From IMG/VR virus record IMGVR_UViG_3300025450_000013: a stretch of DNA of 64,000 nt; one strand, given 5' to 3'. This stretch comes from a virus. The translations under genes and the position numbers were made by a program. The notes beneath the pieces were generated by a model. It saw only the letters and a list, made by a program, of their open reading frames with translations. It did no database searches and was not told where the DNA came from. Positions 1 to 64,000 of this stretch are shown here, piece by piece. Positions within the stretch are counted from its first letter, which is position 1. Each line of letters starts with the position of its first letter.

Positions 1-246
1 TTCTTTATGCTCTTGCTCAATTTCTTTAAGTTTATCCATTACATCAAAATAATGAGATGCTTTAATAAATCCTGCTTTCTTTCTATCCTCAATGTCTTGT
101 TTAGACATACCACCCATGGCCTCAGCCTGCATCATTTTCTTTTTTTCAACAAGTTTCTTTTCAACGATGCTATTCAATCGTTCCTCAAAAATCTGAGAAG
201 CGGCAACGTAATTTTCGGAAAGGATGTGTTCTAATAAATCATTCAT
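1..246 (-). CDS. Prohead core-like protein (gp67/gp68 region), runs off window edge
   Basis: Not in ORF track; read manually: MNDLLEHILSENYVAASQIFEERLNSIVEKKLVEKKK..., ATGA overlap with the stop of 243..767; resembles the C-terminal helix of 2254..3843; position downstream of portal. Confidence 0.6.
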   Translation of the reverse strand, partial: MNDLLEHILSENYVAASQIFEERLNSIVEKKLVEKKKMMQAEAMGGMSKQDIEDRKKAGFIKASHYFDVMDKLKEIEQEHKE

Positions 247-767
247 CTTAGGTTACCTTGGAAATCGTAAGCATTAAATGCCGCAGGATCAGCAGTTTGA
301 CCGTTATCATAATCACGGTTATCTTTCTTGAGGTCAATGAAAATAGTCACTGCGTCAGATGATGCAACTGAACCAATATTAGAAATAACAATATTTCCTG
401 TTGTGTTAGCAACCGCAGGTGGAGAAATAGCAGCAGACATACCTTGCGGATCAAAATTAAAATCAAACATACCAGATCCAATTGATACAATATCGGAATT
501 GGCATCTGATTGCCAACCAAGAGCAATACTATAACCTGATTTAAACTGGCCTTGTCCAAAAATACGTTTAATGGTTGTTCTGTATGTTGATTTTATGTCT
601 GTATTAGATGACATAATACGATTGTTTGTATTCATCGCATATACCAACTGAGAAGCATTTACCAACAAAACATTTGCTGTTGATGTTCCGTCAAAACGGA
701 TAACATATTTTAGCAATGCTCTATTGTGATTATCAATGACCTTTTGTTCTGTTATTACGTTTGCCAT
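243..767 (-). CDS. Hypothetical protein in head gene cluster
   Basis: 174 aa ORF tightly packed in the late operon; no recognisable motif. Confidence 0.6.
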   Translation of the reverse strand: MANVITEQKVIDNHNRALLKYVIRFDGTSTANVLLVNASQLVYAMNTNNRIMSSNTDIKSTYRTTIKRIFGQGQFKSGYSIALGWQSDANSDIVSIGSGMFDFNFDPQGMSAAISPPAVANTTGNIVISNIGSVASSDAVTIFIDLKKDNRDYDNGQTADPAAFNAYDFQGNLR

Positions 768-769
768 TT

Positions 770-1696
770 TTAGTTCCTAATTGAGAAGTTTAATAGTTTC
801 TTGAAGGACTCAAGGTCTTCATTTAGCATACCTTCAACAATTTTTTTGTTTTTGGTATTAACCGAGTCATAAACTTCAAGTATTCTTTTTGCCATAGATG
901 TATTTAGTGTAACTTGCCTTCCATTAATAGAAAGATCCATGTTATCAATACCTTCTTTAATCATGGTGCGAATATCTGTAATCTTGTTTTCTTTTATAGG
1001 AGCAATAGCAGCCTGCTTGGCCTTTGATTGATAAACAGGATCGGATGTAGGTTTATTTTCCCAAGAACTGCTAACTTTAGCTGTAGCATCATGTTTTTGT
1101 TGTGTTTGACTTACAGGCTTTTCATTTTTATCATCACTCTTTTCTTTTTTATCATCGTCTTTTTCATCGTCACCTACTAATGCTTTGCCTACCATTTTAA
1201 GACCTTTTTTAGCTAAGTCTTTTAAACCAGTAGAACCTAAAGCACGAAGGCTTAGACCAATTAAAGGATTTTCCTCAAGTTTTTCTTCACGGAGTTTTTC
1301 AACTCTTTCTTTGAAACTTTCATATGTTGGTCTGGTTGTATAAGAAGGATTACCTGGGCCGTCTTCTTTGACAGGTACACAATTTGGTACCTCTCTATTA
1401 CCTTTTTTCTTCATACCAACCTGTTCATAACCTTTCCAACAAGCCTCACTTAGATTTACATTATCTGGTCCAATTGGAATGGAAAGATACTTATCCATTA
1501 CTTTTGAATAGTAAAGAGCAACAACCTGACCTTTAGGATAGGATCTAAAAGATACTCTTCTAAAAACTATTACTGCTGGCATCTCTTTTGTAGATGGTAT
1601 AACACTTTTCTCAAGCATCAACTCCTCAGGAAGAACTTCAACCTGAGACATAAATTTATCATTATATTCTTCACGGATTTGTTTTAGCGTTTTCAT
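770..1696 (-). CDS. Putative prohead core/internal head protein
   Basis: MKTLKQIRE start, charged composition, ACWKGY..GMKKKG..VPNCVP module bounded by L/I/V-x-E motifs; located downstream of portal. Confidence 0.55.
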   Translation of the reverse strand: MKTLKQIREEYNDKFMSQVEVLPEELMLEKSVIPSTKEMPAVIVFRRVSFRSYPKGQVVALYYSKVMDKYLSIPIGPDNVNLSEACWKGYEQVGMKKKGNREVPNCVPVKEDGPGNPSYTTRPTYESFKERVEKLREEKLEENPLIGLSLRALGSTGLKDLAKKGLKMVGKALVGDDEKDDDKKEKSDDKNEKPVSQTQQKHDATAKVSSSWENKPTSDPVYQSKAKQAAIAPIKENKITDIRTMIKEGIDNMDLSINGRQVTLNTSMAKRILEVYDSVNTKNKKIVEGMLNEDLESFKKLLNFSIRN

Positions 1697-2190
1697 TTAT
1701 TACCTTTTGCTTCTTGTCTTGACTTACTAATTTTCTTTTTTGCTTCATCAGTATGTTTGTAAAGGTTTGTTTTTCCCTTGTTATGGCCACCCCAACCTTT
1801 AAGACCTTTATTCCAAGGCACACGACCTTTAATAGCATCACTTAATTTCTTTTTTGTTTCTTCGCTATAAACTTTACCTTTATGAGATTTACTCATTTTT
1901 CTTTTGGTTTCATCCGAATGATAACATCCTGAGGAACCTTCTCCACCGTCAGTCATATTTCTTAATATTCCTGTTCCATTATCTTTACGACCATACCAAC
2001 GAATATAAAATCTTTCTAGAGCAAGGGCACCAATATCTGTCAAGTTAGATTCCATAAGCACTATTCTTGATTTATCTTTTGGAGGTTTAACCTCGTTTTC
2101 ACGATATTTATAATATGCTCTTTTACCTTTACCCTTACCAATATAATATGGTGTACCATCTGTTCTTAGATATGCATAAATATAAAACAT
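1693..2190 (-). mobile_element. Free-standing GIY-YIG homing endonuclease with NUMOD3 DNA-binding repeats
   Basis: FYIYAY...PYYIGKG catalytic motif; HSDETKRKMS, YSEETKKKLS, HTDEAKKKIS repeats; probable start ATG 2190 behind AAGGAG (ORF track starts at 2232). Confidence 0.85.
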
Positions 2191-2245
2191 GCTGTGTCTC
2201 CTTATTAGACATAGAGTAGGCAGGTTCCCCAACCGTGGCCTACAC
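2191..2245 (-). promoter_or_regulatory. Two-hairpin leader of the homing endonuclease, occluding its RBS
   Basis: Minus strand GTAGGC-cac-GGTT-gggg-AACC-t-GCCTAC followed by TGTCT-aataagg-AGACA overlapping AAGGAG. Confidence 0.55.
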
Positions 2246-2253
2246 TTTATTCA

Positions 2254-3843
2254 TTACTGTGCAAAATACTCAGATGCTATGATCTTTTTCTTTTCTTCCA
2301 ACTTTTCTTGTGCCTTCTCTTGTAGAGCGGTCATAAGATTTTCTTTCATAGCGTTAAGGTCATTCTCTAGAATGTTCTCAATCGCCTCATTAATAAGGTT
2401 TTGATTTTCCATTTTAGTTTCCTCGTGTATTGTTCGTTGAGTTCCTCCAGGGCTTGTGTATGATGCTCCCTGTAATCTTAAATCTGGTTTATCACCTGCT
2501 TCTGATACATCACCTTTACCCATAAATCCTACAGTATCATCAAAATCTTTATCTTTGCTATTTTCTTTTGTTAGTTGTTTAATGGCGGTTGTAATGCCTT
2601 TTTGGCGTTTACCCCAAGTTTTGATGTCTGCTTTAGAACCTTGTAAAGCCTTTCTACGTGAAGAAGAGGCCTTCTTTACGTAAGAACCGAGTGTTTCTGC
2701 CTTTAGTTCATCAATCTGTTCTTCAGCAACCTGCTTTGCTTTTTTTGTTGCTGTAGCATACAATACTTCTTTGGCACGTTCGCCATAACGCTTTTTCATT
2801 CCAGGAAGACCTTTCTTCATGGACATTACAATCTCTTCTTTCTTTTTGGTCTCAGCAGGAGTTAAATGCTTTTCATAAATACCGCGTTCTGCGGCATCTG
2901 AGTATTGCGCTGGTCTATCACCTCGTTGTTCTTCGCAGTTCCACTTACGCAATGCTAAGGCCTTACGAGTTGGTCTACCTTTTTCATCTTTCATAGGGCC
3001 TTTCATTCCACCCATGCGGGCACAGAATGACTTACGACGCTTTGCTGGTTTGCTATCAGGATCCAACTTTGATGGTTTAGTTGTAACAGCCATTGATAGT
3101 TTAGAACCAGGATGCTCTCTACGATATGAAGCAATACCTTTACGGTTCAAACCACCTTCTGGATCTTTACCAGCACTACGTTGCCATGCTGCGGATTCTT
3201 CGATGTCGTTATCTTCTTCCATGGTAGCCTTCTTTTTCTTTAATACGTCTTTTGCTAAATCGTAACCTTTTTTACCGTAATGTGCGGCACTTGCTGCCCA
3301 TCCTGCTGCACCTGGTAATGCTGTTGCAGCACGAACCATATCACTTTGAGGATGTGGATGATGCTGACTTATAGCATCTGCCATGGTATACATATTAGCA
3401 GCAGTCATTCCTGCCATAGCAACTTTTTTAGCCTTATCTTTTAACGGACCTTCTTCTAGTTGGTCGTTTGTTCTACCTTTTGGTGGTGGATCAGAGATAC
3501 CTTCGTATCCTACATTACCACCCAATTCATTTAATTTACCCAATTGGAGACCTAGTTCATCCAACTTTGATTTAACTCTTATTCTAGCTGTTGTTGTTTC
3601 TTGTATAACGGTGTTAGATTTCAAGTGATGATTTCTTCCTGTTCTTATTTCGGTTGGATTAAAGTGATTGAAACCTAATGCCTTATTATGATGATCCAAA
3701 TGTGCTTTTTGGATTGTCATCAACTTATCTTCTTGATCAAGTTGATAGGCATTAACATTATTGTTAATGTATTGGTGTTCTTCTCCTTTAGCGGTGCCAT
3801 CTATTACAGATGCAACACCTGTATGACTATGTTCTTTAATCAA
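2254..3843 (-). CDS. Expanded prohead core protein (gp67-like C-terminus) with multiple basic modules
   Basis: Directly after portal; C-terminal LINEAIENILENDL...LEEKKKIIASEYF helix; internal AAWQRSAGKDPEGGLN...RRKSFCARM...ALRKWNC module; many L/I/M-x-E motifs. Confidence 0.6.
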   Translation of the reverse strand: MIKEHSHTGVASVIDGTAKGEEHQYINNNVNAYQLDQEDKLMTIQKAHLDHHNKALGFNHFNPTEIRTGRNHHLKSNTVIQETTTARIRVKSKLDELGLQLGKLNELGGNVGYEGISDPPPKGRTNDQLEEGPLKDKAKKVAMAGMTAANMYTMADAISQHHPHPQSDMVRAATALPGAAGWAASAAHYGKKGYDLAKDVLKKKKATMEEDNDIEESAAWQRSAGKDPEGGLNRKGIASYRREHPGSKLSMAVTTKPSKLDPDSKPAKRRKSFCARMGGMKGPMKDEKGRPTRKALALRKWNCEEQRGDRPAQYSDAAERGIYEKHLTPAETKKKEEIVMSMKKGLPGMKKRYGERAKEVLYATATKKAKQVAEEQIDELKAETLGSYVKKASSSRRKALQGSKADIKTWGKRQKGITTAIKQLTKENSKDKDFDDTVGFMGKGDVSEAGDKPDLRLQGASYTSPGGTQRTIHEETKMENQNLINEAIENILENDLNAMKENLMTALQEKAQEKLEEKKKIIASEYFAQ

Positions 3844-5746
3844 CTAAACTATCCTTATTTAGTTCCGTTAATATACCATTTTCATTGATAAATCTAACAG
3901 TACCTTGCGGATCACTATATTGACCATTACCAACATAAATCAGGCCCATATCTTTTGCTTCTTTAGCAACGGACTTTTTCTTAGGTGCTGGTTTTTTAGT
4001 AGGTACCGCAGATTTAGATTTAGATTTTGCTTTAATTTTTTCAATCTGAATTTTTTTATCCATCATTTTTGATTCATGGTCTCTACCAGCCTTTTCTGCT
4101 GGTGAAACCTTATCATCTTCTTTTTCATCTTCTGAACTAACCGTTTTATCAACTTGTGCTTGAATGGCAGCCTGCTGAATTTGTTGTTGACCTTGGAAAT
4201 CCAATTGATTTTGTTGGTCTTGTTGTTGCTGAGCCTGTTGATCGGCCATTTGTTGTTGCTGTTGCTGTGCAAGAATGGTATTTTCTGTTTCCATTTCAGC
4301 ATTAATTTCTTCAATCTCTTCATCGTTCTGCATAAGTATATTCTTACGAACCCACAAAGCAGAAACATATTTACCCACAAACGGGTCAACAGCAGCCAAT
4401 AAAGTAAAACGATTGGTTAATAATTCCGCATCTTTTAGTTCATCAAAGTTATTATCTTTTTTGAAGTCATAGAATATATCTTCCTTGAACTCTTTCCATT
4501 CTTCTTCGGTACAGACCTTTTTGAGAACCAACTGAACTCTTAGTAAGTCATCAAATAGTGTGGAGAATTTATTACGAAGACGCTGGATGAACTTTGTGAA
4601 CTTTAACTCATCTCTGGTAATTTCTGTTGATCTACCTAGTGAAAACCCTTGTTGTGGTTCTAGACGACCAATAGGAACATTAAGTGAACGGTATAATTTG
4701 GATTGGAAATACTTAACATCTTCCAATTCACCAAGATTACGAGCACCTTCTAGTGTGGAGATTTCTGTACCTTTAGAACCTTCACGACGAGGTAACCAAA
4801 AGTCCTCAATCATAGATAGATGTTTGCGGTCATCTTTTATTTCACCTGTATTAGAATCATAAACCAATTTGTTACGATACTTAACCATAATATCACGAAC
4901 GTATTGGTCAGCCTTGACTGTTGGCATATTACCTACGTCAATATAGAATACACGACGCTCTGGAGCCCGGGAAAGACGGTATATAACAGTAGCATCTTCA
5001 ACCATGCGTAAGTTGTTAAATGGTTTAATAGCCTTGTGAAGATAAGAAAGTACCATTGTCTGTTTTGGATCCATTAGACCCGAATTGACGTTTATGATGG
5101 AATCTGGTGCAATCTTAGAACCTAATTGTGTACCTGATCCAATCATTCCTTTTTCATTGTATAGGTAATATTCAATTGCTTTTTTGATTAGCTCTACACC
5201 TGTTTGTGGATCACGCATCTTTTGAATTTCACGGATCTTACGAATACGGCGTGGATCAATATACTTTACTTCTTGTATACCATACATTGGTTGCGTTTCA
5301 TCAATAACAGCATGATAATACAAACGACCATCAACATAATAACGACGAAAGATATCGTGACCCATGTTGTTAAAGTTAAGAAGTTTTAGTATAAAGTTAA
5401 ATTCATCTTCAATACGTTTCTTAATACCAGCAGGAACTTTGAGTTCATCGAGGTTAATTTCAACACATTGACCAGATTCTTCAATGACGATTGCTTCATT
5501 TACAATCTCATCGATAGCTGATTCCATTTCTGGTTGAATAGCAAGTTCTCGGTATTTTGTAATTAATTGTGTTTCGTTACGGAATGTACCATCAAGGTCT
5601 ACATATGTACCATAATAACCGGCACCAGCAACCGTAATCGCCCCATCATCAGATTGTGGGAGAGTAAACGATTTTTTGGTTGGTTGCTCTAGTTGAGCAT
5701 CCTCTAATTTTTTGGGAGTTCCTATTTCAAAGCCAAATAATTTCAC
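3836..5746 (-). CDS. gp20: Portal vertex protein
   Basis: MKLFGF start, YLHKAIKP.N.LRM.EDA.VIYRLSRAPERRVFYIDVGNMP, EDFWLPRREG, EITRDELKF. Confidence 0.98.
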   Translation of the reverse strand: MKLFGFEIGTPKKLEDAQLEQPTKKSFTLPQSDDGAITVAGAGYYGTYVDLDGTFRNETQLITKYRELAIQPEMESAIDEIVNEAIVIEESGQCVEINLDELKVPAGIKKRIEDEFNFILKLLNFNNMGHDIFRRYYVDGRLYYHAVIDETQPMYGIQEVKYIDPRRIRKIREIQKMRDPQTGVELIKKAIEYYLYNEKGMIGSGTQLGSKIAPDSIINVNSGLMDPKQTMVLSYLHKAIKPFNNLRMVEDATVIYRLSRAPERRVFYIDVGNMPTVKADQYVRDIMVKYRNKLVYDSNTGEIKDDRKHLSMIEDFWLPRREGSKGTEISTLEGARNLGELEDVKYFQSKLYRSLNVPIGRLEPQQGFSLGRSTEITRDELKFTKFIQRLRNKFSTLFDDLLRVQLVLKKVCTEEEWKEFKEDIFYDFKKDNNFDELKDAELLTNRFTLLAAVDPFVGKYVSALWVRKNILMQNDEEIEEINAEMETENTILAQQQQQQMADQQAQQQQDQQNQLDFQGQQQIQQAAIQAQVDKTVSSEDEKEDDKVSPAEKAGRDHESKMMDKKIQIEKIKAKSKSKSAVPTKKPAPKKKSVAKEAKDMGLIYVGNGQYSDPQGTVRFINENGILTELNKDSLVD

Positions 5747-5771
5747 TATGTAGTCCTTTACTTGATTGAAG

Positions 5772-5796
5772 ACCCGTGGAGGGTTGCTCCACGGGT
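5772..5796. terminator. GC-rich hairpin between gp19 and gp20 (terminator or 5' stabilising stem)
   Basis: ACCCGTGGAG-ggttg-CTCCACGGGT perfect 10-bp stem; U-tract weak on the minus strand. Confidence 0.5.
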
Positions 5797-5803
5797 TTAG
5801 TTA

Positions 5804-5811
5804 TATTTATG
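5804..5811 (-). promoter_or_regulatory. T4-type late promoter (CATAAATA) for gp20
   Basis: Variant of TATAAATA in the intergenic gap. Confidence 0.6.
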
Positions 5812-5818
5812 TTACAAA

Positions 5819-6385
5819 TTATGCGCCAGAAATATCTGTTGTTCCAATTGGATACGCAGATTCCCACCACTGGTAGGCAAATGTAACACTAAACTCTTCA
5901 ATCTGATCACCTGATGCCCAATCAAGGTCAATAGCAGCAACGTCGGTTGGAAAACAACCAATCATTTTATATTCCTTAATAACTTCACCTGTTTTAGCAT
6001 ATTGTCTAATTGTAGCATCGGCCTGATAAGTTGCCATTGTAGCTACAGCAGGGTTACGAAGATTATTGACATGTGAGTTAAGGGCACTCATCCAAAGTTC
6101 AAGGTTATTGCGGATGAGGAAGTTCTCATCGTTAATAACTGTGAATGACCAATCTGGGAATGTTCTTGTACCGGCAACTTTGATCTCACGACCAAAGTAT
6201 GGAACGGTAATAGAAGAGATGGAATCTCCAGGCAAGGATGAAGCCCTTGCCTTGAAATTAATTGCAGCAGAGGTAAGGGGTGTAATACCTGGTGCTGGAG
6301 GCATGTTCAAAGAAATATCAAAAAGTGATGCGCGGGCACCATCAAATTCGAGGGTTGCTCTGAACTGTTGAACGTTAAAAGCCAT
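5819..6385 (-). CDS. gp19: Tail tube protein
   Basis: YFGREIKVAG.RTF.DWS.TVINDENF.IR, IDLDW...DQIEEFSVTFAYQWW; after sheath. Confidence 0.97.
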   Translation of the reverse strand: MAFNVQQFRATLEFDGARASLFDISLNMPPAPGITPLTSAAINFKARASSLPGDSISSITVPYFGREIKVAGTRTFPDWSFTVINDENFLIRNNLELWMSALNSHVNNLRNPAVATMATYQADATIRQYAKTGEVIKEYKMIGCFPTDVAAIDLDWASGDQIEEFSVTFAYQWWESAYPIGTTDISGA

Positions 6386-6407
6386 TTGTTTTTACTCCTT
6401 TTCCTAA

Positions 6408-8162
6408 TTAGGCGCCTGTTTTGCCAACAACTTCGGAGAAGGCAACTCCTGTACCAACTGCGATAAAGTTCAACTGAATGAAGTTGATTGCGCGGGCTGG
6501 CTTGATATAGATGTCACCAACGAAACGGTTGCTATCGATGACTTCTGGTGTATTGTTAGTGGTATCACAAACAATTTGGTAATCAAAGATACCTCTTTTG
6601 CCTTTGATGTCTCTAAGGAAAGGATCTACAAGAGCAACGAATTGGGCACGTGTGAACTCATCGTTGAACTCAAATAGTGAATACTTAGCTGCTTTAGAGA
6701 TTGACTGTTCAAGTGTAATAAACAATCTGCGAACGTTGATACGATCAAATGCAGATGGTTTTGCTGTCATAGTTTTATCACCATAAAGAACTGTACCAAC
6801 ACCATTCATTTGAACGACTGGGTTGATTGAGTTTTTATAAAGATTGTCACGATCTGCTTGATTTGGGCTCCAAGAAAGTTGTGTAACATTCTTGATTAGG
6901 CCACGATTTAGACCAGCAGGTGACCACCATGCAGCATTTGTATAATCTGTCTGAGCGCAAAGACCAGCAATATCACCGTTTAGTGGAATCCAGCGGTAAA
7001 CATTGTTGTATTTGTCAAACTGTTTCTTCCAGCCGGAATCAAATACGGTATATGAAGATGATCCAAACATGTTTCTTGTTGCAATTGCTGATGTTGTTTC
7101 ATTACCCATGTTATTAACAACGTCATTAAACTGTGGTGAAACAAATAGAACATGGTCTTTACGAGATTCAGTAACGTTGCTTAGAACATATTCTGTTACA
7201 GTTGGGCTTGAATTGCCCATCATCATTAAGGAAACGTCAGCAACGTCTGAATTTCCAAAAAATGAATAAGCAGTTGACAAAGCACCATCCGTAATAGGAG
7301 CAGTATTACCACCTGTTAGGATTGCTGTATAGTTTGTATTTCCTTGAGCAAAGTTAGTGTTTGCTGCTGTCATACCCCAGGTTGTTGTATCAGAGAACCA
7401 GGTATTTGAGTTTTGATACTGAGCACCGTGTAGGATGTAAATGTATTTTGATTGTGAATTGATTACATTTACATAGTAGTTTGATGTACCATCATCGTTG
7501 GTAGCATCAACTGCCTTAGAAACATAAGAATATTTTTCCAAAACGGTATTTGGAGTTGAAGTAAATGTGCCCAAAGTATCAATAACAATAATGTGCATCT
7601 CATCATTCATACCACCTCTTGAAGAGACATAATGAGATGTTGATGGAAGACCGTTAAAGAAGGCTGAAAGATTCAAACCTGAGTTTAGTTGGCCTGTAGA
7701 TGTCCACTGTGAGAAAGCATTTGCGTTAGATGTGTTTGCCCAAATGGATACAAGAAGACCGTTACCTAAGTCACTTGGATAACGAGCAGCATACATGCCT
7801 GTGTTAGCAGGTGCTTGACCGTCCATATATTCAATATCATATACGTTTTTATTTTCAATAACAATTGTCTGATTACCAGATGTTGCATTACGTGTGCCTG
7901 TTAGGTCGGCCGCACGAACAACCATTAGATTTTGTGTGTAAGATAGAAAGTTTGCCGCTGTGAAAAACGCTACGTAAGATCCATCATCTGGCATACCAAA
8001 GGTATTTACCAAATCGATTTCATTGCTAATTGTTGTAATTTCATTTACTGGACCCCAATTAAAGTTTCCGGCGAAACCTCCCACTGTAGTAGATAGTGAT
8101 GGCACAATGGTCGTTAAATCAATTTCCGACCAAGCTACACCAGGTGAAAGTAGAGTTGCCAT
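6408..8162 (-). CDS. gp18: Tail sheath protein
   Basis: LLSPGV...EIDLT, WIPLNGDIAGLCA, WWSPAG.NRG, SAFDRINVRRLF, IYIKPARAINFIQLNF. Confidence 0.98.
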   Translation of the reverse strand: MATLLSPGVAWSEIDLTTIVPSLSTTVGGFAGNFNWGPVNEITTISNEIDLVNTFGMPDDGSYVAFFTAANFLSYTQNLMVVRAADLTGTRNATSGNQTIVIENKNVYDIEYMDGQAPANTGMYAARYPSDLGNGLLVSIWANTSNANAFSQWTSTGQLNSGLNLSAFFNGLPSTSHYVSSRGGMNDEMHIIVIDTLGTFTSTPNTVLEKYSYVSKAVDATNDDGTSNYYVNVINSQSKYIYILHGAQYQNSNTWFSDTTTWGMTAANTNFAQGNTNYTAILTGGNTAPITDGALSTAYSFFGNSDVADVSLMMMGNSSPTVTEYVLSNVTESRKDHVLFVSPQFNDVVNNMGNETTSAIATRNMFGSSSYTVFDSGWKKQFDKYNNVYRWIPLNGDIAGLCAQTDYTNAAWWSPAGLNRGLIKNVTQLSWSPNQADRDNLYKNSINPVVQMNGVGTVLYGDKTMTAKPSAFDRINVRRLFITLEQSISKAAKYSLFEFNDEFTRAQFVALVDPFLRDIKGKRGIFDYQIVCDTTNNTPEVIDSNRFVGDIYIKPARAINFIQLNFIAVGTGVAFSEVVGKTGA

Positions 8163-8209
8163 TTTTTACTCCTTTTTATAGGTTGAATGGTTTGATATCC
8201 ATTTCTACT

Positions 8210-8217
8210 TATTTATC
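8210..8217 (-). promoter_or_regulatory. T4-type late promoter (GATAAATA) for gp18
   Basis: TAAATA core in the intergenic gap. Confidence 0.6.
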
Positions 8218-8235
8218 GTTTTGTTGTTTTTGAGA

Positions 8236-9909
8236 TTATAACCTAGGATCCCAGTTATCATGTGTGTAAAGGCCTTCTTTTTCAGTAGTTAACCATCTAT
8301 CTCCACTGGGGTCCTTTTGATCAGGAAAAGGATCATCTATACCATTATCAATAAAACCAAAAGGAACATTCTCCACATCTTGGAGGTATTCTAGTTCTTT
8401 TTGTAGAACATGACGTATATCATTTGAAACGGTTTCTTTAAATAGTTTCTGTGCAGTTAACCATCCAAAGTGAACCAAAGTCATAGCAAGGTCGTCATTT
8501 GACCCTTCCTCTGCCATGAAGGTTTTCTTATTAGCAGAAAATGAAAATAACTCGGTAATACTATCTTCATCATTAAGAATGAGTTTATCATTCTCTACTA
8601 ATGTCTTTAAGTTAGCACAACCAATCATTTTGGATTGTGCCGTTATCCTGAGACCAAAGGCCAGTTTATTTTTACCAGCAGCAAAACCACTGGATGCCTG
8701 TGTTCCCTGTTTACCTTTTGCTTGAAACTTTAAAAGATTTTCGTAGTTCAATTCAAAGTGTAAAATGTCGGCCACTTGTAAACCTATTGAATTTATTTCA
8801 ATAAGAACAAATGCTTCGTTATAAGTTGTAGCGGCTGAATAGATAACCGCTGGTAGAAGCATCGGGCTAATCTCGTTATTACGGTATTTAGCAACCTGTC
8901 TATATGGTATTTCTGTAACATCAAATATAGAAAATGCTGAATAATCTAGACCTTGACCTTCAGACACATCTGCGGTTAGAACATATGTGTGCTTTGGAAT
9001 AGGTTCTTCAAATATATCCATACATTCCATTCTACGAATAGGTTCTTTCCAGTGTAATGCTGCTAGCTTAGCACCGTTGATAAGAGTATTAGATGAACCT
9101 AAAAACTCACAACCAAACTCTTGATCAAACTGACGTTGACTTGTGTTTCTTATAGTTTCTTCGGCCCAGGCCTGGTCACGCCCGGGTACCATAGACCAGT
9201 GTATCTCAATAGGAATGTAGGTGCTAGTTTTATCAACTGCCTTTGTCCACATTTTATAGAACAAGTTCATTCCATTTGGTGTTGATACTATAACAACTTT
9301 AGAAGTTTTACCAGAAGAGATGGTAGGATAGGTTGAGTTAAAGAACTCTTCAGCGATGTTATTAGGTACGAACGCAAACTCGTCCAAAAAGATTAAGTTG
9401 AACGAGAAACCACGGACAGAACTACCAGAGGTGGAATCTGCTAGGACTCTTGACCCATTGGCCAGATATATAGAACCTTTGTTCCATTCTTTGATACCTT
9501 GCTTGAGAAACATAGGAAGATACTCAAACGCTAGTTTCAGTTTACCTAGCAACTCACGGGCCGTAGGTGCACGGTTAGCAAGGATAGCAACCACAAAATT
9601 TTCGTTGAATAATACTTGATGTAGGATGTAGGCTACACTGGTAGTTGATTTACCAACCTGTCGTGGTAGTTTGCAGATAGAGAAACGATTAGCATGAAAT
9701 GTTTCTAGCATACGCTCCTGGAAGTCCCACATGTCAAATGGAATCAAACCACGGTCAACGTTGATGATACGAATATATTTACGAGCGAAGTAAACTGGAT
9801 CTTCCGCACACTTTAGGTATTCATCAAATTCTGTTTGTGTAAATGAATGACGATATTGTTCGTTGGGAAGATTAGGATTATTTTGATAACTATACGGTGT
9901 CCTTGCCAT
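8236..9909 (-). CDS. gp17: Terminase large subunit
   Basis: Walker A PRQVGKST, Walker B IFLDEFAF, STPNGMN, nuclease DVSEG..DYS and DDLAM. Confidence 0.98.
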   Translation of the reverse strand: MARTPYSYQNNPNLPNEQYRHSFTQTEFDEYLKCAEDPVYFARKYIRIINVDRGLIPFDMWDFQERMLETFHANRFSICKLPRQVGKSTTSVAYILHQVLFNENFVVAILANRAPTARELLGKLKLAFEYLPMFLKQGIKEWNKGSIYLANGSRVLADSTSGSSVRGFSFNLIFLDEFAFVPNNIAEEFFNSTYPTISSGKTSKVVIVSTPNGMNLFYKMWTKAVDKTSTYIPIEIHWSMVPGRDQAWAEETIRNTSQRQFDQEFGCEFLGSSNTLINGAKLAALHWKEPIRRMECMDIFEEPIPKHTYVLTADVSEGQGLDYSAFSIFDVTEIPYRQVAKYRNNEISPMLLPAVIYSAATTYNEAFVLIEINSIGLQVADILHFELNYENLLKFQAKGKQGTQASSGFAAGKNKLAFGLRITAQSKMIGCANLKTLVENDKLILNDEDSITELFSFSANKKTFMAEEGSNDDLAMTLVHFGWLTAQKLFKETVSNDIRHVLQKELEYLQDVENVPFGFIDNGIDDPFPDQKDPSGDRWLTTEKEGLYTHDNWDPRL

Positions 9910-10339
9910 CTTCTTCTTTCTTTTTCTTTATGGCAGACAATAACTCGGCTGCCGAACCAACAAATACAGCCTGTTCTACATTAATGGAATCAGGATTCTT
10001 CTTACGTGGATCGGAGTCCGGATCAGGACCTTTAAGGTCTTTGGTCATTTTCTGGAGTTGATATAGGTCTTTTGTGGTTTCACCAACGGTCTTGATTAGA
10101 GTAGAGACAACCTCAAAACCTCTTGCGGATTCTTGTTGTCGTGCAATCTGTGAGATTTCTTCAATAGCATCATTACCTTTTTCAATAAGGTTTCTGAGAA
10201 CTCTTCTGGCTAATAGATAATCTTCTTCGGCATCCGAATGAGTTTGTGGAGGTTCATACGGCATTATCTCCTGCTTTGGTACAGCAGGAGTTTCATGGTC
10301 AATGCCTAAAGCATCAGATAAGTTTTTTTCAAGTCCCAT
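9890..10339 (-). CDS. gp16: Terminase small subunit
   Basis: EDY..AR..L..LIEKG, R.FEV, VFVGSAAELL; overlaps the gp17 start. Confidence 0.92.
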   Translation of the reverse strand: MGLEKNLSDALGIDHETPAVPKQEIMPYEPPQTHSDAEEDYLLARRVLRNLIEKGNDAIEEISQIARQQESARGFEVVSTLIKTVGETTKDLYQLQKMTKDLKGPDPDSDPRKKNPDSINVEQAVFVGSAAELLSAIKKKKEEDGKDTV

Positions 10340-10344
10340 AATGT

Positions 10345-11517
10345 CTACTCTTTATTTAAAATGATGTTGATCATAGTATCGCCTGTGCCTGTAGCAGATA
10401 CCTTATATATCAAATCGAAATCTTTTGTTACAATTTTATATCTACCAATCTTATCTAGTAATATTTCTAGATAGGCAATCATTAGTTCTTTTGATATAGC
10501 AAGAGCAATACAAGAATGGACTCCATGACCCCATGCCAAATGGCCTGAGGTATCTCTATGTATATCAAACTTGTCAGGATCAGTAAACTTATTAGGATCT
10601 CTATTAGCAGAATCCAAACAAACGGCCACTCTATCTCCAGGTTTTAGATCAACACCATGTATAGTGATTTTTTCAGTTGTGGTTCTGGTAAATCTTCCTG
10701 TAGGAGTATTGAATCTTAGAGATTCGTTTATAGCAAAAGGAATAAGAGATTTATCTTTCAATAATATGTCTAGTTTGTTTTCTCTATATAGGTCCAATGT
10801 AAGAAACTGTAATGCTGATATCAATGAACCAGCACCAGATATAGTAGGAGCACCTGTGAATAGTGATGTTTTAGATTGATCTTTTAAAATAGGATCATTA
10901 AAAGTTTTTAAAAATTCGTTATACACACCAGGACCTTTAGAAGGTGTATTTCCATATATTACATTATCCAACACTCTATATTTAATGCTTAAATTACGAC
11001 TTCTTTCTTCAAAATTTTCAATATGATCCGAATAAACCGCATGTTGACTACATTCTTGTGTTTCTGATATAATATTTTTGACATAATCTTTTTCTAAAGG
11101 AAAATTTAAAATTTCCGCAATAGCCCATGATGCTAGTTCTTTTGTAATTTCCGAAACGTTTAATTGTGTTTGACCTTCAAAAAACTCAATTGCTTTTTTG
11201 GAAAACAAATCAACAACTCTCTTTATGTTGTCTTTGGTATAAGCATTTTTTAAAAGGTTTTTGTATTCGTTATGCAAAGGATTATCGCTCGTACCTAAGG
11301 TATGACCAAATCTAGGAGGATAATCAAAAGGTAAATTGCCTTTTGCTGATGAGAAAATCTCTGGATTACTCAGTATATAATAGACATCATCATATCTGGT
11401 TATGACATAAAGGTTATACTTTTCACTCCAATATGCTGTCTGACTATTTCGGAGTTCTTTGTATATGCTATGTTTGTTTAATAGCCATTCTCCGGATTGT
11501 GGTTCAAACATCACCAT
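10345..11517 (-). CDS. Cytochrome P450
   Basis: YVITRYDDV, DNP.H, K-helix ESLR, SANRDP..F.DPDKF, heme motif HLAWGHGVHSCIA; likely start 11517 (ORF track 11544). Confidence 0.93.
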   Translation of the reverse strand: MVMFEPQSGEWLLNKHSIYKELRNSQTAYWSEKYNLYVITRYDDVYYILSNPEIFSSAKGNLPFDYPPRFGHTLGTSDNPLHNEYKNLLKNAYTKDNIKRVVDLFSKKAIEFFEGQTQLNVSEITKELASWAIAEILNFPLEKDYVKNIISETQECSQHAVYSDHIENFEERSRNLSIKYRVLDNVIYGNTPSKGPGVYNEFLKTFNDPILKDQSKTSLFTGAPTISGAGSLISALQFLTLDLYRENKLDILLKDKSLIPFAINESLRFNTPTGRFTRTTTEKITIHGVDLKPGDRVAVCLDSANRDPNKFTDPDKFDIHRDTSGHLAWGHGVHSCIALAISKELMIAYLEILLDKIGRYKIVTKDFDLIYKVSATGTGDTMINIILNKE

Positions 11518-12955
11518 TTTTTCTCTCCGAATCAATAAATTCAAGTAACTTATCTCTATCTGGTTTTACAGCAACCGTTACAAAAGAATAGTTTTTCATA
11601 TACAAAACACTTTTTAGTTCAACTTCGGAATTATATATTTCTTTTATAATACTTTTAACTTCTTCTTCTTGACCAACAAGTTCTTTACTATCCGTAACAA
11701 TATAAAGTTCATTATAGATTTCATCCACTACAACCTCAAATCTATTTCTAGAACAAAACTTTTCTGCCTTTTCTATTATATCCAATGGATTTATTTCAAT
11801 ATCATTAATTTTTCTTAATTTATTTTTTCTAATGAAATATAAACCGTCTTCCTTTTCATCTACTATATCTTCGGTTATAACTCTTTTACCGTTCGGTAGA
11901 TCAACTGTAAGTAGCCCATCAATTTGTTTTGTATCATAGAAACCGGTGGTTGGTTTACCTAAAAACAAAGGATTAAAATTTTCTGTGGTCTTGTCTATGT
12001 AAGGAACAAGCAATGGTCCACCTGTCTCAGAACAACCAAATGCACTAATGATTTTCTTTAGTTTACCTTCTTTGATAACTTTTAACCACTTTGGGTTTAT
12101 AAATGATACAACTATGATAGTGGTGTCTGGTAAACCAATATCATCTTTTTCTATAGAATCAATGATAGAATCGGTAATAGATGCGTTTGGAGATAATAGT
12201 TTGGTGATATCACGATCTTTAGCAGTCAAAAAGATATAATAAGGATATCCTTTGTCTGCTTCTACTAAGTGTTGAACAGAAAGATAATGTGTCTTGCACT
12301 TACGAATAGATGGAAGATATAACACACTAAGAGAAGCACCATGGTTTATAGAAGACATATGGAATACGGCATCATTATTTTCCAGTTCCATGGGGTGCCA
12401 GTTATAACTACAAAGACCATAAATGTATTCATGGTTATGATATATTAGTTTTGGATCACCGGTGGTTCCACTACTATTACATAAAAGTATATCATCTCCT
12501 GGTCTAGCCCACACAGGGGTTTCATAAGAACATTTTAAAGAATTGGTTAAGTTCCATTCTTTTGTAATACAAATAACTTTATCTGAGTTTTTAATATAAT
12601 GTTGTATGGTTAGATCAAATGCATACATTGTATTTTTATCATCATAACAAACAAAAATATCCAAAGGCATATGTGCTTTTGCTTTTGGTTTAAATGTTTC
12701 GTTTGGTGAATGAAATCTATGTAAGACGGTAAGTTTTAATCCTAACTCAAATATGGCAAAAAGCAATGCTGTATAAAAAATATCGGTAGGTAAAAGTGTG
12801 ACGCCTATTTTATGACCTCTTTTAGCACCACATTCTATTAATTTATATTTACAATAGTCTATTATTCTGCAAAGACCATCTTTATCATATTTTTGGCCAT
12901 AACAGTAAAAAATTGCATCATCATTAATCCATTGTCTAGTAACAATTTTATACAT
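11504..12955 (-). CDS. Adenylate-forming (AMP-binding, ANL superfamily) enzyme
   Basis: P-loop SSGTTGDPK, FGCSETGG, TED, R...KINDIEINP, terminal VKPDR lysine. Confidence 0.85.
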   Translation of the reverse strand: MYKIVTRQWINDDAIFYCYGQKYDKDGLCRIIDYCKYKLIECGAKRGHKIGVTLLPTDIFYTALLFAIFELGLKLTVLHRFHSPNETFKPKAKAHMPLDIFVCYDDKNTMYAFDLTIQHYIKNSDKVICITKEWNLTNSLKCSYETPVWARPGDDILLCNSSGTTGDPKLIYHNHEYIYGLCSYNWHPMELENNDAVFHMSSINHGASLSVLYLPSIRKCKTHYLSVQHLVEADKGYPYYIFLTAKDRDITKLLSPNASITDSIIDSIEKDDIGLPDTTIIVVSFINPKWLKVIKEGKLKKIISAFGCSETGGPLLVPYIDKTTENFNPLFLGKPTTGFYDTKQIDGLLTVDLPNGKRVITEDIVDEKEDGLYFIRKNKLRKINDIEINPLDIIEKAEKFCSRNRFEVVVDEIYNELYIVTDSKELVGQEEEVKSIIKEIYNSEVELKSVLYMKNYSFVTVAVKPDRDKLLEFIDSERKNGDV

Positions 12956-13172
12956 TATTTAATTTATCTTTAAGATCCTGTATAAGAGTTTGGAATTGTT
13001 GTTTTTGATCATCGGTTAATTTATCATAATCAAAACCAGATTCGGTTATATTATTTGCTAGAAAAAAAGGTTCAAATATACTCTGAAGTAATGACTTGTC
13101 AACCCAGTTGTTATTAAAAGGGCACCAAACATAATTAGGTCCTGGAGAAGGAGGTCTTTTGGTATTTGTCAT
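12948..13172 (-). CDS. Small hypothetical protein
   Basis: 74 aa, coupled to neighbours (4-bp gap upstream, 8-bp overlap downstream). Confidence 0.6.
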   Translation of the reverse strand: MTNTKRPPSPGPNYVWCPFNNNWVDKSLLQSIFEPFFLANNITESGFDYDKLTDDQKQQFQTLIQDLKDKLNNV

Positions 13173-13176
13173 ATTA

Positions 13177-13836
13177 TTAACTCCAACTAATGTTTACGTA
13201 ACCGTTTCCACCATTACCACCGTTACCACCACCAGCATTACCACCTCCACCACCACCTCCAGCACCAACTACTACACTTAAATATGTATTCCATGCTGGA
13301 TATCCAGGTGTTGCAATATAAGTCCAAGTTTTAACAGCAAGCCCACCTGCTCCCCCTGGTACAGAAGGTCCTGTTCCGTTACCTGAACCACCGTATCCAC
13401 CGTTAAATGCACCACCTGTATCATTACTATCACCACCTGAAGCAGTACCAAGACCACCTCCACCCAAACTAGGTTGTGATCCACCACCTTGCCCACCATT
13501 TGCTATTACACCGTCAAAGATACTTGCGGTACCATCACCTCCACCGGATCCTGAATACCAATATATGAAAGCGGTTGAACCACCTCCACCGCCTCCTCCA
13601 CCACCAGCTACGGTAACACTTAAAGTTTTGTAGGCAGGAATTAAAAAAGAATAGGTACCAGGAGTAGTAAATGATTGAGAACCTGCAACAGGTTTACCAA
13701 CTGCTTGTGATAGTGATATTTTACCAGATGCAGAACCTAAAAGATATCTAACATTAGGATCACTCATAGAGATTTGAGTAATGCCATTTTTAACAATACT
13801 TGCAATTTGACTCATAGATGGGATAGAGATTGGCAT
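13177..13836 (-). CDS. Glycine-rich fibre-tip protein (gp38-like adhesin)
   Basis: Short helical N-terminus (ISMSD..VR.L.G..SG.ISLS...GK) then GGGGG runs separated by loops; directly after a chaperone-bearing fibre, as gp38 follows gp37. Confidence 0.65.
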   Translation of the reverse strand: MPISIPSMSQIASIVKNGITQISMSDPNVRYLLGSASGKISLSQAVGKPVAGSQSFTTPGTYSFLIPAYKTLSVTVAGGGGGGGGGSTAFIYWYSGSGGGDGTASIFDGVIANGGQGGGSQPSLGGGGLGTASGGDSNDTGGAFNGGYGGSGNGTGPSVPGGAGGLAVKTWTYIATPGYPAWNTYLSVVVGAGGGGGGGNAGGGNGGNGGNGYVNISWS

Positions 13837-13840
13837 TGTA

Positions 13841-15271
13841 TTATCCTATCTTAGATTCAAGTGCTTCAATTTTCTTTTGTTGCTCTTTAATGGCTTCAAT
13901 TAATAAAACGATTATTTTTTCATATTTGACAGCTTTTATACCGTTTTCTCTTACAGCTACGGCTTCTGGAAGGACTCTTTCAATTTCTTGTGCAATAACA
14001 CCAACATCATGTTTACGAACAAAGTATCCGTCTTCACCACCTTTTTCTTTAATGTAATCATCCGTCCAATCAAATTCCACACCACGGATCTTCTTAACTT
14101 TATTAATAGCATTTTCAATAACTGTCACATTTTCTTTAAGTTTTATATCAGATCCATAATATGCAGTAATATCATTTGAGGCCCAAATTTGATTTAGACT
14201 CCAGAATCCACCAGTGTTGAAAAGACCTATATTAGTTCCATTTGTTCTTATATAGACAGGTGTGTTTATATCTGTTCCTAAACTAAGTGCTCCACCATTT
14301 ACAACAACTGATCCCCACTGTGTTGACTGATATTGGTCAGTGAATTGTAGAATACCAGAACCACTTGAACCCGGATAAATTCTAATACCGTAGTTTCCAC
14401 CACCTGTTCTGAAAACACCACCATTACCATCAATATAACTATAAGTACCAAAAGTTGCTGAACTATCAACAGATAAAGATCCTTGAACTCTAAATGATGT
14501 ATAAGCAATACCATTATATTTTGGAATTGCTGCTGATCCTAAACTGTAAGCTGCATTGGCCCAAGCATATGCTCCACTCGCAACAGTACCGACATAATTG
14601 GAATTATATATTGCAGCATTTGCTTGGTTGAATCCTGCATTAGCAACACCAAATGCGTATCTTAATTGATAACCAATATTATTGGCATAGTTATATGCTG
14701 AAGTTGTATTAGCAGTAAGACCGGATACTGCACTTACAGTTAATCCTAAAGTGCTATTAGATTGATCAAATGAACTTGAAACATAATATTGCAATGCATT
14801 TGCTTGATCAAAAGCGGCCGCTGCATTGATTGTAGCACCATAGGCGATAGAATTTATAGAATTTGCAAATGTTCCTACTGAATTAACGGAACCAAATGCA
14901 CTATTAGATGTTAAATAAGCAACGTTTAATTTATCACTTGTTGATGAGATTAAATCATATGAAGCATTAGCAGCTGCCCATGCGGCATTAGCAGTATTGG
15001 CAATAACAAATGATGTTTGTGCGGCAAAGTAAATTCCATTGGCCCAATTAAAAGCAGCATTAGCAGTATTATAAGCCTCGACGGTCTTATTCTGAATTTC
15101 ACCACCAAAGTTAATAAAGATGCCTGATATATTTTCTAAATTAGCAGTAAGATTAGCGACAGAAGTATAAAGTTCACTAAAGTTATTATCAACCTTAGTA
15201 AAAGATACTCTCATTACATCGCCGGTACCGTCATTAGGAACTGTACCTATGTTAATATATTGTTGTGCCAT
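13841..15271 (-). CDS. Tail fibre with C-terminal intramolecular chaperone (peptidase S74)
   Basis: N-terminal INIGTVPNDGTGD..R..F.K...NF.ELY baseplate anchor; SDIKLKENV...GVIAQE..AVKYEK..LLIEAIKE. Confidence 0.9.
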   Translation of the reverse strand: MAQQYINIGTVPNDGTGDVMRVSFTKVDNNFSELYTSVANLTANLENISGIFINFGGEIQNKTVEAYNTANAAFNWANGIYFAAQTSFVIANTANAAWAAANASYDLISSTSDKLNVAYLTSNSAFGSVNSVGTFANSINSIAYGATINAAAAFDQANALQYYVSSSFDQSNSTLGLTVSAVSGLTANTTSAYNYANNIGYQLRYAFGVANAGFNQANAAIYNSNYVGTVASGAYAWANAAYSLGSAAIPKYNGIAYTSFRVQGSLSVDSSATFGTYSYIDGNGGVFRTGGGNYGIRIYPGSSGSGILQFTDQYQSTQWGSVVVNGGALSLGTDINTPVYIRTNGTNIGLFNTGGFWSLNQIWASNDITAYYGSDIKLKENVTVIENAINKVKKIRGVEFDWTDDYIKEKGGEDGYFVRKHDVGVIAQEIERVLPEAVAVRENGIKAVKYEKIIVLLIEAIKEQQKKIEALESKIG

Positions 15272-15297
15272 TGTGATTTTTCCGCTGTTTGTTTACT

Positions 15298-15305
15298 TAT
15301 TTATA
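15298..15305 (-). promoter_or_regulatory. T4-type late promoter TATAAATA
   Basis: Exact consensus; heads a gap-free run from the fibre at 15271 through P450 to gp16/gp17. Confidence 0.75.
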
Positions 15306-15311
15306 CCACTA

Positions 15312-16571
15312 TTAGGTCAGACCAGTTCCTGACATTACAAATGTATTACCACTAGATCCAATACCTTGAACGCAAATTATATGTGCTAGGCCGTTTGCAG
15401 CAAGAGTTCTATTACCAGTGGTAAGACCACCTGCTCTTAATGATACGTTTGTATTCTGTGTAATGGTAATTGATGATGATGTATTGTTAAAAATATACAT
15501 TGTATTACCAGCAGAGAATACAGCATTAGGAACAAAAATTGTTCCTGTAGCAGCAACTACGGAACCAACATCAGAAATAGTTAAACCATATGGGCTCGCT
15601 TTAGAAGAAACGAAACGATTATTTGACAGTGCGGTGTTTGCCACACCAAAGGCCGCATTAATAACACCAAAGGCACTATTAACTGCCGTATAAGTTGTAT
15701 TGGTAAGACCAAAAGCAGCAATAGTGTTGGTTGATACACCATTAGCAAAACCAAATGCCGAACTTAAAGTTGATAGAACATTTTGACCTGCAACAAACAA
15801 TGAACTAGAAACGTTTGTTGATCCTGCAACATCAAGTGTATATTGTGGATTAGTGGTACCTATACCAACATTAGCACCACCTGCAAAGTCCTGAATACGC
15901 ATTGCTTCATTGACTGCAAGAGAACCGCCTACGAAGAAATTTATAAACTTGAAAGTAGAAGTTGAATTAGCCGTACCAATTGAAAGATTGCCATCAGATG
16001 TGTAGAGATAACCATCATTATTAGCATTAATAGTCCATGTTGGTAGGCTATACTTAGAACTATTAATACCAAGATCAATATAGTTTGTGGTATCTGTACC
16101 ATTATCTGCGGTTGCAACAATGTCTGTGGAAGAGTTTACACCAGCATAAGCATTACGAATCTGTAATTGGACTGTATTGTTTTGTGTACCTTCAGCATCA
16201 ATAATATCACCAAAGAGAGCAATTGGAGTTACAGAACCTTGAACGATTGTTAGTGGTGCGGCCGCTGTTGTTGTTCCTATACCGACGTTACCTGTTGGAA
16301 AATATAGAGTTCCACTGAACTTAGAACCTGATGTATTTGGTAAAGCAGTATTGGCAATACCATATGCATTATTTGTCAGAGTATAAACGTTTGCAATTAA
16401 AGAACCGTTTACATCTAATCCTATTAATAAGTCTGAACTACTAGCAAAAAGAGATGATGTAAAACCATATAATTCATTAAAATTAGCATTTACTTTGATA
16501 AACGCATCTCTTAATTTATCACCGGTACCATCATCGGCTGTTGTTCCTGTATTAATTACTTGTTCCGACAT
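15312..16571 (-). CDS. Tail fibre protein
   Basis: INTGTTADDGTGDKLRDAF.K.N.NF.ELY anchor, GNVGIGTT repeats. Confidence 0.85.
   Translation of the reverse strand: MSEQVINTGTTADDGTGDKLRDAFIKVNANFNELYGFTSSLFASSSDLLIGLDVNGSLIANVYTLTNNAYGIANTALPNTSGSKFSGTLYFPTGNVGIGTTTAAAPLTIVQGSVTPIALFGDIIDAEGTQNNTVQLQIRNAYAGVNSSTDIVATADNGTDTTNYIDLGINSSKYSLPTWTINANNDGYLYTSDGNLSIGTANSTSTFKFINFFVGGSLAVNEAMRIQDFAGGANVGIGTTNPQYTLDVAGSTNVSSSLFVAGQNVLSTLSSAFGFANGVSTNTIAAFGLTNTTYTAVNSAFGVINAAFGVANTALSNNRFVSSKASPYGLTISDVGSVVAATGTIFVPNAVFSAGNTMYIFNNTSSSITITQNTNVSLRAGGLTTGNRTLAANGLAHIICVQGIGSSGNTFVMSGTGLT
15630..15755. repeat. 126-bp exact dispersed repeat, copy 1
   Basis: Identical to 37204-37329 by direct comparison. 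Confidence 0.9.
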
Positions 16572-16594
16572 TTACTTGCTCCACTTTTGTCGTT

Positions 16595-17599
16595 TTATTC
16601 TATTTCTGGCCACTCAATGATATCTGTCGTATAACCATAATCGTCCGTTGGTTTTGCATTAATAGGATCTGGAGTTATTTTTATACTTACTAATTCTAAT
16701 GGTTTGGTATAAAATGACGCTAAGGTACAAACACCATTGGTAGACACTGCATGTATGGTATTATTTACTTTAAATATACCTTGAGTAGCACCTAGTACCA
16801 ACTGATTAGATTGACTATTATAACTTATAACAATTGCAGTTGCAGTTGCGGTCCCGTAATTATTACCTTGAAAGACAAAATCATTTATCTTAAATGTACC
16901 GTTTGCGTTTGATGTATTTATCCTTGTTATATATCCAGATTGTAAACTTGTATCGTTCCAGATATTTGCATAAACAGTGCGAATAATCTTTGGATAACTG
17001 ATAGGTCCATAATAATACATCTTCATGGTAAAGTTAAGGGTCCAATTTACATACCTTACAGTATCAAAATCTCCCTCATATTGAATGTCATTTGATACGT
17101 TATTAAGTATGATAGGAACATCTTTTAATGCTCCTAGGTCTGGTATCATATTGGTAGATACGGTAAAATCTGGATTAAAGAATGGTAAAATCTGTTCAAC
17201 AATCTGAGTACCATCGTCAATGTTCCGTGTGTAGATGTTCAACTGAAAGTTAATATCATATGGAACACCCATATAGGATGCTGAGACATGTGTGGTTGTA
17301 TTGGATCTGGCCGCTTTCAATAAAGAGTTTTGTTTTCTTGTGGCGTCATATGTGATACCAGTTATTTCAAAAGACATTCTAGGTAATATAACTTGAACTG
17401 ACTTCAATAAATCTGGATCTGAAAATAAACGAGTAATCATTTTCTCTTTTGGAGAATAAATAATAGGAACTAAAAAACGATTGGTTTCTGCACCAGTTTG
17501 ATCATTTGTTCTAACCAACGTAATGTCATCAAACAAACGACCAAAAAGGACGACTGCTTTACGGGTTAATTGATGATAAAATGGATCGTTACCTAACAT
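16595..17599 (-). CDS. gp15: Tail sheath stabiliser / terminator
   Basis: FG.LFDDI, VPI.Y.PKEK, LPRMSFEI, QIVEQILPFFNP, WTLNFTMK.Y.YGP. Confidence 0.95.
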   Translation of the reverse strand: MLGNDPFYHQLTRKAVVLFGRLFDDITLVRTNDQTGAETNRFLVPIIYSPKEKMITRLFSDPDLLKSVQVILPRMSFEITGITYDATRKQNSLLKAARSNTTTHVSASYMGVPYDINFQLNIYTRNIDDGTQIVEQILPFFNPDFTVSTNMIPDLGALKDVPIILNNVSNDIQYEGDFDTVRYVNWTLNFTMKMYYYGPISYPKIIRTVYANIWNDTSLQSGYITRINTSNANGTFKINDFVFQGNNYGTATATAIVISYNSQSNQLVLGATQGIFKVNNTIHAVSTNGVCTLASFYTKPLELVSIKITPDPINAKPTDDYGYTTDIIEWPEIE

Positions 17600-18486
17600 T
17601 ATGCTTTTCCAAATGGGTTATTTTCTGACAAGTCAAGTATAATACCAGCATCATTATAAACATTTTGATTATCTGTTAAATTATAAGTGGATTGATCATA
17701 TTCATCAACCAATAGTATGGAATAATTTGCTCTACTTGTATTACCAATAATATTAGCATTATTCTGGAATTCACCTACAATGTTATACAACCAAATTGTA
17801 TCATTTGAAGCCATCCATTGTGTGACTGTACCAGAGGCGGTAGAATTTGCCAGAGTACCATCGGGAGATTGATAAACTTGTTCTCCAACATAATAGTCAT
17901 CCGCAATAATTCCTGGTGTTAATTTAAGTGAAATGGTGTAGTTATTATCAATACCAACTTGATCAATCTCTTCAATACCAGTATTAATAGGTTCCTGAGA
18001 TGATCGGAATGCCTCACATCTCAACTCATAAACAAATGGTAATCTTTTACCTAAGGAGTGAAACATTAGTTCCTGTTCAACAAACTTAATCTCATACATT
18101 TTATGAAGCACAGGAACATATAGTAAATCTCCTTCTCTAGGCCTCATTCTAATAGAACCTGGTAGTATATTAAGAAAAGACCTACGTGAAAGGACGAACG
18201 TATCTGTGTCCCTGATCTCTAGTCCAAACTTGGAGAAGAAATCACCTTGACCCTCATGCCCGGTGACATTGGATAGGTAGGCTTCAATAAGGTATGCTTT
18301 ATTAAATGCACTTTTGGAATACTCACCAAAGACCATATCACCTTCATCAAAGGACTCTCTAGGAACATAGTAGATATTGTGACCCATCATCTGTATGGAT
18401 TCCACGATTATATCTTCCATGACTAGGTATTCGTTTGTTATTCTTTCCTGCGATGGATAGTTGTTTATGTAACGGTTGACTGCCAT
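17599..18486 (-). CDS. gp14: Neck protein
   Basis: ESIQM.G...YYVPRE, FFSKFGLEIRD, RPREGDLLY, SENNPFG. Confidence 0.95.
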   Translation of the reverse strand: MAVNRYINNYPSQERITNEYLVMEDIIVESIQMMGHNIYYVPRESFDEGDMVFGEYSKSAFNKAYLIEAYLSNVTGHEGQGDFFSKFGLEIRDTDTFVLSRRSFLNILPGSIRMRPREGDLLYVPVLHKMYEIKFVEQELMFHSLGKRLPFVYELRCEAFRSSQEPINTGIEEIDQVGIDNNYTISLKLTPGIIADDYYVGEQVYQSPDGTLANSTASGTVTQWMASNDTIWLYNIVGEFQNNANIIGNTSRANYSILLVDEYDQSTYNLTDNQNVYNDAGIILDLSENNPFGKA

Positions 18487-18487
18487 A

Positions 18488-19237
18488 TTATCCTACAAGA
18501 AACTGAGGCGGCGCCTGGTATGTTGTCTCAATGTATTGCTCAATCTCTTTAATCTCATTTACAGCTTCTTCAAAGATTTGTTGACCGTTCATTGTAATAC
18601 CGCCTGGTAACTGCATACCACCAAACTTTTTAAGATTGTTACCCCATTGTTTTTTAACATATGCTACTGCTAGTTTTTTTAACATACGGTCATTATAAGC
18701 CTTATTATATGCTTCTGGATCAGTAATAATGTATCCTTCAGCAACAATCCACTGGCCTGAGGTAATGTCTGATGACCAATCCCAGTCAATATAAAGGTTT
18801 TCACTAACACGATTAAAACGGACAGGAGTTTCACCAGAGAAGATCATGTCTAAGGTACGCATATGCTGCATAGTTAGAGCATAGTTTACATAAGAGGTTG
18901 ATGAAAGGTCCCAAAGGTCGTTAAGGCGTAACTGGTATCGAAGGTCAAAGAAGGTCATTGACTGGTTCGTACCACCAACTGGAAATATGTTGGTTACGCC
19001 AATGACATTAGGATTCATTGTGATATATTGATTAGTTATATCGGTATCGGTAATAAGATGCTTTAGATATGTTCTTTCGGTTCCATCATAATGAAACTCT
19101 TGCCAATACTGAAAGGCAAGATTGATAGCATCTTCAACCTGGACATCATCTACGTTAATTGTGATTACAGGGTAACCTAGCTGACGTAGGCAGAAATCTT
19201 TAAGTTCTTGTCTAGATGCTGGTGCTGACTGAGCCAT
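18488..19237 (-). CDS. gp13: Neck protein
   Basis: CLRQLGYPVI.INV, KKQWGNNL.KF.GMQLPGGITMNG. Confidence 0.95.
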   Translation of the reverse strand: MAQSAPASRQELKDFCLRQLGYPVITINVDDVQVEDAINLAFQYWQEFHYDGTERTYLKHLITDTDITNQYITMNPNVIGVTNIFPVGGTNQSMTFFDLRYQLRLNDLWDLSSTSYVNYALTMQHMRTLDMIFSGETPVRFNRVSENLYIDWDWSSDITSGQWIVAEGYIITDPEAYNKAYNDRMLKKLAVAYVKKQWGNNLKKFGGMQLPGGITMNGQQIFEEAVNEIKEIEQYIETTYQAPPQFLVG

Positions 19238-19265
19238 AGTAATCCCTTTATATGGTATTTCATAC

Positions 19266-19283
19266 TATTTAGGATTATTTACC
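19266..19283 (-). promoter_or_regulatory. Tandem late-promoter-like motifs upstream of gp13
   Basis: GGTAAATA and CCTAAATA. Confidence 0.5.
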
Positions 19284-19884
19284 TGAACTTAGGACCTTCT
19301 ACCCATATAACAATTGACTTACGAATACCTAAGTGTACCGGTTTCACTCTATGGATCAGAAAAGATGGAAATGCTATAATCTTACCTCTAGTCATTTCAG
19401 GTGTTCTTGCATCTTCTTCCATTCCAAGGTTTATTTGAAATTCACCCCCTGAGAAATGAACTTGTGGTTCTGATAGTAACATAACCAAAGTTAATTTTCT
19501 GACAGAATCGGTACAATCATTATCACCTAATACCGTATCCATATGCCAGTCATACATTCCTTTATTCAAAGAATCATAAACAGTGTATTGAAAATCTTTA
19601 TAACCATAAAGGTCAAATCCAAAATAAGTTGAATTTATTCTATCAATCACACCGTTAAATTTATCAAAAATCCAATAATTCTCTTCATTTCTGCTGATAA
19701 ATTTTACCTTAGATTTTCTATGCTGTTCACAATCTTCACCTTTACCGACTGTTGTGGATCTATGTAATTCTTCTTTTTGACATAATTTTTCAATGTCATT
19801 CAATTCATTTTCAACAAATAAATTTTCCCACAAAATATAACTAGGTATATTTTTTCTAAAATTCACAGGATCATTTGAAATCAT
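19279..19884 (-). CDS. 2OG-Fe(II) oxygenase (prolyl 4-hydroxylase/PKHD-like)
   Basis: YDWHMD, RKLT, F.GGEF, FPSF..HRV.PV..G.RKSIV.W; start 19884 by TAATG coupling (ORF track 19956). Confidence 0.92.
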   Translation of the reverse strand: MISNDPVNFRKNIPSYILWENLFVENELNDIEKLCQKEELHRSTTVGKGEDCEQHRKSKVKFISRNEENYWIFDKFNGVIDRINSTYFGFDLYGYKDFQYTVYDSLNKGMYDWHMDTVLGDNDCTDSVRKLTLVMLLSEPQVHFSGGEFQINLGMEEDARTPEMTRGKIIAFPSFLIHRVKPVHLGIRKSIVIWVEGPKFR

Positions 19885-20345
19885 TATGTATTGGCCACCA
19901 CCATTTTGTTTGATATCATGTAATTTATTACGTTGTTTACCACATTTGGCATACATTTATTTGCCACATCATTAATTTCATCAAGTTGTGTTTTAAGTAT
20001 TAGATTGTTAGCATCATTTGCTGAATAACTATTTACATTGTATAAAAATGTATTAACATTTGTAAAATTAACAACTGTATTAACTTTTGGTGTAATAGCC
20101 CAAAAAGGAGTTGCTGATTGTATAAGATTTAAAATATCATTAGATGAAGTATTTGCAGTATCATATATTGTTAAATTTGTGTCGGTAGAACAATGAATAG
20201 GATAACCATTACTGGTTAACATAATATCCCCACGAACATCAATGGAGGTTGATAGTGTATTTTCAGAAACCTTATCACTCCAATATCTAACAGTAAATGT
20301 ATTTTCCTCTGGGAAAACATCTATAATTCTAAAAAATACGTTCAT
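19884..20345 (-). CDS. Hypothetical protein (possible adhesin partner/chaperone)
   Basis: 153 aa between the Gly-rich adhesin and the oxygenase. Confidence 0.55.
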   Translation of the reverse strand: MNVFFRIIDVFPEENTFTVRYWSDKVSENTLSTSIDVRGDIMLTSNGYPIHCSTDTNLTIYDTANTSSNDILNLIQSATPFWAITPKVNTVVNFTNVNTFLYNVNSYSANDANNLILKTQLDEINDVANKCMPNVVNNVINYMISNKMVVANT

Positions 20346-20355
20346 TTTATCCCCT

Positions 20356-22104
20356 TTAGACCTTAGGTCCGTTGATTGTACCCATATTTATATACTTAAT
20401 ATTTGAGTTACCACATATTGCGGATCCTTGAGTACCTGGTGAACCTGATGCTCCCGAAGATCCTGGTGAACCTGGTGATCCTTGAGAACCGGCATTTCCT
20501 GGATGCCCTGTTGCTCCTGGTGAACCGGCATTTCCTGGTTGACCTGATGGCCCAGAATTTCCTGCTGATCCTGGGGATCCAGCATTTCCTGGTTGACCTG
20601 AATGCCCGGCCCCACCTGTTGATCCGGCTGAACCGGCTGGACCAGGTTGACCAGAATGACCAGCTGGTCCTCCACCACCACCGCCTCCTGGATATCCTGG
20701 TTGATTTAAGTCACCGCCTCCACCACCACCATTTGGACCGGATCTACCAAAATGATGGCTGCATCCGTGATGGTTAGCAGGTTGATGACTTGCTCCGTGA
20801 TAACATCCTGAAGCGTGGTGCCCATTATATCCACAATGGGCACAATTTACTTGGCCAGCACCTTGATGATTTGCGCTATAATGTGCTGCTGGTTGGTGCT
20901 GACCCCATCCACCACCTTGATGAGAATGACCGGGAGGTCCATGAGGACCACCACAAGCACTACCGCCTGGGCCTGGAGGTATACCTGCACCACCTCCACC
21001 GCCGCCTCTATGACCGGAAGCTCCGCCGCCGCCGCCTCCAGGTCCTCCTGGTCCAGAATTTCCACCTGAACCACCTGGTCCGGCACTTCCTCCAGAACCA
21101 CCTGGTCCTGCATTTCCACCTGAACCACCTGATCCAGCATAACCGCCTACGCCACCAGGTCCGGCATTTCCACCTGAACCACCTGGACCTCCCGGACCCG
21201 CAGCTCCACCTGGTCCTCCAGATCCACCAGGACCAGATGATCCTCCAGAACCTCCTGGACCAGATGATCCTCCACTTATTGTTGATGTATTGTTGAGAAT
21301 TATACTAACACCATATACGGCACATGCTTTAAGTGATACACCACCAGGTTGCCCGGTGCCTCCTGTACCACCAGGTTGCCCGGTGCCTCCTGCACCTCCT
21401 GGTTGACCACATCCACCTCGGACACCTGAACCTCCCGGTTGACCACAACCACCTAGGCCGCCTGAACCTCCTGGTTGGCCTGCACCTCCTGGTTGACCAC
21501 AACCACCTCGGCCACCTGGTTGACCATAACCACCTGGTTGACCGTGACCACCTGTACCTCCTGTGCCTCCTGGAGTACCGCCTCCACCATGGTGGCCTCC
21601 ACCGAACCATCCGGGTCCGTGACCTCCACCACCACCAGCACCAAATGCACCTGTACCACCTGGTTGACCGTGTGCTCCTGTGTATCCTGGTTGACCGTGT
21701 GCTCCTGTACCACCTGGGTTACCGTGACGACCTGCTCCACCTGGTTGACCGTGTGACCCTGTACCACCTGGTGTACCTACAGATCCTGAACTACCTGTAG
21801 CACCTGGATTTCCTGTAGAACCTACAGATCCTGGAGCACCTGGTGTGCCTGTAGCACCTGTAGTACCAGCTGCACCTGCTATGGTTGCTGAATTTTTAAT
21901 ATAAATTAGAGTACCTGGCCTCCAACTGGAACCTGTCTGTAAAGCAGGTGTTGAAGTTGAGGTACTTCCTATGTTAGCATTGATAAAAACAAATATATTA
22001 CCAGGGTAGGATGGGCTACCTGATTGATTGTAGAGATTAACATTATTAGTCGCGGAACTAATATTAATAATTTTTGTTGGTCTGGTAATAGGAAACAAGA
22101 ACAT
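20356..22104 (-). CDS. gp38-like adhesin with long Gly-X-Y (collagen-like/polyglycine II) arms and His/Cys-rich head
   Basis: IYIKNSATIAG and IILNNTSTISGG strands and C-terminal AICGNSNIKYINMGTINGPKV resemble the gp38 scaffold; four Gly-triplet tracts. Confidence 0.7.
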   Translation of the reverse strand: MFLFPITRPTKIINISSATNNVNLYNQSGSPSYPGNIFVFINANIGSTSTSTPALQTGSSWRPGTLIYIKNSATIAGAAGTTGATGTPGAPGSVGSTGNPGATGSSGSVGTPGGTGSHGQPGGAGRHGNPGGTGAHGQPGYTGAHGQPGGTGAFGAGGGGGHGPGWFGGGHHGGGGTPGGTGGTGGHGQPGGYGQPGGRGGCGQPGGAGQPGGSGGLGGCGQPGGSGVRGGCGQPGGAGGTGQPGGTGGTGQPGGVSLKACAVYGVSIILNNTSTISGGSSGPGGSGGSSGPGGSGGPGGAAGPGGPGGSGGNAGPGGVGGYAGSGGSGGNAGPGGSGGSAGPGGSGGNSGPGGPGGGGGGASGHRGGGGGGAGIPPGPGGSACGGPHGPPGHSHQGGGWGQHQPAAHYSANHQGAGQVNCAHCGYNGHHASGCYHGASHQPANHHGCSHHFGRSGPNGGGGGGDLNQPGYPGGGGGGGPAGHSGQPGPAGSAGSTGGAGHSGQPGNAGSPGSAGNSGPSGQPGNAGSPGATGHPGNAGSQGSPGSPGSSGASGSPGTQGSAICGNSNIKYINMGTINGPKV

Positions 22105-22107
22105 TAA

Positions 22108-22136
22108 TTACACCTTATGAGCATATACTATATACT
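22108..22136 (+). promoter_or_regulatory. Putative sigma70-type promoter of the heptose operon
   Basis: TTACAC-N17-TATACT upstream of GGAG RBS and ATG 22160. Confidence 0.5.
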
Positions 22137-22143
22137 ATTTAGT
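22136..22143 (-). promoter_or_regulatory. Late promoter (ACTAAATA) for the Gly-rich adhesin operon
   Basis: TAAATA core about 30 nt upstream of ATG 22104. Confidence 0.55.
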
Positions 22144-22159
22144 TACTATGGAGTTTGCT

Positions 22160-23329
22160 ATGAAAATTGGTCTTATAGGTGATCATATTACCGATATTTA
22201 TATATATGGGAAAATGACTAGGTTTTCACCGGAGTCTCCTATTCCTATCTTTGACATAGAGAGAGAAGAAAGTCGTTCTGGCGGTGCTTCCAATGTCAAT
22301 AACAATCTAATGGCCCTTGGTGCTTCTGTTGATTACCACTGTGACAAAATAAACTATTCTATCAAAAAACGATATGTCTGTGACGGCCACATAATGTTCC
22401 GTGTGGATGCCGATAAGACCAGCACCGTTGATCCATGTCTTGCCGAATTTACCGAAGAAACCAAGTATGTCATCCTTTCCGACTATGGTAAGGGTATTTT
22501 GACATATAGTTCTGAAGTTATTGATAAACTGAAGCAAGATGGTAAGATCGTCATTGTTGATCCTAAAAGGCATATCAGTCATTATGAAGGTGCTGATATT
22601 GTCAAGATGAATGAGAAAGAATATTATCAGTTCTGCCCACAGGGAAAAGGTGCTTTAAAGTATTATGATATAGGAACTTTTGTGATAACCTTGGGTGGCA
22701 AAGGTGTTAGAATTATTAATGAAAATGGTGATACAACAATTCCAGGTCTAGGATTACAAGTATCTGATGTGACAGGCGCCGGTGATGTGTTCATTGCTGC
22801 TATGACATACTACCTAGCAAAAGGTAAAGACATATATCAGGCCTGTGATATTGCGAACAAGTATGCGGCTAAGTCCGTAACCAAGTTTGGTACCTATACA
22901 ATTACCGAAGATGATAAAAGAGAGATTGAAGGTAAGATAGTATTCACCAACGGTTGCTTTGATATTCTACACCGTGGCCACATTGAATATCTACAAAAGT
23001 CTAAAAAATTAGGAACTAAGTTAATTGTAGCTTTAAACTCAGATGAATCAGTTGCTAGACTAAAAGGCACTGTCAGACCACACAATAAGCAGGAAGATCG
23101 TAAGAGAGTATTAGAGGCTCTTGATTGTGTTGATGAGGTTATTATCTTTAATGGTGACACACCATATGAAATAATTAAAGATTTGAAGCCTGACATTATA
23201 ACAAAAGGTGGTGATTATAAGACTAAAGAAGAAGTGGTCGGGCATGATCTTGCTGAGGTCGTTATATTACCTTTTGTTGATGGATATTCTACTACTAAAA
23301 CATTGGAGTATATGAATGGAGATTGTTGA
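22160..23329 (+). CDS. hldE: Bifunctional heptose-7-phosphate kinase / heptose-1-phosphate adenylyltransferase
   Basis: R.SPE.P.P, GGASNV, ILSDYGKG, DVTGAGDVF (PfkB); VFTNGCFDILHRGH, KGGDY, FVDGYSTT; start 22160 after GGAG (ORF track 22148). Confidence 0.93.
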   Translation: MKIGLIGDHITDIYIYGKMTRFSPESPIPIFDIEREESRSGGASNVNNNLMALGASVDYHCDKINYSIKKRYVCDGHIMFRVDADKTSTVDPCLAEFTEETKYVILSDYGKGILTYSSEVIDKLKQDGKIVIVDPKRHISHYEGADIVKMNEKEYYQFCPQGKGALKYYDIGTFVITLGGKGVRIINENGDTTIPGLGLQVSDVTGAGDVFIAAMTYYLAKGKDIYQACDIANKYAAKSVTKFGTYTITEDDKREIEGKIVFTNGCFDILHRGHIEYLQKSKKLGTKLIVALNSDESVARLKGTVRPHNKQEDRKRVLEALDCVDEVIIFNGDTPYEIIKDLKPDIITKGGDYKTKEEVVGHDLAEVVILPFVDGYSTTKTLEYMNGDC

Positions 23330-23666
23330 GAAGAAATGGGGTAGAGAGATAATCTTTGCCAATAATGATAAGTATTGTGGTAAACTTCTTATACATGATA
23401 AATCCGGTTCTAAAGGTTCTATGCATTTCCATATGAAGAAACATGAGACCTTTTATGTCCAGAAAGGTATATTCAAGATACACTGGATTGAAACCAATGA
23501 TGCAAAGATACATAATACTATCCTTAGAGAAGGTGATACATGGGTCAATGAACCTGGGCAACCGCATCAGATTGAGGCTTTAGAGGACAACTCAACTATA
23601 ATCGAGGTATCTACAACACACTTTGACAATGACAGTTATAGAGTTATGCCAGGAGACGGTCAATGA
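23316..23666 (+). CDS. Cupin, sugar ketol-isomerase-like
   Basis: VEKKWGRE, YCGKLL, SMHFH..KHETFYV, PG.PH, EVST. Confidence 0.8.
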   Translation: MEIVEKKWGREIIFANNDKYCGKLLIHDKSGSKGSMHFHMKKHETFYVQKGIFKIHWIETNDAKIHNTILREGDTWVNEPGQPHQIEALEDNSTIIEVSTTHFDNDSYRVMPGDGQ

Positions 23667-23965
23667 AGTATATAATGGATATCGACGGAACAATCTGTAC
23701 CAATACTAATGGTGATTATGAGAAGGCAACTCCTTATCTAGACCGCATAGATTATATCAATCACCTATATGATAAAGGGCATGAGATACATTACTGGACG
23801 GCCAGAGGTGGTAACTCAAGGAGAGATTTATCAGAACTAACCAAAAAACAATTAAAAGAATGGGGATGCAAATACACCTCACTAAGATGTGATAAACCAG
23901 CATATGATTACTGGATAGATGACAAGGCATTTAATGATAGAGATTTCTTTGGAGTTAATTTATGA
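23663..23965 (+). CDS. Minimal HAD-family phosphatase
   Basis: DIDGTIC, WTARG, KP.YD..IDDKA. Confidence 0.85.
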   Translation: MKYIMDIDGTICTNTNGDYEKATPYLDRIDYINHLYDKGHEIHYWTARGGNSRRDLSELTKKQLKEWGCKYTSLRCDKPAYDYWIDDKAFNDRDFFGVNL

Positions 23966-24753
23966 TATTGATAACTGGTCATAAAGGATTTATCGGTCAA
24001 AACCTTGTTAATAGATTAAATGATAAACTCTTTTGCCTTTCTGATATTGACAGTTGCTTCAAAGACCTTTATTTAACACCTTGGGAAGATATAGAAGAAA
24101 TATGGCATATGGGTGCCATCTCTGATACTACTTGTACCGATTTAAATAAAATCCATACTTATAACATAGAATATACCATAAATCTATTTGAACTTGCTAT
24201 TCAATATAAGATACCAGTAAAGTATGCCTCGTCCGCGTCCGTGTATGGAAACACTAACTATCGTAGAGAGATTAATCCACTAAACTTCTATGCTATGTCT
24301 AAGGCTACTATTGATCGTTGGGTAATGGATAATTTATACAAGTTTGAATCTATACAAGGTTATCGTTTCTATAATGTATATGGTAAGCATGAAGACCATA
24401 AAGGTGGCCAGGCCAGTCCGATACATACATTCATCAAGCAGGCAAAAGAAACAGGAACGATTAAACTATTTGAAAACTCGGTTGCCTATATGAGAGACTT
24501 TATTTGGGTTGAAGATGTTATAAATTGTATGCTGTATGATAAACCAAGTGGTATATATGATCTAGGAACTGGAGTAGCAAGGTCGTTTGAAAGAGTGGCT
24601 GAAATCATAGCAGACAGATATAATGCCAAGTTAGAGTATGTTCCATTTCCAAAACACCTTGAAGACAAGTATCAATACTTCACTTGTTCATTAAATCACT
24701 TTGATCATACATTCACATCAATAGAGGAATATGTTAATGAAAGAGGAGTATAA
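23962..24753 (+). CDS. hldD: ADP-L-glycero-D-manno-heptose 6-epimerase-like SDR
   Basis: ITGHKGFIG, H.GAISDT, YASSASVYG, PLN.YA.SK, R.YNVYG..E.HKG..AS, RDFIWVEDV, YQYFT. Confidence 0.88.
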   Translation: MILITGHKGFIGQNLVNRLNDKLFCLSDIDSCFKDLYLTPWEDIEEIWHMGAISDTTCTDLNKIHTYNIEYTINLFELAIQYKIPVKYASSASVYGNTNYRREINPLNFYAMSKATIDRWVMDNLYKFESIQGYRFYNVYGKHEDHKGGQASPIHTFIKQAKETGTIKLFENSVAYMRDFIWVEDVINCMLYDKPSGIYDLGTGVARSFERVAEIIADRYNAKLEYVPFPKHLEDKYQYFTCSLNHFDHTFTSIEEYVNERGV

Positions 24754-25348
24754 AGAGATTGCACCTGGCTGGTTATGGCAGTCTAATGTCACTAGTGATC
24801 TTATGAAATATGATGAGAACTATGTAAAACCATACACTAAGTATGATGATACTCTCTCATATATTAGACTCAACTTTTGTCAAAAGTATGCCAAGTTTTA
24901 TTCGGTTCTTGATGTTGGATATGGCGACGGTAACTTTCTCAAAGTATGTAATCGTGAAGGATACAAATGTTTTGGTAATGATATATCAGGATATTCTTTA
25001 TCAGACGGAATAACTTTTACTGAAAATAGAAATATACCTGTTGACCTTGTTACGTTCTTTGATTGTATTGAACACTTTCCACAAGAAAATGTTGAAGAGG
25101 TATTAAAAGAACTAAATTGTAAGTATATCTGCATTTCGATTCCTTGGTGTCATTTTGATAATTTTGAAATATGGAAACACCGCAAGCCTAATGAACATTT
25201 CCATCATTTTGGTGTTAGAGGTGTTACTGAGTTATTGAATAGAGGTGGGTTTGATTTGATTGTTTCTGCTTCAATTGAAGATCAAGTTAGGTCAAACAAA
25301 GGCGGAATACCAAATATTTTAACTGTTATTGGAAAGAAAAGATGTTAA
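24731..25348 (+). CDS. Class I SAM-dependent methyltransferase
   Basis: VLDVGYGDGNF, FFDCIEH, EHFHHF. Confidence 0.85.
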   Translation: MLMKEEYKEIAPGWLWQSNVTSDLMKYDENYVKPYTKYDDTLSYIRLNFCQKYAKFYSVLDVGYGDGNFLKVCNREGYKCFGNDISGYSLSDGITFTENRNIPVDLVTFFDCIEHFPQENVEEVLKELNCKYICISIPWCHFDNFEIWKHRKPNEHFHHFGVRGVTELLNRGGFDLIVSASIEDQVRSNKGGIPNILTVIGKKRC

Positions 25349-26022
25349 ATTTATATTATTCGCATAGGACAGATGTTGAAAAAGCATACATTATTACAAT
25401 AAAGGGTAATAATATGTCCGAAAAATATTCAAAAAGATGTCAAGAATCGTGTAAAAATGTTGGTATGCAATATCAAGTATGGGACGCATTTGATGGAACT
25501 GGTGATGAAATAATAATACCAGAACACTCTAAGAATAATCCCATTTTTAAAATGGTGAAAATACAAGATCATCATATGACAAAAAGTGAACTTAGTTGTT
25601 TTCTTAGTCATTTAAGTTTATGGGCTAGATGTGTCGAGATAGACCAACCAATAGTTATACTTGAACATGATGCTATAATGGTAAAAAAGTTTGAAAATAA
25701 AACTAGTTATAATTCTATTGTATATCTTGGTTGTGAAATATGGGCAAAAAAAGGATCTAATATAGAAGATATTCCAATATATGGATCTGGTGGAATGAAT
25801 AATCTTTATATATATAAAGGACATGCATATTGTATAGATCCACAAGTTGCTAAGAATATGTTATCAGATGTTTTTAAGCGTGGTATATGGACAATTGCAG
25901 ATAGATTTATGAAAGCAGATTTATATAACATAACTCATCAAGGATTATATGCTTTTGAAAATAAATTTAACGATGAAGATTCTACTATAGTTCCAAGAGA
26001 GAAAGATGAATATACATGTTAG
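25342..26022 (+). CDS. Glycosyltransferase family 25-like
   Basis: AYIITI, DAFDG, E.SCFLSH..LW, IVILEHDA, HAY.I.P..AK. Confidence 0.8.
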   Translation: MLNLYYSHRTDVEKAYIITIKGNNMSEKYSKRCQESCKNVGMQYQVWDAFDGTGDEIIIPEHSKNNPIFKMVKIQDHHMTKSELSCFLSHLSLWARCVEIDQPIVILEHDAIMVKKFENKTSYNSIVYLGCEIWAKKGSNIEDIPIYGSGGMNNLYIYKGHAYCIDPQVAKNMLSDVFKRGIWTIADRFMKADLYNITHQGLYAFENKFNDEDSTIVPREKDEYTC

Positions 26023-26852
26023 ATGAAAATATGCAAAATTATTTAAGTCATATGTTTGACATGGTTAGTGATTTAAGAGACTTAAAGTTATATGAAAGAA
26101 CCAATACATCTAAGAATCCTTTAAATCATTATGGTCGTAGGGCTTTCAGTCAGTCAGACGAAGATGGTATTACACAAGAGATTATGAAACGTATAGGAGT
26201 TGATAATGGAGTTTTTGCTGAATTTGGAGTAGGATCAGGTTTAGAATGTAATACATTATTGTTAGCTGGATTAGGTTGGTCAGGGTTTTGGGTTGACGCT
26301 GGAAACATATTACCTAAAATTGAACAATCTGCAAATCCAAAATTTTCATTTTTTAAACGTCATATAACATTAAATAACGTATTAGAAACATACTTACAGT
26401 GTTTGAAATATATTAATAAAGAAGAAACAGATTTTATTTCTTTTGATTTTGAAGGTAATGATTATTATTTAATTGAGAGATTATTGCAATCTGGAGTATC
26501 TCCTAAAGTATTCGTAGTTGAATATAACGCTAAATTTATACCACCCATTGAATGGAAAGTTAAATATCATGAAAATCTAATATGGGAATATGATGATTAT
26601 TTTGGTGCTTCTCTTATGTCATATGTTAAATTGTTTGAAAAACATAATTATTTTCTTGCATGTTGTAATAGTTTTACAGGAGCAAATGCTTTCTTTATTA
26701 AAAACAAATATAAAGAATTTTTTAGTGATATTCCAAAATCAATCAATGATATTTGGGTTGAGCCTAGATATTATATTACTAAAAAGTATGGTCATAAGAG
26801 TTCTGTTAGGACTGTAGAATTGTTGCTTAATAATTTAAACTCTTGTCAATAA
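26016..26852 (+). CDS. FkbM-like methyltransferase
   Basis: FSQSDEDGI, EFGVG.G.ECNT, SFDFEGNDY, P.V.VVEYN, YFGASL, G.NAFF. Confidence 0.75.
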   Translation: MLDENMQNYLSHMFDMVSDLRDLKLYERTNTSKNPLNHYGRRAFSQSDEDGITQEIMKRIGVDNGVFAEFGVGSGLECNTLLLAGLGWSGFWVDAGNILPKIEQSANPKFSFFKRHITLNNVLETYLQCLKYINKEETDFISFDFEGNDYYLIERLLQSGVSPKVFVVEYNAKFIPPIEWKVKYHENLIWEYDDYFGASLMSYVKLFEKHNYFLACCNSFTGANAFFIKNKYKEFFSDIPKSINDIWVEPRYYITKKYGHKSSVRTVELLLNNLNSCQ

Positions 26853-28053
26853 CAGATATCCAATCACCCATCTTCTGTTGACGCCAAACAGTAACATCAG
26901 GAAACCAATCTGATTTACCTCCGTTTTCGGCAGCACACCAAGTAAAATAACCAACCACAATATCATAAAGATATGTTTTAATACCTAATGCGCCAGCAGC
27001 GACCGAAACGCTTGAACTACTGGTATAACACATTTTACACAAGCTAAGAATAGCAAGCGTATCATCCCAATCTTTTATATCTTTTGTTAAATCAATTACG
27101 CCTTCTGGACATGTTTCTGCTCCCATACAAACAGAAATTAGTGTTCCTTGGTGCTTAATCTTATCAATAAGGTATTCAATTGGTATTGTTCTCAGATCAT
27201 TTTCTGAGTGTTCTTTATCACCCGTCCAATTTAAAGCAATTAAATTGTCATACATTTTAAGTTTTTGTTTCCACTTTGCTAGATAAACTGGATTAGGTTC
27301 TAAATATTTTTCATTACCAGGTTTTTCTACTTTCAAATTAAATGGTAAACTCATAGAAGGTACCCAATAATCATATTTGATTGTTGGATCTACTGGAAAA
27401 ACTTTAAAGTTTCTTGATATAACATTCTTTAAACTATTATCAGTGTAGTAATATACAAAAGCACCCATGTCTTTTAACATAGGAATCCATCTACTGAATA
27501 TCATTTCGTCGCCAAGCCCAGCTTCTCCTATGACGCATATTTTAGATCCTTTAATATTTTGATAACCAAACCATCTATCTACATTTGGAGGAGGAAGTTT
27601 TTCATTAGTCCAAAACGCACCATTTCTTCCAATCTCCGTTTCAATAAACGCTTCTTTAAATTTACCCTTTCTGTGTAAAAACCATCCTATATCTAAGTGT
27701 TTATCCTCACATTCTATTTGATTGTTTTTGATATACTCGTAACCTTCGTCATATCTACCAAGTCTAGTTAGATATTGAGCGTATTGCCTTATATCCGTTT
27801 TATCTTTAGATTTAGTTATATCCATGTATTCTTGAAATAGTTCTAAAGATTTGTCAATTTCACAAAGATTGTAATGACAAATTGCTGAATTTTTAAGAAC
27901 ATCAGGATGTCTATATTCTAATAAATCTAATGTTAGTAGATTCTGATTAATAGACTCCCGAAACATTTTTTTATTATAATATTCTATTGATAATGATTCG
28001 GAAGCCTCAACAGATTTATTTATTTGAAAAGTATTCATCAATCGCTCTATCAA
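26827..28053 (-). CDS. TPR + GT-B glycosyltransferase (GT9-like)
   Basis: Helical N-terminus; EAGLGDEMIFSRW, DYWVPSMSLP, LNWTG, WDDTLAIL, AGALG, WFP...WRQ...GDW. Confidence 0.78.
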   Translation of the reverse strand: MIERLMNTFQINKSVEASESLSIEYYNKKMFRESINQNLLTLDLLEYRHPDVLKNSAICHYNLCEIDKSLELFQEYMDITKSKDKTDIRQYAQYLTRLGRYDEGYEYIKNNQIECEDKHLDIGWFLHRKGKFKEAFIETEIGRNGAFWTNEKLPPPNVDRWFGYQNIKGSKICVIGEAGLGDEMIFSRWIPMLKDMGAFVYYYTDNSLKNVISRNFKVFPVDPTIKYDYWVPSMSLPFNLKVEKPGNEKYLEPNPVYLAKWKQKLKMYDNLIALNWTGDKEHSENDLRTIPIEYLIDKIKHQGTLISVCMGAETCPEGVIDLTKDIKDWDDTLAILSLCKMCYTSSSSVSVAAGALGIKTYLYDIVVGYFTWCAAENGGKSDWFPDVTVWRQQKMGDWISVIDKSLNY

Positions 28054-29734
28054 TATCTACTTGACTATATCTCGGCGGTTTGTGAACCTGAACCAATATT
28101 TTAGTCAAAGCAGCAACATTATTATAATTATTAAGAGAGAAAGAAACATCCTCTTGTGTAGCTTTGTTTTTTTCAAACATTTCTAACCAATTCGTATTGT
28201 AGATATATTCAACTAAACAAACCTCTATATCTATATTATTTTGAAGACATAGAATTGCTTCTGAAGGAGCTTTAGAGAATTTATCCATACAAAATTTCAT
28301 ATCAAACATTTTAAATGTGTCTGGATGAATTAATCTTTTATGTGTCGGATCAATCAAAGCCAAATCACTACGATGATGTGGAACTTGAATTTCCCAAATT
28401 GCACCATGTTTACTGATTCTATACATTTCCTTAATGACATTAACTGTATCATCAAGATGTTCAATTATATCTTTAGCGACAATGTGATCGTATTCACCAT
28501 CAGGAATGTCCCAATTTTTAGAATTGAGATCCACAATTCTATCTGGTCTTACTATTGGAGAATAATCAACATTATCATAACCTTTCACTTTATCAAAACC
28601 ACAACCAAGGTTTATCTTTTTACATTCTTTATCACAGCTTGGTAGGTCGATGTGTTTTAAATTAAACTCATTTTCAAGATCTTGATACATTTCCTGAAAC
28701 ACATCATTCCATTTTGTTGGATTAGTTTGCCTATAAACCCTAACAGATTTATAAAATGGTGAAGTTTTTGATTCTGGAGCACCAAGAGTCCATGTGTGAT
28801 AAGGGAGCGTTGGTGTGAATACCCAAGTCTCTTTACCAAGAGCAGCTGCCGCATGAGCGATACTTGTGCAAGAGGTTATAATAAGATCCAATTGTGATAA
28901 TGCAGAAAGAGTGTCTTCCCATGAAATTAATAGATATTGAAGATCAGTTATATTTTCAGGAAGAATTTGTAGATTATGATCTCTCTGTAGGCTATAGATA
29001 TCCAAATCTTCATGTTTAGCAAGGTTTATCATAAACTCTGGAGGAAATCTACGAAACTGTTGATGTTCAAATTTTGGATTACCAGACCATCTAATTCCAA
29101 CTTTTTTCTTTCCATTATTTTTAATAATGGAAGACCAAACTTCATAAGAAGAAGGTATCGGAGATAGATATGGTTCATTTGGTAAATTATCATATGTATG
29201 ACCTAAAACCCAACCAGCACTGAAACCCGGAATCCAGTAATCATGTTGGACCGTATGTGATTGGTCTCTCTGAATAACACCATCTACGCCAGGAACTCTT
29301 GTGAAAATTGAAGCAATTTCAGGAGCAGCTGCTAAATAAACCTTATTGGCTCCTAATTTTTTTGCAGTTTGTGCAAAACGAGAATGAATAATTTCATCGC
29401 CATAACCACCTTCAAGAGAGATGATAATAGATTTTCCTTTAATATCATGTTCTTCTGGATTGTATATTGGTGCAGAAGTTTGTAGATGACCACTACCGTA
29501 GACGTTAATGAATCTACCAGATTCTAAAAGTTGAGAACCTTCACGATAATTTCCTTGCTGTAAAAGAAACCAACCTCTGTTGAAATTATGTCTAAGCCAC
29601 ATCTCAGGATTTTTATTTCCTTGCGGGTCAAGAATATTATCTTTACCCAAAGCCTGTAATTTTTCAGATATTTTCCAACCTTCTTCAAACTCACCCTTTA
29701 ACATATGCTCAAGTTGCAAATCAATATCATGCAT
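28016..29734 (-). CDS. GT9-like glycosyltransferase fused to a C-terminal SAM methyltransferase
   Basis: EGGYGDEIIHSRF, VGIRWSGNP, WEDT...LDLIITSCTSIAHAAAALGK; then INLGCG, DIIEHL, EMYRI, VPH, DPTH. Confidence 0.85.
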   Translation of the reverse strand: MHDIDLQLEHMLKGEFEEGWKISEKLQALGKDNILDPQGNKNPEMWLRHNFNRGWFLLQQGNYREGSQLLESGRFINVYGSGHLQTSAPIYNPEEHDIKGKSIIISLEGGYGDEIIHSRFAQTAKKLGANKVYLAAAPEIASIFTRVPGVDGVIQRDQSHTVQHDYWIPGFSAGWVLGHTYDNLPNEPYLSPIPSSYEVWSSIIKNNGKKKVGIRWSGNPKFEHQQFRRFPPEFMINLAKHEDLDIYSLQRDHNLQILPENITDLQYLLISWEDTLSALSQLDLIITSCTSIAHAAAALGKETWVFTPTLPYHTWTLGAPESKTSPFYKSVRVYRQTNPTKWNDVFQEMYQDLENEFNLKHIDLPSCDKECKKINLGCGFDKVKGYDNVDYSPIVRPDRIVDLNSKNWDIPDGEYDHIVAKDIIEHLDDTVNVIKEMYRISKHGAIWEIQVPHHRSDLALIDPTHKRLIHPDTFKMFDMKFCMDKFSKAPSEAILCLQNNIDIEVCLVEYIYNTNWLEMFEKNKATQEDVSFSLNNYNNVAALTKILVQVHKPPRYSQVDIDRAIDEYFSNK

Positions 29735-29772
29735 AAATATTTACTCCTTCATAATTATCATTTAATGTAATA

Positions 29773-29780
29773 TATTTATA
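29773..29780 (-). promoter_or_regulatory. T4-type late promoter TATAAATA upstream of the glycosyltransferases
   Basis: Exact consensus; second GATAAATA at 29786-29793. Confidence 0.7.
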
Positions 29781-29788
29781 AAATATAT

Positions 29789-32700
29789 TTATCTTGTCAA
29801 TCCAACTGCTGTAAAACTGAAACTAGCGGATACAGCCGCCCAACTACTGCTTCCCAATTGCGTAGGAGAAAAGACGTTTCCTGAAATAGTTCCATTACCT
29901 AATTCTCCATAACCAGAACTATTATAACCCCATACAAATAAAGCACTGTCGGATCTTATACCATAGCTAGAATATTGACTAGCATAAACAGCTGTCCAAC
30001 TACTATTTCCTATTTTTGTAGGTGATGTTATGGTACTTCCTCTTGCTGGATTTCCAGTGTAAGCTGCTCCACCAGTATATAGTGCGCCATTGTTACCAAT
30101 TGCGGCAGCAGTTGAACCACCGTTGCAGTTTGGTATAAAGCTAAACCCTGTACCAATTTGTGTTGGAGAACTGAGAATAAAAGTTGATGTATCGGTTCCT
30201 CCCAAATAATTAGATCCACTAGATGCATTAAGACCAGTACCAAATAAAACACCATCTATTCTTAACATCCAACTAGAATAATCTCCACTACTGCCGTTTT
30301 GGATACAAACAGCAGTCCACGAACTTGTTCCAATTTGAACAGGTGATGAATAGGAGGTGAGATTACCAGTACCTAAATATCCATATCCCCAGTAAGCTTG
30401 ATATCCCCATCCCCATAATGTACCATCTAATTTAATTCCTAAAGAACCGAAGCCACCACAAGAAACAGCTTTCCATGAACTTGTTCCAATTTGAACAGGT
30501 GATGAATATGTAGTAGCATTGTTGGTTCCTAGAGTGTTATAAAAATTATAACCCCATCCCCATAATGTCCCGTCTGCTCTAATTGCAAGCGCACAACTAC
30601 TTCCAACAGACACTAATGTCCAAGAACTAGTTCCAACCTGAACAGGTGATGAATAAAATGCAGTTGCAGTATTAACACCCAATGCTCCAGATGCATTGTA
30701 ACCCCATGAAAATAGGCTTCCTCCGCTTCTAATTCCTGCGGATTGATTAACACCTGTGGATATTGAAGTCCAACTACTAGTACCTACTTGGACAGGAGAA
30801 GATACATATGTATATTGTGCTATATTCTGACCAAGTTCTCCACCTGCATTGTAACCCCAAGACCATAAAGTATTATCCGCTCTTATTGCTAAAACATGAC
30901 AATAACCAACGGATACTGATTTCCAACTACTAGTACCTACTTGAACAGGAGAATAATATGATAAATTGTTATTCTGTCCTAATTGCCCGTATGCTCCGTT
31001 ACCCCATCCAAACAAAGCACCATCGTTTCTGATAGCAAAATTTGCATATAGTCCTAAACTAATTGCTGACCAACTGTTAGTTCCAAGTTGAGCCAAAGAT
31101 CCAGTAACATCAGTTGCTAGAGCACCATAAGTACTTGTACCCCATGCCCATAAAGAACCATCAGTAGTTACGCCAAGCACATGCGCATGGCCTAATGACA
31201 CAGCATTCCATGAACTTGTTCCAATCTGGACTGGAGATGAAGTTGCTGTAGTGTTTCCATTACCAAGTTGATAAAAAACATTATATCCCCATGCCCATAA
31301 TGTCCCATCTGCTCTAATTGCTACTGTTGTTCCGCTAACATTATTACCATTTAATCCTAAAACTTTCCAACTATTTGTTCCTACTTGAACTGGAGTTTGA
31401 ACTACTAAAGTACTGTTTAATCCTAGCGAACCGTTTGTGTTGGATCCCCACATAAAAAGACCACCATCTGATCTAATTGCACCAACATGAGAAGCACCAG
31501 CCGCAACAGAAGTCCAACTACTTTTTGATATTTGGTATGGAGCGTCCGAAAATGCCTGTCCTGATATAAGAGTAGTATAACCCCAAGACCATAAAGTATT
31601 ATCCGAACTTATTGCTAAAGCTGTGCTATGTCCTATAGAAACAGCTTTCCATGAACTTGTTCCAATCTGGACTGGAGAGTTTATTGTAGTAGGTATAATT
31701 CTTCCAACTGTAATCGTATTACCACCATAACCACCCCAAGTATAAAGAGCTCCTAAAGAATCAATAACTCCACCACCACAAAAATTATCAGTATTACCTG
31801 AACCACCTCCAGTTGGAAGCACAGACCAGCTGGAGGTTCCTATTTGTACTGGAGAAGATATAGAAAAAATACCAGCACCACCGCCTACCGCTGAGTTGAT
31901 AGCGCAAGTTTGAAACAACAATCCATCAGTTCTTAGAAGTAAACTAGAATAACCACCAAGAACTGATACAGCTTTCCACGAACTTGTTCCGATTTGAACA
32001 GGTGATGAATATGTAGTAGCATTATTAGTACCTAACTGACCGTATGTATTGGTTCCCCACGCAAACAAAGCACCATCAGATCTGATGGCCATCACTGTTG
32101 ATAAAGAAACACTCACAGATGTCCAACTACTTGTTCCGATTTGAACAGGTGATGATTGAGTCGTTATGCTATTAGTACCTAAAGTTCCAGTACCGCCGTA
32201 TCCCCAAGTAAATAAAGCACCATCAGATCTGATAGCTGAAGAAACCCAAAAACTGGCTGAAATAGCTTTCCATGAACTTGTTCCAATTTGCGAAAATGAT
32301 CCCCTATTAACCAAATCATTGGTACCTAACTGACCGTATGTTGCTTGTGCTCCAGTGGCAAACAAACCACCATCAGATCTGATAGCCATTGTATATGAAT
32401 AACCACAAGAGACAGCTGTCCAACTACTGAAACCAATTTGAGATAATGTTTGAATTGTAGTTCCTGCTGGAGATCCCAATTGAGCGCCAACTCCCCATGT
32501 AAATAAAGATCCAGTAGAATTTATTGCTCCTGCAATAGCACTATTTCTAAAATCTCCTATAACATATACACCTGCTGGCTGACTGAAATTTCCTGTTGAA
32601 ATTTGTACAGGAGAGGATTGATTAGTACTAGTTCCAGTACCAACTGTATAAGAAATGTTGGCACCCCAACCCCATAAACTAAAATCACCAGCCCTCACCG

Positions 32701-34078
32701 CAAAAAGTGCGTTATCATAATTACTTCCGGTATTACTTAATCCGATAGCCACCCAGCTACTTGCTCCAACCTGAACAGGTGATGATTGATTCGTTGTGTT
32801 ATTATTACCTAATTCACCAGCTGAACCATAACCCCAAGTCCATACTGTATTATCTGCTCTTAATGCTATTGCACTATTAAAACCAGACATTATAGCTTTC
32901 CATGAACTTGTTCCAACCTGAACAGGCGATGAATATGAAGTAGTATTATTTGTTCCGAGAGTAGGATAAAAACTTTGGCTTCCCCAAGCAAATAAAGCAC
33001 CGTCTACCCTGATCGCATGCCCATAAGTTCCACCAGTATTATCCCCAACACTTGCCATTACCCAACTACTTGTTCCAACATGAGTTGGTAATGTAACGTA
33101 TGATGAATTTGTTGGTGTATAAGTAGTATAACCCCAAAAAAATAAAGCACCAGTTGTTGTTATACCGACGGTTGTTGAACTAGCGGCTGCTATACTCGAC
33201 CAACTACTTGTTCCAATCTGGACTGGAGATGAATAGTTAGTATTAACACCATTACCAAGCTGCCATACGTTATTATTACCCCATGCCCACAGTGTTCCGT
33301 CTGATCTAATTGCGTATGTTTGTAATGTTCCACAAGAAACAGCTTTCCATGAACTTGATCCAATTTGAATAGGGGATGCATACGTTAAAGTGTTATTAAC
33401 ACCTAACTGACCGCTACTACCAATACCCCATCCCCATAAAGAACCATCTGATCTTATTGCCATTGTATGACTAGTGCCAGAAGATACTGATTTCCAACTT
33501 AAATTTCCTATCTGTGTTGGTGTGTAACCAGCATTTAAACCTAACTGACCGGAATTGTTATTACCACATCCCCACAAAGTATTATCTGATGCAATTGCAC
33601 AGGCATGAGAGTCACCTCCGGAAACAGCTTTAAAACTCATTCCGACTCCAATTTGAATTGGAGATGAAGTTGATGTAGTGTTTCCATTACCAAATTGGTA
33701 ATAAGTATTAAAACCCCATGCCCACAGTGTTCCGTCAGTTTTTATTCCATAACCAGTTGATGAACCGATAGAAACAGCTGTCCAGCTTGTGGAACCAGGA
33801 GAAGGAGCCTTTGTTGCTATAAAAAGTAAACCTTGACCTAAAGTGTAATTGTTAGTGGCACCCCATGTGAACAAAGCACCATCAGATCTAATTGCCGCTG
33901 TAACGTTTAATCCTGCACTGACTACAGACCAACTACTTGTTCCAATTAAAACAGGCGATGAATAGCTAGTAGTAGTTCCATAACCAATAGTTCCTGATGT
34001 TCCACGACCCCAGGTAAATAGATTTTTTTTAGTAGAACCTCCAGAACTTGATTTTAATAATAGTTCATGTAATAGCAT
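29789..34078 (-). CDS. RCC1/BLIP-II repeat beta-propeller protein (28 repeats), putative fibre tip
   Basis: Repeated AIRSDG.L..WG.N..G.LG...SSPVQIGTSSW..VS.G; follows a fibre and chaperone. Confidence 0.9.
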   Translation of the reverse strand: MLLHELLLKSSSGGSTKKNLFTWGRGTSGTIGYGTTTSYSSPVLIGTSSWSVVSAGLNVTAAIRSDGALFTWGATNNYTLGQGLLFIATKAPSPGSTSWTAVSIGSSTGYGIKTDGTLWAWGFNTYYQFGNGNTTSTSSPIQIGVGMSFKAVSGGDSHACAIASDNTLWGCGNNNSGQLGLNAGYTPTQIGNLSWKSVSSGTSHTMAIRSDGSLWGWGIGSSGQLGVNNTLTYASPIQIGSSSWKAVSCGTLQTYAIRSDGTLWAWGNNNVWQLGNGVNTNYSSPVQIGTSSWSSIAAASSTTVGITTTGALFFWGYTTYTPTNSSYVTLPTHVGTSSWVMASVGDNTGGTYGHAIRVDGALFAWGSQSFYPTLGTNNTTSYSSPVQVGTSSWKAIMSGFNSAIALRADNTVWTWGYGSAGELGNNNTTNQSSPVQVGASSWVAIGLSNTGSNYDNALFAVRAGDFSLWGWGANISYTVGTGTSTNQSSPVQISTGNFSQPAGVYVIGDFRNSAIAGAINSTGSLFTWGVGAQLGSPAGTTIQTLSQIGFSSWTAVSCGYSYTMAIRSDGGLFATGAQATYGQLGTNDLVNRGSFSQIGTSSWKAISASFWVSSAIRSDGALFTWGYGGTGTLGTNSITTQSSPVQIGTSSWTSVSVSLSTVMAIRSDGALFAWGTNTYGQLGTNNATTYSSPVQIGTSSWKAVSVLGGYSSLLLRTDGLLFQTCAINSAVGGGAGIFSISSPVQIGTSSWSVLPTGGGSGNTDNFCGGGVIDSLGALYTWGGYGGNTITVGRIIPTTINSPVQIGTSSWKAVSIGHSTALAISSDNTLWSWGYTTLISGQAFSDAPYQISKSSWTSVAAGASHVGAIRSDGGLFMWGSNTNGSLGLNSTLVVQTPVQVGTNSWKVLGLNGNNVSGTTVAIRADGTLWAWGYNVFYQLGNGNTTATSSPVQIGTSSWNAVSLGHAHVLGVTTDGSLWAWGTSTYGALATDVTGSLAQLGTNSWSAISLGLYANFAIRNDGALFGWGNGAYGQLGQNNNLSYYSPVQVGTSSWKSVSVGYCHVLAIRADNTLWSWGYNAGGELGQNIAQYTYVSSPVQVGTSSWTSISTGVNQSAGIRSGGSLFSWGYNASGALGVNTATAFYSSPVQVGTSSWTLVSVGSSCALAIRADGTLWGWGYNFYNTLGTNNATTYSSPVQIGTSSWKAVSCGGFGSLGIKLDGTLWGWGYQAYWGYGYLGTGNLTSYSSPVQIGTSSWTAVCIQNGSSGDYSSWMLRIDGVLFGTGLNASSGSNYLGGTDTSTFILSSPTQIGTGFSFIPNCNGGSTAAAIGNNGALYTGGAAYTGNPARGSTITSPTKIGNSSWTAVYASQYSSYGIRSDSALFVWGYNSSGYGELGNGTISGNVFSPTQLGSSSWAAVSASFSFTAVGLTR

Positions 34079-34087
34079 AATTGACCT

Positions 34088-34582
34088 TTATTGCGGAGGA
34101 GTTGGCCAGCTAACACTATTAGTTGCTGGAGGAAATTCAGTTGGACCGAAAGTGAAAGATGCTGGAAAATCTCTCAATTGTTGTCTATAAGTTTGCCATT
34201 CTGTGAACCAAGTATCATTTTTCATTTTTAAAATATCAGCAGCCATAGTCCAATCGCTCTCAAATAATTTTCCATCTCTTTCCAATCTAATCTGCCTTAA
34301 AAACATTTGTTGAGTGATTAATGGATCTTCTTTTTGTATTGTATTTAGTGTATAATTAGATGTTACTTTTTCACCATCAAACGAAAATGTTGGAGTATTT
34401 AAAGTGTAAATTGTTGAGTCGTAATCGGGAACATCGTCTATGACAATATACCAACCAAAAGTAAGTAAAGTTTCTGGGTCATCACCAATTAAATTGAATC
34501 CGCTTACATTTCTCCAATTCATTGGTAATGCATAATGGATTTCTTTAATTTCATTATCTTCTATAAAAGCATATATTGTCAT
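34088..34582 (-). CDS. Tail fibre assembly chaperone-like protein
   Basis: IRLERD..L.ESDWT...W.TYRQ.LRD.P...WP..P. Confidence 0.8.
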   Translation of the reverse strand: MTIYAFIEDNEIKEIHYALPMNWRNVSGFNLIGDDPETLLTFGWYIVIDDVPDYDSTIYTLNTPTFSFDGEKVTSNYTLNTIQKEDPLITQQMFLRQIRLERDGKLFESDWTMAADILKMKNDTWFTEWQTYRQQLRDFPASFTFGPTEFPPATNSVSWPTPPQ

Positions 34583-34595
34583 TTAATAATTCCTC

Positions 34596-35426
34596 TTATA
34601 CGCCTGTCATGGAGGCGACGCCTTTCCATGTTGTTCCGCCATCGTCAGTTACGAAAGTTAAAATATCAATACCAGATGTTGTTAGTGTGGGTGCTGTACC
34701 ACCTGACCATTTTACGGCGGCTGGCCATACCTGTGTTCCTGTGCCGCCGTTTGTTAGTTTGAATATAAAACCATAAGTTCTATTGGTAGGAACGTTTGTG
34801 AATGACCAGGTGACACCACCAGAGGCGGTGAATGTATAATAATTTCCTTGCGAACAATCAATGGTACCGGATGAAGCCGCCACCGTTTTCATAGTATAGT
34901 TACCAAAGATATCAAAGTTAGATGGTGAGGCTGCTGTATTACCGATACTTACGTTGGAAGTAATATACAGTTTACCATTAAATACTACACCCGTTGTATT
35001 CTGTAGTGCGGTATTTGCTATACCAAACGCAGCGTTAGTAACAGCCCAGTTCTGTCCTAACTGAGTTAGTGTAGAGTATGTGGCAGATGTATAGTTGTTG
35101 GTTGATGTGGTTGATGTATTGGTATAACTATTAGCAGGTGTTAAATCTACCGTAATGGCAGAACCATTTACCAAAACAGCAGAAGCATTAATTGAACCAA
35201 CAACGTCTAAGGCATAAACAGCACTACTTCTTCCAATACCTAAACTACCTGTTGGAAAGTATAAACTACCGTTATATACCGTTCCAGATGTATTCTGAAG
35301 AAAAGGAAAACTATTGCCAGAATATATCCACTTAGTTGATGCTGACACATATACATACTGATTACCACTAGTGGAATCATAATATACTTGCCCGTTTGTC
35401 GGTGATGCTGGGAAATTAAGTGCCAT
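34596..35426 (-). CDS. Short tail fibre/adaptor protein
   Basis: LNFPASPTNGQ start; C-terminal IDCSQGNY...WP.AVKW.GGTAP.LT...DGGTTW domain. Confidence 0.75.
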   Translation of the reverse strand: MALNFPASPTNGQVYYDSTSGNQYVYVSASTKWIYSGNSFPFLQNTSGTVYNGSLYFPTGSLGIGRSSAVYALDVVGSINASAVLVNGSAITVDLTPANSYTNTSTTSTNNYTSATYSTLTQLGQNWAVTNAAFGIANTALQNTTGVVFNGKLYITSNVSIGNTAASPSNFDIFGNYTMKTVAASSGTIDCSQGNYYTFTASGGVTWSFTNVPTNRTYGFIFKLTNGGTGTQVWPAAVKWSGGTAPTLTTSGIDILTFVTDDGGTTWKGVASMTGV

Positions 35427-35448
35427 ATATTTGTTCCATTTTCCTTGT

Positions 35449-35456
35449 TATTTAGG
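35449..35456 (-). promoter_or_regulatory. Late promoter (CCTAAATA)
   Basis: TAAATA core in the gap before 35426. Confidence 0.5.
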
Positions 35457-35457
35457 T

Positions 35458-36429
35458 TTATTTTATTGCTATTCCTACTGGAGCAGCACCACTAGCCAAC
35501 GTAGCCCATGCTTGAGTAACTACACCAGCAGGAGTAATCTTGGATACGGTACCGTTACCAAGATTAGCAGTATAAACATTACCAGAACTATCTATTGCTA
35601 TTCCATATGGACCAGCACCACTAGCCAACGTAGCCCATGCTTGAGTAACTACACCAGCAGGAGTAATCTTGGATACGGTATTGTTAGAATAATTAGCAGT
35701 ATAAACATTACCAGAACTATCTATTGCTATTGCTACTGGAGCAGCACCACTAGCCAACGTAGCCCATGCTTGAGTAACTACACCAGCAGGAGTAATCTTG
35801 GATACGGTACCGTTAGAATAATTAGCAGTATAGAAATTACCAGAACTATCTATTGCTAATCCAGCTGGATTAGCACCGCTAGCCAATGTAGCCCATGCTT
35901 GAGTAACTACACCAGCAGTAGTAATCTTGGATACGGTATTGTTACCAAGATTAGCAGTATAAACATTACCAGAACTATCTATTGCTATTCCATATGCAGC
36001 AGCACCACTAGCCAACGTAGCCCATGCTTGAGTAACTACACCAGCAGGAGTAATCTTGGATACGGTATCGTTAAGTTGGTTAGCAGTATAAACATTACCA
36101 GAACTATCTATTGCTATTCCATATGGACCAGCACCACTAGCCAACGTAGCCCATGCTTGAGTAACTACACCAGCAGGAGTAATTTTAGATACGGTATTGT
36201 TAGAATAATTAGCAGTATAAACATTACCAGAACTATCTATTGCTATTGCTACTGGAGCACCACTAGCCAATGTAGCCCATGCTTGAGTAACTACACCAGC
36301 AGTAGTAATCTTGGATACGGTACCGTTACCATTATTAACCGTATAGACACTAGGAATAAGTTTAAAAAGATTAGCAGCAAACCCTAATGCTCTAGCAGAC
36401 ATTGATCCTATAGTTGTAATACTTGGCAT
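35458..36429 (-). CDS. Seven-bladed NHL-like beta-propeller, putative fibre tip
   Basis: P.GIAIDSSGNVYTAN...TVSKIT 43-aa repeats x7 after a short leader. Confidence 0.85.
   Translation of the reverse strand: MPSITTIGSMSARALGFAANLFKLIPSVYTVNNGNGTVSKITTAGVVTQAWATLASGAPVAIAIDSSGNVYTANYSNNTVSKITPAGVVTQAWATLASGAGPYGIAIDSSGNVYTANQLNDTVSKITPAGVVTQAWATLASGAAAYGIAIDSSGNVYTANLGNNTVSKITTAGVVTQAWATLASGANPAGLAIDSSGNFYTANYSNGTVSKITPAGVVTQAWATLASGAAPVAIAIDSSGNVYTANYSNNTVSKITPAGVVTQAWATLASGAGPYGIAIDSSGNVYTANLGNGTVSKITPAGVVTQAWATLASGAAPVGIAIK
35470..36348. repeat. Near-perfect 129-bp tandem repeat x7 (coding)
   Basis: TACACCAGCA recurs at 35521, 35650, 35779 etc. Confidence 0.95.
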
Positions 36430-36438
36430 TTATATCTC

Positions 36439-39400
36439 CTAGAATTGTGTCAACGAAGCAAGAACTGTATAAGTTGCTGAACCTGTCTTTACTATGGTGT
36501 ATGTGTAAACATCTATACCATTAGAATTACCAGAACTAGGAGGGGATGCTCCTTGCCAGTAAGGAGTAACCGACGTACCATCAATTTGGAATCCTGTTTG
36601 ATAATATGCTATTGCACCTTGTGTGGCCATAAATGCTAATGTTACGGTACTTCCGATATTTACTGCTGCATTGTATGTTGAACCTAACCATCCAACATTT
36701 ATTGTCCAGTTAGCTGTAGAGTTTGCTGTGTAATAAATAATAGATCCTTGGTTTGGATTAAAACTTATAGTTCCTGTTGCACCAGAAGCAACGATCTTAG
36801 TAGTTTCCATTACACTGTTAGCAACCATATTAGGTATGGTAACAGTTCCTGAGAATGTGGCACCGCTTAGTGGTGCATAACCACTTGAGGATGTATTGGC
36901 AGAATAACCAGAAGGAGATGCCTGAACCCATTGGGATCCGTTTGTATCGGTATAGTAGATAAACAAAATTCCTGTATTACTATCCCACCACATATTACCA
37001 ACACTAGGTGAAGAAGGTGGTGTAGAACCAACATTGACAGAAGAACCTGAACCTGTGGATATAACATTTCCATTTATAAGAATGTTAGCAGCATTAATGG
37101 TACCATTAACGTCTAGTTTATAACCAGCAGTTGTTCTACCAATAGCAACGTTACCAGGAATATATAAATCGCCTGCAAGAGAAACACCAGAGGTATTCTG
37201 TAATGCGGTGTTTGCCACACCAAAGGCCGCATTAATAACACCAAAGGCACTATTAACTGCCGTATAAGTTGTATTGGTAAGACCAAAAGCAGCAATAGTG
37301 TTGGTTGATACACCATTAGCAAAACCAAAAGCGGCAGCACCATTAGTTGAAGTATAAGCATTATTTGCCACACCAAAGGCCGCATTAATAACACCAAAGG
37401 CACTATTAACTGCCGTATAAGTTGTATTGGTAAGACCAAAGGCCGCAGCACCATTTGCTATAGTATAAAATGTAGCATTGGCATAATTGTTTGCATTAGT
37501 ACCTACAGTATTAGCATATACGTTTGACCAGTTATTGGCACCAATACCAGCATTTACAACGTCTGTATTGGATGCAATATAGGTTGTAATAGGTGCTGCA
37601 TCATTAGAGGTAAATGACCAAGCATTTGCAGACTCAATCCATAGAATTGCCGCATTAGAGTTTCTTGCACCCCTATTAATTTCTATACCAGCATTTTCTA
37701 CAGGAACAACACTACTAGGAATATCGGCATTTAGAGTAATCATATTATCGCCGATATACAAGTTACTTGTATTCAGGGATGTAGAAAGTCCTGAAATGGT
37801 AAGGTTACCTTGAACGACAAGATCCCCTGTAATGGTATCACCGGCCTTCTTTACATAGGTAGAACCAGCATATGTATTAGCATTGTTGGCAACTGTACCT
37901 GCTTGGTTAGCAGCACCAAATGCGGCATTTGCAATTGTACCTGCTCCGTTTGCCATAACACCGGCATAATTATTTGCTGATGTGGCAATTGTGTTGGCGT
38001 ATGTATTAGCATTAACACCAACGGTATTAGAGTAAACATTAGACCAGTTATTTGTTGAAGCAAACGATGGAACAACATTTACGCCATTGACAACCAATGC
38101 GTTTGCTATATTAGCAGTACCAGCAACATCCAACTTATACTGTGGATTTGTTGTACCGATACCAACATTGGCACCACCAACAGAATCCTGAATACGCATA
38201 GCTTCGTTTGATGCTAAAGTTCCACGAACGAAGAATGAAACATATTTGTTTGTTACTGATGTATTGGCAGTACCAATTGAGAGAGCACCATCAGATGTAT
38301 AAACATATCCGTCATCTGCACCGTTGATTGTCCAACCTGCCTGATTATATCCGGAACTATTGATACCAACGTCAATAAAGTTTGTAGTATCTGTACCGTT
38401 ATCGGCAGTTGCAACCAAGTCAGATGAAGAACCAACACCGTTTGTTGCGTTGCGGATATTCAACTGAGTTGTAAAGTTTGATGTACCTTCAGCATCAAAG
38501 ATAGCACCGGCAAGTGTGGTTGATGTGGCACTACCTGTAATAATTTGAACTGGATATGCAGGATTTGCTGTACCAAGACCAATGTAACCAGATGGTGTCA
38601 AAGACATAAGAATGTTTGTACCAACACCACCAGCAAAGAATTGTAGGCCATCGGATGTACCGACACTGATACGACCATTGCCTGTTACATAATCAACAAC
38701 AATACCATCTGTAAATGAACCGGTGAAATTATTTCCTGAATATAGACCGTTATTAGCAGTAATATAACCAGTATGAATTAGATTTCCGTTAAATACAGTG
38801 CCACTGGTATTTGATAATTTTGTTGATGCATAACCATTGGCACTATTGGCCATAACACCTGCATAGTTATTAGCTGCTGCTACTGAATTATTGACATATG
38901 GATAATCCATACCAGGGCTTACAGCAACATTTGCAGCGGAAGTCAAACGACCATAGGCATCAACAGTAATTACTGGAATTGATGTAGAACCACCATATGT
39001 AGCTGCTGTAACACCAGTAGAAATTAGATTGATTGTAGGTGTTGTACCACCAGAGCTAAAGATTTGTCCTGATGTACCAGTAACGGATGCTACTTTGGTT
39101 GCAGCAACGGCATTTGCAGCATTGGCCATTGCACCAGCATAACCATTAGCACTATTAGCCATAGCACCAGCATAATTGTTTGCAGATGTGACACCTACTT
39201 GTGCAATATCGTTGGCCGCAGCACCAACTGATACTGCATATCCATTAGAGGAGTTAGCCATAACACCAGCATAGTTGTTTGCTGCTACGGCAATTGTGTT
39301 AGCATATGAATTAGCATATACCGCAACCTGATTGGCCAAAGAGTTGGAACTATTGGCCATAGAACCGGCAAAGTTATTAGCAGATCCGGCAGATGTTGCT

Positions 39401-42036
39401 GTATAACCATTGGCAGCATTTGCCATTGCACCAGCATAATTATTGGCTGATGTTGTGGATGCATTTGTATAGTTATTTGCAGCAATTGCTATTGTATTAG
39501 AATATCCGTTAGCAGCAATGGTAGCAAAGTTTACGTAAGCATTTCCTGCCGTACCAACAAAGTTAGCATATGCATTGCCTGAAGCACCAATTGTTATAGC
39601 ATAAGCATTTGCTGATGTGGTTGACAGGTTGACATAAGCATTTCCAGAAATACCTACGGTATTACTATAGGCATTAGATGCTGCTAAACCAACATTGGCA
39701 TTATTGTATGCTGCATTAGCAACACCAAAGGCCGCATTGGTAACATTAAATGCTACGTTATCTTGAGCACCTAAAGCATTAGCACCACCAAATACGGTAT
39801 TTACAAGGTTAAATGCCGCAACTCCGATATTGGCTTGTAAAGTTCCATATTCGGACGCTGTTAGATGGAAGAACTCTGTGTTTGGTAACCCACCTTGAAT
39901 ACCAGCCAAAGAGTTATGCGCAGGATTGGTAGGAACACTGGCAGATGGTGCAGTTGTAATGTTTAGCGCACGAGGAGCAACGGCAAGTTGTGCTTTACCG
40001 GATGTGTTAAATGAGTTTTTTGCGAACCATGTAAATTGGTATGCAAAGACATACTCAACACCTTGTAGTGATGACCAATCCCATGTTGTAATGTCTTCCA
40101 ACTGTGCCGCAGAAGATGAACCAAATTCACCTCTACCATTGACGAATATAAAACGACCGGCACCTTGATAGGTTGTAAATAACAAATAAGAGTTATAATA
40201 ATTATTATTTTTTCCTGCTGTCAGTGTACCATTATTATCCCACTGGATGATACCACCATCGTGATAATAAGGCATATCGGAAAAACCCCAGGTCCATACA
40301 TCAGGACCTGAAGATAATCTATAATATGTGATATAGTTATTACTTGCAACACCTGTAACGTTCAATGCTGATTGAGTTTTTGTTAAGGACTCTTCTTGTA
40401 ATATGGTGGTACTAACACTAATAAGATTATTAGCATTTGATGTACCACCTACAGTATATCCGCTTAATGCACCTACAGTTGTTGCTCTTGTACCAAGAAC
40501 AGTATGTAAATAATAATCTAATGTTGTTGTTGAAGAAGATAAGAACCTTTTATCATCCAAATGGAACATTGGGCTAGTATAAGAATTATATTGAATGAAG
40601 GCAACTGGAACAGTGGTTGGGTCATTCATATTCCATGCTGTTGTAGAAACTGTTAGTGTGCCATTTGTATCGTTATTAATACTAACCCAATAATTACCAT
40701 TAGCGGCAGGTGCTGATATCGCAAGATTTGCAGTTCTGGCACCATAACAAACATATCGCTGGCCATTCATATAGTAAGCCCAACCATTGTTTGTATTAGC
40801 AAGAGTGAATGTATTGTTTTGATATCCACCAAGTGAAATGGATGTATCACTTTGCCTTACAAAACCACGCATCTGGAGATCGTATGTGGTATTGGCAGAG
40901 GTTGATGCTGCTACGTTTGAGATTCCGTATACGGTATTGACAATACCAAATACAGCGTTTGTTAGTGTATAGTTAGCATTTCCTGAAACATAACCAGCAT
41001 TAGCAACACCAAATGCAGCATTAGAAACTTGATAAGCACCTATAGTAGCATAAGATGCCTCAGTATAAGCATTGACCGCATTTGCCATTGCACCAGCATA
41101 GTTATTAGCTGCCGATGTGGAAACATTTACATAGGCATTACCTGAAACACCAACGGTATTAGCCCAGGTATTAGATGCTGAGGTTGATAAGTTGACATAA
41201 GCATTTACTGCCGCAACCGCAACGTTTGTATAGTTATTGGATGCTATTGCTACTGTATTGGCATAGGCATTGGCATTTACTCCAATTGATCCGGAATAAG
41301 CATTAGCAGCAGCACCTACAAAGTTAGCATAAGCATTACCGGAGATACCAATGGTATAAGCATAACCATTGGAACTATTTGCCATGATTCCAGCATAGTT
41401 ATTACCTGATGCACCAACTGATACTGCATAACCATTGGAAGCATTTGCCATAGCACCGGCATAATTATTAGCACTTTGAGTTGCTGTATTTACATAAACA
41501 TTACCTGAGGCACCAACTGTATTTGCCCAGTTGTTAGCAGCAACAGAGATAGCATTAGCATTACCGTAGGCAGCATTGGCAACAATAAAAGCAGCATTAG
41601 CAATTCCACCAACTGTGTTGGCATAACCACCAACTGTATTTGTTGACCCAAAAGATGCATTAATAACACCAAATGCACTATTAACTGCGGCATAAGTCGT
41701 ATTGGTTAAACCAAATGCTACATTGGTAGTATCATATGACGAATTAGCAACTGTGTATGCCGCATTAGCCTTATTAAATGCAGGAGAAAGATCCGGTGTC
41801 AAAGATGCTGCATAAGCATTAGCACTATTAGCCATAGCACCTGCATAGTTATTTGCAGCATTTGTAGATGTGTATGTATAAGCATTAGAGGAATTTGCCA
41901 TATAACCAGCATAGTTATTGGCAGAAATGATTGATGCTAGAACGTTTTGCCCGGCAACCAACAGTGTTGGATTTGTGATGTTTGCATTAGCAGTGACAAC
42001 TAGCCCATTGCGGACTACAAATTCTTTGTTTGACAC
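36439..42036 (-). CDS. Long Ala/Asn-rich tail fibre
   Basis: 1865 aa; ANNYAGAMAN coiled-coil-like repeats, YGG...IPVITVDAYGRLTSA, NVGIGTT motifs, AGIEINRG. Confidence 0.85.
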   Translation of the reverse strand: MSNKEFVVRNGLVVTANANITNPTLLVAGQNVLASIISANNYAGYMANSSNAYTYTSTNAANNYAGAMANSANAYAASLTPDLSPAFNKANAAYTVANSSYDTTNVAFGLTNTTYAAVNSAFGVINASFGSTNTVGGYANTVGGIANAAFIVANAAYGNANAISVAANNWANTVGASGNVYVNTATQSANNYAGAMANASNGYAVSVGASGNNYAGIMANSSNGYAYTIGISGNAYANFVGAAANAYSGSIGVNANAYANTVAIASNNYTNVAVAAVNAYVNLSTSASNTWANTVGVSGNAYVNVSTSAANNYAGAMANAVNAYTEASYATIGAYQVSNAAFGVANAGYVSGNANYTLTNAVFGIVNTVYGISNVAASTSANTTYDLQMRGFVRQSDTSISLGGYQNNTFTLANTNNGWAYYMNGQRYVCYGARTANLAISAPAANGNYWVSINNDTNGTLTVSTTAWNMNDPTTVPVAFIQYNSYTSPMFHLDDKRFLSSSTTTLDYYLHTVLGTRATTVGALSGYTVGGTSNANNLISVSTTILQEESLTKTQSALNVTGVASNNYITYYRLSSGPDVWTWGFSDMPYYHDGGIIQWDNNGTLTAGKNNNYYNSYLLFTTYQGAGRFIFVNGRGEFGSSSAAQLEDITTWDWSSLQGVEYVFAYQFTWFAKNSFNTSGKAQLAVAPRALNITTAPSASVPTNPAHNSLAGIQGGLPNTEFFHLTASEYGTLQANIGVAAFNLVNTVFGGANALGAQDNVAFNVTNAAFGVANAAYNNANVGLAASNAYSNTVGISGNAYVNLSTTSANAYAITIGASGNAYANFVGTAGNAYVNFATIAANGYSNTIAIAANNYTNASTTSANNYAGAMANAANGYTATSAGSANNFAGSMANSSNSLANQVAVYANSYANTIAVAANNYAGVMANSSNGYAVSVGAAANDIAQVGVTSANNYAGAMANSANGYAGAMANAANAVAATKVASVTGTSGQIFSSGGTTPTINLISTGVTAATYGGSTSIPVITVDAYGRLTSAANVAVSPGMDYPYVNNSVAAANNYAGVMANSANGYASTKLSNTSGTVFNGNLIHTGYITANNGLYSGNNFTGSFTDGIVVDYVTGNGRISVGTSDGLQFFAGGVGTNILMSLTPSGYIGLGTANPAYPVQIITGSATSTTLAGAIFDAEGTSNFTTQLNIRNATNGVGSSSDLVATADNGTDTTNFIDVGINSSGYNQAGWTINGADDGYVYTSDGALSIGTANTSVTNKYVSFFVRGTLASNEAMRIQDSVGGANVGIGTTNPQYKLDVAGTANIANALVVNGVNVVPSFASTNNWSNVYSNTVGVNANTYANTIATSANNYAGVMANGAGTIANAAFGAANQAGTVANNANTYAGSTYVKKAGDTITGDLVVQGNLTISGLSTSLNTSNLYIGDNMITLNADIPSSVVPVENAGIEINRGARNSNAAILWIESANAWSFTSNDAAPITTYIASNTDVVNAGIGANNWSNVYANTVGTNANNYANATFYTIANGAAAFGLTNTTYTAVNSAFGVINAAFGVANNAYTSTNGAAAFGFANGVSTNTIAAFGLTNTTYTAVNSAFGVINAAFGVANTALQNTSGVSLAGDLYIPGNVAIGRTTAGYKLDVNGTINAANILINGNVISTGSGSSVNVGSTPPSSPSVGNMWWDSNTGILFIYYTDTNGSQWVQASPSGYSANTSSSGYAPLSGATFSGTVTIPNMVANSVMETTKIVASGATGTISFNPNQGSIIYYTANSTANWTINVGWLGSTYNAAVNIGSTVTLAFMATQGAIAYYQTGFQIDGTSVTPYWQGASPPSSGNSNGIDVYTYTIVKTGSATYTVLASLTQF
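37204..37329. repeat. 126-bp exact dispersed repeat, copy 2 (partial third copy 37364-37440)
   Basis: Identical to 15630-15755. Confidence 0.9.
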
Positions 42037-42069
42037 TTGGTTCCCTTTCCCCTAAATGTCTATTTGATC

Positions 42070-42077
42070 TATTTATA
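42070..42077 (-). promoter_or_regulatory. T4-type late promoter TATAAATA
   Basis: Exact consensus in the gap before 42036. Confidence 0.75.
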
Positions 42078-42097
42078 TAATTTTTATTTTTAATACC

Positions 42098-44023
42098 TTA
42101 ATCATCAAGTGTTGTTCTTAATACTCTAATTGTAGAAGAAGCATACTTAGGAACAACATTTAATCTAACTTCACCTAAAGTAACAGATGCACTAAATGTA
42201 GCAAGAATGTTGGAAGTATATAACAATCCATATTCTGTAATAAATGTATCTGTGCTATTATGAATTAGAGAAATCTGTGTGGTTTCCCATTCAACACCAG
42301 CGTCAATTGTAATAGTATAATGAGCCGAACGATATGAAGTTGTTTGGAAATGGTCTAGAATTTGGTCATTATTTGAAGATGTTGTTAATGTAAAGTTTGT
42401 AAGTTTGGAAGATCCTACTGTTACACTTCCTGTAATTATCAGGTCACCATTAAATACACTACCAGAATTATTTGCAAGAGCATTGTTAGCAGTTGTAAAT
42501 GCCGTGTTGATAACACCAAATGCTGAATTAACAGCGGTATAGGTTGCATTTGTCAGATTATATGAAGTATTGGAATTATCAAATGCTGCATTAGCAATTG
42601 TCATAGAGGTGTTTACATAACCATATACGGTATTTGATAAATATCCAGCATAGTTATTTGCGGAAGATGTGGATAAATTTGTATATGAATTACCTGATGT
42701 TCCAATTAAATTGGCATATACATTACCTGAAATACCTACTGTAGTAGCATAACCATTAGCACTATTGGCCATCTGACCTGAATAGTTATTGGAAGATTCA
42801 ATGTCTGTATTAGAAGCTATGTATAATTCTTTAGAACCATCATTAGTAAAAGCCCACTTAGTTGCTGATTCATCCCAAACAAGATATGTATTAGAACTTG
42901 TGCCTCTATTAATTGATAAACCACTATTTACACCGAGTGGTGCTGAACCTGATGGTAGTTCAGCATTTAAGACAATAGTGTTATCACCTACTAAAAGTTT
43001 CTGAACATTGGCATAAAGAGTGGTACCTTTGACGGTAAGATTACCAGATACAGAAACATCACCTGTAACTGTTCCACCCGCATAAGGAAAATATGTTGCA
43101 GATGCATAGGCATTAGCAGAATTGACCATTGCACCGGAATGGTTATTAGATGAGGCGGTGGATAGGTCCGTATAAGAATTACCAGAGGTACCAATTAGAT
43201 TAGCATAAGCATTGCCCGAGGCACCAACGGTATTGGCCCAAGTGTTTGCATTTACACCTACCGTATTTGCAAACGTTCTAGCATAAGAATTGGAACTATT
43301 TGCCATCTGGCCGGAATAGTTATTAGCAGCATTTGTGGATGTATCTGTATAACTATTAGCAGATGTTCCTACAAGATTTGCATAAGCATTACCGGCAGCA
43401 CCAACTGAAACTGTATATCCATTAGCACCTATACCAGTATTGTATGCTAGAGAATTTGCAGAGTTTGCTTTATCAAATGCTGCATTAGCAGTATTAAATG
43501 CAGGAGCAACCTGAGGAGCAACATTATTGGCAGATTCAAAGGCAGCATTAGCAACATCATAAACAGAATTAGCAGCAAAATAAGCAGCAGCAGCAATGTC
43601 AAATGCTGCATTTGCTCCATCTAAAGCAAGGTTTGCTCTATTACTAATGTCTGTAAAATTTAATCCACCTGAAAGAGTATTAGCATAGTCAAACGCGACA
43701 TTGGCAATGTCAAATGCTGGTTTTAGATTAGCACTAATAGTTATGATGTCGTTGATAATATCGGAAGTAATACCAATATTTTGACCTGGAACTATAGAAA
43801 GAACTGAACTATTACTTAGTGCTGTAATAAGAGAGTTATTGGCATTAATAGTAGCAAAACTATAAACATTACCAGAACCAGAAAAACTTACAATTTGTCC
43901 TGTAACGTTTTTATAATAAAATTTACCATCAGCATAGTTAAGAGCAATCTCACCATTGGACAGGCTATTTGGTATATGAGACGGTACGCCGGAACTTTTA
44001 AGTTGAATTACTGTGTTTGACAT
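42098..44023 (-). CDS. Tail fibre-like virion protein
   Basis: IQLKSS...P..L..GEIALNYADGK (Mtd_N-like) start, AF..AN repeats, YRSA.Y...TEYG C-terminal domain. Confidence 0.75.
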   Translation of the reverse strand: MSNTVIQLKSSGVPSHIPNSLSNGEIALNYADGKFYYKNVTGQIVSFSGSGNVYSFATINANNSLITALSNSSVLSIVPGQNIGITSDIINDIITISANLKPAFDIANVAFDYANTLSGGLNFTDISNRANLALDGANAAFDIAAAAYFAANSVYDVANAAFESANNVAPQVAPAFNTANAAFDKANSANSLAYNTGIGANGYTVSVGAAGNAYANLVGTSANSYTDTSTNAANNYSGQMANSSNSYARTFANTVGVNANTWANTVGASGNAYANLIGTSGNSYTDLSTASSNNHSGAMVNSANAYASATYFPYAGGTVTGDVSVSGNLTVKGTTLYANVQKLLVGDNTIVLNAELPSGSAPLGVNSGLSINRGTSSNTYLVWDESATKWAFTNDGSKELYIASNTDIESSNNYSGQMANSANGYATTVGISGNVYANLIGTSGNSYTNLSTSSANNYAGYLSNTVYGYVNTSMTIANAAFDNSNTSYNLTNATYTAVNSAFGVINTAFTTANNALANNSGSVFNGDLIITGSVTVGSSKLTNFTLTTSSNNDQILDHFQTTSYRSAHYTITIDAGVEWETTQISLIHNSTDTFITEYGLLYTSNILATFSASVTLGEVRLNVVPKYASSTIRVLRTTLDD

Positions 44024-44676
44024 TAAAAATCGTCAGCTTTCTCTTCCGGTTCTACAGATGAAACAATGTTTTTGGTATTTATACTTTTTTTAGGAAAAGA
44101 TTGAGACGATTTTTTAACATTTTGATTTTCAAGTATTTCTATTTGTTTTTCTTTTTCATCAAGTAATTTTTTCAGTTCATCTAATTCAGTAGATAAGTTT
44201 TGTAAACTATCATATTTTTCTTTTAAAGAATTAAATTCATTATTTTTATCAATAAGTTGCTTTTTTACATCATTGAATTGATTAGTCAAAGTATCTAAAA
44301 CTGATACTTTATTTTTCAATGCATTACATTCATCTTCCCATCTTTTGGCATCTTTACGAGCATTATTTATTTGCTCATTGTCAATTGTTTTAGTTTTTTG
44401 CAGTTCTGTGCGAGTATTACTTAATTTTCCTTCCAAATCGGAACGAGTAAAGTCCAACTTTGATTGTAGGTCGGACTTACTCATTTCCAATTCGGATTTA
44501 ACTTTATTCAACTCTTCTTGGAGTTTTATTACTTCTTCAACTTTTGCTTTTGCTATATCATTTGATAATTTTGTCTGCGTTTTTAATTGTAGAATGGTAC
44601 TTATATTTTCATGTAACATTCCAATCGCATTTTCAATATAAGAATTAACAAAAGCACTTGAATCCGACATAACCAA
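44023..44676 (-). CDS. Coiled-coil hypothetical protein
   Basis: K/E/L-rich heptads. Confidence 0.65.
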   Translation of the reverse strand: MVMSDSSAFVNSYIENAIGMLHENISTILQLKTQTKLSNDIAKAKVEEVIKLQEELNKVKSELEMSKSDLQSKLDFTRSDLEGKLSNTRTELQKTKTIDNEQINNARKDAKRWEDECNALKNKVSVLDTLTNQFNDVKKQLIDKNNEFNSLKEKYDSLQNLSTELDELKKLLDEKEKQIEILENQNVKKSSQSFPKKSINTKNIVSSVEPEEKADDF

Positions 44677-44699
44677 TCTCCAGTTTACGAGTTAAAAAA

Positions 44700-45830
44700 T
44701 TAGAAAGAACCTCCGTCTAGCATACCGAAGAATGGAACACCGAGTGTATCAGCCTGTAATACTTGACCTGATGTACCAGCAGCAGTTACGTTCAAAGGAC
44801 CTGTTGTATTACCGTATAGTATACCGTTTACGGTGAATGTACCTACTCCTGTACCGCCATAAGAAACTGCTAGTGTTCCTGTATTAATGTAGGATGCATT
44901 AGCAGCATTTGTATTTGCAGCTGATCCTACTCCATCGGCATAAACATTAGCAGATACACCAACTGCCGCAGCATAAACGTTAGCAGCAACGCCAACTGCT
45001 GATGCATAAGAATTACCGGCCTCAATGTCTGTATTAGAAGCAATGAATAGTTCAGTTAGACCGTCATTTGAAAAGGCCCATTTAGTAAATGATTCGTCCC
45101 AAACGAGATATGTATTGGTAGATGAACCACGGTTAACTTGGAAACCAGATTGCAACATATATGGTGCATCTGTGCTTGGTAACTCTGCATCCAAAATAAG
45201 AAGATTAGTGCCTACTTGAGCTGTTGTTGTATTAACATAAGTGGTTGTACCAGTTACATTAAGATTACCTGTAATAGCAATATCACTTGCAATCGTTTGT
45301 GTTTGTCCAGGTAAAGACAATTTTACAAATGTTGTATTTGCCCAAGTATTAGATGCGTTTGCATAACCATAAGCAGCATTTGCTACATCAAAGTTAGCAT
45401 TGGCCAGTGTATATGCTGCATTGGTAACGTCAAAATTAGCATTGGCAAGAGTGTATGCTGCATTGGTAACATCATAATTGGAATTTGCTAATCCATATGC
45501 CGCATTGGTAACATCAAAGTTAGCATTAGCAAGAGTGTATGCAGAATTAGTGGTATTAAATGTTACATTTAATAGGTCAAATATAAAAGCTGTATCAGAA
45601 GAAGTATTTGCTTGTGCATAAGCAGCATTAACTAAATCGTAAATACTGTTCTGTTGATCAATGAAAAACTGACCGCCAATGGCTATAACGCCATCGCCAG
45701 CTGCATTACCTATAAATAGTTTTTCAGAATTATAGGAATACGCAAGTTCCGCTGGATTTAGTGATCCATCTATTGGAACTGGTGTTGATGAAGATCGTTT
45801 GATCTGGATGATTGTATTACTTGCTGTCAT
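44700..45830 (-). CDS. Tail fibre-like virion protein
   Basis: IIQIKRSS...ELAYS..KLFIG start; AYTLANANFDVTNA repeats; GTLAVSYGGTG. Confidence 0.75.
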   Translation of the reverse strand: MTASNTIIQIKRSSSTPVPIDGSLNPAELAYSYNSEKLFIGNAAGDGVIAIGGQFFIDQQNSIYDLVNAAYAQANTSSDTAFIFDLLNVTFNTTNSAYTLANANFDVTNAAYGLANSNYDVTNAAYTLANANFDVTNAAYTLANANFDVANAAYGYANASNTWANTTFVKLSLPGQTQTIASDIAITGNLNVTGTTTYVNTTTAQVGTNLLILDAELPSTDAPYMLQSGFQVNRGSSTNTYLVWDESFTKWAFSNDGLTELFIASNTDIEAGNSYASAVGVAANVYAAAVGVSANVYADGVGSAANTNAANASYINTGTLAVSYGGTGVGTFTVNGILYGNTTGPLNVTAAGTSGQVLQADTLGVPFFGMLDGGSF

Positions 45831-45833
45831 ATC

Positions 45834-46043
45834 TTAAAATTCTCCTCCGTCTAAGATGGGCAATGTTTCTATTTTAAACTTTCCACTTTGCGCATCGTAA
45901 ACGACAGTTTCGTTATTTGCTATATGGCTAGCGTCAACATCTTTAAGTTGAACGAGTTCCTGCACTCCGCCAGCACCCACGCCATTAAAGGTATTTATCA
46001 AAATACGATTTTTAGGTGTGGTAGTTACTGTTATCTTAGCCAT
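45834..46043 (-). CDS. Small virion hypothetical protein
   Basis: L..LKDVD...VYDA.SGK; ends LDGGEF. Confidence 0.6.
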   Translation of the reverse strand: MAKITVTTTPKNRILINTFNGVGAGGVQELVQLKDVDASHIANNETVVYDAQSGKFKIETLPILDGGEF

Positions 46044-46053
46044 GTTCGTTTAC

Positions 46054-46395
46054 CTATTGTGTTATTGATGGTGTTACAAACATAAGACCTTCAATAAGTC
46101 TGGATCTTAATCCAGCAACAGTATCATTCACTTTAACATCAAAGAAATATGTTCCAGCCTCTATATTGGCCGTATTAGCAGCATCTAGTTCTACAAAGAT
46201 TTCACCAGAATTAGCATATGGAATAGTGCAAACCAAGGTAGCAGTTATATTTTGAGAAAGAATAGACTTCCTCATCGTGCTTGTTACAATATATCCAGTC
46301 AAATTTTGTGCTAAATTATTATCTTCACTATTAATTTGAATTGTGGTACTGAAATCGGTACCCTGATCCATATAGAGTTCTACGTATTCGGACAA
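46054..46395 (-). CDS. Small baseplate/fibre adaptor (BppU N-terminal-like)
   Basis: DQGTDF, NLTGY, MRKS, AG.Y..DV, R.IEG...VTP. Confidence 0.6.
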   Translation of the reverse strand: MSEYVELYMDQGTDFSTTIQINSEDNNLAQNLTGYIVTSTMRKSILSQNITATLVCTIPYANSGEIFVELDAANTANIEAGTYFFDVKVNDTVAGLRSRLIEGLMFVTPSITQ

Positions 46396-46396
46396 T

Positions 46397-48283
46397 TTAT
46401 CCTACTCCTGGTAAGAATGATCCATAAAGATAAGTTCCATCACAAATGAATGAGAAGATATCATGTGCACCAGCTGATGTGGATAAAGGAGGTGCAGCAG
46501 CTCCTGGCCATTTAAATGCGGTACTAAATGAAAGTGTTCTAGAACCTGTTGAATCTTGATATACATGGAGTATATATGTTCCTACTTTTAAATTGGTAGG
46601 TGTAGCGAGTGTAGCATTACCTGTGAGTGTTACAGTTGCAACTGTACCTGAAGACGTATTCCAATTAATTGTGCTTCCGTATGTCAAAGTTTGCTGTAAG
46701 AACCCTGCACCGGACATATTTATGGTTCCGGTAAAAGTTGGGCTAGAAATGGTCGGGCTAGCAAGAGGTGCATAAGTGCTTGCTGCTACTGCGCTTGATA
46801 AGAAATTAGAAGATGTCCAATTTTGAAGATATGTATTAGTTGTTTGTATGAAACTGTTAGCACTTAGTGCAACACTATTTGCTCTATTAAATGCAGCAAC
46901 AACGTTTGAGGATAATGCAATACTATCATAATTATAACCATCATTTGTTACAGACCAGAAACCTGTTGATTCAATCCATCCTAAGAATGTATTTGGGCTT
47001 GTACCACGATTGATAACTATACCTGAGTTGACAGATAAAGGTGGTGAATTGTTGGCCAATTGAGCATTAATAACAACAATGTTATCACCAATGAGCAATT
47101 GCTGACTACTAGCATACGTTGTAGCACCAGAAACGATAAGGTTACCTGCAACAGAAATATCACCAGAAATAGCACCACCACTCTTTTTGAAGTATGTTGC
47201 TGCTGAATATGAGTTGGAACTATTAGCCATGAATCCAGCATAACCGTTGGAACTATTAGACATAGCACCAGCATAGTTATTGGCTGAAATAGCAGTATTT
47301 GAAATATTATTAGCATTTGTATTTGCTTTTGCGAATACAGCATTAGTGGTTAAATAATTACTATTGCCCATAACATATGCTGCGTTAGTAACCGTAAAGT
47401 TCATGTTGGCCATTACATATGCAGCGGACAAACGGACGTTATCCGTATTTGACTGTGTAAATGCGGCGTTAGTTACCACATAGTTAGCATTGGCCATGGT
47501 ATAAGCAGAATTGATTACAACAAATTCGGAATTTGATTGGTTGAAGCAAGCAAGGTTTGTTGCAATTGTAGTAACACCCTGAGAGTTAAGAGCATTACAA
47601 AAAGCGAGAGCAATATTTGCTTGATTATATCCTAGGTTTGCTGTGGTATACGATGAATTAGTTGTGATAAAATTGATATTTACAGAATTGTATGCTGCGG
47701 TAAGTCTTACGTTATCCGTATTTGACTGTGTAAATACGGAATTGGTTACGACATAATTTGCATTGGCCATAATATATGCTGAATTAACCACCACATAAGC
47801 AGAGTTAGAACTTGTATAAGCAGCATTAGTAACCGTAAAGTTCATGTTGGCCATTACATAGGCCGCAGACAAACGGACGTTATCTGTATTAGATTGCCCA
47901 AATACGGAATTGGTTACCACATAGTTAGCATTACCCATGGTATATGCTGCATTGATTACACCAAATGCTGAGTTTACTGCATTATAAGTAGCATTGGTTA
48001 AAAGATAACCAGAATTAGCGGTTCTATATGAAGAATTGGTTACATCAAAGGCTGCATTTGTTAATGTATAAGCAGAATTGGTGGTATCAAAAGCAATATT
48101 AGTTACTACGTAGTTAGCATTAGCCATTGTATAACAGGCGTTTGTAGTATCAAAAGCAATATTAGTTGTGTCAAAAATCAGATTTGCAAATGCGTTCAAC
48201 TCACCAGCATATAAAATTACCTGGTTTGTTTTAGAAAGCCAGGTACCAAATGTATCAGTTAGGTTAACGTTTGCGATTCCCAT
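46397..48283 (-). CDS. Tail fibre-like virion protein
   Basis: V.LTDTF.TW..KTN start; AY.MANANYVVTN repeats; C-terminal QD.TGSRTL...KWPG..AP.LST domain. Confidence 0.75.
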   Translation of the reverse strand: MGIANVNLTDTFGTWLSKTNQVILYAGELNAFANLIFDTTNIAFDTTNACYTMANANYVVTNIAFDTTNSAYTLTNAAFDVTNSSYRTANSGYLLTNATYNAVNSAFGVINAAYTMGNANYVVTNSVFGQSNTDNVRLSAAYVMANMNFTVTNAAYTSSNSAYVVVNSAYIMANANYVVTNSVFTQSNTDNVRLTAAYNSVNINFITTNSSYTTANLGYNQANIALAFCNALNSQGVTTIATNLACFNQSNSEFVVINSAYTMANANYVVTNAAFTQSNTDNVRLSAAYVMANMNFTVTNAAYVMGNSNYLTTNAVFAKANTNANNISNTAISANNYAGAMSNSSNGYAGFMANSSNSYSAATYFKKSGGAISGDISVAGNLIVSGATTYASSQQLLIGDNIVVINAQLANNSPPLSVNSGIVINRGTSPNTFLGWIESTGFWSVTNDGYNYDSIALSSNVVAAFNRANSVALSANSFIQTTNTYLQNWTSSNFLSSAVAASTYAPLASPTISSPTFTGTINMSGAGFLQQTLTYGSTINWNTSSGTVATVTLTGNATLATPTNLKVGTYILHVYQDSTGSRTLSFSTAFKWPGAAAPPLSTSAGAHDIFSFICDGTYLYGSFLPGVG

Positions 48284-48481
48284 TTACTTTACCAATCCTT
48301 TTAACAAATTCTTAATTTCTTCTATATCTTTTTTTAGTTCAGAAACATCTTCTCGTAAGATGTCCGTTTCTTTCATCTTTTGCATTTTTATTTTATATGC
48401 CTGAAGTGCATCTATATCCTTATTTATCAGAACTCCTTCACGCTCTTTGTAAATACCATGAATTTCAGTTTTTTTAGACAT
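48284..48481 (-). CDS. Small hypothetical protein
   Basis: GVLINKD...L..DIEEIKNLL; follows the VrlC-like gene. Confidence 0.65.
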   Translation of the reverse strand: MSKKTEIHGIYKEREGVLINKDIDALQAYKIKMQKMKETDILREDVSELKKDIEEIKNLLKGLVK

Positions 48482-48489
48482 GTTTCACC

Positions 48490-51400
48490 TTATAATTGTA
48501 ATGCGATTGCTCTTAGTTCGGATGCCTTTGGAACCGAAGCAGGATTATTGGCCAACAATACAATCTTAATAGCAAAGTATTGGAAGTTTGTATAAGTTGT
48601 TCCATTAAGAGTATATTGAAATTCCCCACTAGGCCCTGTCAAGACTGATGTTGGTAATACATATGAGAAGTCAATATAGTTTGATGTATCGGAAGCTGAT
48701 GAATATACCTGACCACTATTACCTTGATATGGCATTAGAATCCAAGGTTTATTATCAAAATTATCCGTATCATATTGGTTCATTAACTTACAGTAAACCA
48801 AAATATCTGTTCCCGGTGGGCGATAGTTGGTTAGATAAACATTCAAGTCATTAGCCGCTTGACCTGGAGCAAGTGTAATTGTTTCTGAAATATATTTATT
48901 AAGTGCTGAACCACCTCTTGGATTAGTTTCACCTGTTGCATCAGCATTAACTAGATTATCAATAAGAACAGAATATGTTGAAGACAAATCTAATAAAGGA
49001 GATGTATATATTGAGTTGCTTTCAAATTGAACTTGAACTTTATTTGAACGATTACCAGATAATGCGGATGATTCCAATGATTTGGAATAAATTTGCATTT
49101 CGTTTTTAAAGAATGTTGCAGAAGAATCTGTAACATTAACATACCCATTGTCACTCAAAGCACCTACTTGATAAGTATCCATAGCATATTGAGAACCTGT
49201 TTTAGTAAAATTCAGAATATCAGGCTGGAATTGAGCACCGGAATATGTGTAATTTAAAATATCCGTGATTTTGGCATGAAATGCATATCCACCAGACCTT
49301 GTGTCTTGTATCCAATCACCTACTTTGAAACCACCTGTTGAGTGTGACATTTCAACATAGACATTGGAATAATTATCATTATAGAATGTCAATACTGCTG
49401 AATTATTGGCAATTCCTGCTACGATACCCTGACCACCGGATGTAGCAGTTACTTTCTCACCCAACTGATAACGAGTATTGGATGTTTGATAATTGGATCC
49501 ACTAACCGAAATTAATTGGCCTGCTGCGGTAGCACCAGAAACGTTTCCTGTTAGAGTATCTCCTACCGTAATAGTTCCACTTACGCCTGATAATGTTAAT
49601 GTATCACCCGACACAAAATGGTCATTAATAAGGCTACCAAATGATGCACTGACATCCGAAAGATACCATTTCTCAATACCTTGTTCACCTAAGGTACATG
49701 TTGCAACACCTTGATTAAATGTGGCTGTATAAACGTTAATAGTAAGGTCGGTATCTGTAATGAGATTCCATGTGATATTATCATTTGTAAAATAGAAATT
49801 TCCGTATTGCTGTCTGTTATTGAAAGAAGCGCCGTTATTTCTATCTTGTTGACCTAATTGAGCCACCCATAAGTATGTGTCAGGGTCAACAAGACCTCCT
49901 GCTCCAGCAGTACCGTGTATTGTAAATGCATAAGAACGGTTATTATTTAAGAATACCGGATAAGGGAATCTTATTTGTAATGGATTGTTAATACCATTAG
50001 TAGATACTGGAATATCTGCATTTTTAATATAAACATAACTTCCAGGTAATTGTGTATTAGTAATCTGCCCTGCTGCATCCAATGTTCTAATTTCAAACCA
50101 AAGGTCTCTAGTGGCTGATTTTGCCTGAACAAACACATCATAACCTAAGCAATAAACACCTTCTTCATCGGATGGAACTTTGATATTAACATTATAAGCC
50201 ATACAACAGTTATGAACCACATAACCTTCGACGATATATGTGGAGTCACCGCTAAGTGTTAGATCGTAAACTGTGTAGTCTGGATCAAAGTCAACGATTT
50301 CGGTACCTAGTGTTTTATAATCAACAAATTTAAAGTTGATCTTGTCATCTGACTCCATGTCAACAATTTTTAGTTTATCAAGTGGATCAATACCCTCTTC
50401 ACGGTTTTCACCTTCGAGAATATGCTGGTTGGTACCATTCTTTCTAATGACACTCTTTGGATCCCAAGTTTTCCAACCCTTGTCAGTTAGGAAGATGTGA
50501 TCGTCTGTGGCATAGAATCCTTCCTGGAACTTAACCATCTTACGGTCACCGACGTTAATTGTCCTTGACTTCATAACGGTATTAATGTCACCATTCGCAC
50601 CGATTACCTTTTCACCAATATTAACATCAGAGATCGGTTTCCAGGTCTTGTCGGCCATCAACACCTTTGCTTCTGGATTGAAGCAGGAGTAAGGAGGAGG
50701 CGTTGTATTGACGATAGTGGTGTTAGCATATGATAGATAGCTTTGTTGCAAAGGAGTTGAGGTATATTGAACTGAATTAGTTGAATATACCGTTTCTTGT
50801 AAAGTTTGTTGTGTTCCTTGTGCAAAGAAATATGCTTGTGCCCATGTGGTAACATCTTGAGCAACAGAAAGAGTTCCTGGATTAAGAGCCAAATCATCTT
50901 GAATGAGCATAACCCTTTGACCTGTTTGGAATTTAGGTGTTCCGGGATTCTTTACTGTATCAAAAATCTTAAAAGAAAAATAAAGTGTTCCATCAGGATT
51001 AACAATAAGAGGATCACCCATTTTAGCCCATCCACTAGTCGATAACAATGTAGAAACTTGTGGATTCTGGACACCAGCTGTTGTGTATGTGTTCACCCTA
51101 GAAACAGCATTAAATTGTTCTTCGGTAAGAGGTGTGCAGTATGCATCAACATGTACCGTGTCAAAAAAAGAATACATACGACTATTTGGTTTTAAATTAG
51201 AAACATTAACAATAATATCTTGTGGTTGAATATATGGTATAATAGAAGTATCAATAACATTATAACCACCAACAGCTTGACCGCTTTGATAGGTAACAAA
51301 GTTACTTGCACCAATTCGGTCATTTTCGGTGGTTTGAACTATAGTAGCACCACCTTTTCCGTAACTATGAACCCAAGTATCTACATAACTTGCAGCATCG

Positions 51401-54400
51401 GCATAGGTTGAGAACGTTTTAGATGGTTCATTTGTTGCTGCCCATCCTGTACCATAAACGGTATAACCAGTAATAAACTGAGTCCAAGCACCCCAAGTTT
51501 CACCTAACCACTGTGTTGTTTGAACTGCGGTAGAAACAGGAACTGCTGGACCTGTACCAACAGTTACGTCGATGAGTGCACCTTGTGATGTTATGTTGAC
51601 GTATTGATCTGGAGCATACTGAGTATCAACCCAAACGTCATCGGATGGGTTCAATGTCATTCTACCAACATAATAATAAGCGTTTCTTTCCAAATTCATC
51701 CATCTTGTTACCCAAGGCTGGCTAAAATATTGATTTTCTGTATATGTAAAAGTAATCTTACCATTACTCATTACTGTTTCAGAACCACCCAAATAATCGT
51801 AGTAAATTGGCTTAGATGAATAAATTGGTCTGATACACAACTCAATAGGATCAAATGAAATCCTCATATCAGGGTTTGTTAATATAGCTGATGAAGAGGA
51901 ATCTTTAAAATTATCAACAAAAATACCATTCTTAAACCTGTTTAATCCATTAGCATTGGTAATATTCATATTGATTGCTGAGGATTCTAACAATGTCAAT
52001 GAAGCATAGTATTCTAGATTAGAGATACGGTTATCAAGGATACCAAGGTCTCTCATAGTATAAATTTTTGTTGAAACTGTCTGTACCGAACATGCAAGGT
52101 CCTGACGGCCTATTAGGTTACCATATGCTGGTGACAATGATGGATACGGAGCCAAACTAATAATAGCAATAGCCATCTGTGTATCAAGGGCTGTTGGTGG
52201 AACCGGAGTGACCGCAGGAGTTCCTTTCAATACAGATAGAACACCATTTTTATTACCAACAAGAACATCTTGACGACCAAGATAATATGAATAACTGTAT
52301 GTTAGCTGTGTTGATGGAACAGGGAAAAACAATTCATTTGAATAATAGAATGATGTTGATTTTATAGGATTAACCGATAATGATGGTGAAGAAGCAGATG
52401 TAACATCATTAGCAATATTTAATTTTACAGGTCTAAAATCCAAATAGTTTCTTAGATCATATGATTTTCTATATGATGGAGAAATATAAATTGGAATTTG
52501 TTCTGTTCTAATAGCATTTGTTGGTGTAGGAACAGTAAAGTCATCGATGTTATAAGAGTCGATGGTAAAATAACCTGAGTAATTACCGAAGTTTGGTAAG
52601 AAGTAATCAAAATAAACCAAGAGATAATCACTAGCACCTGGTACAAATCCTGCAATAGGAACAATACTTGCTGTGTCATACATTGTATCTCTTTGGCCAT
52701 TATCTAATTTAAAATACGATGTGACATCTGTACCATCGTTCAGACTAGTAGGTTGAGAACCTGACTTTCTAATAACATTTCTAATTTTGTAAACATCTGA
52801 GAATCCTAATGGATATGGACCTGTTATACCATTAGGATGTGAACCAACGCTGATAAGAACATATCTTCCAGGTGTTAAAGTTTTAGGAACTTCTTGAATG
52901 CCTTCAGTAGCCATTCTATAAGTAACTGTTACAGGAACAGTATTTGAATAACCTTCTTGCATATCAATCAGTAATGTTGTTGGTGTTGCAATAACAACTC
53001 TTTGTAGTCCGTTTCTGACACCGACACCGTTTAGATTAGCAATATCACCAGTTTTATATGCTTTAAAGATACTGTTGGTCGTCACTGTTGCAGGAACAGG
53101 AGCAGAAAGTGTCATAACACTATCATTAGCAATTGCTGTGATATAATAAGTGTTTGATAGACCTGTAATCTCAACTTTATCACCAACATTTAGATAGGTA
53201 AAATATGTTGAAACACCGTGAATAGTGGTACAAGCACTACCAAGGGTAGAAACTGTGGCTCCGCCCCACAAAGGACCAATGTTTGTTGATGCTTGGTATG
53301 TTAGTATGATATCATCTGCTATTTCTGTCTCAGAAAGATAACCATTTCCGTAAGGAAGAGTTTGCGTACCTGATAGACCGGTTGCAATTGTAAGTGAAAC
53401 ATTACCAAAAGTTGTTAAAGATAAAGATGATCCTGTTTGATTATAGTAATAAGTTACAGAACCTCCACCATCAACGTTACGAACTGTTTTTGTTGATGAT
53501 GAACCAACATAGTATAACAAAGGTTGAGGATATGTAGCTTGAATAACAGTATTGGCTGTTCCAAATGTAGCACCAACAATATCAGCACCTGAATGAGCAC
53601 CACTACCAATATAATATAAACTTAAAACTTGTGAGAAATTATAACCTGAGTTCATGGTGATGTCGGTCAAATAGACATTATAGACCGCATCATATCCTTT
53701 TGTACCAGAAACATATTCAACAGATGATACAATTGCAGAACCGATCTGATTACCTACTACAGCACCAGTTGACCATTTCTGACCGTATGGTGCTCCACCA
53801 TTAGTAATTCTTTGGTTCGGTGTATCGTAGAAATAAACTCTAGAACCTACGTCAGCATACCATGTACCAACAAACTCATTAACTGTTACATATTGTCCCA
53901 TAGCTGTTGATGATACTTGAATACCAACATTTTGATAATCTAGTGGCTTGGTAATTGTAATATCATATTTTCCAGGATTGGTTAGTGAATAACCTTTTAC
54001 ATATGCTCTACCAGCACTTACAGAGGTAATCAACAAGTCCGTATTACCACCTTGTGCAGGTGTATAACGACCATTATTGACACCATTATTTTCATGTTCT
54101 TGTAACTGAACACCTAACCCACTAACAACAAAGTCACCATCAACGTCATACATTCTTTGTGCCATAGCATCATTAATACTATTGAACTGAGTTTGATCAT
54201 TTAAGATTTGAATGTTGCCGTTTGCAATAGCAAATAATGTAATAAAATCGGCAGGTGGTGTTGTTCCATATGGAAGGACTGTTAATTCTGGATCTAATCT
54301 TAGACGGTCGGCACCTGGTGCACCATAGTTTGATGACTGTAATGCAGGATCTAATAGGGAAGAATCTGTAGAAGATGTTACGATATCTTCATATACGTAG

Positions 54401-55116
54401 AAACCAACAAGAGAAGATGGATTTGGATTATATCTCTCAAGGATTGTTGACTGAGTTGGAAAGTATATAAAGTGGTCTTTAGCAAAGAATACACCTTCTG
54501 AAATCTCAAACCAAGAAGCATAGCCTGTGTTAGCAACAGGGTCATTATCCAATACAATAGCAGTGGTTATTGTATTTGCTATTGTTAAAGTTTCACCAGC
54601 TGGAAATACTCGTTGCTGAGAATTTGCGGATGAAGCAGTGAGATACTGAACATATAATGTTTTGGTATTTGTAGATGTACCATCAGTATCTAATACTGTG
54701 ATAACCTGAGCAGAAATATTACTGGATGCGCCTGTTACTGTCTGACCGATAAAGGTCTGAACGTTTACGGTATTACCTAAAGGAGTTGTATTTTTAATTT
54801 TAACATAAGGAAGTGGATTACCTTTTACATCTCCGTAATTTGATCGGATATTAAAAGCACCAGGAATAATGATAGAACCGTCTTTGTAGATATTTGTACC
54901 AAATCGTTTGATCTGGCTTTGTATCATTGTCTGTAATTGTGTTAGTTCACGGGCCTGAACTGAATAACCAGGTTTAAAAAGGATGCGATAGTATTCTTTT
55001 GCTGGATCGTAGTCATCATAATAAGGTAGAACGTTAAAATTGGTTGACAAACTACTTTGAATCTGGTTTGCAGAATTTGAATATGTATTTGCACCGTTAA
55101 AATCTGTGAATGACAT
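48490..55116 (-). CDS. Large virion structural protein (VrlC/DUF4815-like), intein-containing
   Basis: PYYDDYD...YYRILFKPGYSVQARELTQLQ, APGADRL, GRAYVKGY, YTMRDLG.L..RI.NLEYY.SL..LE, RFKNGIFVDNF, LRAIALQ. Confidence 0.9.
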   Translation of the reverse strand: MSFTDFNGANTYSNSANQIQSSLSTNFNVLPYYDDYDPAKEYYRILFKPGYSVQARELTQLQTMIQSQIKRFGTNIYKDGSIIIPGAFNIRSNYGDVKGNPLPYVKIKNTTPLGNTVNVQTFIGQTVTGASSNISAQVITVLDTDGTSTNTKTLYVQYLTASSANSQQRVFPAGETLTIANTITTAIVLDNDPVANTGYASWFEISEGVFFAKDHFIYFPTQSTILERYNPNPSSLVGFYVYEDIVTSSTDSSLLDPALQSSNYGAPGADRLRLDPELTVLPYGTTPPADFITLFAIANGNIQILNDQTQFNSINDAMAQRMYDVDGDFVVSGLGVQLQEHENNGVNNGRYTPAQGGNTDLLITSVSAGRAYVKGYSLTNPGKYDITITKPLDYQNVGIQVSSTAMGQYVTVNEFVGTWYADVGSRVYFYDTPNQRITNGGAPYGQKWSTGAVVGNQIGSAIVSSVEYVSGTKGYDAVYNVYLTDITMNSGYNFSQVLSLYYIGSGAHSGADIVGATFGTANTVIQATYPQPLLYYVGSSSTKTVRNVDGGGSVTYYYNQTGSSLSLTTFGNVSLTIATGLSGTQTLPYGNGYLSETEIADDIILTYQASTNIGPLWGGATVSTLGSACTTIHGVSTYFTYLNVGDKVEITGLSNTYYITAIANDSVMTLSAPVPATVTTNSIFKAYKTGDIANLNGVGVRNGLQRVVIATPTTLLIDMQEGYSNTVPVTVTYRMATEGIQEVPKTLTPGRYVLISVGSHPNGITGPYPLGFSDVYKIRNVIRKSGSQPTSLNDGTDVTSYFKLDNGQRDTMYDTASIVPIAGFVPGASDYLLVYFDYFLPNFGNYSGYFTIDSYNIDDFTVPTPTNAIRTEQIPIYISPSYRKSYDLRNYLDFRPVKLNIANDVTSASSPSLSVNPIKSTSFYYSNELFFPVPSTQLTYSYSYYLGRQDVLVGNKNGVLSVLKGTPAVTPVPPTALDTQMAIAIISLAPYPSLSPAYGNLIGRQDLACSVQTVSTKIYTMRDLGILDNRISNLEYYASLTLLESSAINMNITNANGLNRFKNGIFVDNFKDSSSSAILTNPDMRISFDPIELCIRPIYSSKPIYYDYLGGSETVMSNGKITFTYTENQYFSQPWVTRWMNLERNAYYYVGRMTLNPSDDVWVDTQYAPDQYVNITSQGALIDVTVGTGPAVPVSTAVQTTQWLGETWGAWTQFITGYTVYGTGWAATNEPSKTFSTYADAASYVDTWVHSYGKGGATIVQTTENDRIGASNFVTYQSGQAVGGYNVIDTSIIPYIQPQDIIVNVSNLKPNSRMYSFFDTVHVDAYCTPLTEEQFNAVSRVNTYTTAGVQNPQVSTLLSTSGWAKMGDPLIVNPDGTLYFSFKIFDTVKNPGTPKFQTGQRVMLIQDDLALNPGTLSVAQDVTTWAQAYFFAQGTQQTLQETVYSTNSVQYTSTPLQQSYLSYANTTIVNTTPPPYSCFNPEAKVLMADKTWKPISDVNIGEKVIGANGDINTVMKSRTINVGDRKMVKFQEGFYATDDHIFLTDKGWKTWDPKSVIRKNGTNQHILEGENREEGIDPLDKLKIVDMESDDKINFKFVDYKTLGTEIVDFDPDYTVYDLTLSGDSTYIVEGYVVHNCCMAYNVNIKVPSDEEGVYCLGYDVFVQAKSATRDLWFEIRTLDAAGQITNTQLPGSYVYIKNADIPVSTNGINNPLQIRFPYPVFLNNNRSYAFTIHGTAGAGGLVDPDTYLWVAQLGQQDRNNGASFNNRQQYGNFYFTNDNITWNLITDTDLTINVYTATFNQGVATCTLGEQGIEKWYLSDVSASFGSLINDHFVSGDTLTLSGVSGTITVGDTLTGNVSGATAAGQLISVSGSNYQTSNTRYQLGEKVTATSGGQGIVAGIANNSAVLTFYNDNYSNVYVEMSHSTGGFKVGDWIQDTRSGGYAFHAKITDILNYTYSGAQFQPDILNFTKTGSQYAMDTYQVGALSDNGYVNVTDSSATFFKNEMQIYSKSLESSALSGNRSNKVQVQFESNSIYTSPLLDLSSTYSVLIDNLVNADATGETNPRGGSALNKYISETITLAPGQAANDLNVYLTNYRPPGTDILVYCKLMNQYDTDNFDNKPWILMPYQGNSGQVYSSASDTSNYIDFSYVLPTSVLTGPSGEFQYTLNGTTYTNFQYFAIKIVLLANNPASVPKASELRAIALQL
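50209..50685 (-). mobile_element. Mini-intein (Hint domain, 159 aa) in the VrlC-like protein
   Basis: Block A CFNPEAKVLMAD, block B ATDDHIFL, block F VYDLTL, block G VVHN followed by Cys+1; no endonuclease domain. Confidence 0.85.
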
Positions 55117-55131
55117 TTTCTATCTATCCTT

Positions 55132-56454
55132 TTAGAAACTTAGAACTATTTTGAAATCTTCATTTTGATCTGTAGCACGTTCAATGGATGTGATGTTGTC
55201 CTTATATAGGATATACCCCTTATAAGGTTGACAGTCAGGTTGTTGTACCGAACTAAGGTATCTGGCCGCAGCAGATTTATAACCTGTTAGCAATGATGAA
55301 GTTGGAGTACCTTGAATATTATTTACTTTTATTATAGAATTTGCAGAATCCCATGCAGCAACCACACCTGTAAATGTAGCATTGGCCAAGCTGGTTCCCT
55401 GATAAACTGTTTCATCTAATAAATAATTCGTTGTTGAACTACTCTGACTCAAAGTTATTGAAGTTAATTGCGAAAACGCAGTATTTGTCATAGGAGTCGT
55501 TGTACCATATACTATAGGTTCTTGTAGTAAAGAAATCTGTCTATAATTACCTTGAGTATTAATTACACCATTTTCATCACCATCTAATTGTATGTCTATC
55601 ATGACATAAGAACCACCTAATTCATATAATGCGTCAGAACCATGCCCACCTGGAGGGCTGATGATCGCTCTTGCGGTCGCACCTACACCCACAGGTGAAC
55701 TGATTGTTACATTGGCCCATGTATATCCTGAACCAAAGTTATCAACAATGACACTTTCTACCTTTTCTGTTTGAGTATTAACCATAGGATAAGCATTAGC
55801 AAAACGACCATCACCTACTATAGAAATTGAAACAATATCATCATAGACATATCCTTCACCTCCATTAGTAATTAAAATACTATTAATAGCACCAGGAACA
55901 GCGTCCAATTGAACTTGATACTGTAGAGAGTTATCATCCGATAAGATTGTTTTTACAGGCATAAAACTATCCGATAAAAATCTTTGTTGTTCATCACCCG
56001 TTAAGGTATACATGTATTTCCAAAAATATAAATCAGCAGTTTGAAAAATAATACCTGGGTTAGCAGATGTTGGTTTATAGGTAGAAGGTTGACCGTAGTT
56101 GTTAGCAATACATTTATAGACGTTGAAATCATCTGTCAAAACATAATAGGAAGTATTAGCACCTTTAGTTAAAGAATCCTGATTTTGATCATATGCAATA
56201 TATGTGGTATTTGCTGCCCAATTTATACGTGGAATAACATGTCGGACATCAGCACCATTAATAAGTTTACCACCAATCATGTTCCACCAGGTTTCATAAT
56301 AAGATGAAACTGAAGTGTTGGCCTGTGGAGGATAAAGTTCACTGTCCCAAGGAGTTTGATAACCAAATGTTAAATAGACGTTTGAGGATTCAATGCTTTT
56401 TATGAATTGTTCTGCTGTGAAAACTTCAAGGTCTTTAGAGTATGTTGATGCCAT
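55132..56454 (-). CDS. gp8: Baseplate wedge subunit
   Basis: IPRINW, YYVLT..FNVYKC..N, D.Y.WKYMY, PPGGHG.D...ELG, I.RA.DQ.ED.KIVL.F. Confidence 0.93.
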   Translation of the reverse strand: MASTYSKDLEVFTAEQFIKSIESSNVYLTFGYQTPWDSELYPPQANTSVSSYYETWWNMIGGKLINGADVRHVIPRINWAANTTYIAYDQNQDSLTKGANTSYYVLTDDFNVYKCIANNYGQPSTYKPTSANPGIIFQTADLYFWKYMYTLTGDEQQRFLSDSFMPVKTILSDDNSLQYQVQLDAVPGAINSILITNGGEGYVYDDIVSISIVGDGRFANAYPMVNTQTEKVESVIVDNFGSGYTWANVTISSPVGVGATARAIISPPGGHGSDALYELGGSYVMIDIQLDGDENGVINTQGNYRQISLLQEPIVYGTTTPMTNTAFSQLTSITLSQSSSTTNYLLDETVYQGTSLANATFTGVVAAWDSANSIIKVNNIQGTPTSSLLTGYKSAAARYLSSVQQPDCQPYKGYILYKDNITSIERATDQNEDFKIVLSF

Positions 56455-56476
56455 AATTTCTCTCTTAATTATATTC

Positions 56477-56484
56477 TATTTATA
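56477..56484 (-). promoter_or_regulatory. T4-type late promoter TATAAATA upstream of gp8
   Basis: Exact consensus. Confidence 0.7.
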
Positions 56485-57109
56485 TGCCAAATCTACCACG
56501 ATAACGACTGAAACTCTGAAAAATCTCGCTATTTGAAAGAACTTTATTATAGAATTGAATTATTCCAATCTTACCATCCATTATACTGGTAAGATTAGCA
56601 CTATTGTTTGCAGTATATCTTCCACCAATGTAAATAGGTTGGTCTGTATCGGTTGCTGAGTTAGCATGGCCAGAGGAAACGTTTGTTAGATTTCCGTTTA
56701 GATATCCTTTGATGTTTACACCATCATAGGTAAATGCACCCATAACCCAGGTATTTGCGTTTATAGTATTAGCAACCACAATCTTATTATTAGAGGTCAT
56801 TGGGCTAACAACGACTTCAAGGTTCTTCCCGTAGTTATAAAAATCATAACCCCTTGAACCATCTTTAGCAGTTTTAGATACTAGGCTTCTTCCATTACTT
56901 GCTGTATTAGCAACATAAAACCATGTAATAACTGTTAGTAAGTTTGCAACATTCATTGATGGTTGATGTGTCATAATAACAGATGAATGATTACCATCAA
57001 ACAAGATTCCACCACCATAATAGTAGGTATCATTATTCATTAGAGTAGCAGATTGGTTGGTATTAGCACTATTATACCAAACATTTGGTGAAAGTGAAGA
57101 GAATCCCAT
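56480..57109 (-). CDS. LamG/concanavalin A-like domain protein
   Basis: FDG, T...WF, W....FTYDG....YLNG, IYIGG, G.IG.IQFYNKVLS..EI...F...RGRFGI. Confidence 0.85.
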   Translation of the reverse strand: MGFSSLSPNVWYNSANTNQSATLMNNDTYYYGGGILFDGNHSSVIMTHQPSMNVANLLTVITWFYVANTASNGRSLVSKTAKDGSRGYDFYNYGKNLEVVVSPMTSNNKIVVANTINANTWVMGAFTYDGVNIKGYLNGNLTNVSSGHANSATDTDQPIYIGGRYTANNSANLTSIMDGKIGIIQFYNKVLSNSEIFQSFSRYRGRFGI

Positions 57110-57113
57110 ATGT

Positions 57114-59507
57114 TTACCTCTGATCCACTGTTACACGGCTGCTATCAGCTGTTGGTACCGATTCATCTGTTGTAATCATAGCAAAGTATTCAATATTATC
57201 CCCATGGTCTACTGTATATTGTGCAGCATCCAAAGAAATAATGAGATTTCTAGTATGAACACCAGATTGAATAGCGGAGTTAATGACATTAACGGTATTC
57301 ATTAAAGTCTGGTTATTATCTTCAAACAGATATTCACCGTAAAGTTTAAAACCAGCAGGATGAATTAAATCTTTTAAAGGTTTTCTATATTTATTTAAGG
57401 GTTCTGAAATCTTTACAACGTAAGAATAATTCTGATAATAATCTCTATTTTGAATAACATAAGGTGAACTCAACTGGCCTGCCTGATCAAGGTATCGGCC
57501 TGGATAGGTGTAAATGCCTGTAACAATATTAGCATATGCCTGAGCAGTACCGTCACCTTGTGTTGATAGATCAAGGATTGGTGGGTATTGGTAACCTAAA
57601 CCACCTGAAATAATTTTAAGTGAAGCAATAGATCCGATAACGTTTGAATATGCATTTAGAACCGCGTCATCTGCAATAACTGCTGAGACAACGATATTAG
57701 CACCTACACCATTTGCAGTATTGATTACCGCAGTAGGAAGCATATCTGCACGATAACCATAACCACCAGGTAACATACCTGGATCTGCTATGAAGTTTAC
57801 TTGCTGAATTGTTCCATTAGCATCTACAACCGATACCTGACCGTTAGCACCATAACCGTATGTTCCGTGAGGATTGACAAATAGTATTTGATCACCGTTA
57901 GCATAACCGAACCCACCATTGGCAATGTCCATTCTACCTAGGATTCCTATAGAACGAACAGTGGTATTTGATAGCACCGAAACTGTAGGTAATTCAACAT
58001 ATCCAGTACCTGGATTTTCAATGGCAGTAGCAATAATTGGTCCGCAAGGTCCATATGTCCAATAATTAAAAGAATTGGCTAATATTGTATTAGCATTTGG
58101 TTTCTTTAAAACAGTAAATGAAACGTTATTGAGACCGCCGGCAAGACCTGGTTCAATTGTTAGGTACCAATCATATTTGTTACTTGCTACGATATATTGA
58201 TACGTATCTTGGACAAAAAGAACATCACCAGTTTCAAAATAAACGTTTGAATTGGCTAAGTTTTTATTTAATGTTACTTCATTTATCCTACTACCAAATT
58301 CGGTACTAATATCAAGATTTGATGTGGTTGTATAAATGGTTGCTAAGTTGGTGTATGCTTGAGTTTCCCATATATCACCTATAGCATTTTGAATTATAGT
58401 ATCAGCAACTTGATCAATAGTTGAACCAATAATTTTGTAATTTGCAGCATGGTAATGTTCTAGTGTATCAACAGAATACACATTAGCCGCGGCATTTGAA
58501 CCACCACCACCTACGAACAATAATTGGTCATTTGCTTTATAACCTGCACCAGCAAAAATCACACTGACATTTTTGATTTTACCTTCAAGATGACTTTTAG
58601 CAACTTTACCAATAATGATCTGCCCACCAAACCCAAATTCTAATGTTCCGTTTGAAACACCTTGACCAAATTGATTAGTTGGTATTACAGGTACAGATGC
58701 ACCTTCAACATAACCAGAACCTGGAGATGTAACAGTGGTACTAGTAATAATACCAGAATAAACATTAGCAGACAGAGTTTTAAAAATGCCTTGATCTTCA
58801 ATTGTTGCAGTAATTGCCTCACCATCTAAGAAGTCTTTTAATACATTTGATAATACCAATTCAGTTACTAGAACACCGTTTTGATAATATGGATTAACAC
58901 TCTCTACTGTTGCAGAAGAATTTGATGTAGCACCAGTAATTGTGGTATTAACAAACCTAGAAAATGCAATACTATTAGCAACGTTATTAACGGTAACGTT
59001 TTTAATGTTAAGGGTTCTTTGTATAAACCAATTACCATCCGAGGCTTTTAAAATATTATTTTGTGGATAATAAACAGAAGATTCTTTGTTAAAAAGAATA
59101 CGTGTTAAAAATCTGATAGATTTTTCTGAACCTCTAGAACGATAGAAATCCTTAGAATGTTTAAGAACTGTTATAGGATTCGCTAATAAATCTGAAGGAA
59201 TAAATTTACTAAAGTTATTGAAAATTTGAGTGTTTAGAAGATGATATTTTTCATCTTCAGGTACCGAAAAAGCAAATTCATGACTAAATCTATTTTCAAC
59301 TTGATCTTCTAGATAATCTTCATTTAATGTATCAACATCAAAGAAGTCAGGAAATCTTTTGGTGGTATACATCAAACCACCATCTTGTTCCAAGAACTTA
59401 TAATAAGCCTCTAAAAACTCAACAAACCTAGGATGGTCCCTTCTTACAAACTCAGGAACTTGTGTATTGACTAAGTATGATGTTTTATTATTGGATGAAT
59501 CAACCAT
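57114..59507 (-). CDS. gp7: Baseplate wedge initiator
   Basis: QVPEFV...FVEFLEAYY, KDFYRSRGSE.S, LKASDG.W, IQ..DYYQ.YSYV, HPAG.KL.GE; between gp6 and gp8. Confidence 0.85.
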   Translation of the reverse strand: MVDSSNNKTSYLVNTQVPEFVRRDHPRFVEFLEAYYKFLEQDGGLMYTTKRFPDFFDVDTLNEDYLEDQVENRFSHEFAFSVPEDEKYHLLNTQIFNNFSKFIPSDLLANPITVLKHSKDFYRSRGSEKSIRFLTRILFNKESSVYYPQNNILKASDGNWFIQRTLNIKNVTVNNVANSIAFSRFVNTTITGATSNSSATVESVNPYYQNGVLVTELVLSNVLKDFLDGEAITATIEDQGIFKTLSANVYSGIITSTTVTSPGSGYVEGASVPVIPTNQFGQGVSNGTLEFGFGGQIIIGKVAKSHLEGKIKNVSVIFAGAGYKANDQLLFVGGGGSNAAANVYSVDTLEHYHAANYKIIGSTIDQVADTIIQNAIGDIWETQAYTNLATIYTTTSNLDISTEFGSRINEVTLNKNLANSNVYFETGDVLFVQDTYQYIVASNKYDWYLTIEPGLAGGLNNVSFTVLKKPNANTILANSFNYWTYGPCGPIIATAIENPGTGYVELPTVSVLSNTTVRSIGILGRMDIANGGFGYANGDQILFVNPHGTYGYGANGQVSVVDANGTIQQVNFIADPGMLPGGYGYRADMLPTAVINTANGVGANIVVSAVIADDAVLNAYSNVIGSIASLKIISGGLGYQYPPILDLSTQGDGTAQAYANIVTGIYTYPGRYLDQAGQLSSPYVIQNRDYYQNYSYVVKISEPLNKYRKPLKDLIHPAGFKLYGEYLFEDNNQTLMNTVNVINSAIQSGVHTRNLIISLDAAQYTVDHGDNIEYFAMITTDESVPTADSSRVTVDQR

Positions 59508-61582
59508 TATGCTTGTGGAACCATATTTAACTGAACAGCTTGAATATTATTTGTATCAATAGCCAACAATCTATTTCTTAAAGGAGGTATAACGGTTAGC
59601 TCAGGAACAACGTTTACTGTTAATATATCCTGATCATAGTATGGATTTAAAACCAATCCTAATACATTAAAACTTGTTAATGTGATAATACCATTTAGAT
59701 AATCAATTGTTCCTGCATTATTATTAACATATACTTTTTGACCGTTTGTAGCATAATAATACGATCTGAGAGTACCTTTATTTGCTGCTAATGTCACAGA
59801 AAGGGATGCTTCAGTACCAGTCAAATCGGTAATATTAGCATATGCTACAGTATAATTAACACCTGGATTAGTGATAACGACACTAATTATTCTTCCATTT
59901 AAAATGGATGCAGCTGCTGTGGCCCCTGTTCCATCACCTGTAATGGTAACAGTTGGATTGATATAGTTAAAACCAGGGTTAACAATTGATATTGAACCTA
60001 TACCAGTATATGCCTGAGGTACTTCTTCCAGATATACGTTCTGTGGGTTTCCGGCTGAGTCAGGAACTGTGACTTGAGGATATGTATATAGTTTCTGATA
60101 CTGGTCACCTTTTCTAATAGGTGTGTTGAAATTAATTGTATAAGACTGAGTTGTTCCTGGTACCAGCTTAGCTCTGTTTTGTAAATAGATATTAATATCA
60201 GATGCGGTGATAGATGGATCGGAACTTTCAATAAAATTTTGTAATTTAGACAAAATGAATGTTGACTGGAAATTATACAAATATTGTTGAGCATATTTAA
60301 AAATTGCTGAAGAAACTTCATTTGCAAGATATGCAGATGACTGAGTTGTTAAAGATGGATTGTAATAAACATTTCCTTGTACCTGAACAAAAATATATTC
60401 TGGGTCAATAATCTCTGGAATAACAGTCAATACGTTTCTATTCTTGGTCAAATAGTTTTTAATGTTTTGTTTTTCCAACTGAGTTAGTGTATAATAACCA
60501 CGGGTCTTTAGTGATAGATAAACTTTACCATAAACAGGTGGAATGTTTTCTTCACCACCCCAAACAGACACAGCCTCAATATCTGGAAAGTCTTTTGTAA
60601 CCAATGCTTCATAATCGTTTACTGTAACGCAACGGTTTTGTGCAGTATAAAAGTATGGAGCACGGAATCGGATGGCCTCAATGTCTTCTTTATTGGTACC
60701 ACCATATGATCCAATTGAGGTGGTAACTTTAACATTACTTCTAAACAGTCCTGCAATAGGATCGGTGAAAATATATTTCTGAATACCATTAGCAATGGCA
60801 CCAACCGTATCAAGATATGTTACCTGTATAATATTACCATTGGAAGGAGGATTACCTAGAATACCATCACCAAAGTAGATTGTATAGTTTAGGTCTTGGT
60901 CTTCTTCCAAAAAATATACAGTAGAGTTGGCTTGAATTTGTGTAAGGTCTTGTGCTTGGAAATATTGTGTCGTCTGTGTATTTGATGCTGATTCCTGGAC
61001 AGTAACGGTCAATGTGGAGGTGTCAACGTTAGCAGATGGAATCTGATATCGGCCTGTAAGGTTATTAGCAGTGACCAAATACTGATAGGTCATAACCTCA
61101 CCTTGTTTAATCACAACGTTAGCAAATGTGAATGAACCATTAACCTTATATGCGGTATTAGCATTTACTGTAGCAAATGGATAATTGACACCATTAATAT
61201 CGGATCCAACCAATCTGGTATATTGGTTCATAATAATATAACTGACGATTGGATTTTCACTAGCACCAGGTGTTACTTTAACATTAACCAAAGATTGTGC
61301 ACCGTGTGCGGATTCTGGAACGTAGTTAATCAACTTTGCATGTGAAAGGATATTCTTACGATCCTGTGCGGTATCAAGAAACGCTTCATTAGCAATCATA
61401 TTGAGATAGAAAGCATTATAATAGGTGTTATATGCCAAAATATCCAATAGAATAGACATACCAGAACCAGCAAAGTTATAATCGCTGAAGGTATCCTGAC
61501 TTTGTAGAAAGGTAATAAGATTATTCTTAATGGTGGAAAAATCTAAATCTGTTACCCTAAGTGATGTATTGCCGGTTGCCAT
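59507..61582 (-). CDS. gp6: Baseplate wedge subunit
   Basis: LDF..IK.NL, DY.F.GSG.S.LLD.LAYNTYY, IYFGDG..G, QNRCVT..DY, VWGGE...PP.YGKV. Confidence 0.96.
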   Translation of the reverse strand: MATGNTSLRVTDLDFSTIKNNLITFLQSQDTFSDYNFAGSGMSILLDILAYNTYYNAFYLNMIANEAFLDTAQDRKNILSHAKLINYVPESAHGAQSLVNVKVTPGASENPIVSYIIMNQYTRLVGSDINGVNYPFATVNANTAYKVNGSFTFANVVIKQGEVMTYQYLVTANNLTGRYQIPSANVDTSTLTVTVQESASNTQTTQYFQAQDLTQIQANSTVYFLEEDQDLNYTIYFGDGILGNPPSNGNIIQVTYLDTVGAIANGIQKYIFTDPIAGLFRSNVKVTTSIGSYGGTNKEDIEAIRFRAPYFYTAQNRCVTVNDYEALVTKDFPDIEAVSVWGGEENIPPVYGKVYLSLKTRGYYTLTQLEKQNIKNYLTKNRNVLTVIPEIIDPEYIFVQVQGNVYYNPSLTTQSSAYLANEVSSAIFKYAQQYLYNFQSTFILSKLQNFIESSDPSITASDINIYLQNRAKLVPGTTQSYTINFNTPIRKGDQYQKLYTYPQVTVPDSAGNPQNVYLEEVPQAYTGIGSISIVNPGFNYINPTVTITGDGTGATAAASILNGRIISVVITNPGVNYTVAYANITDLTGTEASLSVTLAANKGTLRSYYYATNGQKVYVNNNAGTIDYLNGIITLTSFNVLGLVLNPYYDQDILTVNVVPELTVIPPLRNRLLAIDTNNIQAVQLNMVPQA

Positions 61583-61990
61583 TTATCGGATTCTCTCTAA
61601 GAATAATGTTGATACTACTGGTAAATCTCTATTTATTATGGTATATTGCAAAGTGACATTAAAAGCATAATTTTGTTGATCTTCGGTTACCGTAACACTT
61701 TGTAAACTAACTCTTGGTTCAAAGTTATTTATAACTGCTGAAATAGCGTCTTGGAGGTATATTGCAGTCAAAGGAGTAATGAGATCAAACAATAGAGCAT
61801 TGGTATCTGAACCAATATATGATTGAAACTTCCTCTCATAGAAATTGGTTAGAATTAAATTCCTAACTGATCGCTTAATGTCTTGAACACCATTTAGTAT
61901 GTTAATATCACCAGTAGAAGGATTAATAACAAAATCCAGATCCAAATCTGAATAGTCTGGTTCTCTACTTACGAATGGAGTGGTAGCCAT
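61583..61990 (-). CDS. gp25: Baseplate wedge subunit
   Basis: YSDLDL.F, IKRSVRNLILT...ER.F, I.NFEPRV, LERIR. Confidence 0.95.
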   Translation of the reverse strand: MATTPFVSREPDYSDLDLDFVINPSTGDINILNGVQDIKRSVRNLILTNFYERKFQSYIGSDTNALLFDLITPLTAIYLQDAISAVINNFEPRVSLQSVTVTEDQQNYAFNVTLQYTIINRDLPVVSTLFLERIR

Positions 61991-62011
61991 GGAAGTCCCT
62001 TAATGTTTCCT

Positions 62012-62019
62012 TATTTAGC
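62012..62019 (-). promoter_or_regulatory. Late promoter (GCTAAATA) upstream of gp25
   Basis: TAAATA core in the gap. Confidence 0.5.
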
Positions 62020-63327
62020 TTACAACCAACTGTTTATTTCTGAAGATGCATCTGGTTCTTGTGTTGGTTGATTTGCTTGTGTGCCTTGCAATGTTGGTGG
62101 TGTTTGTGCTTGTGAAGCCTCAGTAATATTAAATGGTAAACTTATACCTAACGCTGACATTATAGTTGCGATACCACCATTAAGATTGAGTAATGAACCC
62201 AAAGAATCCAAAGCAACACCAGCACTTCCTGCCATACCAAGTAATCCACTTAAAGCATTAATATTTAAAGTTCCACCTGCAATATTTGTAGCACCAGCTG
62301 GCGCTCTAATTTCAACACTACCGGTGGTGGCGGTGTGTGAAATACTACCGGTCTGTGCAGTATGGATAATATGTCCGCTAGTAGCGGTATGTGAAATACC
62401 TGCACCTGCTTTGGTAGATTTTTGTCCCGTAATATCTTTTGTTTCATTCATACCAATCATTTTATTAACACTACCTTGAACTTTTCGCATTTCATCATGT
62501 GCTACCATTGTATGCAGGCCTGCGGCATCAACTAATACCTTCTTTTGATATAATGATCCTGGAGTTCCAACTCCATATTTGTGGTGCGGCCCACCTACTG
62601 TGCTTAAAGAATAATAAGTTCCATTAAATGTTTTACCACTATTCTGATACATATCGCCAGCGCCGGCCATAACAAATTTGCTACTCTTACCTAAAGCATG
62701 AACTCCAAGATCACCTGATGCAGCCACTACCTGAACCTTACCTTTACCAGTAGATGCTAAAGCCGTATCACCACTGGCCAAATATGTCTGGGCACCTTGA
62801 GAATTATATGTCAAACTACCTTCAACTCTTTTATTTACGGTTTTGGCCTCGGTGTCCATGGTACCGCGAATAGAACGATTGAGGTTCTTGGCAGTCATAT
62901 TCATATTACCTAAAACGGTAAGGTTATAATCTTTATGAACCGTGACGTTATAATCACCATAAACACGGAAAGAGGCATCACCTTTTACTGTAATATCCTG
63001 TGCACCTGATACTGTAACACGGTCTTCACCAAAAACTACCTCATACTTACCGTTATGTGTAGTCATTGTAACACCACCATCTGGTTTCATTTGAATAGCA
63101 GAACCAGAACGGTGTTGTAAGGTTACAGTTTCATTACCTGGTGTATCATCCATAATAAAAGAATGGCCGGACCTGGTCTTGTGTGACCAATAATTAGGAT
63201 AAGTTCCACCACCTTGTTCTGAACGAGCATCTTTATTTACAGTAAAGGCTTTAGGTGTTGTACCTGCTGTATCACTATTAAAAGGATCGGAAGTTGCAAA
63301 ATCCACACTACCTGTTACGTCACTCAT
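62020..63327 (-). CDS. gp5: Baseplate central spike, gp5 C-terminal beta-helix part only
   Basis: YP....TRSGH....DDTPGNE...L.HRSG.....PDG then V.G repeats; no OB-fold or lysozyme domain. Confidence 0.8.
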   Translation of the reverse strand: MSDVTGSVDFATSDPFNSDTAGTTPKAFTVNKDARSEQGGGTYPNYWSHKTRSGHSFIMDDTPGNETVTLQHRSGSAIQMKPDGGVTMTTHNGKYEVVFGEDRVTVSGAQDITVKGDASFRVYGDYNVTVHKDYNLTVLGNMNMTAKNLNRSIRGTMDTEAKTVNKRVEGSLTYNSQGAQTYLASGDTALASTGKGKVQVVAASGDLGVHALGKSSKFVMAGAGDMYQNSGKTFNGTYYSLSTVGGPHHKYGVGTPGSLYQKKVLVDAAGLHTMVAHDEMRKVQGSVNKMIGMNETKDITGQKSTKAGAGISHTATSGHIIHTAQTGSISHTATTGSVEIRAPAGATNIAGGTLNINALSGLLGMAGSAGVALDSLGSLLNLNGGIATIMSALGISLPFNITEASQAQTPPTLQGTQANQPTQEPDASSEINSWL

Positions 63328-63339
63328 TTAATTATTCCT

Positions 63340-63999
63340 TTATTGTGTTGTTACCGAGAAAGATGAAGCTGCTTGTTGTAGAATAGAGGTTACATCTCCA
63401 CCTTGTTGTGTTGTTTTATTTACTTGATTTTGTGTTTGTGCATTATCATTTGATGTTAGGTCTTGGTGTAGTTGTTTAGCATTTTGTTCTTGTGTCATTG
63501 CCAAACGTTTCCACATTTCTTGCATAGTTTGAGATGCTGTACCGAATATGCTACCAAAAGATGAACTGCCAGATCCTCCTCCACCTCCACTAGATGATGC
63601 AGGAGCACTAACTGCGGCACCACCTCCACCTGTATTAGGGCTAAAATAAGTATTAGCATAATGTATTTGAGAATTAGCATTTGCATAGGTTACTGTAATA
63701 TATCCGTTTGAATAAACCTTTTGTGTACCGACACCCCACGCATTGTCTATCTGAACCAAAACAGTATCAAGAGGTTCGCTTAATGTAGAATCCCACTGTA
63801 GTTGTTGTAGGACATTCATAAGGTCATCAATATTAGTAACCTGACTTAGTAATTGAACCGCACTTTCTAAATATGAACCATAGTGAACTGCACCACCTAC
63901 AACATATCCAACACCACTTGTTTCATGTGATTGAATTAATAAACTAAGACTATTAAGAGCAGCCTGCATATTTGGAGGAAGTGCATCTAAGATATCCTG
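63340..63999 (-). CDS. Baseplate-region hypothetical protein, N-terminus outside window
   Basis: Frame remains open from 63969 to the window edge. Confidence 0.6.
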   Translation of the reverse strand, partial: QDILDALPPNMQAALNSLSLLIQSHETSGVGYVVGGAVHYGSYLESAVQLLSQVTNIDDLMNVLQQLQWDSTLSEPLDTVLVQIDNAWGVGTQKVYSNGYITVTYANANSQIHYANTYFSPNTGGGGAAVSAPASSSGGGGGSGSSSFGSIFGTASQTMQEMWKRLAMTQEQNAKQLHQDLTSNDNAQTQNQVNKTTQQGGDVTSILQQAASSFSVTTQ

Positions 64000-64000
64000 A

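Follow-up and report, generated by a model that had tools for sequence, protein, structure and literature searches.

Virus-encoded glycosyltransferases are known to decorate the structural proteins of their own virus, as in the capsid and tail glycosylation of mycobacteriophages or in chlorovirus Vp54. Prolyl 4-hydroxylases (P4H) associated with collagen-like proteins are also known, such as the P4H of PBCV-1, the collagen hydroxylase/glycosyltransferase L230 of mimivirus, or the P4H of Bacillus anthracis with BclA. Viral P4H genes are abundant, yet their role “remains cryptic” (PMC9301287). In the bacterial autotransporter heptosyltransferase (BAHT) systems TibC/TibA and Aah/AIDA-I, the gene of a GT9-fold enzyme lies beside that of a surface or adhesin-type protein that is large, repetitive, and rich in Ser. 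In FlmG, which O-glycosylates the flagellin of Caulobacter crescentus, modification requires the TPR part, to which the protein substrate binds (PMC7591256).

The virus considered here is an uncultured T4-like aquatic myovirus. The window (the whole stretch of DNA analysed, 64,000 nucleotides) is a late structural block running from the portal gene gp20 to the baseplate gene gp5, with three sets of soluble enzymes embedded in it. In each of these modules, called A, B, and C, a fibre-type gene is followed by one or several modifying enzymes, all on the minus strand; the initial annotation is right as to gene order, strand, and enzyme classes. Since these fibre gene/enzyme pairings are kept in relatives, the phage probably glycosylates and hydroxylates its own attachment proteins, and perhaps oxidises them as well, as far as can be judged from the sequence. 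That all three sets act on the phage’s own fibre-type proteins, in the cytoplasm and before assembly, is a reading whose chances we see as balanced, module A being the strongest of the three cases. A point against it is that, in so strongly syntenic a structural module, adjacency may be inherited without any functional link.

The cassettes had also been described as lying under late-promoter motifs. The motif TATAAATA precedes o572 (module A), the collagen-like gene and o153 (module B), and the S74 tail fibre gene (module C):

29773-29780, minus strand: late-promoter-like motif TATAAATA, 39 nt upstream of the o572 start
22195-22202, minus strand: same motif, 91 nt upstream of the collagen-like gene
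20385-20392, minus strand: same motif, 40 nt upstream of o153
15298-15305, minus strand: same motif, 27 nt upstream of the S74 fibre gene

None lies directly before the 2OG oxygenase, ANL, or P450 genes, each of which begins within a few bases of the end of the gene upstream, with a short gap or overlap. The placement of the motif (7 of 10 occurrences 23-91 nt upstream of a start codon) and its strand bias (9 of 10 on the coding strand) are suggestive of a late-promoter signal, with a total count no higher than chance (10 against 10.8 expected); late expression of the enzymes is what we infer from their operon position.

RCC1 protein, GT9-like transferases, and sugar genes

Module A comprises the following genes:

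34088-34582, minus strand: tail-fibre assembly chaperone-like gene (Pfam Phage_tail_APC, 3e-13)
29789-34078, minus strand: RCC1-repeat giant protein, 1429 aa (Pfam WD40_RLD, PF25390, 1e-218; RCC1, 5e-122)
28016-29734, minus strand: o572, with a short helical N-terminus, a GT9-fold domain (~94-360), and a class-I SAM methyltransferase (~370-555) (AF2, VIA-align, Foldseek, phrog_6636)
26827-28053, minus strand: o408, with a TPR domain (~1-135) and a GT9-like domain (hhalign, profile against PDB)

The RCC1 protein, for which we propose a role as glycosylation substrate, has about 28 blades forming roughly 4 propellers, a Ser + Thr content of 27%, almost no charged residues, and a recurring SSPVQIGTSSW motif; it shares 42% identity with the “BNR” protein of phage BUCT-ZZ01. 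The chaperone-like gene lies directly upstream, which places RCC1 in a fibre module, and relatives keep the order fibre, chaperone, RCC1, o572.

The two genes behind RCC1 had been read as GT9-like transferases with a methyltransferase, and the o572 model, the paralogy of o408, and the fused methyltransferase bear this out: judged from the predicted structure of o572 and from the homology of o408 to it, both are GT9-fold transferases, although neither is called GT9 by Pfam or PDB sequence searches. The four best PDB matches of the o572 AF2 model (pLDDT 89) in VIA-align are all GT9 enzymes, namely 3tov (Z 18.0), WaaF (17.2), TibC (15.9), and WaaC (15.6); among other GT-B folds the best reaches 11.6, more than 4 Z units below the GT9 structures. 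The methyltransferase part of o572 matches phrog_6636 (2.5e-15), and the protein carries invariant GDE and TSCTS-AH motifs and an LNLGCG SAM motif. The GT9-like domain of o408 is paralogous to that of o572 (hhalign probability 100%, E 3e-42), and its N-terminus matches consensus TPR (5e-13, profile against PDB); o408 also shares 25% identity (E 8e-17) with a “TPR protein” encoded behind an RCC1 gene in S-SRM01.

Co-segregation of enzyme and fibre-type gene is strong for this transferase: RCC1 is its immediate upstream neighbour in 45 of the 54 informative distinct homologues (46-68% identity) and lies one gene off in about 5 more. Rearrangements have not broken the pairing, nor has a sequence divergence of 25-48% in cultured cyanophages; it is found in cultured BUCT-ZZ01 and S-SRM01. 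In S-SRM01, genes for a TPR-GT9-like protein, a 2OG oxygenase, a sulfotransferase, a GT, and an epimerase are interspersed among RCC1 genes. A GT25 homologue lies directly 3' of o572 in 30 of 60 distinct relatives, and relatives carry additional GT2-like and sugar O-methyltransferase-like enzymes. Across 185,579 cellular genomes, the transferase family has just two matches, both on MAG contigs.

Modules A and B are separated by a plus-strand island (22148-26852), absent from the initial annotation:

22148-24753, plus strand: ADP-L-glycero-D-manno-heptose pathway island (NCBIfam; phrog_1238, 5e-28; Pfam), made up of the next four genes
22148-23329, plus strand: HldE-like kinase/adenylyltransferase (NCBIfam HldE NF008454, 8.9e-87)
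23316-23666, plus strand: cupin (WbuC cupin match)
23663-23965, plus strand: HAD phosphatase, 100 aa
23962-24753, plus strand: heptose 6-epimerase-like SDR (Heptose_epim TIGR02197, 1.3e-63)
24731-25348, plus strand: SAM methyltransferase (Pfam Methyltransf_23, 3.7e-11)
25342-26022, plus strand: GT25 glycosyltransferase (Pfam Glyco_transf_25, 2.9e-16)
26016-26852, plus strand: 278-aa ORF without assigned function

Building on the folds, motifs, gene order, and conserved pairings observed, we propose donor, acceptor, and chemistry as follows. The island would make ADP-heptose, which the two GT9-fold transferases would put on Ser/Thr residues of the propeller protein RCC1, whose gene immediately precedes theirs, the TPR part and the N-terminal helical part holding the protein substrate; GT25 would then lengthen the glycan on the RCC1 protein, and the fused and free methyltransferases would O-methylate it. 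We give the neighbouring structural protein a somewhat better than even chance of being the target in module A. Several observations count against it: the transferases have no Pfam GT9 match, all NCBIfam scores of the heptose island, HldE and epimerase included, are under the equivalog cut-offs, GmhA is missing from the heptose gene set, and the combination of GT25 and heptose is classically LPS chemistry. The island also lies on the strand opposite to module A, which likewise speaks against this reading.

The same genes could instead remodel the host surface, the heptose island, GT9-like enzymes, GT25, and methyltransferases altering the LPS or envelope glycan during infection, with RCC1 adjacency being inherited order; this could exclude superinfecting phages or keep progeny from adhering to debris. 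LPS-type genes of cyanophages have long been read in this way, the LPS heptosyltransferases WaaF and WaaC are among the structural neighbours of the GT9 domain, GT25 is an “LPS biosynthesis” family, the HldE- and HldD-like genes produce an LPS-core sugar donor, and the island, on its own strand, has a weak sigma-70-like site (22107-22136). However, Pfam GT9 does not recognise the transferases, which have diverged too far, their TPR and methyltransferase fusions are typical of protein-directed enzymes such as FlmG, their family is phage-restricted, they sit inside a late fibre operon behind the TATAAATA motif, and their RCC1 neighbour is kept through rearrangements down to 25% identity. Picocyanobacterial LPS is reported to be without heptose, which would also count against remodelling if the host were a picocyanobacterium. 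We consider remodelling rather unlikely and retain glycosylation of the RCC1 protein as the preferred reading.

Collagen-like protein and 2OG oxygenase

Module B consists of three genes:

20356-22104, minus strand: collagen-like Gly-rich structural protein, 582 aa, 37% Gly (Pfam Collagen, 3e-12)
19884-20345, minus strand: o153, small ORF of 153 aa with a conserved N-terminal ~80 aa (BLAST synteny)
19279-19956, minus strand: 2OG-Fe(II) oxygenase, P4H/PKHD type, whose true start is probably 19884 (PF13640, 2OG-FeII_Oxy_3, 8.3e-12, 46.4 bits for a cut-off of 27)

In the collagen-like protein, Gly-X-Y repeats run uninterrupted in four tracts (residues 77-163, 170-256, 279-362, and 470-562), with Pro 27 times in Y and 13 times in X; the protein also has a His/Cys-rich insert. 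The small protein o153 has no match in Pfam or PHROG and is always found with the 2OG oxygenase in relatives (BLAST synteny). In the oxygenase, H114-x-D116, H178, and R188-K189-S190 are invariant in 11 orthologues. Its nearest solved relatives are PKHD-type hydroxylases (profile against PDB, 6e-8), ahead of prolyl 4-hydroxylase 6iuq (6e-5), an order that counts against the module B reading. According to this reading, the enzyme would hydroxylate Pro of the X-Pro-Gly triplets in the collagen-like protein encoded two genes upstream, o153 having an accessory or chaperone role.

The Gly/Pro-rich protein, o153, and the oxygenase are jointly present or jointly absent in 36 of 36 scorable loci, which amount to just two phylogenetically independent contrasts; moreover, joint gain or loss is to be expected anyway since the three genes are contiguous. 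Co-segregation thus holds for the oxygenase with little statistical power, along with an independent recurrence in the Kanaloavirus phages S-CAM9 and S-8S56, where a collagen-like S74 tail fibre, a small ORF not homologous to o153, and two 2OG oxygenases follow one another in this order. Pro-poor G-X-Y proteins exist without an oxygenase (locus L058).

An alternative is that the enzymes, especially the P450 and ANL enzymes of module C and possibly the 2OG oxygenase, are auxiliary or moron genes inserted at hypervariable hot spots beside fibre genes and acting on small molecules or host targets rather than on the virion. The gp15-gp16 and pre-gp13 intervals hold nothing in distant relatives and a varying content in close ones, and 2OG oxygenases are scattered over cyanophage genomes, being frequent outside fibre contexts as well, a distribution that counts against the module B reading. 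Against cargo, collagen-like proteins without Pro lack the oxygenase, and the fibre/oxygenase pairing recurs in Kanaloavirus with non-homologous small ORFs. We find cargo unlikely overall, and that the collagen-like neighbour is the target in module B is an even bet.

Glycine-rich tip, ANL enzyme, and cytochrome P450

The genes of module C are listed below:

13841-15271, minus strand: tail fibre, 476 aa, with a gp9/10-like N-terminus and a C-terminal Peptidase_S74 intramolecular chaperone (Pfam Peptidase_S74, 4e-14; T4_gp9_10_N)
13177-13836, minus strand: Gly-rich 219-aa protein, candidate fibre tip (AF2 pLDDT 71; weak PHROG minor-tail matches)
12948-13172, minus strand: o74, small ORF, 74 aa (BLAST and alignment)
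11504-12955, minus strand: ANL-superfamily adenylate-forming enzyme, 483 aa (Pfam AMP-binding, 5.5e-12; SSGTTGDPK and GCSETGG motifs)
10345-11544, minus strand: cytochrome P450, 388 aa from its likely start (Pfam p450, 1.4e-14; PDB 8fbc, 3.7e-39)

The earlier name “gp38-like adhesin” finds no support: the 582-aa protein of module B is collagen-like, and the AF2 model of the 219-aa protein is structurally closest to Gly-rich domains, those of the cyanophage Pam3 fibre (Z 7.0), the Bxb1 tail tip (Z 6.5), and ALK (Z 4.7). Both “gp38-like” and “receptor-binding tip” are labels rather than findings.

All eight distinct P450s of at least 56% identity come after a Gly-rich tip and a two-domain small ORF, and this unit is found at at least three genome positions, so that co-segregation holds for the P450 inside its own clade. 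The window’s o74 is the C-terminal domain of that small protein, whose N-domain, absent from the window, goes with the Gly-rich tip in relatives; the o74 domain, with its conserved Y-[FV]-W...W aromatic motif, is present in 9 of 9 loci with a following enzyme (P450 and/or ANL) against 0 of 3 without. At locus L195, ANL stands where the P450 would be. The ANL enzyme has roughly 70 metagenomic relatives; in about 25 of 28 relatives it sits in the replication module, between phoH and gp33/gp59/gp32, off the fibre genes. Judged by the test set in the initial annotation, whether enzymes assort independently of tip genes, the proposed tailoring is supported in part: co-segregation holds for the GT9-like transferase, the 2OG oxygenase, and the P450, and mostly fails for ANL.

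We propose that the P450, here with ANL, may have as its substrate the Gly-rich tip or else the small o74-domain protein joining tip and enzyme. As target, the neighbouring structural protein is in this module possible but doubtful: the window’s tip is without the NHNxYG, PQQG, and APQNA motifs common to other P450-linked tips, no P450 redox partner was seen, and P450s of 55% identity or less belong to lipid-type (fatty-acid desaturase/hydroxylase) clusters of large viral contigs. The last point, together with the normal place of ANL, also favours cargo, against which stand the movement of tip, small ORF, and P450 as a unit between positions and an o74 domain whose presence follows that of the enzymes and which is joined to a domain associated with the tip.

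The P450, with or without ANL, might also modify the o74-domain protein itself, e.g., by cross-linking its conserved Tyr/Trp, yielding a RiPP-like modified small protein or peptide and no tailored fibre. The o74 domain is the sole partner strictly co-occurring with the enzymes and holds the aromatic motif; the P450, whose motifs include ESLR and the heme-Cys loop HGVHSC(I)A, has no acid-Thr pair in its I-helix (SGAGSL) and weakly matches cyclodipeptide- and RiPP-associated P450s of NCBIfam. Yet all these NCBIfam scores are far under their cut-offs, no protease, leader, or transporter genes lie nearby, and the fusion of o74, in relatives, to a domain always found behind the Gly-rich tip ties it to the fibre. 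Such a product is in our view very improbable.

Comparison with known systems

The glycosylation of mycobacteriophages and chloroviruses involves other glycosyltransferase families, without an RCC1 substrate, a phage-borne heptose pathway, or a fused methyltransferase. The oxygenase of module B belongs to the same enzyme class as the viral and bacterial P4Hs that have collagen-like substrates, being a PF13640 2OG oxygenase with an HxD...H triad, virus-encoded alongside a Gly-X-Y protein; unlike in these systems, enzyme and collagen-like gene form an operon pair within a tailed-phage structural module, and the enzyme, whose hydroxylation activity is predicted, is closer to PKHD-type hydroxylases (6e-8) than to collagen P4Hs (6e-5).

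We liken o408 to FlmG by architecture, both having a TPR part at the N-terminus and a GT-B domain at the C-terminus; like FlmG, o408 is predicted to be a soluble enzyme that modifies a structural protein in the cytoplasm, ahead of assembly. The FlmG sugar is pseudaminic acid, not heptose, and the TPR region of o408 is far shorter (~135 aa against ~310 aa).

As in the BAHT systems, ADP-heptose is the likely donor in module A, and modification would be cytoplasmic, before export or assembly; TibC aligns with the o572 model over 248 residues (Z 15.9). However, the phage transferases show no detectable sequence match to the BAHT enzymes and carry a methyltransferase or TPR domain as fusion partner, their substrate would be an RCC1 beta-propeller rather than a beta-helix, and the phage brings its own donor pathway.

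Late structural block and its fibre/enzyme arrangements

Almost the entire window is the minus-strand late structural block of a T4-like myovirus, with portal gp20, gp19, sheath gp18, terminase gp17 and gp16 followed by gp15, gp14, a gp13-like adaptor and several fibre genes, and finally by the baseplate genes gp8, gp6, gp25 and gp5; plus-strand genes are confined to 22148-26852. Isolate phages gave no DNA-level match to either half of the region by megablast, and gp15 of the nearest isolates (cyanophages and pelagiphages) is about 40% identical to that of the window; in IMG/VR, we found many relatives, with a gp15 identity of 42-89%. Relatives of the 2OG oxygenase and of the adenylating enzyme (ANL) escaped pattern scans of IMG/VR with single proteins and were recovered by gp15 anchoring and alignment-based scans. 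Loci of relatives, be they viral contigs or isolates, are designated below by L-numbers.

The initial annotation had described three putative receptor-binding genes directly followed by modifying enzymes, and gene calling and Pfam searches recovered all three gene orders exactly as listed:

Module A
29789-34078, minus strand: RCC1 protein, 1429 aa
28016-29734, minus strand: o572, putative transferase
26827-28053, minus strand: o408, putative transferase
Sugar island
22148-26852, plus strand: genes between modules A and B, including ADP-heptose-type genes
Module B
20356-22104, minus strand: collagen-like protein, 582 aa, followed by the small ORF o153
19279-19956, minus strand: 2OG oxygenase
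Module C (an S74 fibre, a 219-aa Gly-rich tip and the small ORF o74 come first)
11504-12955, minus strand: ANL
10345-11544, minus strand: P450

The enzyme classes attributed to the oxygenase (Pfam 2OG-FeII_Oxy_3, PF13640, 8e-12, 46.4 bits for a cut-off of 27), to the ANL (AMP-binding, 5.5e-12, 45.6 bits for a cut-off of 29.9) and to the P450 (1.4e-14, 54.2 bits for a cut-off of 22.8) also held. As for the late-promoter motifs under which these genes had been placed, the total number of TATAAATA is at chance (10 copies found vs. 10.8 expected), whereas placement and strand bias are suggestive: 9 of the 10 copies lie on the coding strand, and 7 are found 23-91 nt 5' of a start codon, including those of o572, the collagen-like gene, o153, and the S74 fibre. 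Scans of the window for sigma-70 promoters and terminators returned chance levels only.

Other features of the block deserve mention. A free-standing 179-aa ORF with a NUMOD3 motif, of the homing-endonuclease type, is located at 1693-2232 (minus strand); its homologue lies between two gp17 halves in L168 and L169 (gp17[300]-ORF[212]-gp17[399]), which suggests that a mobile endonuclease or an intron splits gp17 at these two loci. The 2208-aa DUF4815 structural protein (48490-55116, minus strand) shows a Hom_end-associated Hint match near residue 1478, making an intein possible within this giant baseplate/fibre protein. Two proteins of the fibre/baseplate region, a six-bladed propeller of the NHL/SGL type (35458-36429, minus strand, 323 aa) and a Laminin_G_3/ConA-like lectin-fold protein (56480-57109, minus strand, 209 aa), are further candidate binding modules.

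RCC1 protein, GT9-like fold enzymes and sugar island

The RCC1 protein has about 28 blades, is composed of 27% Ser+Thr with charged residues nearly absent, and is encoded after a fibre gene and a fibre-assembly-chaperone gene. Scanning with o572 identified 80 loci with an identity of 46-68%, usually ordered as fibre, chaperone, RCC1 giant (750 to >3300 aa), o572, GT25, heptose cassette (on either strand), and gp13; o408 and other enzymes are optional beside GT25, and the additional enzymes of relatives include GT2-like and sugar-O-methyltransferase-like ones. Upstream of 60 distinct o572 homologues, we found the RCC1 gene in 45 cases, a contig end in 6, the RCC1 gene one gene off in about 5, and a large protein unrelated by sequence match to the window RCC1 protein in 4; the co-segregation of RCC1 and transferase genes, which the initial annotation had set as a test, is, thus, borne out, with RCC1 directly upstream in 45 of the 54 informative homologues.

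The pair is also present in culture. In BUCT-ZZ01, the RCC1 protein (42% identical to that of the window, E 1e-120) is annotated “BNR”; a tail fibre and a 166-aa ORF precede it, and an o572 orthologue with 48% identity follows. In the distant S-SRM01, a TPR protein that matches o408 with its C-terminal part (25% identity, E 8e-17) is interleaved with RCC1 genes, which are followed by a 2OG oxygenase, a sulfotransferase, a glycosyltransferase, and an epimerase.

In this freshwater cyanophage (L166, NC_070963 216850-235713), three separate RCC1 genes lie amid enzymes directly after the long-tail-fibre gene, the enzymes between them being TPR-GT9-like, 2OG oxygenase, sulfotransferase, beta-1,4-glycosyltransferase, and epimerase. 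The S-SRM01 genome paper does not discuss this RCC1/enzyme gene cluster, and our literature searches turned up neither a publication on RCC1 together with GT9 in phages nor one on fibre heptosylation by phages.

Both transferases had been called “GT9-like”, a label that agrees with the fold of the predicted o572 structure but not with sequence searches: o572 and o408 matched neither Glyco_transf_9 (PF01075) at E<=0.01 nor any NCBIfam family, and phmmer and profile searches of the PDB with both proteins found no GT9 chain. The AF2 model of o572, with 26 homologues as input, has a pLDDT of 89; in a Foldseek-independent structure search, its residues 94-360 matched 3tov (Z 18.0, rmsd 3.1, 249 aligned), and the other top-four PDB matches of the model were WaaF (Z 17.2), TibC (15.9), and WaaC (15.6), all of them GT9, while the best non-GT9 GT-B fold reached a Z of 11.6. 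Foldseek was concordant. As sequence-level membership is absent, we refer to o572 and o408 as having a GT9-like fold and not as GT9 members.

Residues 370-555 of o572 are a class-I SAM methyltransferase. In o408, residues 122-404 are homologous to the o572 GT9-fold domain (hhalign E 3e-42) and residues 3-132 match consensus TPR proteins (profile search, 5e-13). The two proteins have in common the motifs E-G-x-G-D-E-I-I and T-S-C-[TS]-S-x-[AS]-H-x-A; G112-D113-E114, directly after strand 102-106, is invariant in 26 o572 homologues and present in o408, and its Asp would be the equivalent of WaaC Asp13. Among 185,579 cellular genomes, the o572 family had only two matches, both on MAG contigs resembling phage DNA; judging from these searches, the family appears essentially absent from cellular genomes.

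The sugar island, which the initial annotation did not mention, encodes an HldE-like kinase/adenylyltransferase (8.9e-87, 291.7 bits, below the NCBIfam equivalog cut-off of 521), a cupin, a HAD phosphatase (100 aa; phrog_1238, 5e-28), a heptose-6-epimerase-like SDR (1.3e-63, 215 bits, below the equivalog cut-off of 274.6), a methyltransferase, GT25, and an ORF without assigned function. No SIS-type GmhA isomerase was found in the window, and a cupin occupies its place; the island has most of a predicted ADP-heptose pathway, with GmhA missing. The 116-aa cupin and the minimal HAD phosphatase (23316-23965, plus strand), at the expected GmhA/GmhB places, may be a non-orthologous replacement in this pathway.

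We infer that ADP-heptose from the island would be transferred onto Ser/Thr of the RCC1 protein, GT25 extending the glycan and the methyltransferases O-methylating it. TibC and Aah (BAHT) have a GT9 fold and add heptose to an adhesin whose gene adjoins their own; module A resembles them by the GT9-like fold and by the neighbouring candidate adhesin gene. The TPR domain of FlmG binds flagellin and its GT-B domain glycosylates it (PMC7591256), an architecture that, as published, is matched by the N-terminal TPR and C-terminal GT-B of o408. Together, TibC/Aah and FlmG are the closest analogies for the probable action of module A. Remodelling of the host LPS by the same enzymes is the main rival explanation; it draws on the fact that heptose, GT9 and GT25 are LPS chemistry, but accounts less well for the fusion to TPR and methyltransferase domains, the confinement of the o572 family to phages, the late-operon position, and the lasting RCC1 adjacency. 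Tailoring of the RCC1 protein is, for module A, the best reading.

Collagen-like protein, Gly-rich tip and their enzymes

The 582-aa protein of module B has four uninterrupted Gly-X-Y tracts of 28-31 triplets each and matches Pfam Collagen PF01391 (46.5 bits vs. a cut-off of 27.2); Pro is found 27 times in Y and 13 times in X in its 117 Gly-X-Y triplets. Many triplets are GGX, and polyglycine-II may be an alternative to the predicted triple helix. We dropped Y-position Pro as a general hydroxylation signature, as relatives and S-CAM9 carry Pro mainly in X. A His/Cys-rich insert (residues ~363-470) separates the third and fourth tracts, and HGQPG and CGQPG units are repeated in tracts 1 and 2; insert and units may constitute a metal-binding or disulfide ladder.

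In the 2OG oxygenase, H114-x-D116, H178, and R188-K189, i.e., the HxD...H triad and the 2OG-binding basic residue, are invariant in 11 orthologues, and the closest solved relatives are PKHD-type hydroxylases (6e-8) and prolyl 4-hydroxylase (6e-5). Viral P4H use has been called “cryptic” (PMC9301287). The small ORF o153 had no informative match in the ESM Atlas (scores <=0.83, TM <0.35).

Co-occurrence in module B was scored in the relatives whose upstream sequence extends far enough. L007, L008, L019, L020, and L075, and partly L014, combine the oxygenase with an o153-like ORF and a Gly/Pro-rich G-X-Y protein; all three are missing from about 20 further distinct loci, and in L058 the G-X-Y protein is nearly without Pro and the oxygenase is absent. 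The expected co-segregation of oxygenase and collagen-like protein met no discordant locus, the 36 scorable loci of the gp15 tree all being (1,1) or (0,0), but these represent only 2 independent contrasts (sign-test p 0.5). More telling is an independent recurrence in S-CAM9 and S-8S56, where an unrelated small ORF and then two 2OG oxygenases, about 32% identical to the window enzyme, come after an S74 tail fibre of collagen-like sequence (GPT/GQK). Other cyanophage 2OG copies are located elsewhere, e.g., amid tRNA genes or after uvsW; the fibre link is, thus, limited to particular 2OG lineages and does not extend to the whole class. Tailoring remains a reasonable reading for module B.

The 219-aa Gly-rich protein of module C gave an AF2 model (pLDDT 71) whose best structural matches are the fibre of cyanophage Pam3 (Z 7.0), a tail-tip protein of Bxb1 (6.5), and the ALK glycine-rich domain (4.7); the model fits a Gly-rich domain of a fibre or tail tip. 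Neither this protein nor the 582-aa one has a Pfam match to gp38, which is also absent among the structural matches listed for the 219-aa model. In the P450, ESLR and the heme Cys loop GHGVHSC are present, the I-helix (SGAGSL) is without the usual acid-Thr pair, and tblastn found no match in isolate phages. The ANL carries SSGTTGDPK and GCSETGG, and its core motifs (P-loop SSGTTGxPK and GxxE) are invariant in 16 homologues.

A profile scan placed the P450 family in two genomic contexts, taken from IMG/VR for relatives on contigs of 150-360 kb. At an identity of at least 56%, all 8 distinct P450s come after a Gly-rich tip and a small ORF, in keeping with the proposed P450/tip co-segregation, and the set is found at three places: gp15-gp16, before gp13 (L174), and beside other fibre genes (L171). 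The P450s at 42-55% identity come from large viral contigs, where they cluster with a hydroxylase and fatty-acid desaturases. On contigs of up to 348 kb (L001, L175, L179, L181-L183, L186, L188, and L189), this conserved cluster comprises two fatty-acid desaturases, a fatty-acid hydroxylase, the P450, and ORFs of ~100, 200, and 400 aa, and looks like a viral lipid-modifying gene set.

The ANL behaves differently: the co-segregation proposed for it with the tip fails in about 25 of 28 viral loci, where it lies between phoH and gp33/gp59/gp32, i.e., in the replication module. In L195 and L196, it occupies the P450 slot, after the tip and a two-domain ORF and before gp13. The idea that the ANL is unique to the window was rejected, as it has about 70 metagenomic relatives, with 28 viral loci read. 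In L197-L221 (e.g., L215:4179-5579), where phoH/PD-(D/E)XK nuclease genes stand on one side and gp33/gp59/gp32 on the other, a conserved 94-aa ORF with a signal-peptide-like N-terminus comes after the ANL.

The two-domain small ORF of relatives combines an N-domain (about 80 aa), found in every case where there is a tip, with a C-domain (about 70 aa) that corresponds to o74 and occurs only if an enzyme follows; the N-domain is missing from the window, having been lost by this phage. The gp15-gp16 interval of relatives is either empty or holds a fibre alone, a fibre with tip and small ORF, or these plus the P450, and the tip module resembles a docking slot at which P450, ANL, both or neither were recruited. 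The strongest case for linking the enzymes functionally to the fibre comes from the fused two-domain adaptor. Two observations count against a simple reading: the window tip is without NHNxYG, PQQG, and APQNA, motifs common to all other P450-linked tips, and no redox partner for the P450 is visible. For module C, tailoring is one candidate reading.

Proposed tailoring of virion adhesins and known systems

The three fibre/enzyme arrangements are real and not due to chance. The wider claim of the initial annotation, that such enzymes tailor the adjacent structural protein, gains from the pairings kept for modules A and B and for the P450, and loses from the mostly replication-module location of the ANL. 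A joint reading, which we hold to be unlikely as a whole, would give T4-like aquatic phages a modular, three-part “fibre-tailoring” layer acting on virion adhesins: phage-restricted GT9-fold/TPR/methyltransferase enzymes would put methylated heptose glycans on RCC1 propeller adhesins, P4H-type oxygenases would hydroxylate collagen-like fibres, and a two-domain adaptor would dock interchangeable P450, ANL or both onto the Gly-rich tip, the docked enzymes carrying out RiPP-like cross-linking or acylation of virion adhesins.

2OG oxygenases, “LPS” glycosyltransferases, and sugar-nucleotide genes are abundant in the genomes of cyanophages and related aquatic phages, where they commonly count as auxiliary metabolic genes with no known role. 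Were the fibre-tailoring layer true, the long-unexplained cyanophage “2OG oxygenase” and “LPS” genes would have a function, and enzyme swaps, not fibre sequence alone, would tune host range and virion stability. Should the substrates of these enzymes be the attachment proteins of the phage itself, receptor recognition, shielding, and the stability of virions would hinge on a post-translational chemistry invisible to sequence-based host-range prediction, and a large phage-restricted protein glycosyltransferase family would be defined. The idea is directly testable in the carriers available in culture, i.e., BUCT-ZZ01 (host Synechococcus elongatus PCC 7942), S-SRM01, and S-CAM9/S-8S56.

The o572 fold assignment, the o572/o408 paralogy, and the synteny counts are established in this analysis. 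Known precedents are the heptosylation of adhesins in bacteria, viral P4H enzymes that accompany collagen-like proteins, and the glycosylation of virions in other viruses; the fibre/enzyme pairings described here would be a variant of these known kinds.

Follow-up and report, generated by a model that had tools for sequence, protein, structure and literature searches.

The window analysed here is a 64,000-nucleotide stretch of the genome of a freshwater, T4-like phage of 174 kb, and it carries two enzyme genes, a cytochrome P450 and an adenylate-forming (ANL) enzyme, between the tail-fibre genes and the small terminase gene. The features that concern us are as follows.

15298..15305, minus strand: T4-type late promoter TATAAATA, 27 nt upstream of the S74 fibre start at 15271
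13841..15271, minus strand: tail fibre, 476 aa, with a gp9/10-like N-terminus and a C-terminal S74 chaperone (Pfam PF13884, E 4e-14; PHROG tail-fibre families)
13177..13836, minus strand: Gly-rich fibre-tip protein, 219 aa, gp38-like in organisation, loop type STAF
12948..13172, minus strand: 74-aa ORF, matching the C-terminal half of an assembly-type protein for fibre or adhesin that is 170-190 aa long
11504..12955, minus strand: ANL enzyme, 483 aa (Pfam AMP-binding, fold)
12475..12449, minus strand: P-loop of the ANL enzyme, residues 161-169
11566..11564, minus strand: catalytic Lys464 of the ANL enzyme
10345..11517, minus strand: cytochrome P450, 390 aa (Pfam p450, fold, phylogeny), of a phage clade nearest CYP203
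10822..10839, minus strand: P450 I-helix SGAGSL, residues 227-232, with Gly230 at the acid position and Ser231 as the alcohol
10512..10510, minus strand: heme ligand Cys336 of the P450
9890..10339, minus strand: small terminase gp16 (PHROG 445, E 3e-30), the downstream anchor of the variable slot

Fibre and tip genes, and likewise tip gene and 74-aa ORF, are 4 bp apart and the P450 gene lies 5 bp from gp16, while the 74-aa ORF overlaps the ANL gene by 8 bp and the ANL gene overlaps the P450 gene by 14 bp. These coordinates agree with a preliminary description of the locus, made from the sequence alone, in which the two enzyme genes overlap and stand 4-5 bp from their tip-side and gp16 neighbours under a late promoter. 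The minus strand of the window holds nine copies of TATAAATA where about seven would be expected by chance; however, seven of the nine lie 23-91 nt upstream of a gene start, and we therefore regard the motif as a real late promoter. No convincing terminator was found between the copy at 15298 and gp17, the scan returning hits at chance level, as did a scan of the region for sigma-70 promoters. The complete gene order recurs in five further contigs (ENA, JGI and Logan), with a sixth breaking off within the P450 gene, so the order is not an assembly artefact. One Logan contig matches positions 9800-15400 with zero differences and may derive from the source sample. Contigs from four sequencing runs revealed no within-population variants in the P450 and ANL genes; no RNA run is listed among those that contain the sequence. 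The window's gp16 is 82-93% identical to that of close relatives, and the best match of the terminase among cultured phages is 54%.

The P450 assignment rests on a match to Pfam p450 (E 1.3e-14) and on an AlphaFold model (pLDDT 87, pTM 0.90) with a P450 fold, whose best Foldseek match is 8FBC (TM 0.84); in sequence, too, no solved structure matches better (E 3.7e-39). The ExxR motif (E265/R268) and heme ligand Cys336 reported earlier are present and invariant in the clade alignment. An alternative start, TTG at 11544, was rejected; the ATG at 11517 has a Shine-Dalgarno GGAG upstream. The SGAGSL I-helix had been described as lacking the usual acid-Thr pair, and here the earlier reading was half right: the acid is lost (Gly230 for Glu), but the alcohol is kept as Ser231, opposite which 8FBC has the Ser of its AGVES motif. 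The acid is missing in all 120 clade members checked (Ser in 70, Gly in 45, Ala in 5) and the alcohol is Ser in 119/119 relatives as well as in the window P450, so that the clade departs from the canonical acid-alcohol pair of P450 monooxygenases. Loss of the acid throughout the clade fits the non-standard chemistry that had been proposed, whether substrate-assisted or coupling. PtmB and the tryptophan-diketopiperazine dimerases, with a Val-Ser pair in the I-helix, have likewise lost the acid and kept Ser (PMC11573659); the likeness lies in these I-helix residues, and unlike those systems the window P450 has no neighbouring cyclodipeptide synthase.

The ANL enzyme matches Pfam AMP-binding (E 5.5e-12), its model (pLDDT 89.7) finds only ANL enzymes by fold, and it carries motifs A3, A5, A7 and A10 of the superfamily. 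The P-loop (residues 161-169), Asp363 and Lys464 are invariant in 42 relatives, in line with the intact P-loop and catalytic Lys first noticed. The ligases AuaEII (4WV3), FscC, MatB and ACSM2A share the two-domain fold (TM ~0.7) and the A3, A4 His, A5, A7 Asp and A10 Lys motifs; the window enzyme differs from them in its low identity (13-17%), its A8 Lys/Asp, its failure to reach any NCBIfam subfamily cut-off and the lack of a carrier protein. By motif alignment, the A8 Arg has become Lys377 and the A8 Gly Asp385 in 41/42 relatives, and the enzyme thus appears to lack the Arg/Gly signature of acyl/aryl-CoA ligases. The A8 Arg and Gly shape the CoA-binding conformation, the part of the Gly being indicated by mutants of Acs and 4-chlorobenzoate-CoA ligase. 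An invariant His205-Gly206 occupies the place where the A4 Asp of NRPS enzymes binds the alpha-amino group, and the score against TIGR01733 is 21 bits for a cut-off of 317, so the enzyme is not of NRPS type either.

Both enzymes look active and have intact folds and catalytic residues. They are under purifying selection, with dN/dS of 0.11-0.25 and not near 1, the value that the preliminary description had taken as counting against its reading. As that description also stated, motif scans of the ORFs in the 64-kb window of this 174-kb phage found neither a ferredoxin-like ORF nor a carrier-protein motif; PF00111 was absent from five related records.

A phylogeny had been suggested as a check for a phage-specific CYP clade, and such a clade exists: at least 120 sequence clusters group with support of 100/100 on a long stem nearest CYP203. 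Identity to the CYP203 family is ~25-30%, and structural identity to P450-T2 is 25%, short of the 40% family line; full-length matches outside the clade reach about 30% or less. CYP203A (P450-T2, PDB 8FBC; CYP203A1 of Rhodopseudomonas palustris) shares the B-C loop pattern and the Ser at the alcohol position, whereas the phage clade has Gly, Ser or Ala for the acid Glu, a long stem and members on phage contigs only. The statement that P450s are rare in phages holds for cultured phages, among which 50,697 records gave no match, but not for uncultured ones: IMG/VR has 42 loci. The clade is large, its members come from T4-like and jumbo phages that have not been cultured, and some of them are linked to a tail adhesin. 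Viral P450s are known from giant viruses, Ranid herpesvirus 3 and Mycobacterium phage Adler (Lamb et al. 2019, as cited in PMC9405906), the last being the single bacteriophage P450 named in the literature we found; they come with no redox partner of their own and presumably rely on those of the host. The window P450 is likewise virus-encoded with no redox partner gene in the window, yet its lineage is unrelated: structural identity is 10-17% to the P450s of giant viruses and 21% to the one phage P450 that BFVD contains. The closest homologues of both enzymes are not bacterial operons, which speaks against the recent bacterial origin that had been considered. Each enzyme comes from a clade that is widespread, had not been described and has so far turned up in phage contexts only; a few of the NCBI-sourced homologues may be phage contigs assigned to bacterial assemblies, or else genuine cellular genes.

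The tip protein alternates glycine runs with variable loops and is encoded behind the distal fibre. This resembles gp38 of the Straboviridae, which lies behind an S74-type fibre and has conserved termini, glycine-rich motifs and variable loops (PMC12032242); unlike a true gp38, the tip protein has no significant match to PF05268, no PDB match and an atlas TM of 0.25, and its nearest relatives are unnamed viral Gly_rich_2 proteins. From position and organisation we infer that it is an adhesin, and it probably picks the host. Behind the tip gene all relatives carry an assembly-type gene (170-190 aa product), with whose C-terminal half the 74-aa ORF aligns (43% to the protein of L119, a locus that also shares loop type STAF). 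This ORF gave weak leads to Caudo_TAP and Phage_tail_APC, and a protein search with its domain returned only itself. A weak NCBIfam hit to an 'aroma-sacti' domain (E 0.004) was rejected after alignment with full-length relatives. We also rejected the idea that the small assembly domain recruits enzymes, because the gene stands without any enzyme in L154 and L166 and L120 has an ANL enzyme without the domain. A RiPP precursor beside the P450, as in biarylitide systems, was not found among ORFs of at least 40 aa; intergenic gaps are 4-5 bp and the sole small ORF is the assembly-gene fragment.

The enzyme type tracks the loop type of the adhesin, and the link to the tip gene noted at the outset thus proved real and stronger than guessed. 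Relatives of the adhesin were located by DNA patterns, the protein being of low complexity, and in them one enzyme stands alone in the order fibre, Gly-rich adhesin, assembly gene, enzyme. DNHN-type adhesins occur with a P450 in 9/10 types (Fisher p 0.0004); at L049 a DNHN-like adhesin is followed by an ANL enzyme instead. STAF-type adhesins accompany an ANL enzyme in two phages; the closest ANL relative (70%) sits behind an adhesin of this loop type, and the ANL subclade that includes the window (four members, SH-aLRT 99) is always found behind the assembly gene. Five other loop types of the same gene block are enzyme-free, among them that of a 94%-complete genome with the window's backbone, which has neither P450 nor ANL. 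All 12 IMG/VR matches to the pattern DNHN-x-YG are on contigs with a P450 two genes downstream, and a P450 locus retrieved later, blind to its adhesin, also had a DNHN loop; chance matches numbered three in IMG/VR for the STAF pattern and 3/11 in metagenomes for the DNHN pattern. The association is seen in two distant virion backbones, in which gp15 shares 77-89% and 40-42% identity with the gp15 of the window. Because the DNHN adhesins are related to one another, however, the DNHN-P450 association may rest on very few independent events.

Only the window phage has both enzymes. They co-occur at 0/69 other P450 loci and 0/51 other ANL loci (duplicates included), and a complete 349-kb genome has the P450 without ANL and a complete 172-kb genome ANL without the P450. 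The functional pair envisaged earlier therefore finds no counterpart outside this phage, and the P450 and ANL are two separate passengers with no conserved joint pathway. In the tree the window P450 falls within the DNHN-linked P450s (100/100), on a terminal branch of 0.43, and it has changed faster than its comparator in a relative-rate test (67 vs 26 changes, chi2 18); gp15 and gp16 of the window show no acceleration. We infer that the window phage arose by recombination: STAF adhesin, truncated assembly gene and ANL would have come in as one cassette and displaced the DNHN adhesin that preceded a P450 already resident there, and this P450 would then have evolved about twice as fast.

The explanation we favour, with about even confidence, is that fibre, Gly-rich adhesin, assembly gene and an optional enzyme make up a host-range module, of which the slot is the accessory position, and that the P450 and ANL are independent host-specific tailoring enzymes, each inherited with an adhesin. 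Phage-adapted and made late in infection, each enzyme would be useful in the host that the adhesin selects and would for that reason be inherited with that adhesin. The P450 would take electrons from a host ferredoxin to oxidise a small aromatic, phenolic or acyl compound of the host, and either the substrate or the Ser that remains would stand in for the lost acid in the proton relay; CYP203A, the nearest characterised family, binds substituted aromatics (PMC7780096). The substrate of the ANL enzyme would be a carboxylic acid that bears no alpha-amino group; after adenylation the acyl group would probably go to an acceptor other than CoA, in which case no carrier protein would be needed. Our leading guess is that a component or precursor of the host envelope, the receptor side of the adhesin, is altered, so that progeny might escape trapping on debris and rivals be excluded, by analogy with Llp, whose gene adjoins the receptor-binding gene of T5; a metabolic benefit specific to the host seems about equally possible. 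In T5 and BF23 (oad or hrs with llp; PMC4728585) a non-structural gene also adjoins the receptor-binding gene and exchanges with it, and receptor types carry unrelated partner genes as adhesin types do here. The parallel is one of analogy, not homology: T5 Llp, a lipoprotein, acts by plugging the receptor, whereas the window partners are predicted cytoplasmic enzymes. More tentatively, each adhesin type may have its own cognate enzyme, whose chemistry targets the interface of adhesin and receptor by modifying either the adhesin loops or the host receptor. Under the first variant the P450 would cross-link or hydroxylate the loops and ANL acylate them; under the second the host receptor would be rewritten late in infection.

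A rather unlikely alternative is that a useful accessory enzyme, once landed behind an adhesin, simply spreads along with it because breakpoints fall in the upstream glycine runs and downstream at gp16/gp13, the adhesin type being functionally irrelevant. Most members of both enzyme families do lie at several unrelated sites with no adhesin near (desaturase cluster, RNase H, AhpC/D, PhoH and tyrosinase regions), and the P450s of RNase H regions branch among or beside the adhesin-linked ones; the glycine-rich motifs of gp38 have been proposed as recombination hotspots (PMC12032242), and the kinship of the DNHN adhesins points the same way. Yet the link has outlasted P450 divergence to 56-67% identity and moves between backbones, with no loss observed. 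The P450 and adhesin trees conflict, with moderate support, for L015 and L016, which suggests exchange of the P450 within the slot while the DNHN partner was still kept.

It is improbable that the enzymes tailor the virion itself, each modifying its cognate adhesin or fibre while that is still unassembled. In that case the P450 would cross-link or hydroxylate His, Tyr or Asn of the DNHN-x-Y loop and ANL would acylate the STAF-type tip; the window P450, its target lost, would be drifting or changing. Late co-transcription of the enzymes with fibre and tip agrees with such a role, as does the fixation, in P450-linked adhesins, of loops that are usually hypervariable. So do the acid-less, Ser-keeping I-helix, as in P450s that couple C-C or C-N bonds (PMC11573659), the window P450's changes at residues invariant in 119 relatives (E65D, A76T) with a charge reversal at 155, and, in ANL, the lost A8 Gly and the near-invariant Cys159 and Cys308 within active-site motifs. 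The pocket motifs of adhesin-linked P450s (L018, L019) are, however, nearly identical to those of the desaturase-cluster P450s (L020), and the complete L020 genome has no DNHN loop and no assembly gene, for which reason a small molecule is a more likely P450 substrate than the adhesin. Furthermore, the DNHN-like loop of L049 goes with an enzyme of another class, P450Blt, which cross-links His to Tyr, retains its acid Glu238 (PMC12002111), and the changes specific to the window P450 show no significant enrichment in substrate regions (Fisher p 0.41).

Least probable is the pathway first suggested, in which ANL activates and the P450 oxidises or cross-links the same substrate with the 74-aa protein as possible carrier or precursor: although the reading frames overlap under one promoter, both enzymes are intact and the window P450 may have evolved faster in adapting to a new partner, the pair is known from one phage, the nearest relatives of each gene lack the other, overlaps of a few bases are common across the whole late operon, and the 74-aa ORF, a piece of an assembly-type gene whose relatives also occur enzyme-free, lacks the serine motif of a carrier.

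What is new here is a P450 clade long separated from cellular P450s that has lost the catalytic acid throughout, together with a second phage-only family; both are new enzyme families with altered catalytic motifs. Their co-inheritance with loop type offers a testable handle on 'auxiliary metabolic' enzymes, one that directs attention to host range and surface chemistry over general metabolism, and loop or enzyme type could serve as a marker to group uncultured freshwater phages by host. If the enzymes do act at the adhesin-receptor interface, the module would be an enzymatic counterpart of the receptor-binding and receptor-blocking module of T5, operated by two families found only in phages, one of CYPs and one of ANL enzymes that probably work without CoA.

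The half of a T4-like phage genome that carries the virion genes (gp13, gp14, gp15, gp16, gp17, gp18 and baseplate genes) makes up the window. The phage is known from freshwater metagenomes, on a contig that reaches 174 kb at most, and its terminase shares no more than 54% identity with those of cultured phages. The enzymes lie in an operon behind one late promoter motif:

15305..15298, minus strand, T4-type late promoter motif TATAAATA, upstream of the S74-chaperoned fibre gene

Downstream follow the fibre, a 219-aa Gly-rich tip protein, a 74-aa ORF, a 483-aa adenylate-forming (ANL) enzyme, a 390-aa cytochrome P450 and gp16, separated by 4-5 bp gaps or overlapping by 8-14 bp, and the fibre-tip-ORF-ANL-P450 arrangement recurs on six further contigs. 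Since seven of the nine minus-strand copies of the motif in the window lie 23-91 nt ahead of a start codon, it is reasonable to infer that late transcription runs through both enzyme genes.

The closest relatives of the window P450 occupy the same slot without an ANL gene, in the order fibre, Gly-rich tip, 170-aa gene, P450 and then gp16 or gp13. The 74-aa ORF aligns with the C-terminal half of this 170-aa gene, which gives weak leads to tail-assembly chaperones and is present both with and without enzymes. The tip proteins share with gp38 adhesins an organisation of glycine runs with intervening loops (PMC12032242); no homology to gp38 was detected. Every P450-linked tip carries one loop type (DNHN-x-YG, PQQG and mostly APQN). 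A DNA pattern of the first loop retrieved 12 IMG/VR contigs, all 12 with P450, and eight true matches in metagenomes, with P450 visible in seven and one contig ending early; a P450 locus chosen later, independently of its adhesin, proved to have this loop too. As a control set, searching by the assembly gene instead of loop or enzyme yielded five further loop types that no enzyme follows, one of them in a genome that is 94% complete and has neither P450 nor ANL. Enzyme-bearing and enzyme-free states both occur in two backbones, with gp15 77-89% and 40-42% identical to that of the window. The link to the tip gene raised in the preliminary description is thus borne out, with P450 behind nine of ten DNHN adhesin types and none of seven others (p 0.0004, although the DNHN adhesins are kin and the events not independent). 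The exception, locus L049, combines a DNHN-like loop with an ANL of a separate branch.

The window adhesin lacks DNHN loops and has a STAF-type set instead. STAF-type loops are also found in L119, where the assembly gene and the closest ANL (70%) come immediately after the adhesin. The window ANL groups with three others (SH-aLRT 99), all behind the assembly gene, while the window P450 branches within DNHN-linked P450s from the same backbone as the window's. The simplest history would be that an adhesin-ANL cassette replaced the DNHN adhesin, truncated the assembly gene and left the P450 where it was. This P450 has evolved at about twice the rate of its sisters, with 67 private changes against 26 (gp15, 16 against 14; gp16, 3 against 4); it deviates at positions 65 and 76, invariant in 119 relatives, and in charge at 155. 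These changes show no significant concentration in substrate regions, and the gene is intact.

The P450 model is a complete P450 fold (pLDDT 87; TM 0.84 to P450-T2, 8FBC) with ExxR and heme Cys336. A protein search gave a list of 119 relatives sharing 49-66% identity, and the family has 42 loci in IMG/VR; the cultured phages searched gave no match, and a prokaryote scan (one genome per species) no full-length match above 26%. Among 1.84 billion representatives, full-length matches drop from 39-55% within the clade to ~30%. The clade has 100/100 support on a stem of ~1.5 changes per site and every context examined is phage, upholding the phage-specific CYP clade envisaged earlier. The usual family line in CYP nomenclature is 40% identity. 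With matches beyond the clade at ~30%, by that rule its sequences define a new CYP family, nearest to CYP203A. The enzymes of CYP203A bind substituted aromatics (PMC7780096). In pairwise comparison with relatives, dN/dS lies between 0.11 and 0.25, synonymous sites being almost saturated. One clade member, P0204, apparently lacks the heme Cys region and is possibly degenerate.

The I-helix, alignable with AGVES of 8FBC, was said to lack the acid-alcohol pair; the acid is indeed lost in all 120 clade members, but the alcohol is retained as Ser in all 120. PtmB and the diketopiperazine dimerases likewise have an acid-less, Ser-keeping I-helix (Val-Ser), the substrate serving as base (PMC11573659), whereas P450Blt, a His-Tyr cross-linker, differs from the clade in retaining its acid (PMC12002111). 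Of the unusual chemistry proposed, these comparisons make non-standard proton delivery plausible, but the motif alone would be no indicator of cross-linking. As described previously, the window holds no detectable ferredoxin, nor do five related records; host electron supply has been proposed for other viral P450s (PMC9405906), and the window P450 presumably draws on its host similarly.

The ANL model (pLDDT 89.7) matches only ANL folds, at 13-17% identity; a protein search found about 70 relatives (36-70% identity) and IMG/VR holds 44 loci, with no match in the cultured phages searched. Invariant residues are the P-loop Ser-Gly and Lys169, His205-Gly206, Gly307, Glu310, Asp363 and Lys464. Gly206 occupies the site that is Asp in amino-acid-activating domains, which makes an acyl or aryl acid the probable substrate. 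In motif A8, Arg is replaced by Lys and Gly by Asp in 41 of 42 sequences. Bulk at this Gly blocks CoA entry in Acs and 4-chlorobenzoate-CoA ligase, which makes a non-CoA acceptor likely. Two near-invariant Cys, 159 and 308, lie within active-site motifs.

Both families are also found at several other sites. In jumbo phages the P450 gene has fatty-acid desaturases, PP-loop-like proteins and TctC as neighbours, and elsewhere it is found close to RNase H or to AhpC/D; the ANL gene occurs close to PhoH, GroES or a tyrosinase. One jumbo-phage cluster (L006, 1632-12075) combines two desaturases, a fatty-acid hydroxylase, several PP-loop-like proteins, cupin-like proteins, TctC and a clade P450; similar clusters, sometimes with a radical SAM enzyme, occur in L001, L020, L024, L027-L030, L040-L042 and L045. 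In T4-like phages L004 (4489-5928) and L005 (3866-5296), tyrosinase lies a few genes from an ANL relative.

Elsewhere in the window, a 2OG-Fe(II) oxygenase (19279-19956, minus) lies immediately upstream of gp13, a position conserved among close relatives; L019 and L168 instead have an oxygenase-like gene after the P450. An endonuclease-like insert interrupts or precedes the large terminase gene (gp16/gp17 region) in close relatives L010, L011, L139 and L163. A 582-aa collagen-like Gly-rich protein with a His-rich segment (20356-22104, minus) has its own TATAAATA at 22202. Among the fibre genes, on the strand opposite the late genes, a seven-gene cluster (22148-26852, plus) encodes a PfkB-cytidylyltransferase fusion (HldE-like), cupin, small HAD-like protein, NAD epimerase, methyltransferase, GT25 glycosyltransferase and a 278-aa unknown, and looks like heptose/LPS-type glycan synthesis. 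Between it and a 1430-aa protein of 15 RCC1 repeats (29789-34582, minus), itself after a tail-assembly-like gene, lie a TPR-containing glycosyltransferase-like protein and a 572-aa methyltransferase-domain protein (26827-29734, minus). A 324-aa protein of near-identical ~41-aa tandem repeats (35458-36429, minus), NHL/beta-propeller-like, matched no PHROGs family.

We give an even chance to the reading that the P450 and ANL are independent, host-specific tailoring enzymes carried by a host-range module, for which receptor masking of the T5 oad-llp kind (PMC4728585) is the leading purpose. That the enzymes merely hitchhike with the adhesin seems unlikely. Modification of the adhesin or fibre is decidedly doubtful: clade P450s with nearly the same pocket motifs occur in a complete genome without such an adhesin, making a small molecule or the envelope the more likely P450 substrate. 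A joint P450-ANL pathway, as first suggested, is very improbable, as among all loci examined both genes occur together only in copies of the window phage, while P450 occurs without ANL in a complete genome of 349 kb and ANL without P450 in another complete genome, of 172 kb (positive controls gave matches); they are no conserved pair.

Each family is a new variant within a well-known superfamily. The logic of a receptor gene with a partner has a known analogue in T5 oad-llp, whereas the partner here is an enzyme; we found no description in the literature of either enzyme family or of an enzyme-adhesin link, and an enzymatic form of such a module appears to be undescribed so far.

Follow-up and report, generated by a model that had tools for sequence, protein, structure and literature searches.

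ADP-heptose is made by a textbook four-enzyme pathway that is an antibiotic-adjuvant target and gives rise to an innate-immune signal. To our knowledge, the SIS-fold isomerase GmhA has been taken as the sole entry point to ADP-heptose, and in the open-access literature we found no paper describing a cupin as a sedoheptulose-7-phosphate (phosphoheptose) isomerase. Catalysis by HldD uses the SDR set S116/Y140/K144 together with K178 as a second base (E. coli numbering). The substrate of CapF, which contains a cupin domain, is a UDP-4-keto sugar that a dehydratase supplies. Among phage enzymes, AfhF of phage HY126 is a Mg-dependent D-arabinose-1,5-bisphosphate 5-phosphatase of an NDP-sugar pathway, as summarized in PMC13326640, which cites He et al. 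2026 (doi 10.1038/s41589-026-02150-z).

The stretch analyzed here (hereafter the window; 64,000 nucleotides of viral DNA) corresponds to the structural region of a T4-like marine myovirus. Megablast of the 10 kb around the cassette found no match among GenBank phages; the window is not a deposited cultured phage. On the plus strand it encodes an HldE-like bifunctional heptose-7-phosphate kinase (PfkB)/heptose-1-phosphate adenylyltransferase of 393 amino acids (22148–23329), a 116-amino-acid metal cupin (23316–23666), a 100-amino-acid capless HAD phosphatase of the AfhF/1xpj type (the mini-HAD; 23663–23965), and a 263-amino-acid HldD-like ADP-heptose 6-epimerase (23962–24753). Consecutive genes overlap by 14 nt (hldE/cupin), 4 nt (cupin/HAD), and 4 nt (HAD/hldD), and the ORFs lie as the first-pass annotation had described them, with an overlapping cupin and DIDGT HAD between hldE and hldD. 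This arrangement is not due to chance, as the cupin adjoins hldE in 12 of 14 related IMG/VR contigs, 11 of which also have hldD alongside. The same annotation had reported that an SIS-fold GmhA and a canonical GmhB were missing from the window, and our searches bear this out: phmmer with the E. coli GmhA and GmhB against the 277 six-frame ORFs of at least 50 amino acids returned nothing at E ≤ 10, so neither an SIS-type GmhA nor a canonical GmhB is encoded in these 64 kb. Beyond the kinase, nucleotidyltransferase, phosphatase, and epimerase, only the cupin is conserved in the cassette, and the presence of these four predicted activities without an SIS protein makes it the candidate for the missing step.

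The HldE-like protein is shorter than E. coli HldE and matches Pfam PfkB (78 bits) and CTP_transf_like (67 bits) as well as phrog_8133 and phrog_7878. Its best NCBIfam models are HldE models, each scoring under its curated cut-off (PRK11316, HldE, 292 vs 521 bits; TIGR02198, 181 vs 345 bits; TIGR02199, 165 vs 181.5 bits). The best model for the HldD-like protein is TIGR02197 (215 bits; cut-off 274.6), and the protein has a deletion of ~24 residues just past its first Rossmann strand. When it is aligned with E. coli HldD, residues S116, Y140, K144, and K178 are all kept.

The window cupin matched only cupin models in Pfam and NCBIfam, and no SIS model (Cupin_2, 28.4 bits, above the cut-off of 27.2; it also matches phrog_7851). 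Its His/His/Glu...His metal site and its AF2 model, an all-β barrel with a pLDDT of 96.7 that aligns with many solved cupins at Z 14–16, place it in the cupin superfamily. Across 44 sequences of the family 22 residues are invariant, including the full metal site (ligands H37, H39, E44, and H84) and K23, K42, E97, S99, T100, D106, and R109; the basic, Ser, and Thr residues among them could hold a sugar phosphate. Searching the PDB by sequence returned generic cupins only, oxalate decarboxylase among them (E ~1e-4), which is uninformative on function; dioxygenases were also matched at E ~1e-4. Profile comparison suggests that the family is homologous to cupins of the mannose-6-phosphate-isomerase type: hhalign of the family with the cupin of an NTP_transferase–MannoseP_isomer fusion gave 97.1% probability (E 5.6e-11), with the motifs WG.E, SMH.H..K.ET, H, E.ST, and D..R common to both. 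The kinase-fused relative P0266 scores 28.8 bits on PF01050, above the Pfam gathering cut-off of 23.6 bits, and the window cupin has no match to that model at E ≤ 0.01. Its structural neighbors include Thermococcus phosphomannose isomerases of 104–110 amino acids (Z 14.6–14.8) and D-lyxose isomerase. The NTP_transferase–cupin fusions (L070 and L073) were considered as members of heptose clusters and rejected; their neighbors are housekeeping genes, so we treat these fusions as an outgroup.

A Pfam search with the mini-HAD gave no match. The protein nevertheless carries all four HAD motifs (DIDGT, T46-A-R, K78, and D86-D87), with D6, D8, T10, T46, K78, and D87 invariant among its relatives and D86 nearly so; motifs I–IV identify it as a HAD-superfamily phosphatase, and its model matches HAD phosphatases. 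Because more than 600 relatives are 93–110 amino acids long, the protein is not a truncated one. Its closest solved relative is AfhF (PDB 9iqw; 33% identity, E 2.5e-11, VIA-align Z 13.0), and it is also homologous to PDB 1xpj. Despite the homology to AfhF it scores 25 bits on TIGR01689, against a cut-off of 162, and so is a relative rather than a member of that family by the NCBI threshold. By sequence it is not a GmhB, as it has no match to the NCBIfam GmhB models (TIGR00213/PRK08942) and reaches 17.6 bits on the HAD-IIIA model TIGR01662, under the cut-off of 44.6. With GmhB, VIA-align finds similarity at the level of the fold only (Z 8.5 with 3l8h and 6.8 with the E. coli enzyme); the mini-HAD does not differ from GmhB in fold but belongs to a separate, smaller HAD family. 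The HAD slot of two sister phages (L001 and L007) holds a GmhB-type HAD. The mini-HAD is missing from six of the closest phage relatives. Two of them carry a GmhB-type HAD instead, and in the other four we found none in the sequence stretch examined. A search for the mini-HAD in the whole record of G001, a 99%-complete relative, found nothing. Proteins in which a HAD is fused to the cupin also exist.

Downstream of hldD, overlapping genes of the same operon encode a SAM-dependent methyltransferase (24731–25348, plus strand; Methyltransf_23, E 3.7e-11; phrog_6564), a GT25-family glycosyltransferase (25342–26022, plus strand; Glyco_transf_25, E 2.9e-16), and, as the last gene, a 278-amino-acid protein to which no family was assigned (orf278; 26016–26852, plus strand). 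Profile searches with orf278 gave no credible Pfam family at E ≤ 1 (one chance-level match, 14.6 bits, E 0.038) and none in NCBIfam or PHROGs at the thresholds used; neither Pfam (E ≤ 1) nor BLASTP against a cupin–FkbM fusion supports its identification as an FkbM-like methyltransferase, which we considered. Next come two minus-strand genes whose products share a domain of ~300 amino acids, both matching the same stretch of two related loci (L002 and L005). The first, convergent on the operon, encodes a TPR protein (weak TPR_2) with a GT9-like domain, a candidate heptosyltransferase (26827–28053), and hhalign pairs an alignment containing it with one of GT9 proteins (93.6% probability). The product of the second joins a GT9-like N-terminal domain to a methyltransferase (28016–29734; Methyltransf_11/23 at residues 386–456); its residues 208–306 align with residues 179–286 of WaaF (hhalign 93.6%, E 2e-7), and its synteny with the heptose cassette is kept in L002, L005, and L009–L012. 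Beyond them is a gene for a 1429-amino-acid RCC1-repeat protein (29789–34078, minus strand; phrog_4219, phrog_7220, phrog_16766), which is from its context a possible sugar acceptor; RCC1-repeat genes also flank the cassette in related phages.

The cupin is found in cultured cyanophages, including P-SSM2, where it is PSSM2_312, and S-CAM1, and we found no SIS_2 domain in the complete genomes of these two phages or in G001. It is also carried in heptose clusters by many archaeal and bacterial loci, in which the phosphatase is a canonical GmhB. The gene order at ~20 DPANN/CPR loci is cupin–hldD–kinase–GmhB–adenylyltransferase; the locus L076 has a GT9 gene followed by a kinase–cupin fusion and an adenylyltransferase–GmhB fusion, and in the genome G131 an HldD-like gene adjoins the cluster. 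No match to E. coli GmhA lies within 10 kb at any of 73 loci. In some bacteria (L018 and L029) the cupin gene is not adjacent to heptose genes. Each of five bacteria with a stand-alone cupin has an HldE kinase; one of the five is the isolate Marinoscillum pacificum, in which no GmhA was found.

The relationship between the cupin and GmhA was examined in 251 genomes of one phylum (DPANN), mostly incomplete MAGs of undefined completeness. An HldE kinase was present in 15 of the 18 cupin-positive genomes vs 42 of the 233 others (p = 2e-8). Among the 57 genomes with an HldE kinase, SIS_2 was found in 2 of 15 with the cupin vs 31 of 42 without it (Fisher p = 1.1e-4); when only kinases of at least 295 bits were counted, the corresponding fractions were 2/12 and 33/35 (p = 7.6e-7). 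Some SIS_2-type protein occurs in three of the 15 cupin-positive genomes (G251, G266, and G139), and with a GmhA-specific model an ortholog-level GmhA was found in one of the 15, G251, where it lies in a second cluster. SIS_2 was missing from 11 of the 42 HldE-positive genomes that lack the cupin, and the five of these 11 that were run on the GmhA-specific model were all negative. GT9 heptosyltransferases were present in five of five genomes without SIS_2. The controls Caulobacter and Synechococcus elongatus were positive for HldE and GT9 and negative for SIS_2 (E ≤ 1e-8), TIGR00441, and the cupin. The existence of HldE/GT9-positive genomes with neither SIS_2 nor the cupin implies that there are undetected isomerases, and thus the absence of SIS_2 is not proof. 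For the phages, the host could also supply GmhA.

Gene fusions gave a second view of this relationship. The cupin is fused to a PfkB kinase in L075, L076, and P0264–P0269, and a PfkB–SIS_2 fusion was confirmed in L077, with both matches falling in one reading frame in five more genomes. The position of the fusion is identical, the cupin taking the place of SIS_2 at the C terminus of the kinase, and the kinases of the two kinds of fusion score alike on TIGR02198.

Our favored reading, to which we assign a probability of about 62%, is that the four overlapping genes would form a self-sufficient pathway to ADP-L-glycero-β-D-manno-heptose, with the cupin as the isomerase and the mini-HAD as the 7-phosphatase. 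The metal-dependent cupin would convert sedoheptulose-7-phosphate to D-glycero-D-manno-heptose-7-phosphate, normally the reaction of SIS-fold GmhA and the seven-carbon equivalent of converting fructose-6-phosphate to mannose-6-phosphate. The PfkB domain of the HldE-like protein would then phosphorylate C1, the AfhF-type HAD would remove the 7-phosphate (the GmhB step), the adenylyltransferase domain of the HldE-like protein would yield ADP-D,D-heptose, and the HldD-like SDR would epimerize C6. The product would probably be methylated and then transferred, possibly to the adjacent fiber-like proteins, by the GT9-like and GT25 enzymes encoded nearby. The activities and the acceptor in this scheme are predicted from gene content, conserved residues, folds, synteny, phyletic pattern, and fusions, which together make it most likely that the cupin performs the GmhA step and the 100-residue HAD the GmhB step. 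The first-pass annotation had proposed that these two proteins fill these steps, and comparison supports the proposal through the phyletic exclusion, the fusions, the shared HAD slot, and the relation to AfhF. Canonical gmhA and gmhB genes lying elsewhere and always co-occurring with the cassette, which that annotation had named as the pattern that would speak against it, were not what we saw in P-SSM2, S-CAM1, G001, or the DPANN set.

The main rival reading, which we regard as unlikely, is that the cupin is a CapF/WbuC-like epimerase or other tailoring enzyme whose substrate is ADP-heptose or a keto intermediate in the reaction of the HldD-like SDR, so that the pathway is diverted to a different heptose and the isomerase comes from the host or from an unrecognized enzyme. 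Diversion to a different sugar was also the alternative named by the first-pass annotation, and for the cupin it keeps some probability. The top structural match of the cupin is indeed the C-terminal cupin of CapF (Z 16.4, rmsd 1.8 Å over 111 residues, 22% identity), which we take to be a nucleotide-sugar epimerase domain; with many others, isomerases included, at Z 14–15, the ranking of modeled folds would by itself not separate an isomerase from an epimerase. Among NCBIfam models, WbuC (TIGR04366) scores best with every one of the 44 family members, vs weak GMP_PMI matches in just seven, but the WbuC matches are themselves all weak and under the cut-off (best E-value 4.4e-8), and the window cupin, at 28.9 bits against a cut-off of 42, is not a WbuC member. 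The failure of the window cupin to reach PF01050 weighs against the isomerase reading. Also in keeping with an epimerase, the cupin adjoins hldD in many clusters and in one case (L044) is fused to HldD, and the methyltransferases of the operon indicate sugar tailoring. An epimerase would, however, leave unexplained the source of heptose-7-phosphate in GmhA-less genomes with kinase, phosphatase, adenylyltransferase, and GT9, the mutual exclusion of the cupin and GmhA, and the replacement of SIS_2 by the cupin at the kinase C terminus. Moreover, in P-SSM2 the cupin is co-directional with the adenylyltransferase, kinase, and HAD, and it is the epimerase that lies on the other strand; G107 has a kinase–cupin fusion but its best match to the HldD model is weak (132 bits); and the window cassette has no dehydratase to provide a released 4-keto substrate, its SDR retaining the K178 of HldD.

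Clearly less probable is a cassette that makes no heptose, in which the kinase/nucleotidyltransferase, the AfhF-like HAD, and the cupin as a ketol-isomerase activate another sugar phosphate (a pentose or hexose, for example) for DNA or protein modification, comparable to the phage UDP-arabinose pathway. The nearest characterized relative of the HAD acts on arabinose-1,5-bisphosphate (PMC13326640), all three heptose-enzyme homologs are under their NCBIfam equivalog cut-offs, and the relatives of the cupin include isomerases of the mannose-6-phosphate and lyxose types. The flanking enzymes are nonetheless best matched specifically by the models of HldE domains I and II and of HldD, the HldD catalytic set is kept, K178 included, and a pentose or hexose pathway would offer a 6-epimerase no substrate. 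In addition, the cassette has GT9-like (ADP-heptose-type) transferases linked to it in both phage and archaea, the phosphatase of the cellular clusters is GmhB itself, and the arabinose pathway, as summarized in PMC13326640, has other kinase/pyrophosphorylase folds and an SIS isomerase. Finally, it is highly improbable that the cupin is merely linked to the cassette with no catalytic role in sugar activation (as a metal-binding or regulatory protein or an unrelated oxygenase, the last being what the database name "cysteine dioxygenase" suggests): although cupins are functionally very diverse, oxalate decarboxylase and dioxygenases are among the sequence matches, and the gene is not beside heptose genes in some bacteria, the strong co-occurrence with HldE, the fusions to kinase, HAD, and epimerase, the 22 invariant residues, and the HldE kinases of even the stand-alone-cupin bacteria all argue for a role in the pathway.

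The assignments proposed here differ from current labels. GenBank and PHROGs label the mini-HAD "phosphoheptose isomerase" and the cupin "cysteine dioxygenase"; "nucleotidyltransferase" is another name given to the cupin. The cyanophage gene annotated as phosphoheptose isomerase was considered as a real GmhA and rejected, the gene being the mini-HAD. From such annotation, phosphoheptose isomerase has been listed among the host-derived or auxiliary genes of cyanophages (PMC7378029). If our reading is true, an annotation error that is widespread, in cyanophage genomes as well as PHROGs, would be corrected, organisms and phages scored as gmhA-negative would be heptose-competent, which changes how their genomes are read, and the pathway would offer a clear example of one fold taking over the work of another. 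Because P-SSM2, S-CAM1, and Marinoscillum pacificum are cultured carriers of the gene, the prediction is easy to test. A wider proposal, which we advance only tentatively, is that the cupin is a second, independently evolved sedoheptulose-7-phosphate isomerase of the mannose-6-phosphate-isomerase type; that with the mini-HAD it gives T4-like marine phages, model cyanophages included, ADP-heptose from a central metabolite free of host LPS genes; that the GT9-like enzymes heptosylate the phages' own fiber-like proteins; and that many DPANN archaea and CPR bacteria, together with some free-living bacteria, have the cupin as their sole isomerase for ADP-heptose.

How the two central proteins of the cassette compare with known systems can be set out enzyme by enzyme. 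The mini-HAD resembles AfhF, 1xpj, and the EcbF/BcbF capsule phosphatases (TIGR01689). It and AfhF are both phage-encoded capless HADs of ~100–134 amino acids, the mini-HAD being shorter by ~30 residues. AfhF, as summarized in PMC13326640, and the mini-HAD, as proposed here, each remove the distal phosphate from a sugar-1,ω-bisphosphate before nucleotidyl transfer; because the partners of the mini-HAD are of the HldE and HldD types, its substrate should be heptose-1,7-bisphosphate rather than arabinose-1,5-bisphosphate. With GmhB (HAD-IIIA; TIGR00213, PRK08942) it has in common the superfamily, the capless architecture, and, in sister phages and archaea, the cassette slot, but GmhB is ~180–190 rather than ~100 amino acids long and gives no phmmer match.

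The cupins of CapF and WbuC (TIGR04366) are, like the window cupin, small metal cupins of polysaccharide clusters that are linked to SDRs. CapF differs in depending on a dehydratase, which this cassette does not have, and complementarity with GmhA would be unexpected for an epimerase. The cupin mannose-6-phosphate isomerases (the PF01050 GMP/PMI C-terminal domain; Thermococcus 7zvy and 7zvm) appear homologous to the window cupin and share its motifs, and 7zvy is similar in size and fold (Z 14.8). They isomerize a ketose phosphate to a manno-aldose phosphate, as the window cupin is proposed to do, but the substrate proposed for it has one more carbon and carries its phosphate on C7, and its gene partners are those of heptose rather than GDP-mannose synthesis. 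GmhA (SIS fold; PF13580, TIGR00441) is an α/β protein of ~190 amino acids, unlike the 116-amino-acid all-β barrel with its His/His/Glu/His site, and the two have no sequence match. The cupin would nevertheless share with GmhA its reaction and its place in the pathway, and both are found in a neighborhood of HldE kinase, GmhB, HldD, and GT9 genes and fused to the C terminus of the PfkB kinase.

The window comes from a T4-like myovirus and covers its structural region: PHROG scans recognize a portal, a tail sheath, a large terminase and baseplate wedge proteins. Among cultured phages, the portal is closest to those of Pelagibacter phage Mosig (58.5% identity), Methylophilales phage Melnitz and the cyanomyoviruses. 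Two giant minus-strand ORFs lie in the tail/baseplate region of the window, one of 2208 amino acids (48490-55116; phrog_358, of unknown function) and one of 1865 (36439-42036; no PHROG match). Between a collagen-like gene (20356-22104, minus strand) and a giant RCC1-repeat gene (29789-34078, minus strand), seven overlapping plus-strand genes form an operon, encoding an HldE-like PfkB kinase plus adenylyltransferase (22148-23329), a 116-aa cupin (23316-23666), a 100-aa HAD (mini-HAD; 23663-23965), an HldD-like SDR (23962-24753), a methyltransferase (24731-25348), a GT25 glycosyltransferase (25342-26022) and a 278-aa protein without family assignment (26016-26852). The divergent upstream neighbor encodes a 582-aa collagen-repeat protein, whose repeats give a local G+C of 50% (versus ~36% across the window), and the GT25 family includes collagen glycosyltransferases. 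Queries with E. coli GmhA and GmhB returned no match at E ≤ 10 in any six-frame ORF of the window, and thus the first-pass annotation was correct that it has neither a SIS-fold GmhA nor a canonical GmhB. Judging from sequence comparisons, the HldE–cupin–HAD–HldD cassette is best explained as a complete pathway to ADP-L,D-heptose that does without GmhA: a putative mannose-6-phosphate-isomerase-type cupin would supply heptose-7-phosphate, and an AfhF-type mini-HAD would remove the 7-phosphate.

At the scale of whole genomes, the SIS_2 domain was absent from the complete genomes of P-SSM2 and S-CAM1, and neither SIS_2 nor SIS was found in a 99%-complete, 165-kb relative (G001). We searched 251 genomes, all from the DPANN phylum that includes genome G017, using a cupin profile, an HldE-kinase model and SIS_2; most genomes in these counts are MAGs of unknown completeness. 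The HldE kinase exceeded 200 bits in 57 of the 251. SIS_2 was present in 2 and absent from 13 of the 15 kinase genomes with the cupin, versus present in 31 and absent from 11 of the 42 without it (p = 1.1e-4, Fisher's exact test); for kinases of at least 295 bits, the fractions were 2/12 and 33/35, respectively (p = 7.6e-7). One cupin-positive genome (G288) is unpublished, and leaving it out gives 2/14; G025 and G027 are likewise unpublished, and no conclusion rests on any of the three. The kinase itself was found in 15 of 18 cupin-positive genomes versus 42 of 233 others (p = 2e-8). With a GmhA-specific model, ortholog-level GmhA was detected in only one of the 15 cupin-positive genomes (G251), where its gene sits on another contig in a second, canonical cluster. 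Ten cupin-negative genomes were also run against this model, and each gave a match (96-226 bits). GT9 enzymes were present in genomes without SIS_2. The HldE kinase also occurs in bacteria with a stand-alone cupin, such as the isolate Marinoscillum pacificum, in which no GmhA was found. Five genomes (G195, G112, G055, G264 and G289) had an HldE-type kinase, yet neither GmhA (SIS_2 at E ≤ 1e-8, TIGR00441) nor the cupin was detected, and the same was true of the controls Caulobacter vibrioides and Synechococcus elongatus, which have both the kinase and GT9. Detection of isomerases is therefore imperfect, and such cases point either to incomplete MAGs or to a third kind of heptose-7-phosphate source.

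The cupin keeps similar company in viruses and cells. hldE directly adjoins it in 12 of 14 IMG/VR relatives, with hldD adjacent as well in 11 of those 12. The 35 GenBank phage records with the cupin (38-46% identity to that of the window) comprise five uncultured marine virus contigs and cultured cyanomyoviruses, including P-SSM2, S-CAM1, S-SSM7, S-SM2, P-TIM68, Bellamy and S-T4. A scan of one prokaryote genome per species yielded 59 cupin loci, among which the order cupin–hldD–kinase–GmhB–adenylyltransferase occurs in about twenty from Woesearchaeota, Nanoarchaeia or CPR, and hldE–hldD–cupin–gmhB in one Comchoanobacterales genome. No locus compared had a GmhA match within 10 kb of the cupin. 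A contig binned as a Caulobacter sp. MAG (L034), which may be phage DNA, carries adenylyltransferase–cupin–kinase–hldD and a gene closely homologous to the GT9-like/methyltransferase gene of the phage.

P-SSM2 encodes, in this order, an adenylyltransferase, a kinase, a 114-aa "phosphoheptose isomerase" and the cupin (named "cysteine dioxygenase"), followed by an epimerase in convergent orientation. The 114-aa protein and the window HAD share 51% identity, and the database name of the former is therefore wrong. The same name is attached to the mini-HAD in GenBank/RefSeq cyanophage records and PHROGs (P-SSM2 PSSM2_311, L083:4661-5005; S-CAM1, L084:4682-5005; phrog_1238), and the cupin (phrog_7851) is called "cysteine dioxygenase" or "putative nucleotidyltransferase", such that the public annotation of the two is swapped or wrong. 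Phosphoheptose isomerase has been listed, from annotation, among cyanophage host-derived or auxiliary genes (PMC7378029).

The main rival explanation is that the cupin is a CapF/WbuC-like tailoring epimerase, which fits its fold ranking. The confident AlphaFold model (pLDDT 96.7) is a single cupin barrel, with the C-terminal cupin of CapF as top structural neighbor (Z 16.4), a plateau at Z 14-15 that includes KdgF, quercetinase and 104-110-aa Thermococcus phosphomannose isomerases, and D-lyxose isomerase and cupin phosphoglucose isomerases slightly lower (~Z 13.8). The protein falls within no curated family; the WbuC model scored 29 bits (cut-off 42) and weakly matched 44 of 44 family members, versus 7 of 44 for GMP_PMI. 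At least 1,649 relatives have a similar length (about 115-130 aa). The 44-sequence alignment has 22 invariant positions, including the metal ligands H37, H39, E44 and H84 as well as K6, K23, K42, E97, S99, T100, D106 and R109. In profile comparison, the family matched the C-terminal cupin of archaeal NTP_transferase–MannoseP_isomer fusions (97.1% probability, E 5.6e-11), which shares nearly all these invariant residues and is encoded among housekeeping genes. An epimerase, however, would leave the missing isomerase step unexplained, and neither the cupin–GmhA complementarity nor the kinase–cupin fusions fit it.

In these fusions the cupin takes the place of an isomerase domain. A 510-aa HldE-type PfkB kinase (L077) has a C-terminal SIS_2, confirmed by Pfam in this one case, and five genomes (G144, G214, G265, G191 and G176) have kinase and SIS_2 matches within single reading frames of 506-527 aa. 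In other kinases of the same kind (TIGR02198, 330-351 bits), the cupin replaces SIS_2 at the C terminus: L075 (439 aa), L076 (443 aa) and further metagenome proteins of 424-458 aa, one from a Parcubacteria genome. The cupin of one such fusion passes the Pfam mannose-6-phosphate-isomerase model (28.8 bits, cut-off 23.6). The L076 fusion has a GT9 heptosyltransferase on one side and an adenylyltransferase–GmhB fusion on the other, and if the cupin is the isomerase, all four activities there would reside in two proteins. The cupin is also fused to the mini-HAD (~17 protein clusters of 219-240 aa, P0243-P0259, among them P0245 and P0252; the two compared with the window HAD were both HAD–cupin fusions), to FkbM methyltransferases and to HldD (L044:9980-11236), so almost every cassette member has a cupin-fused form. 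Searches of open-access papers turned up no cupin described as a heptose isomerase.

The HldD-like protein (23962-24753, plus strand) keeps E. coli HldD residues S116, Y140, K144 and K178 and lacks ~24 residues after the first Rossmann strand/beta-alpha-beta unit, which we read as the dinucleotide-binding region. Phage relatives and the Comchoanobacterales homologue share this deletion and retain the catalytic residues. Two minus-strand genes convergent with the operon (26827-28053 and 28016-29734) share a ~300-aa domain resembling the nucleotide-sugar (C-terminal) half of GT9 heptosyltransferases (hhalign, 93.6%), joined to TPR repeats in one protein and a methyltransferase domain in the other. 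In related phages these genes remain syntenic with the cassette and RCC1-repeat genes, which suggests that they act in heptosylation of virion proteins.

The mini-HAD family has four invariant HAD motifs, apart from the first aspartate of motif IV, which is nearly so, and more than 600 relatives of 93-110 aa, indicating that the protein is whole. Sister phages L001 and L007 have a GmhB-type HAD in the same slot (PRK08942, 123 bits). No HAD was found in the stretch examined of other close phage relatives, nor a mini-HAD match in the entire G001 record. Loss of gmhB in E. coli is leaky, which HAD-less relatives would fit. The best PDB relatives of the mini-HAD are 9iqw (E 2.5e-11, 33% identity, Z 13.0) and 1xpj, followed at Z 8-9 by T4 Pnkp phosphatase and GmhB. 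Entry 9iqw is AfhF of phage HY126, summarized in PMC13326640 (citing He et al. 2026, doi 10.1038/s41589-026-02150-z) as a Mg-dependent enzyme that takes the 5-phosphate off D-arabinofuranose-1,5-bisphosphate ahead of UDP-arabinose formation. This reaction corresponds exactly to the one that GmhB carries out in heptose synthesis.
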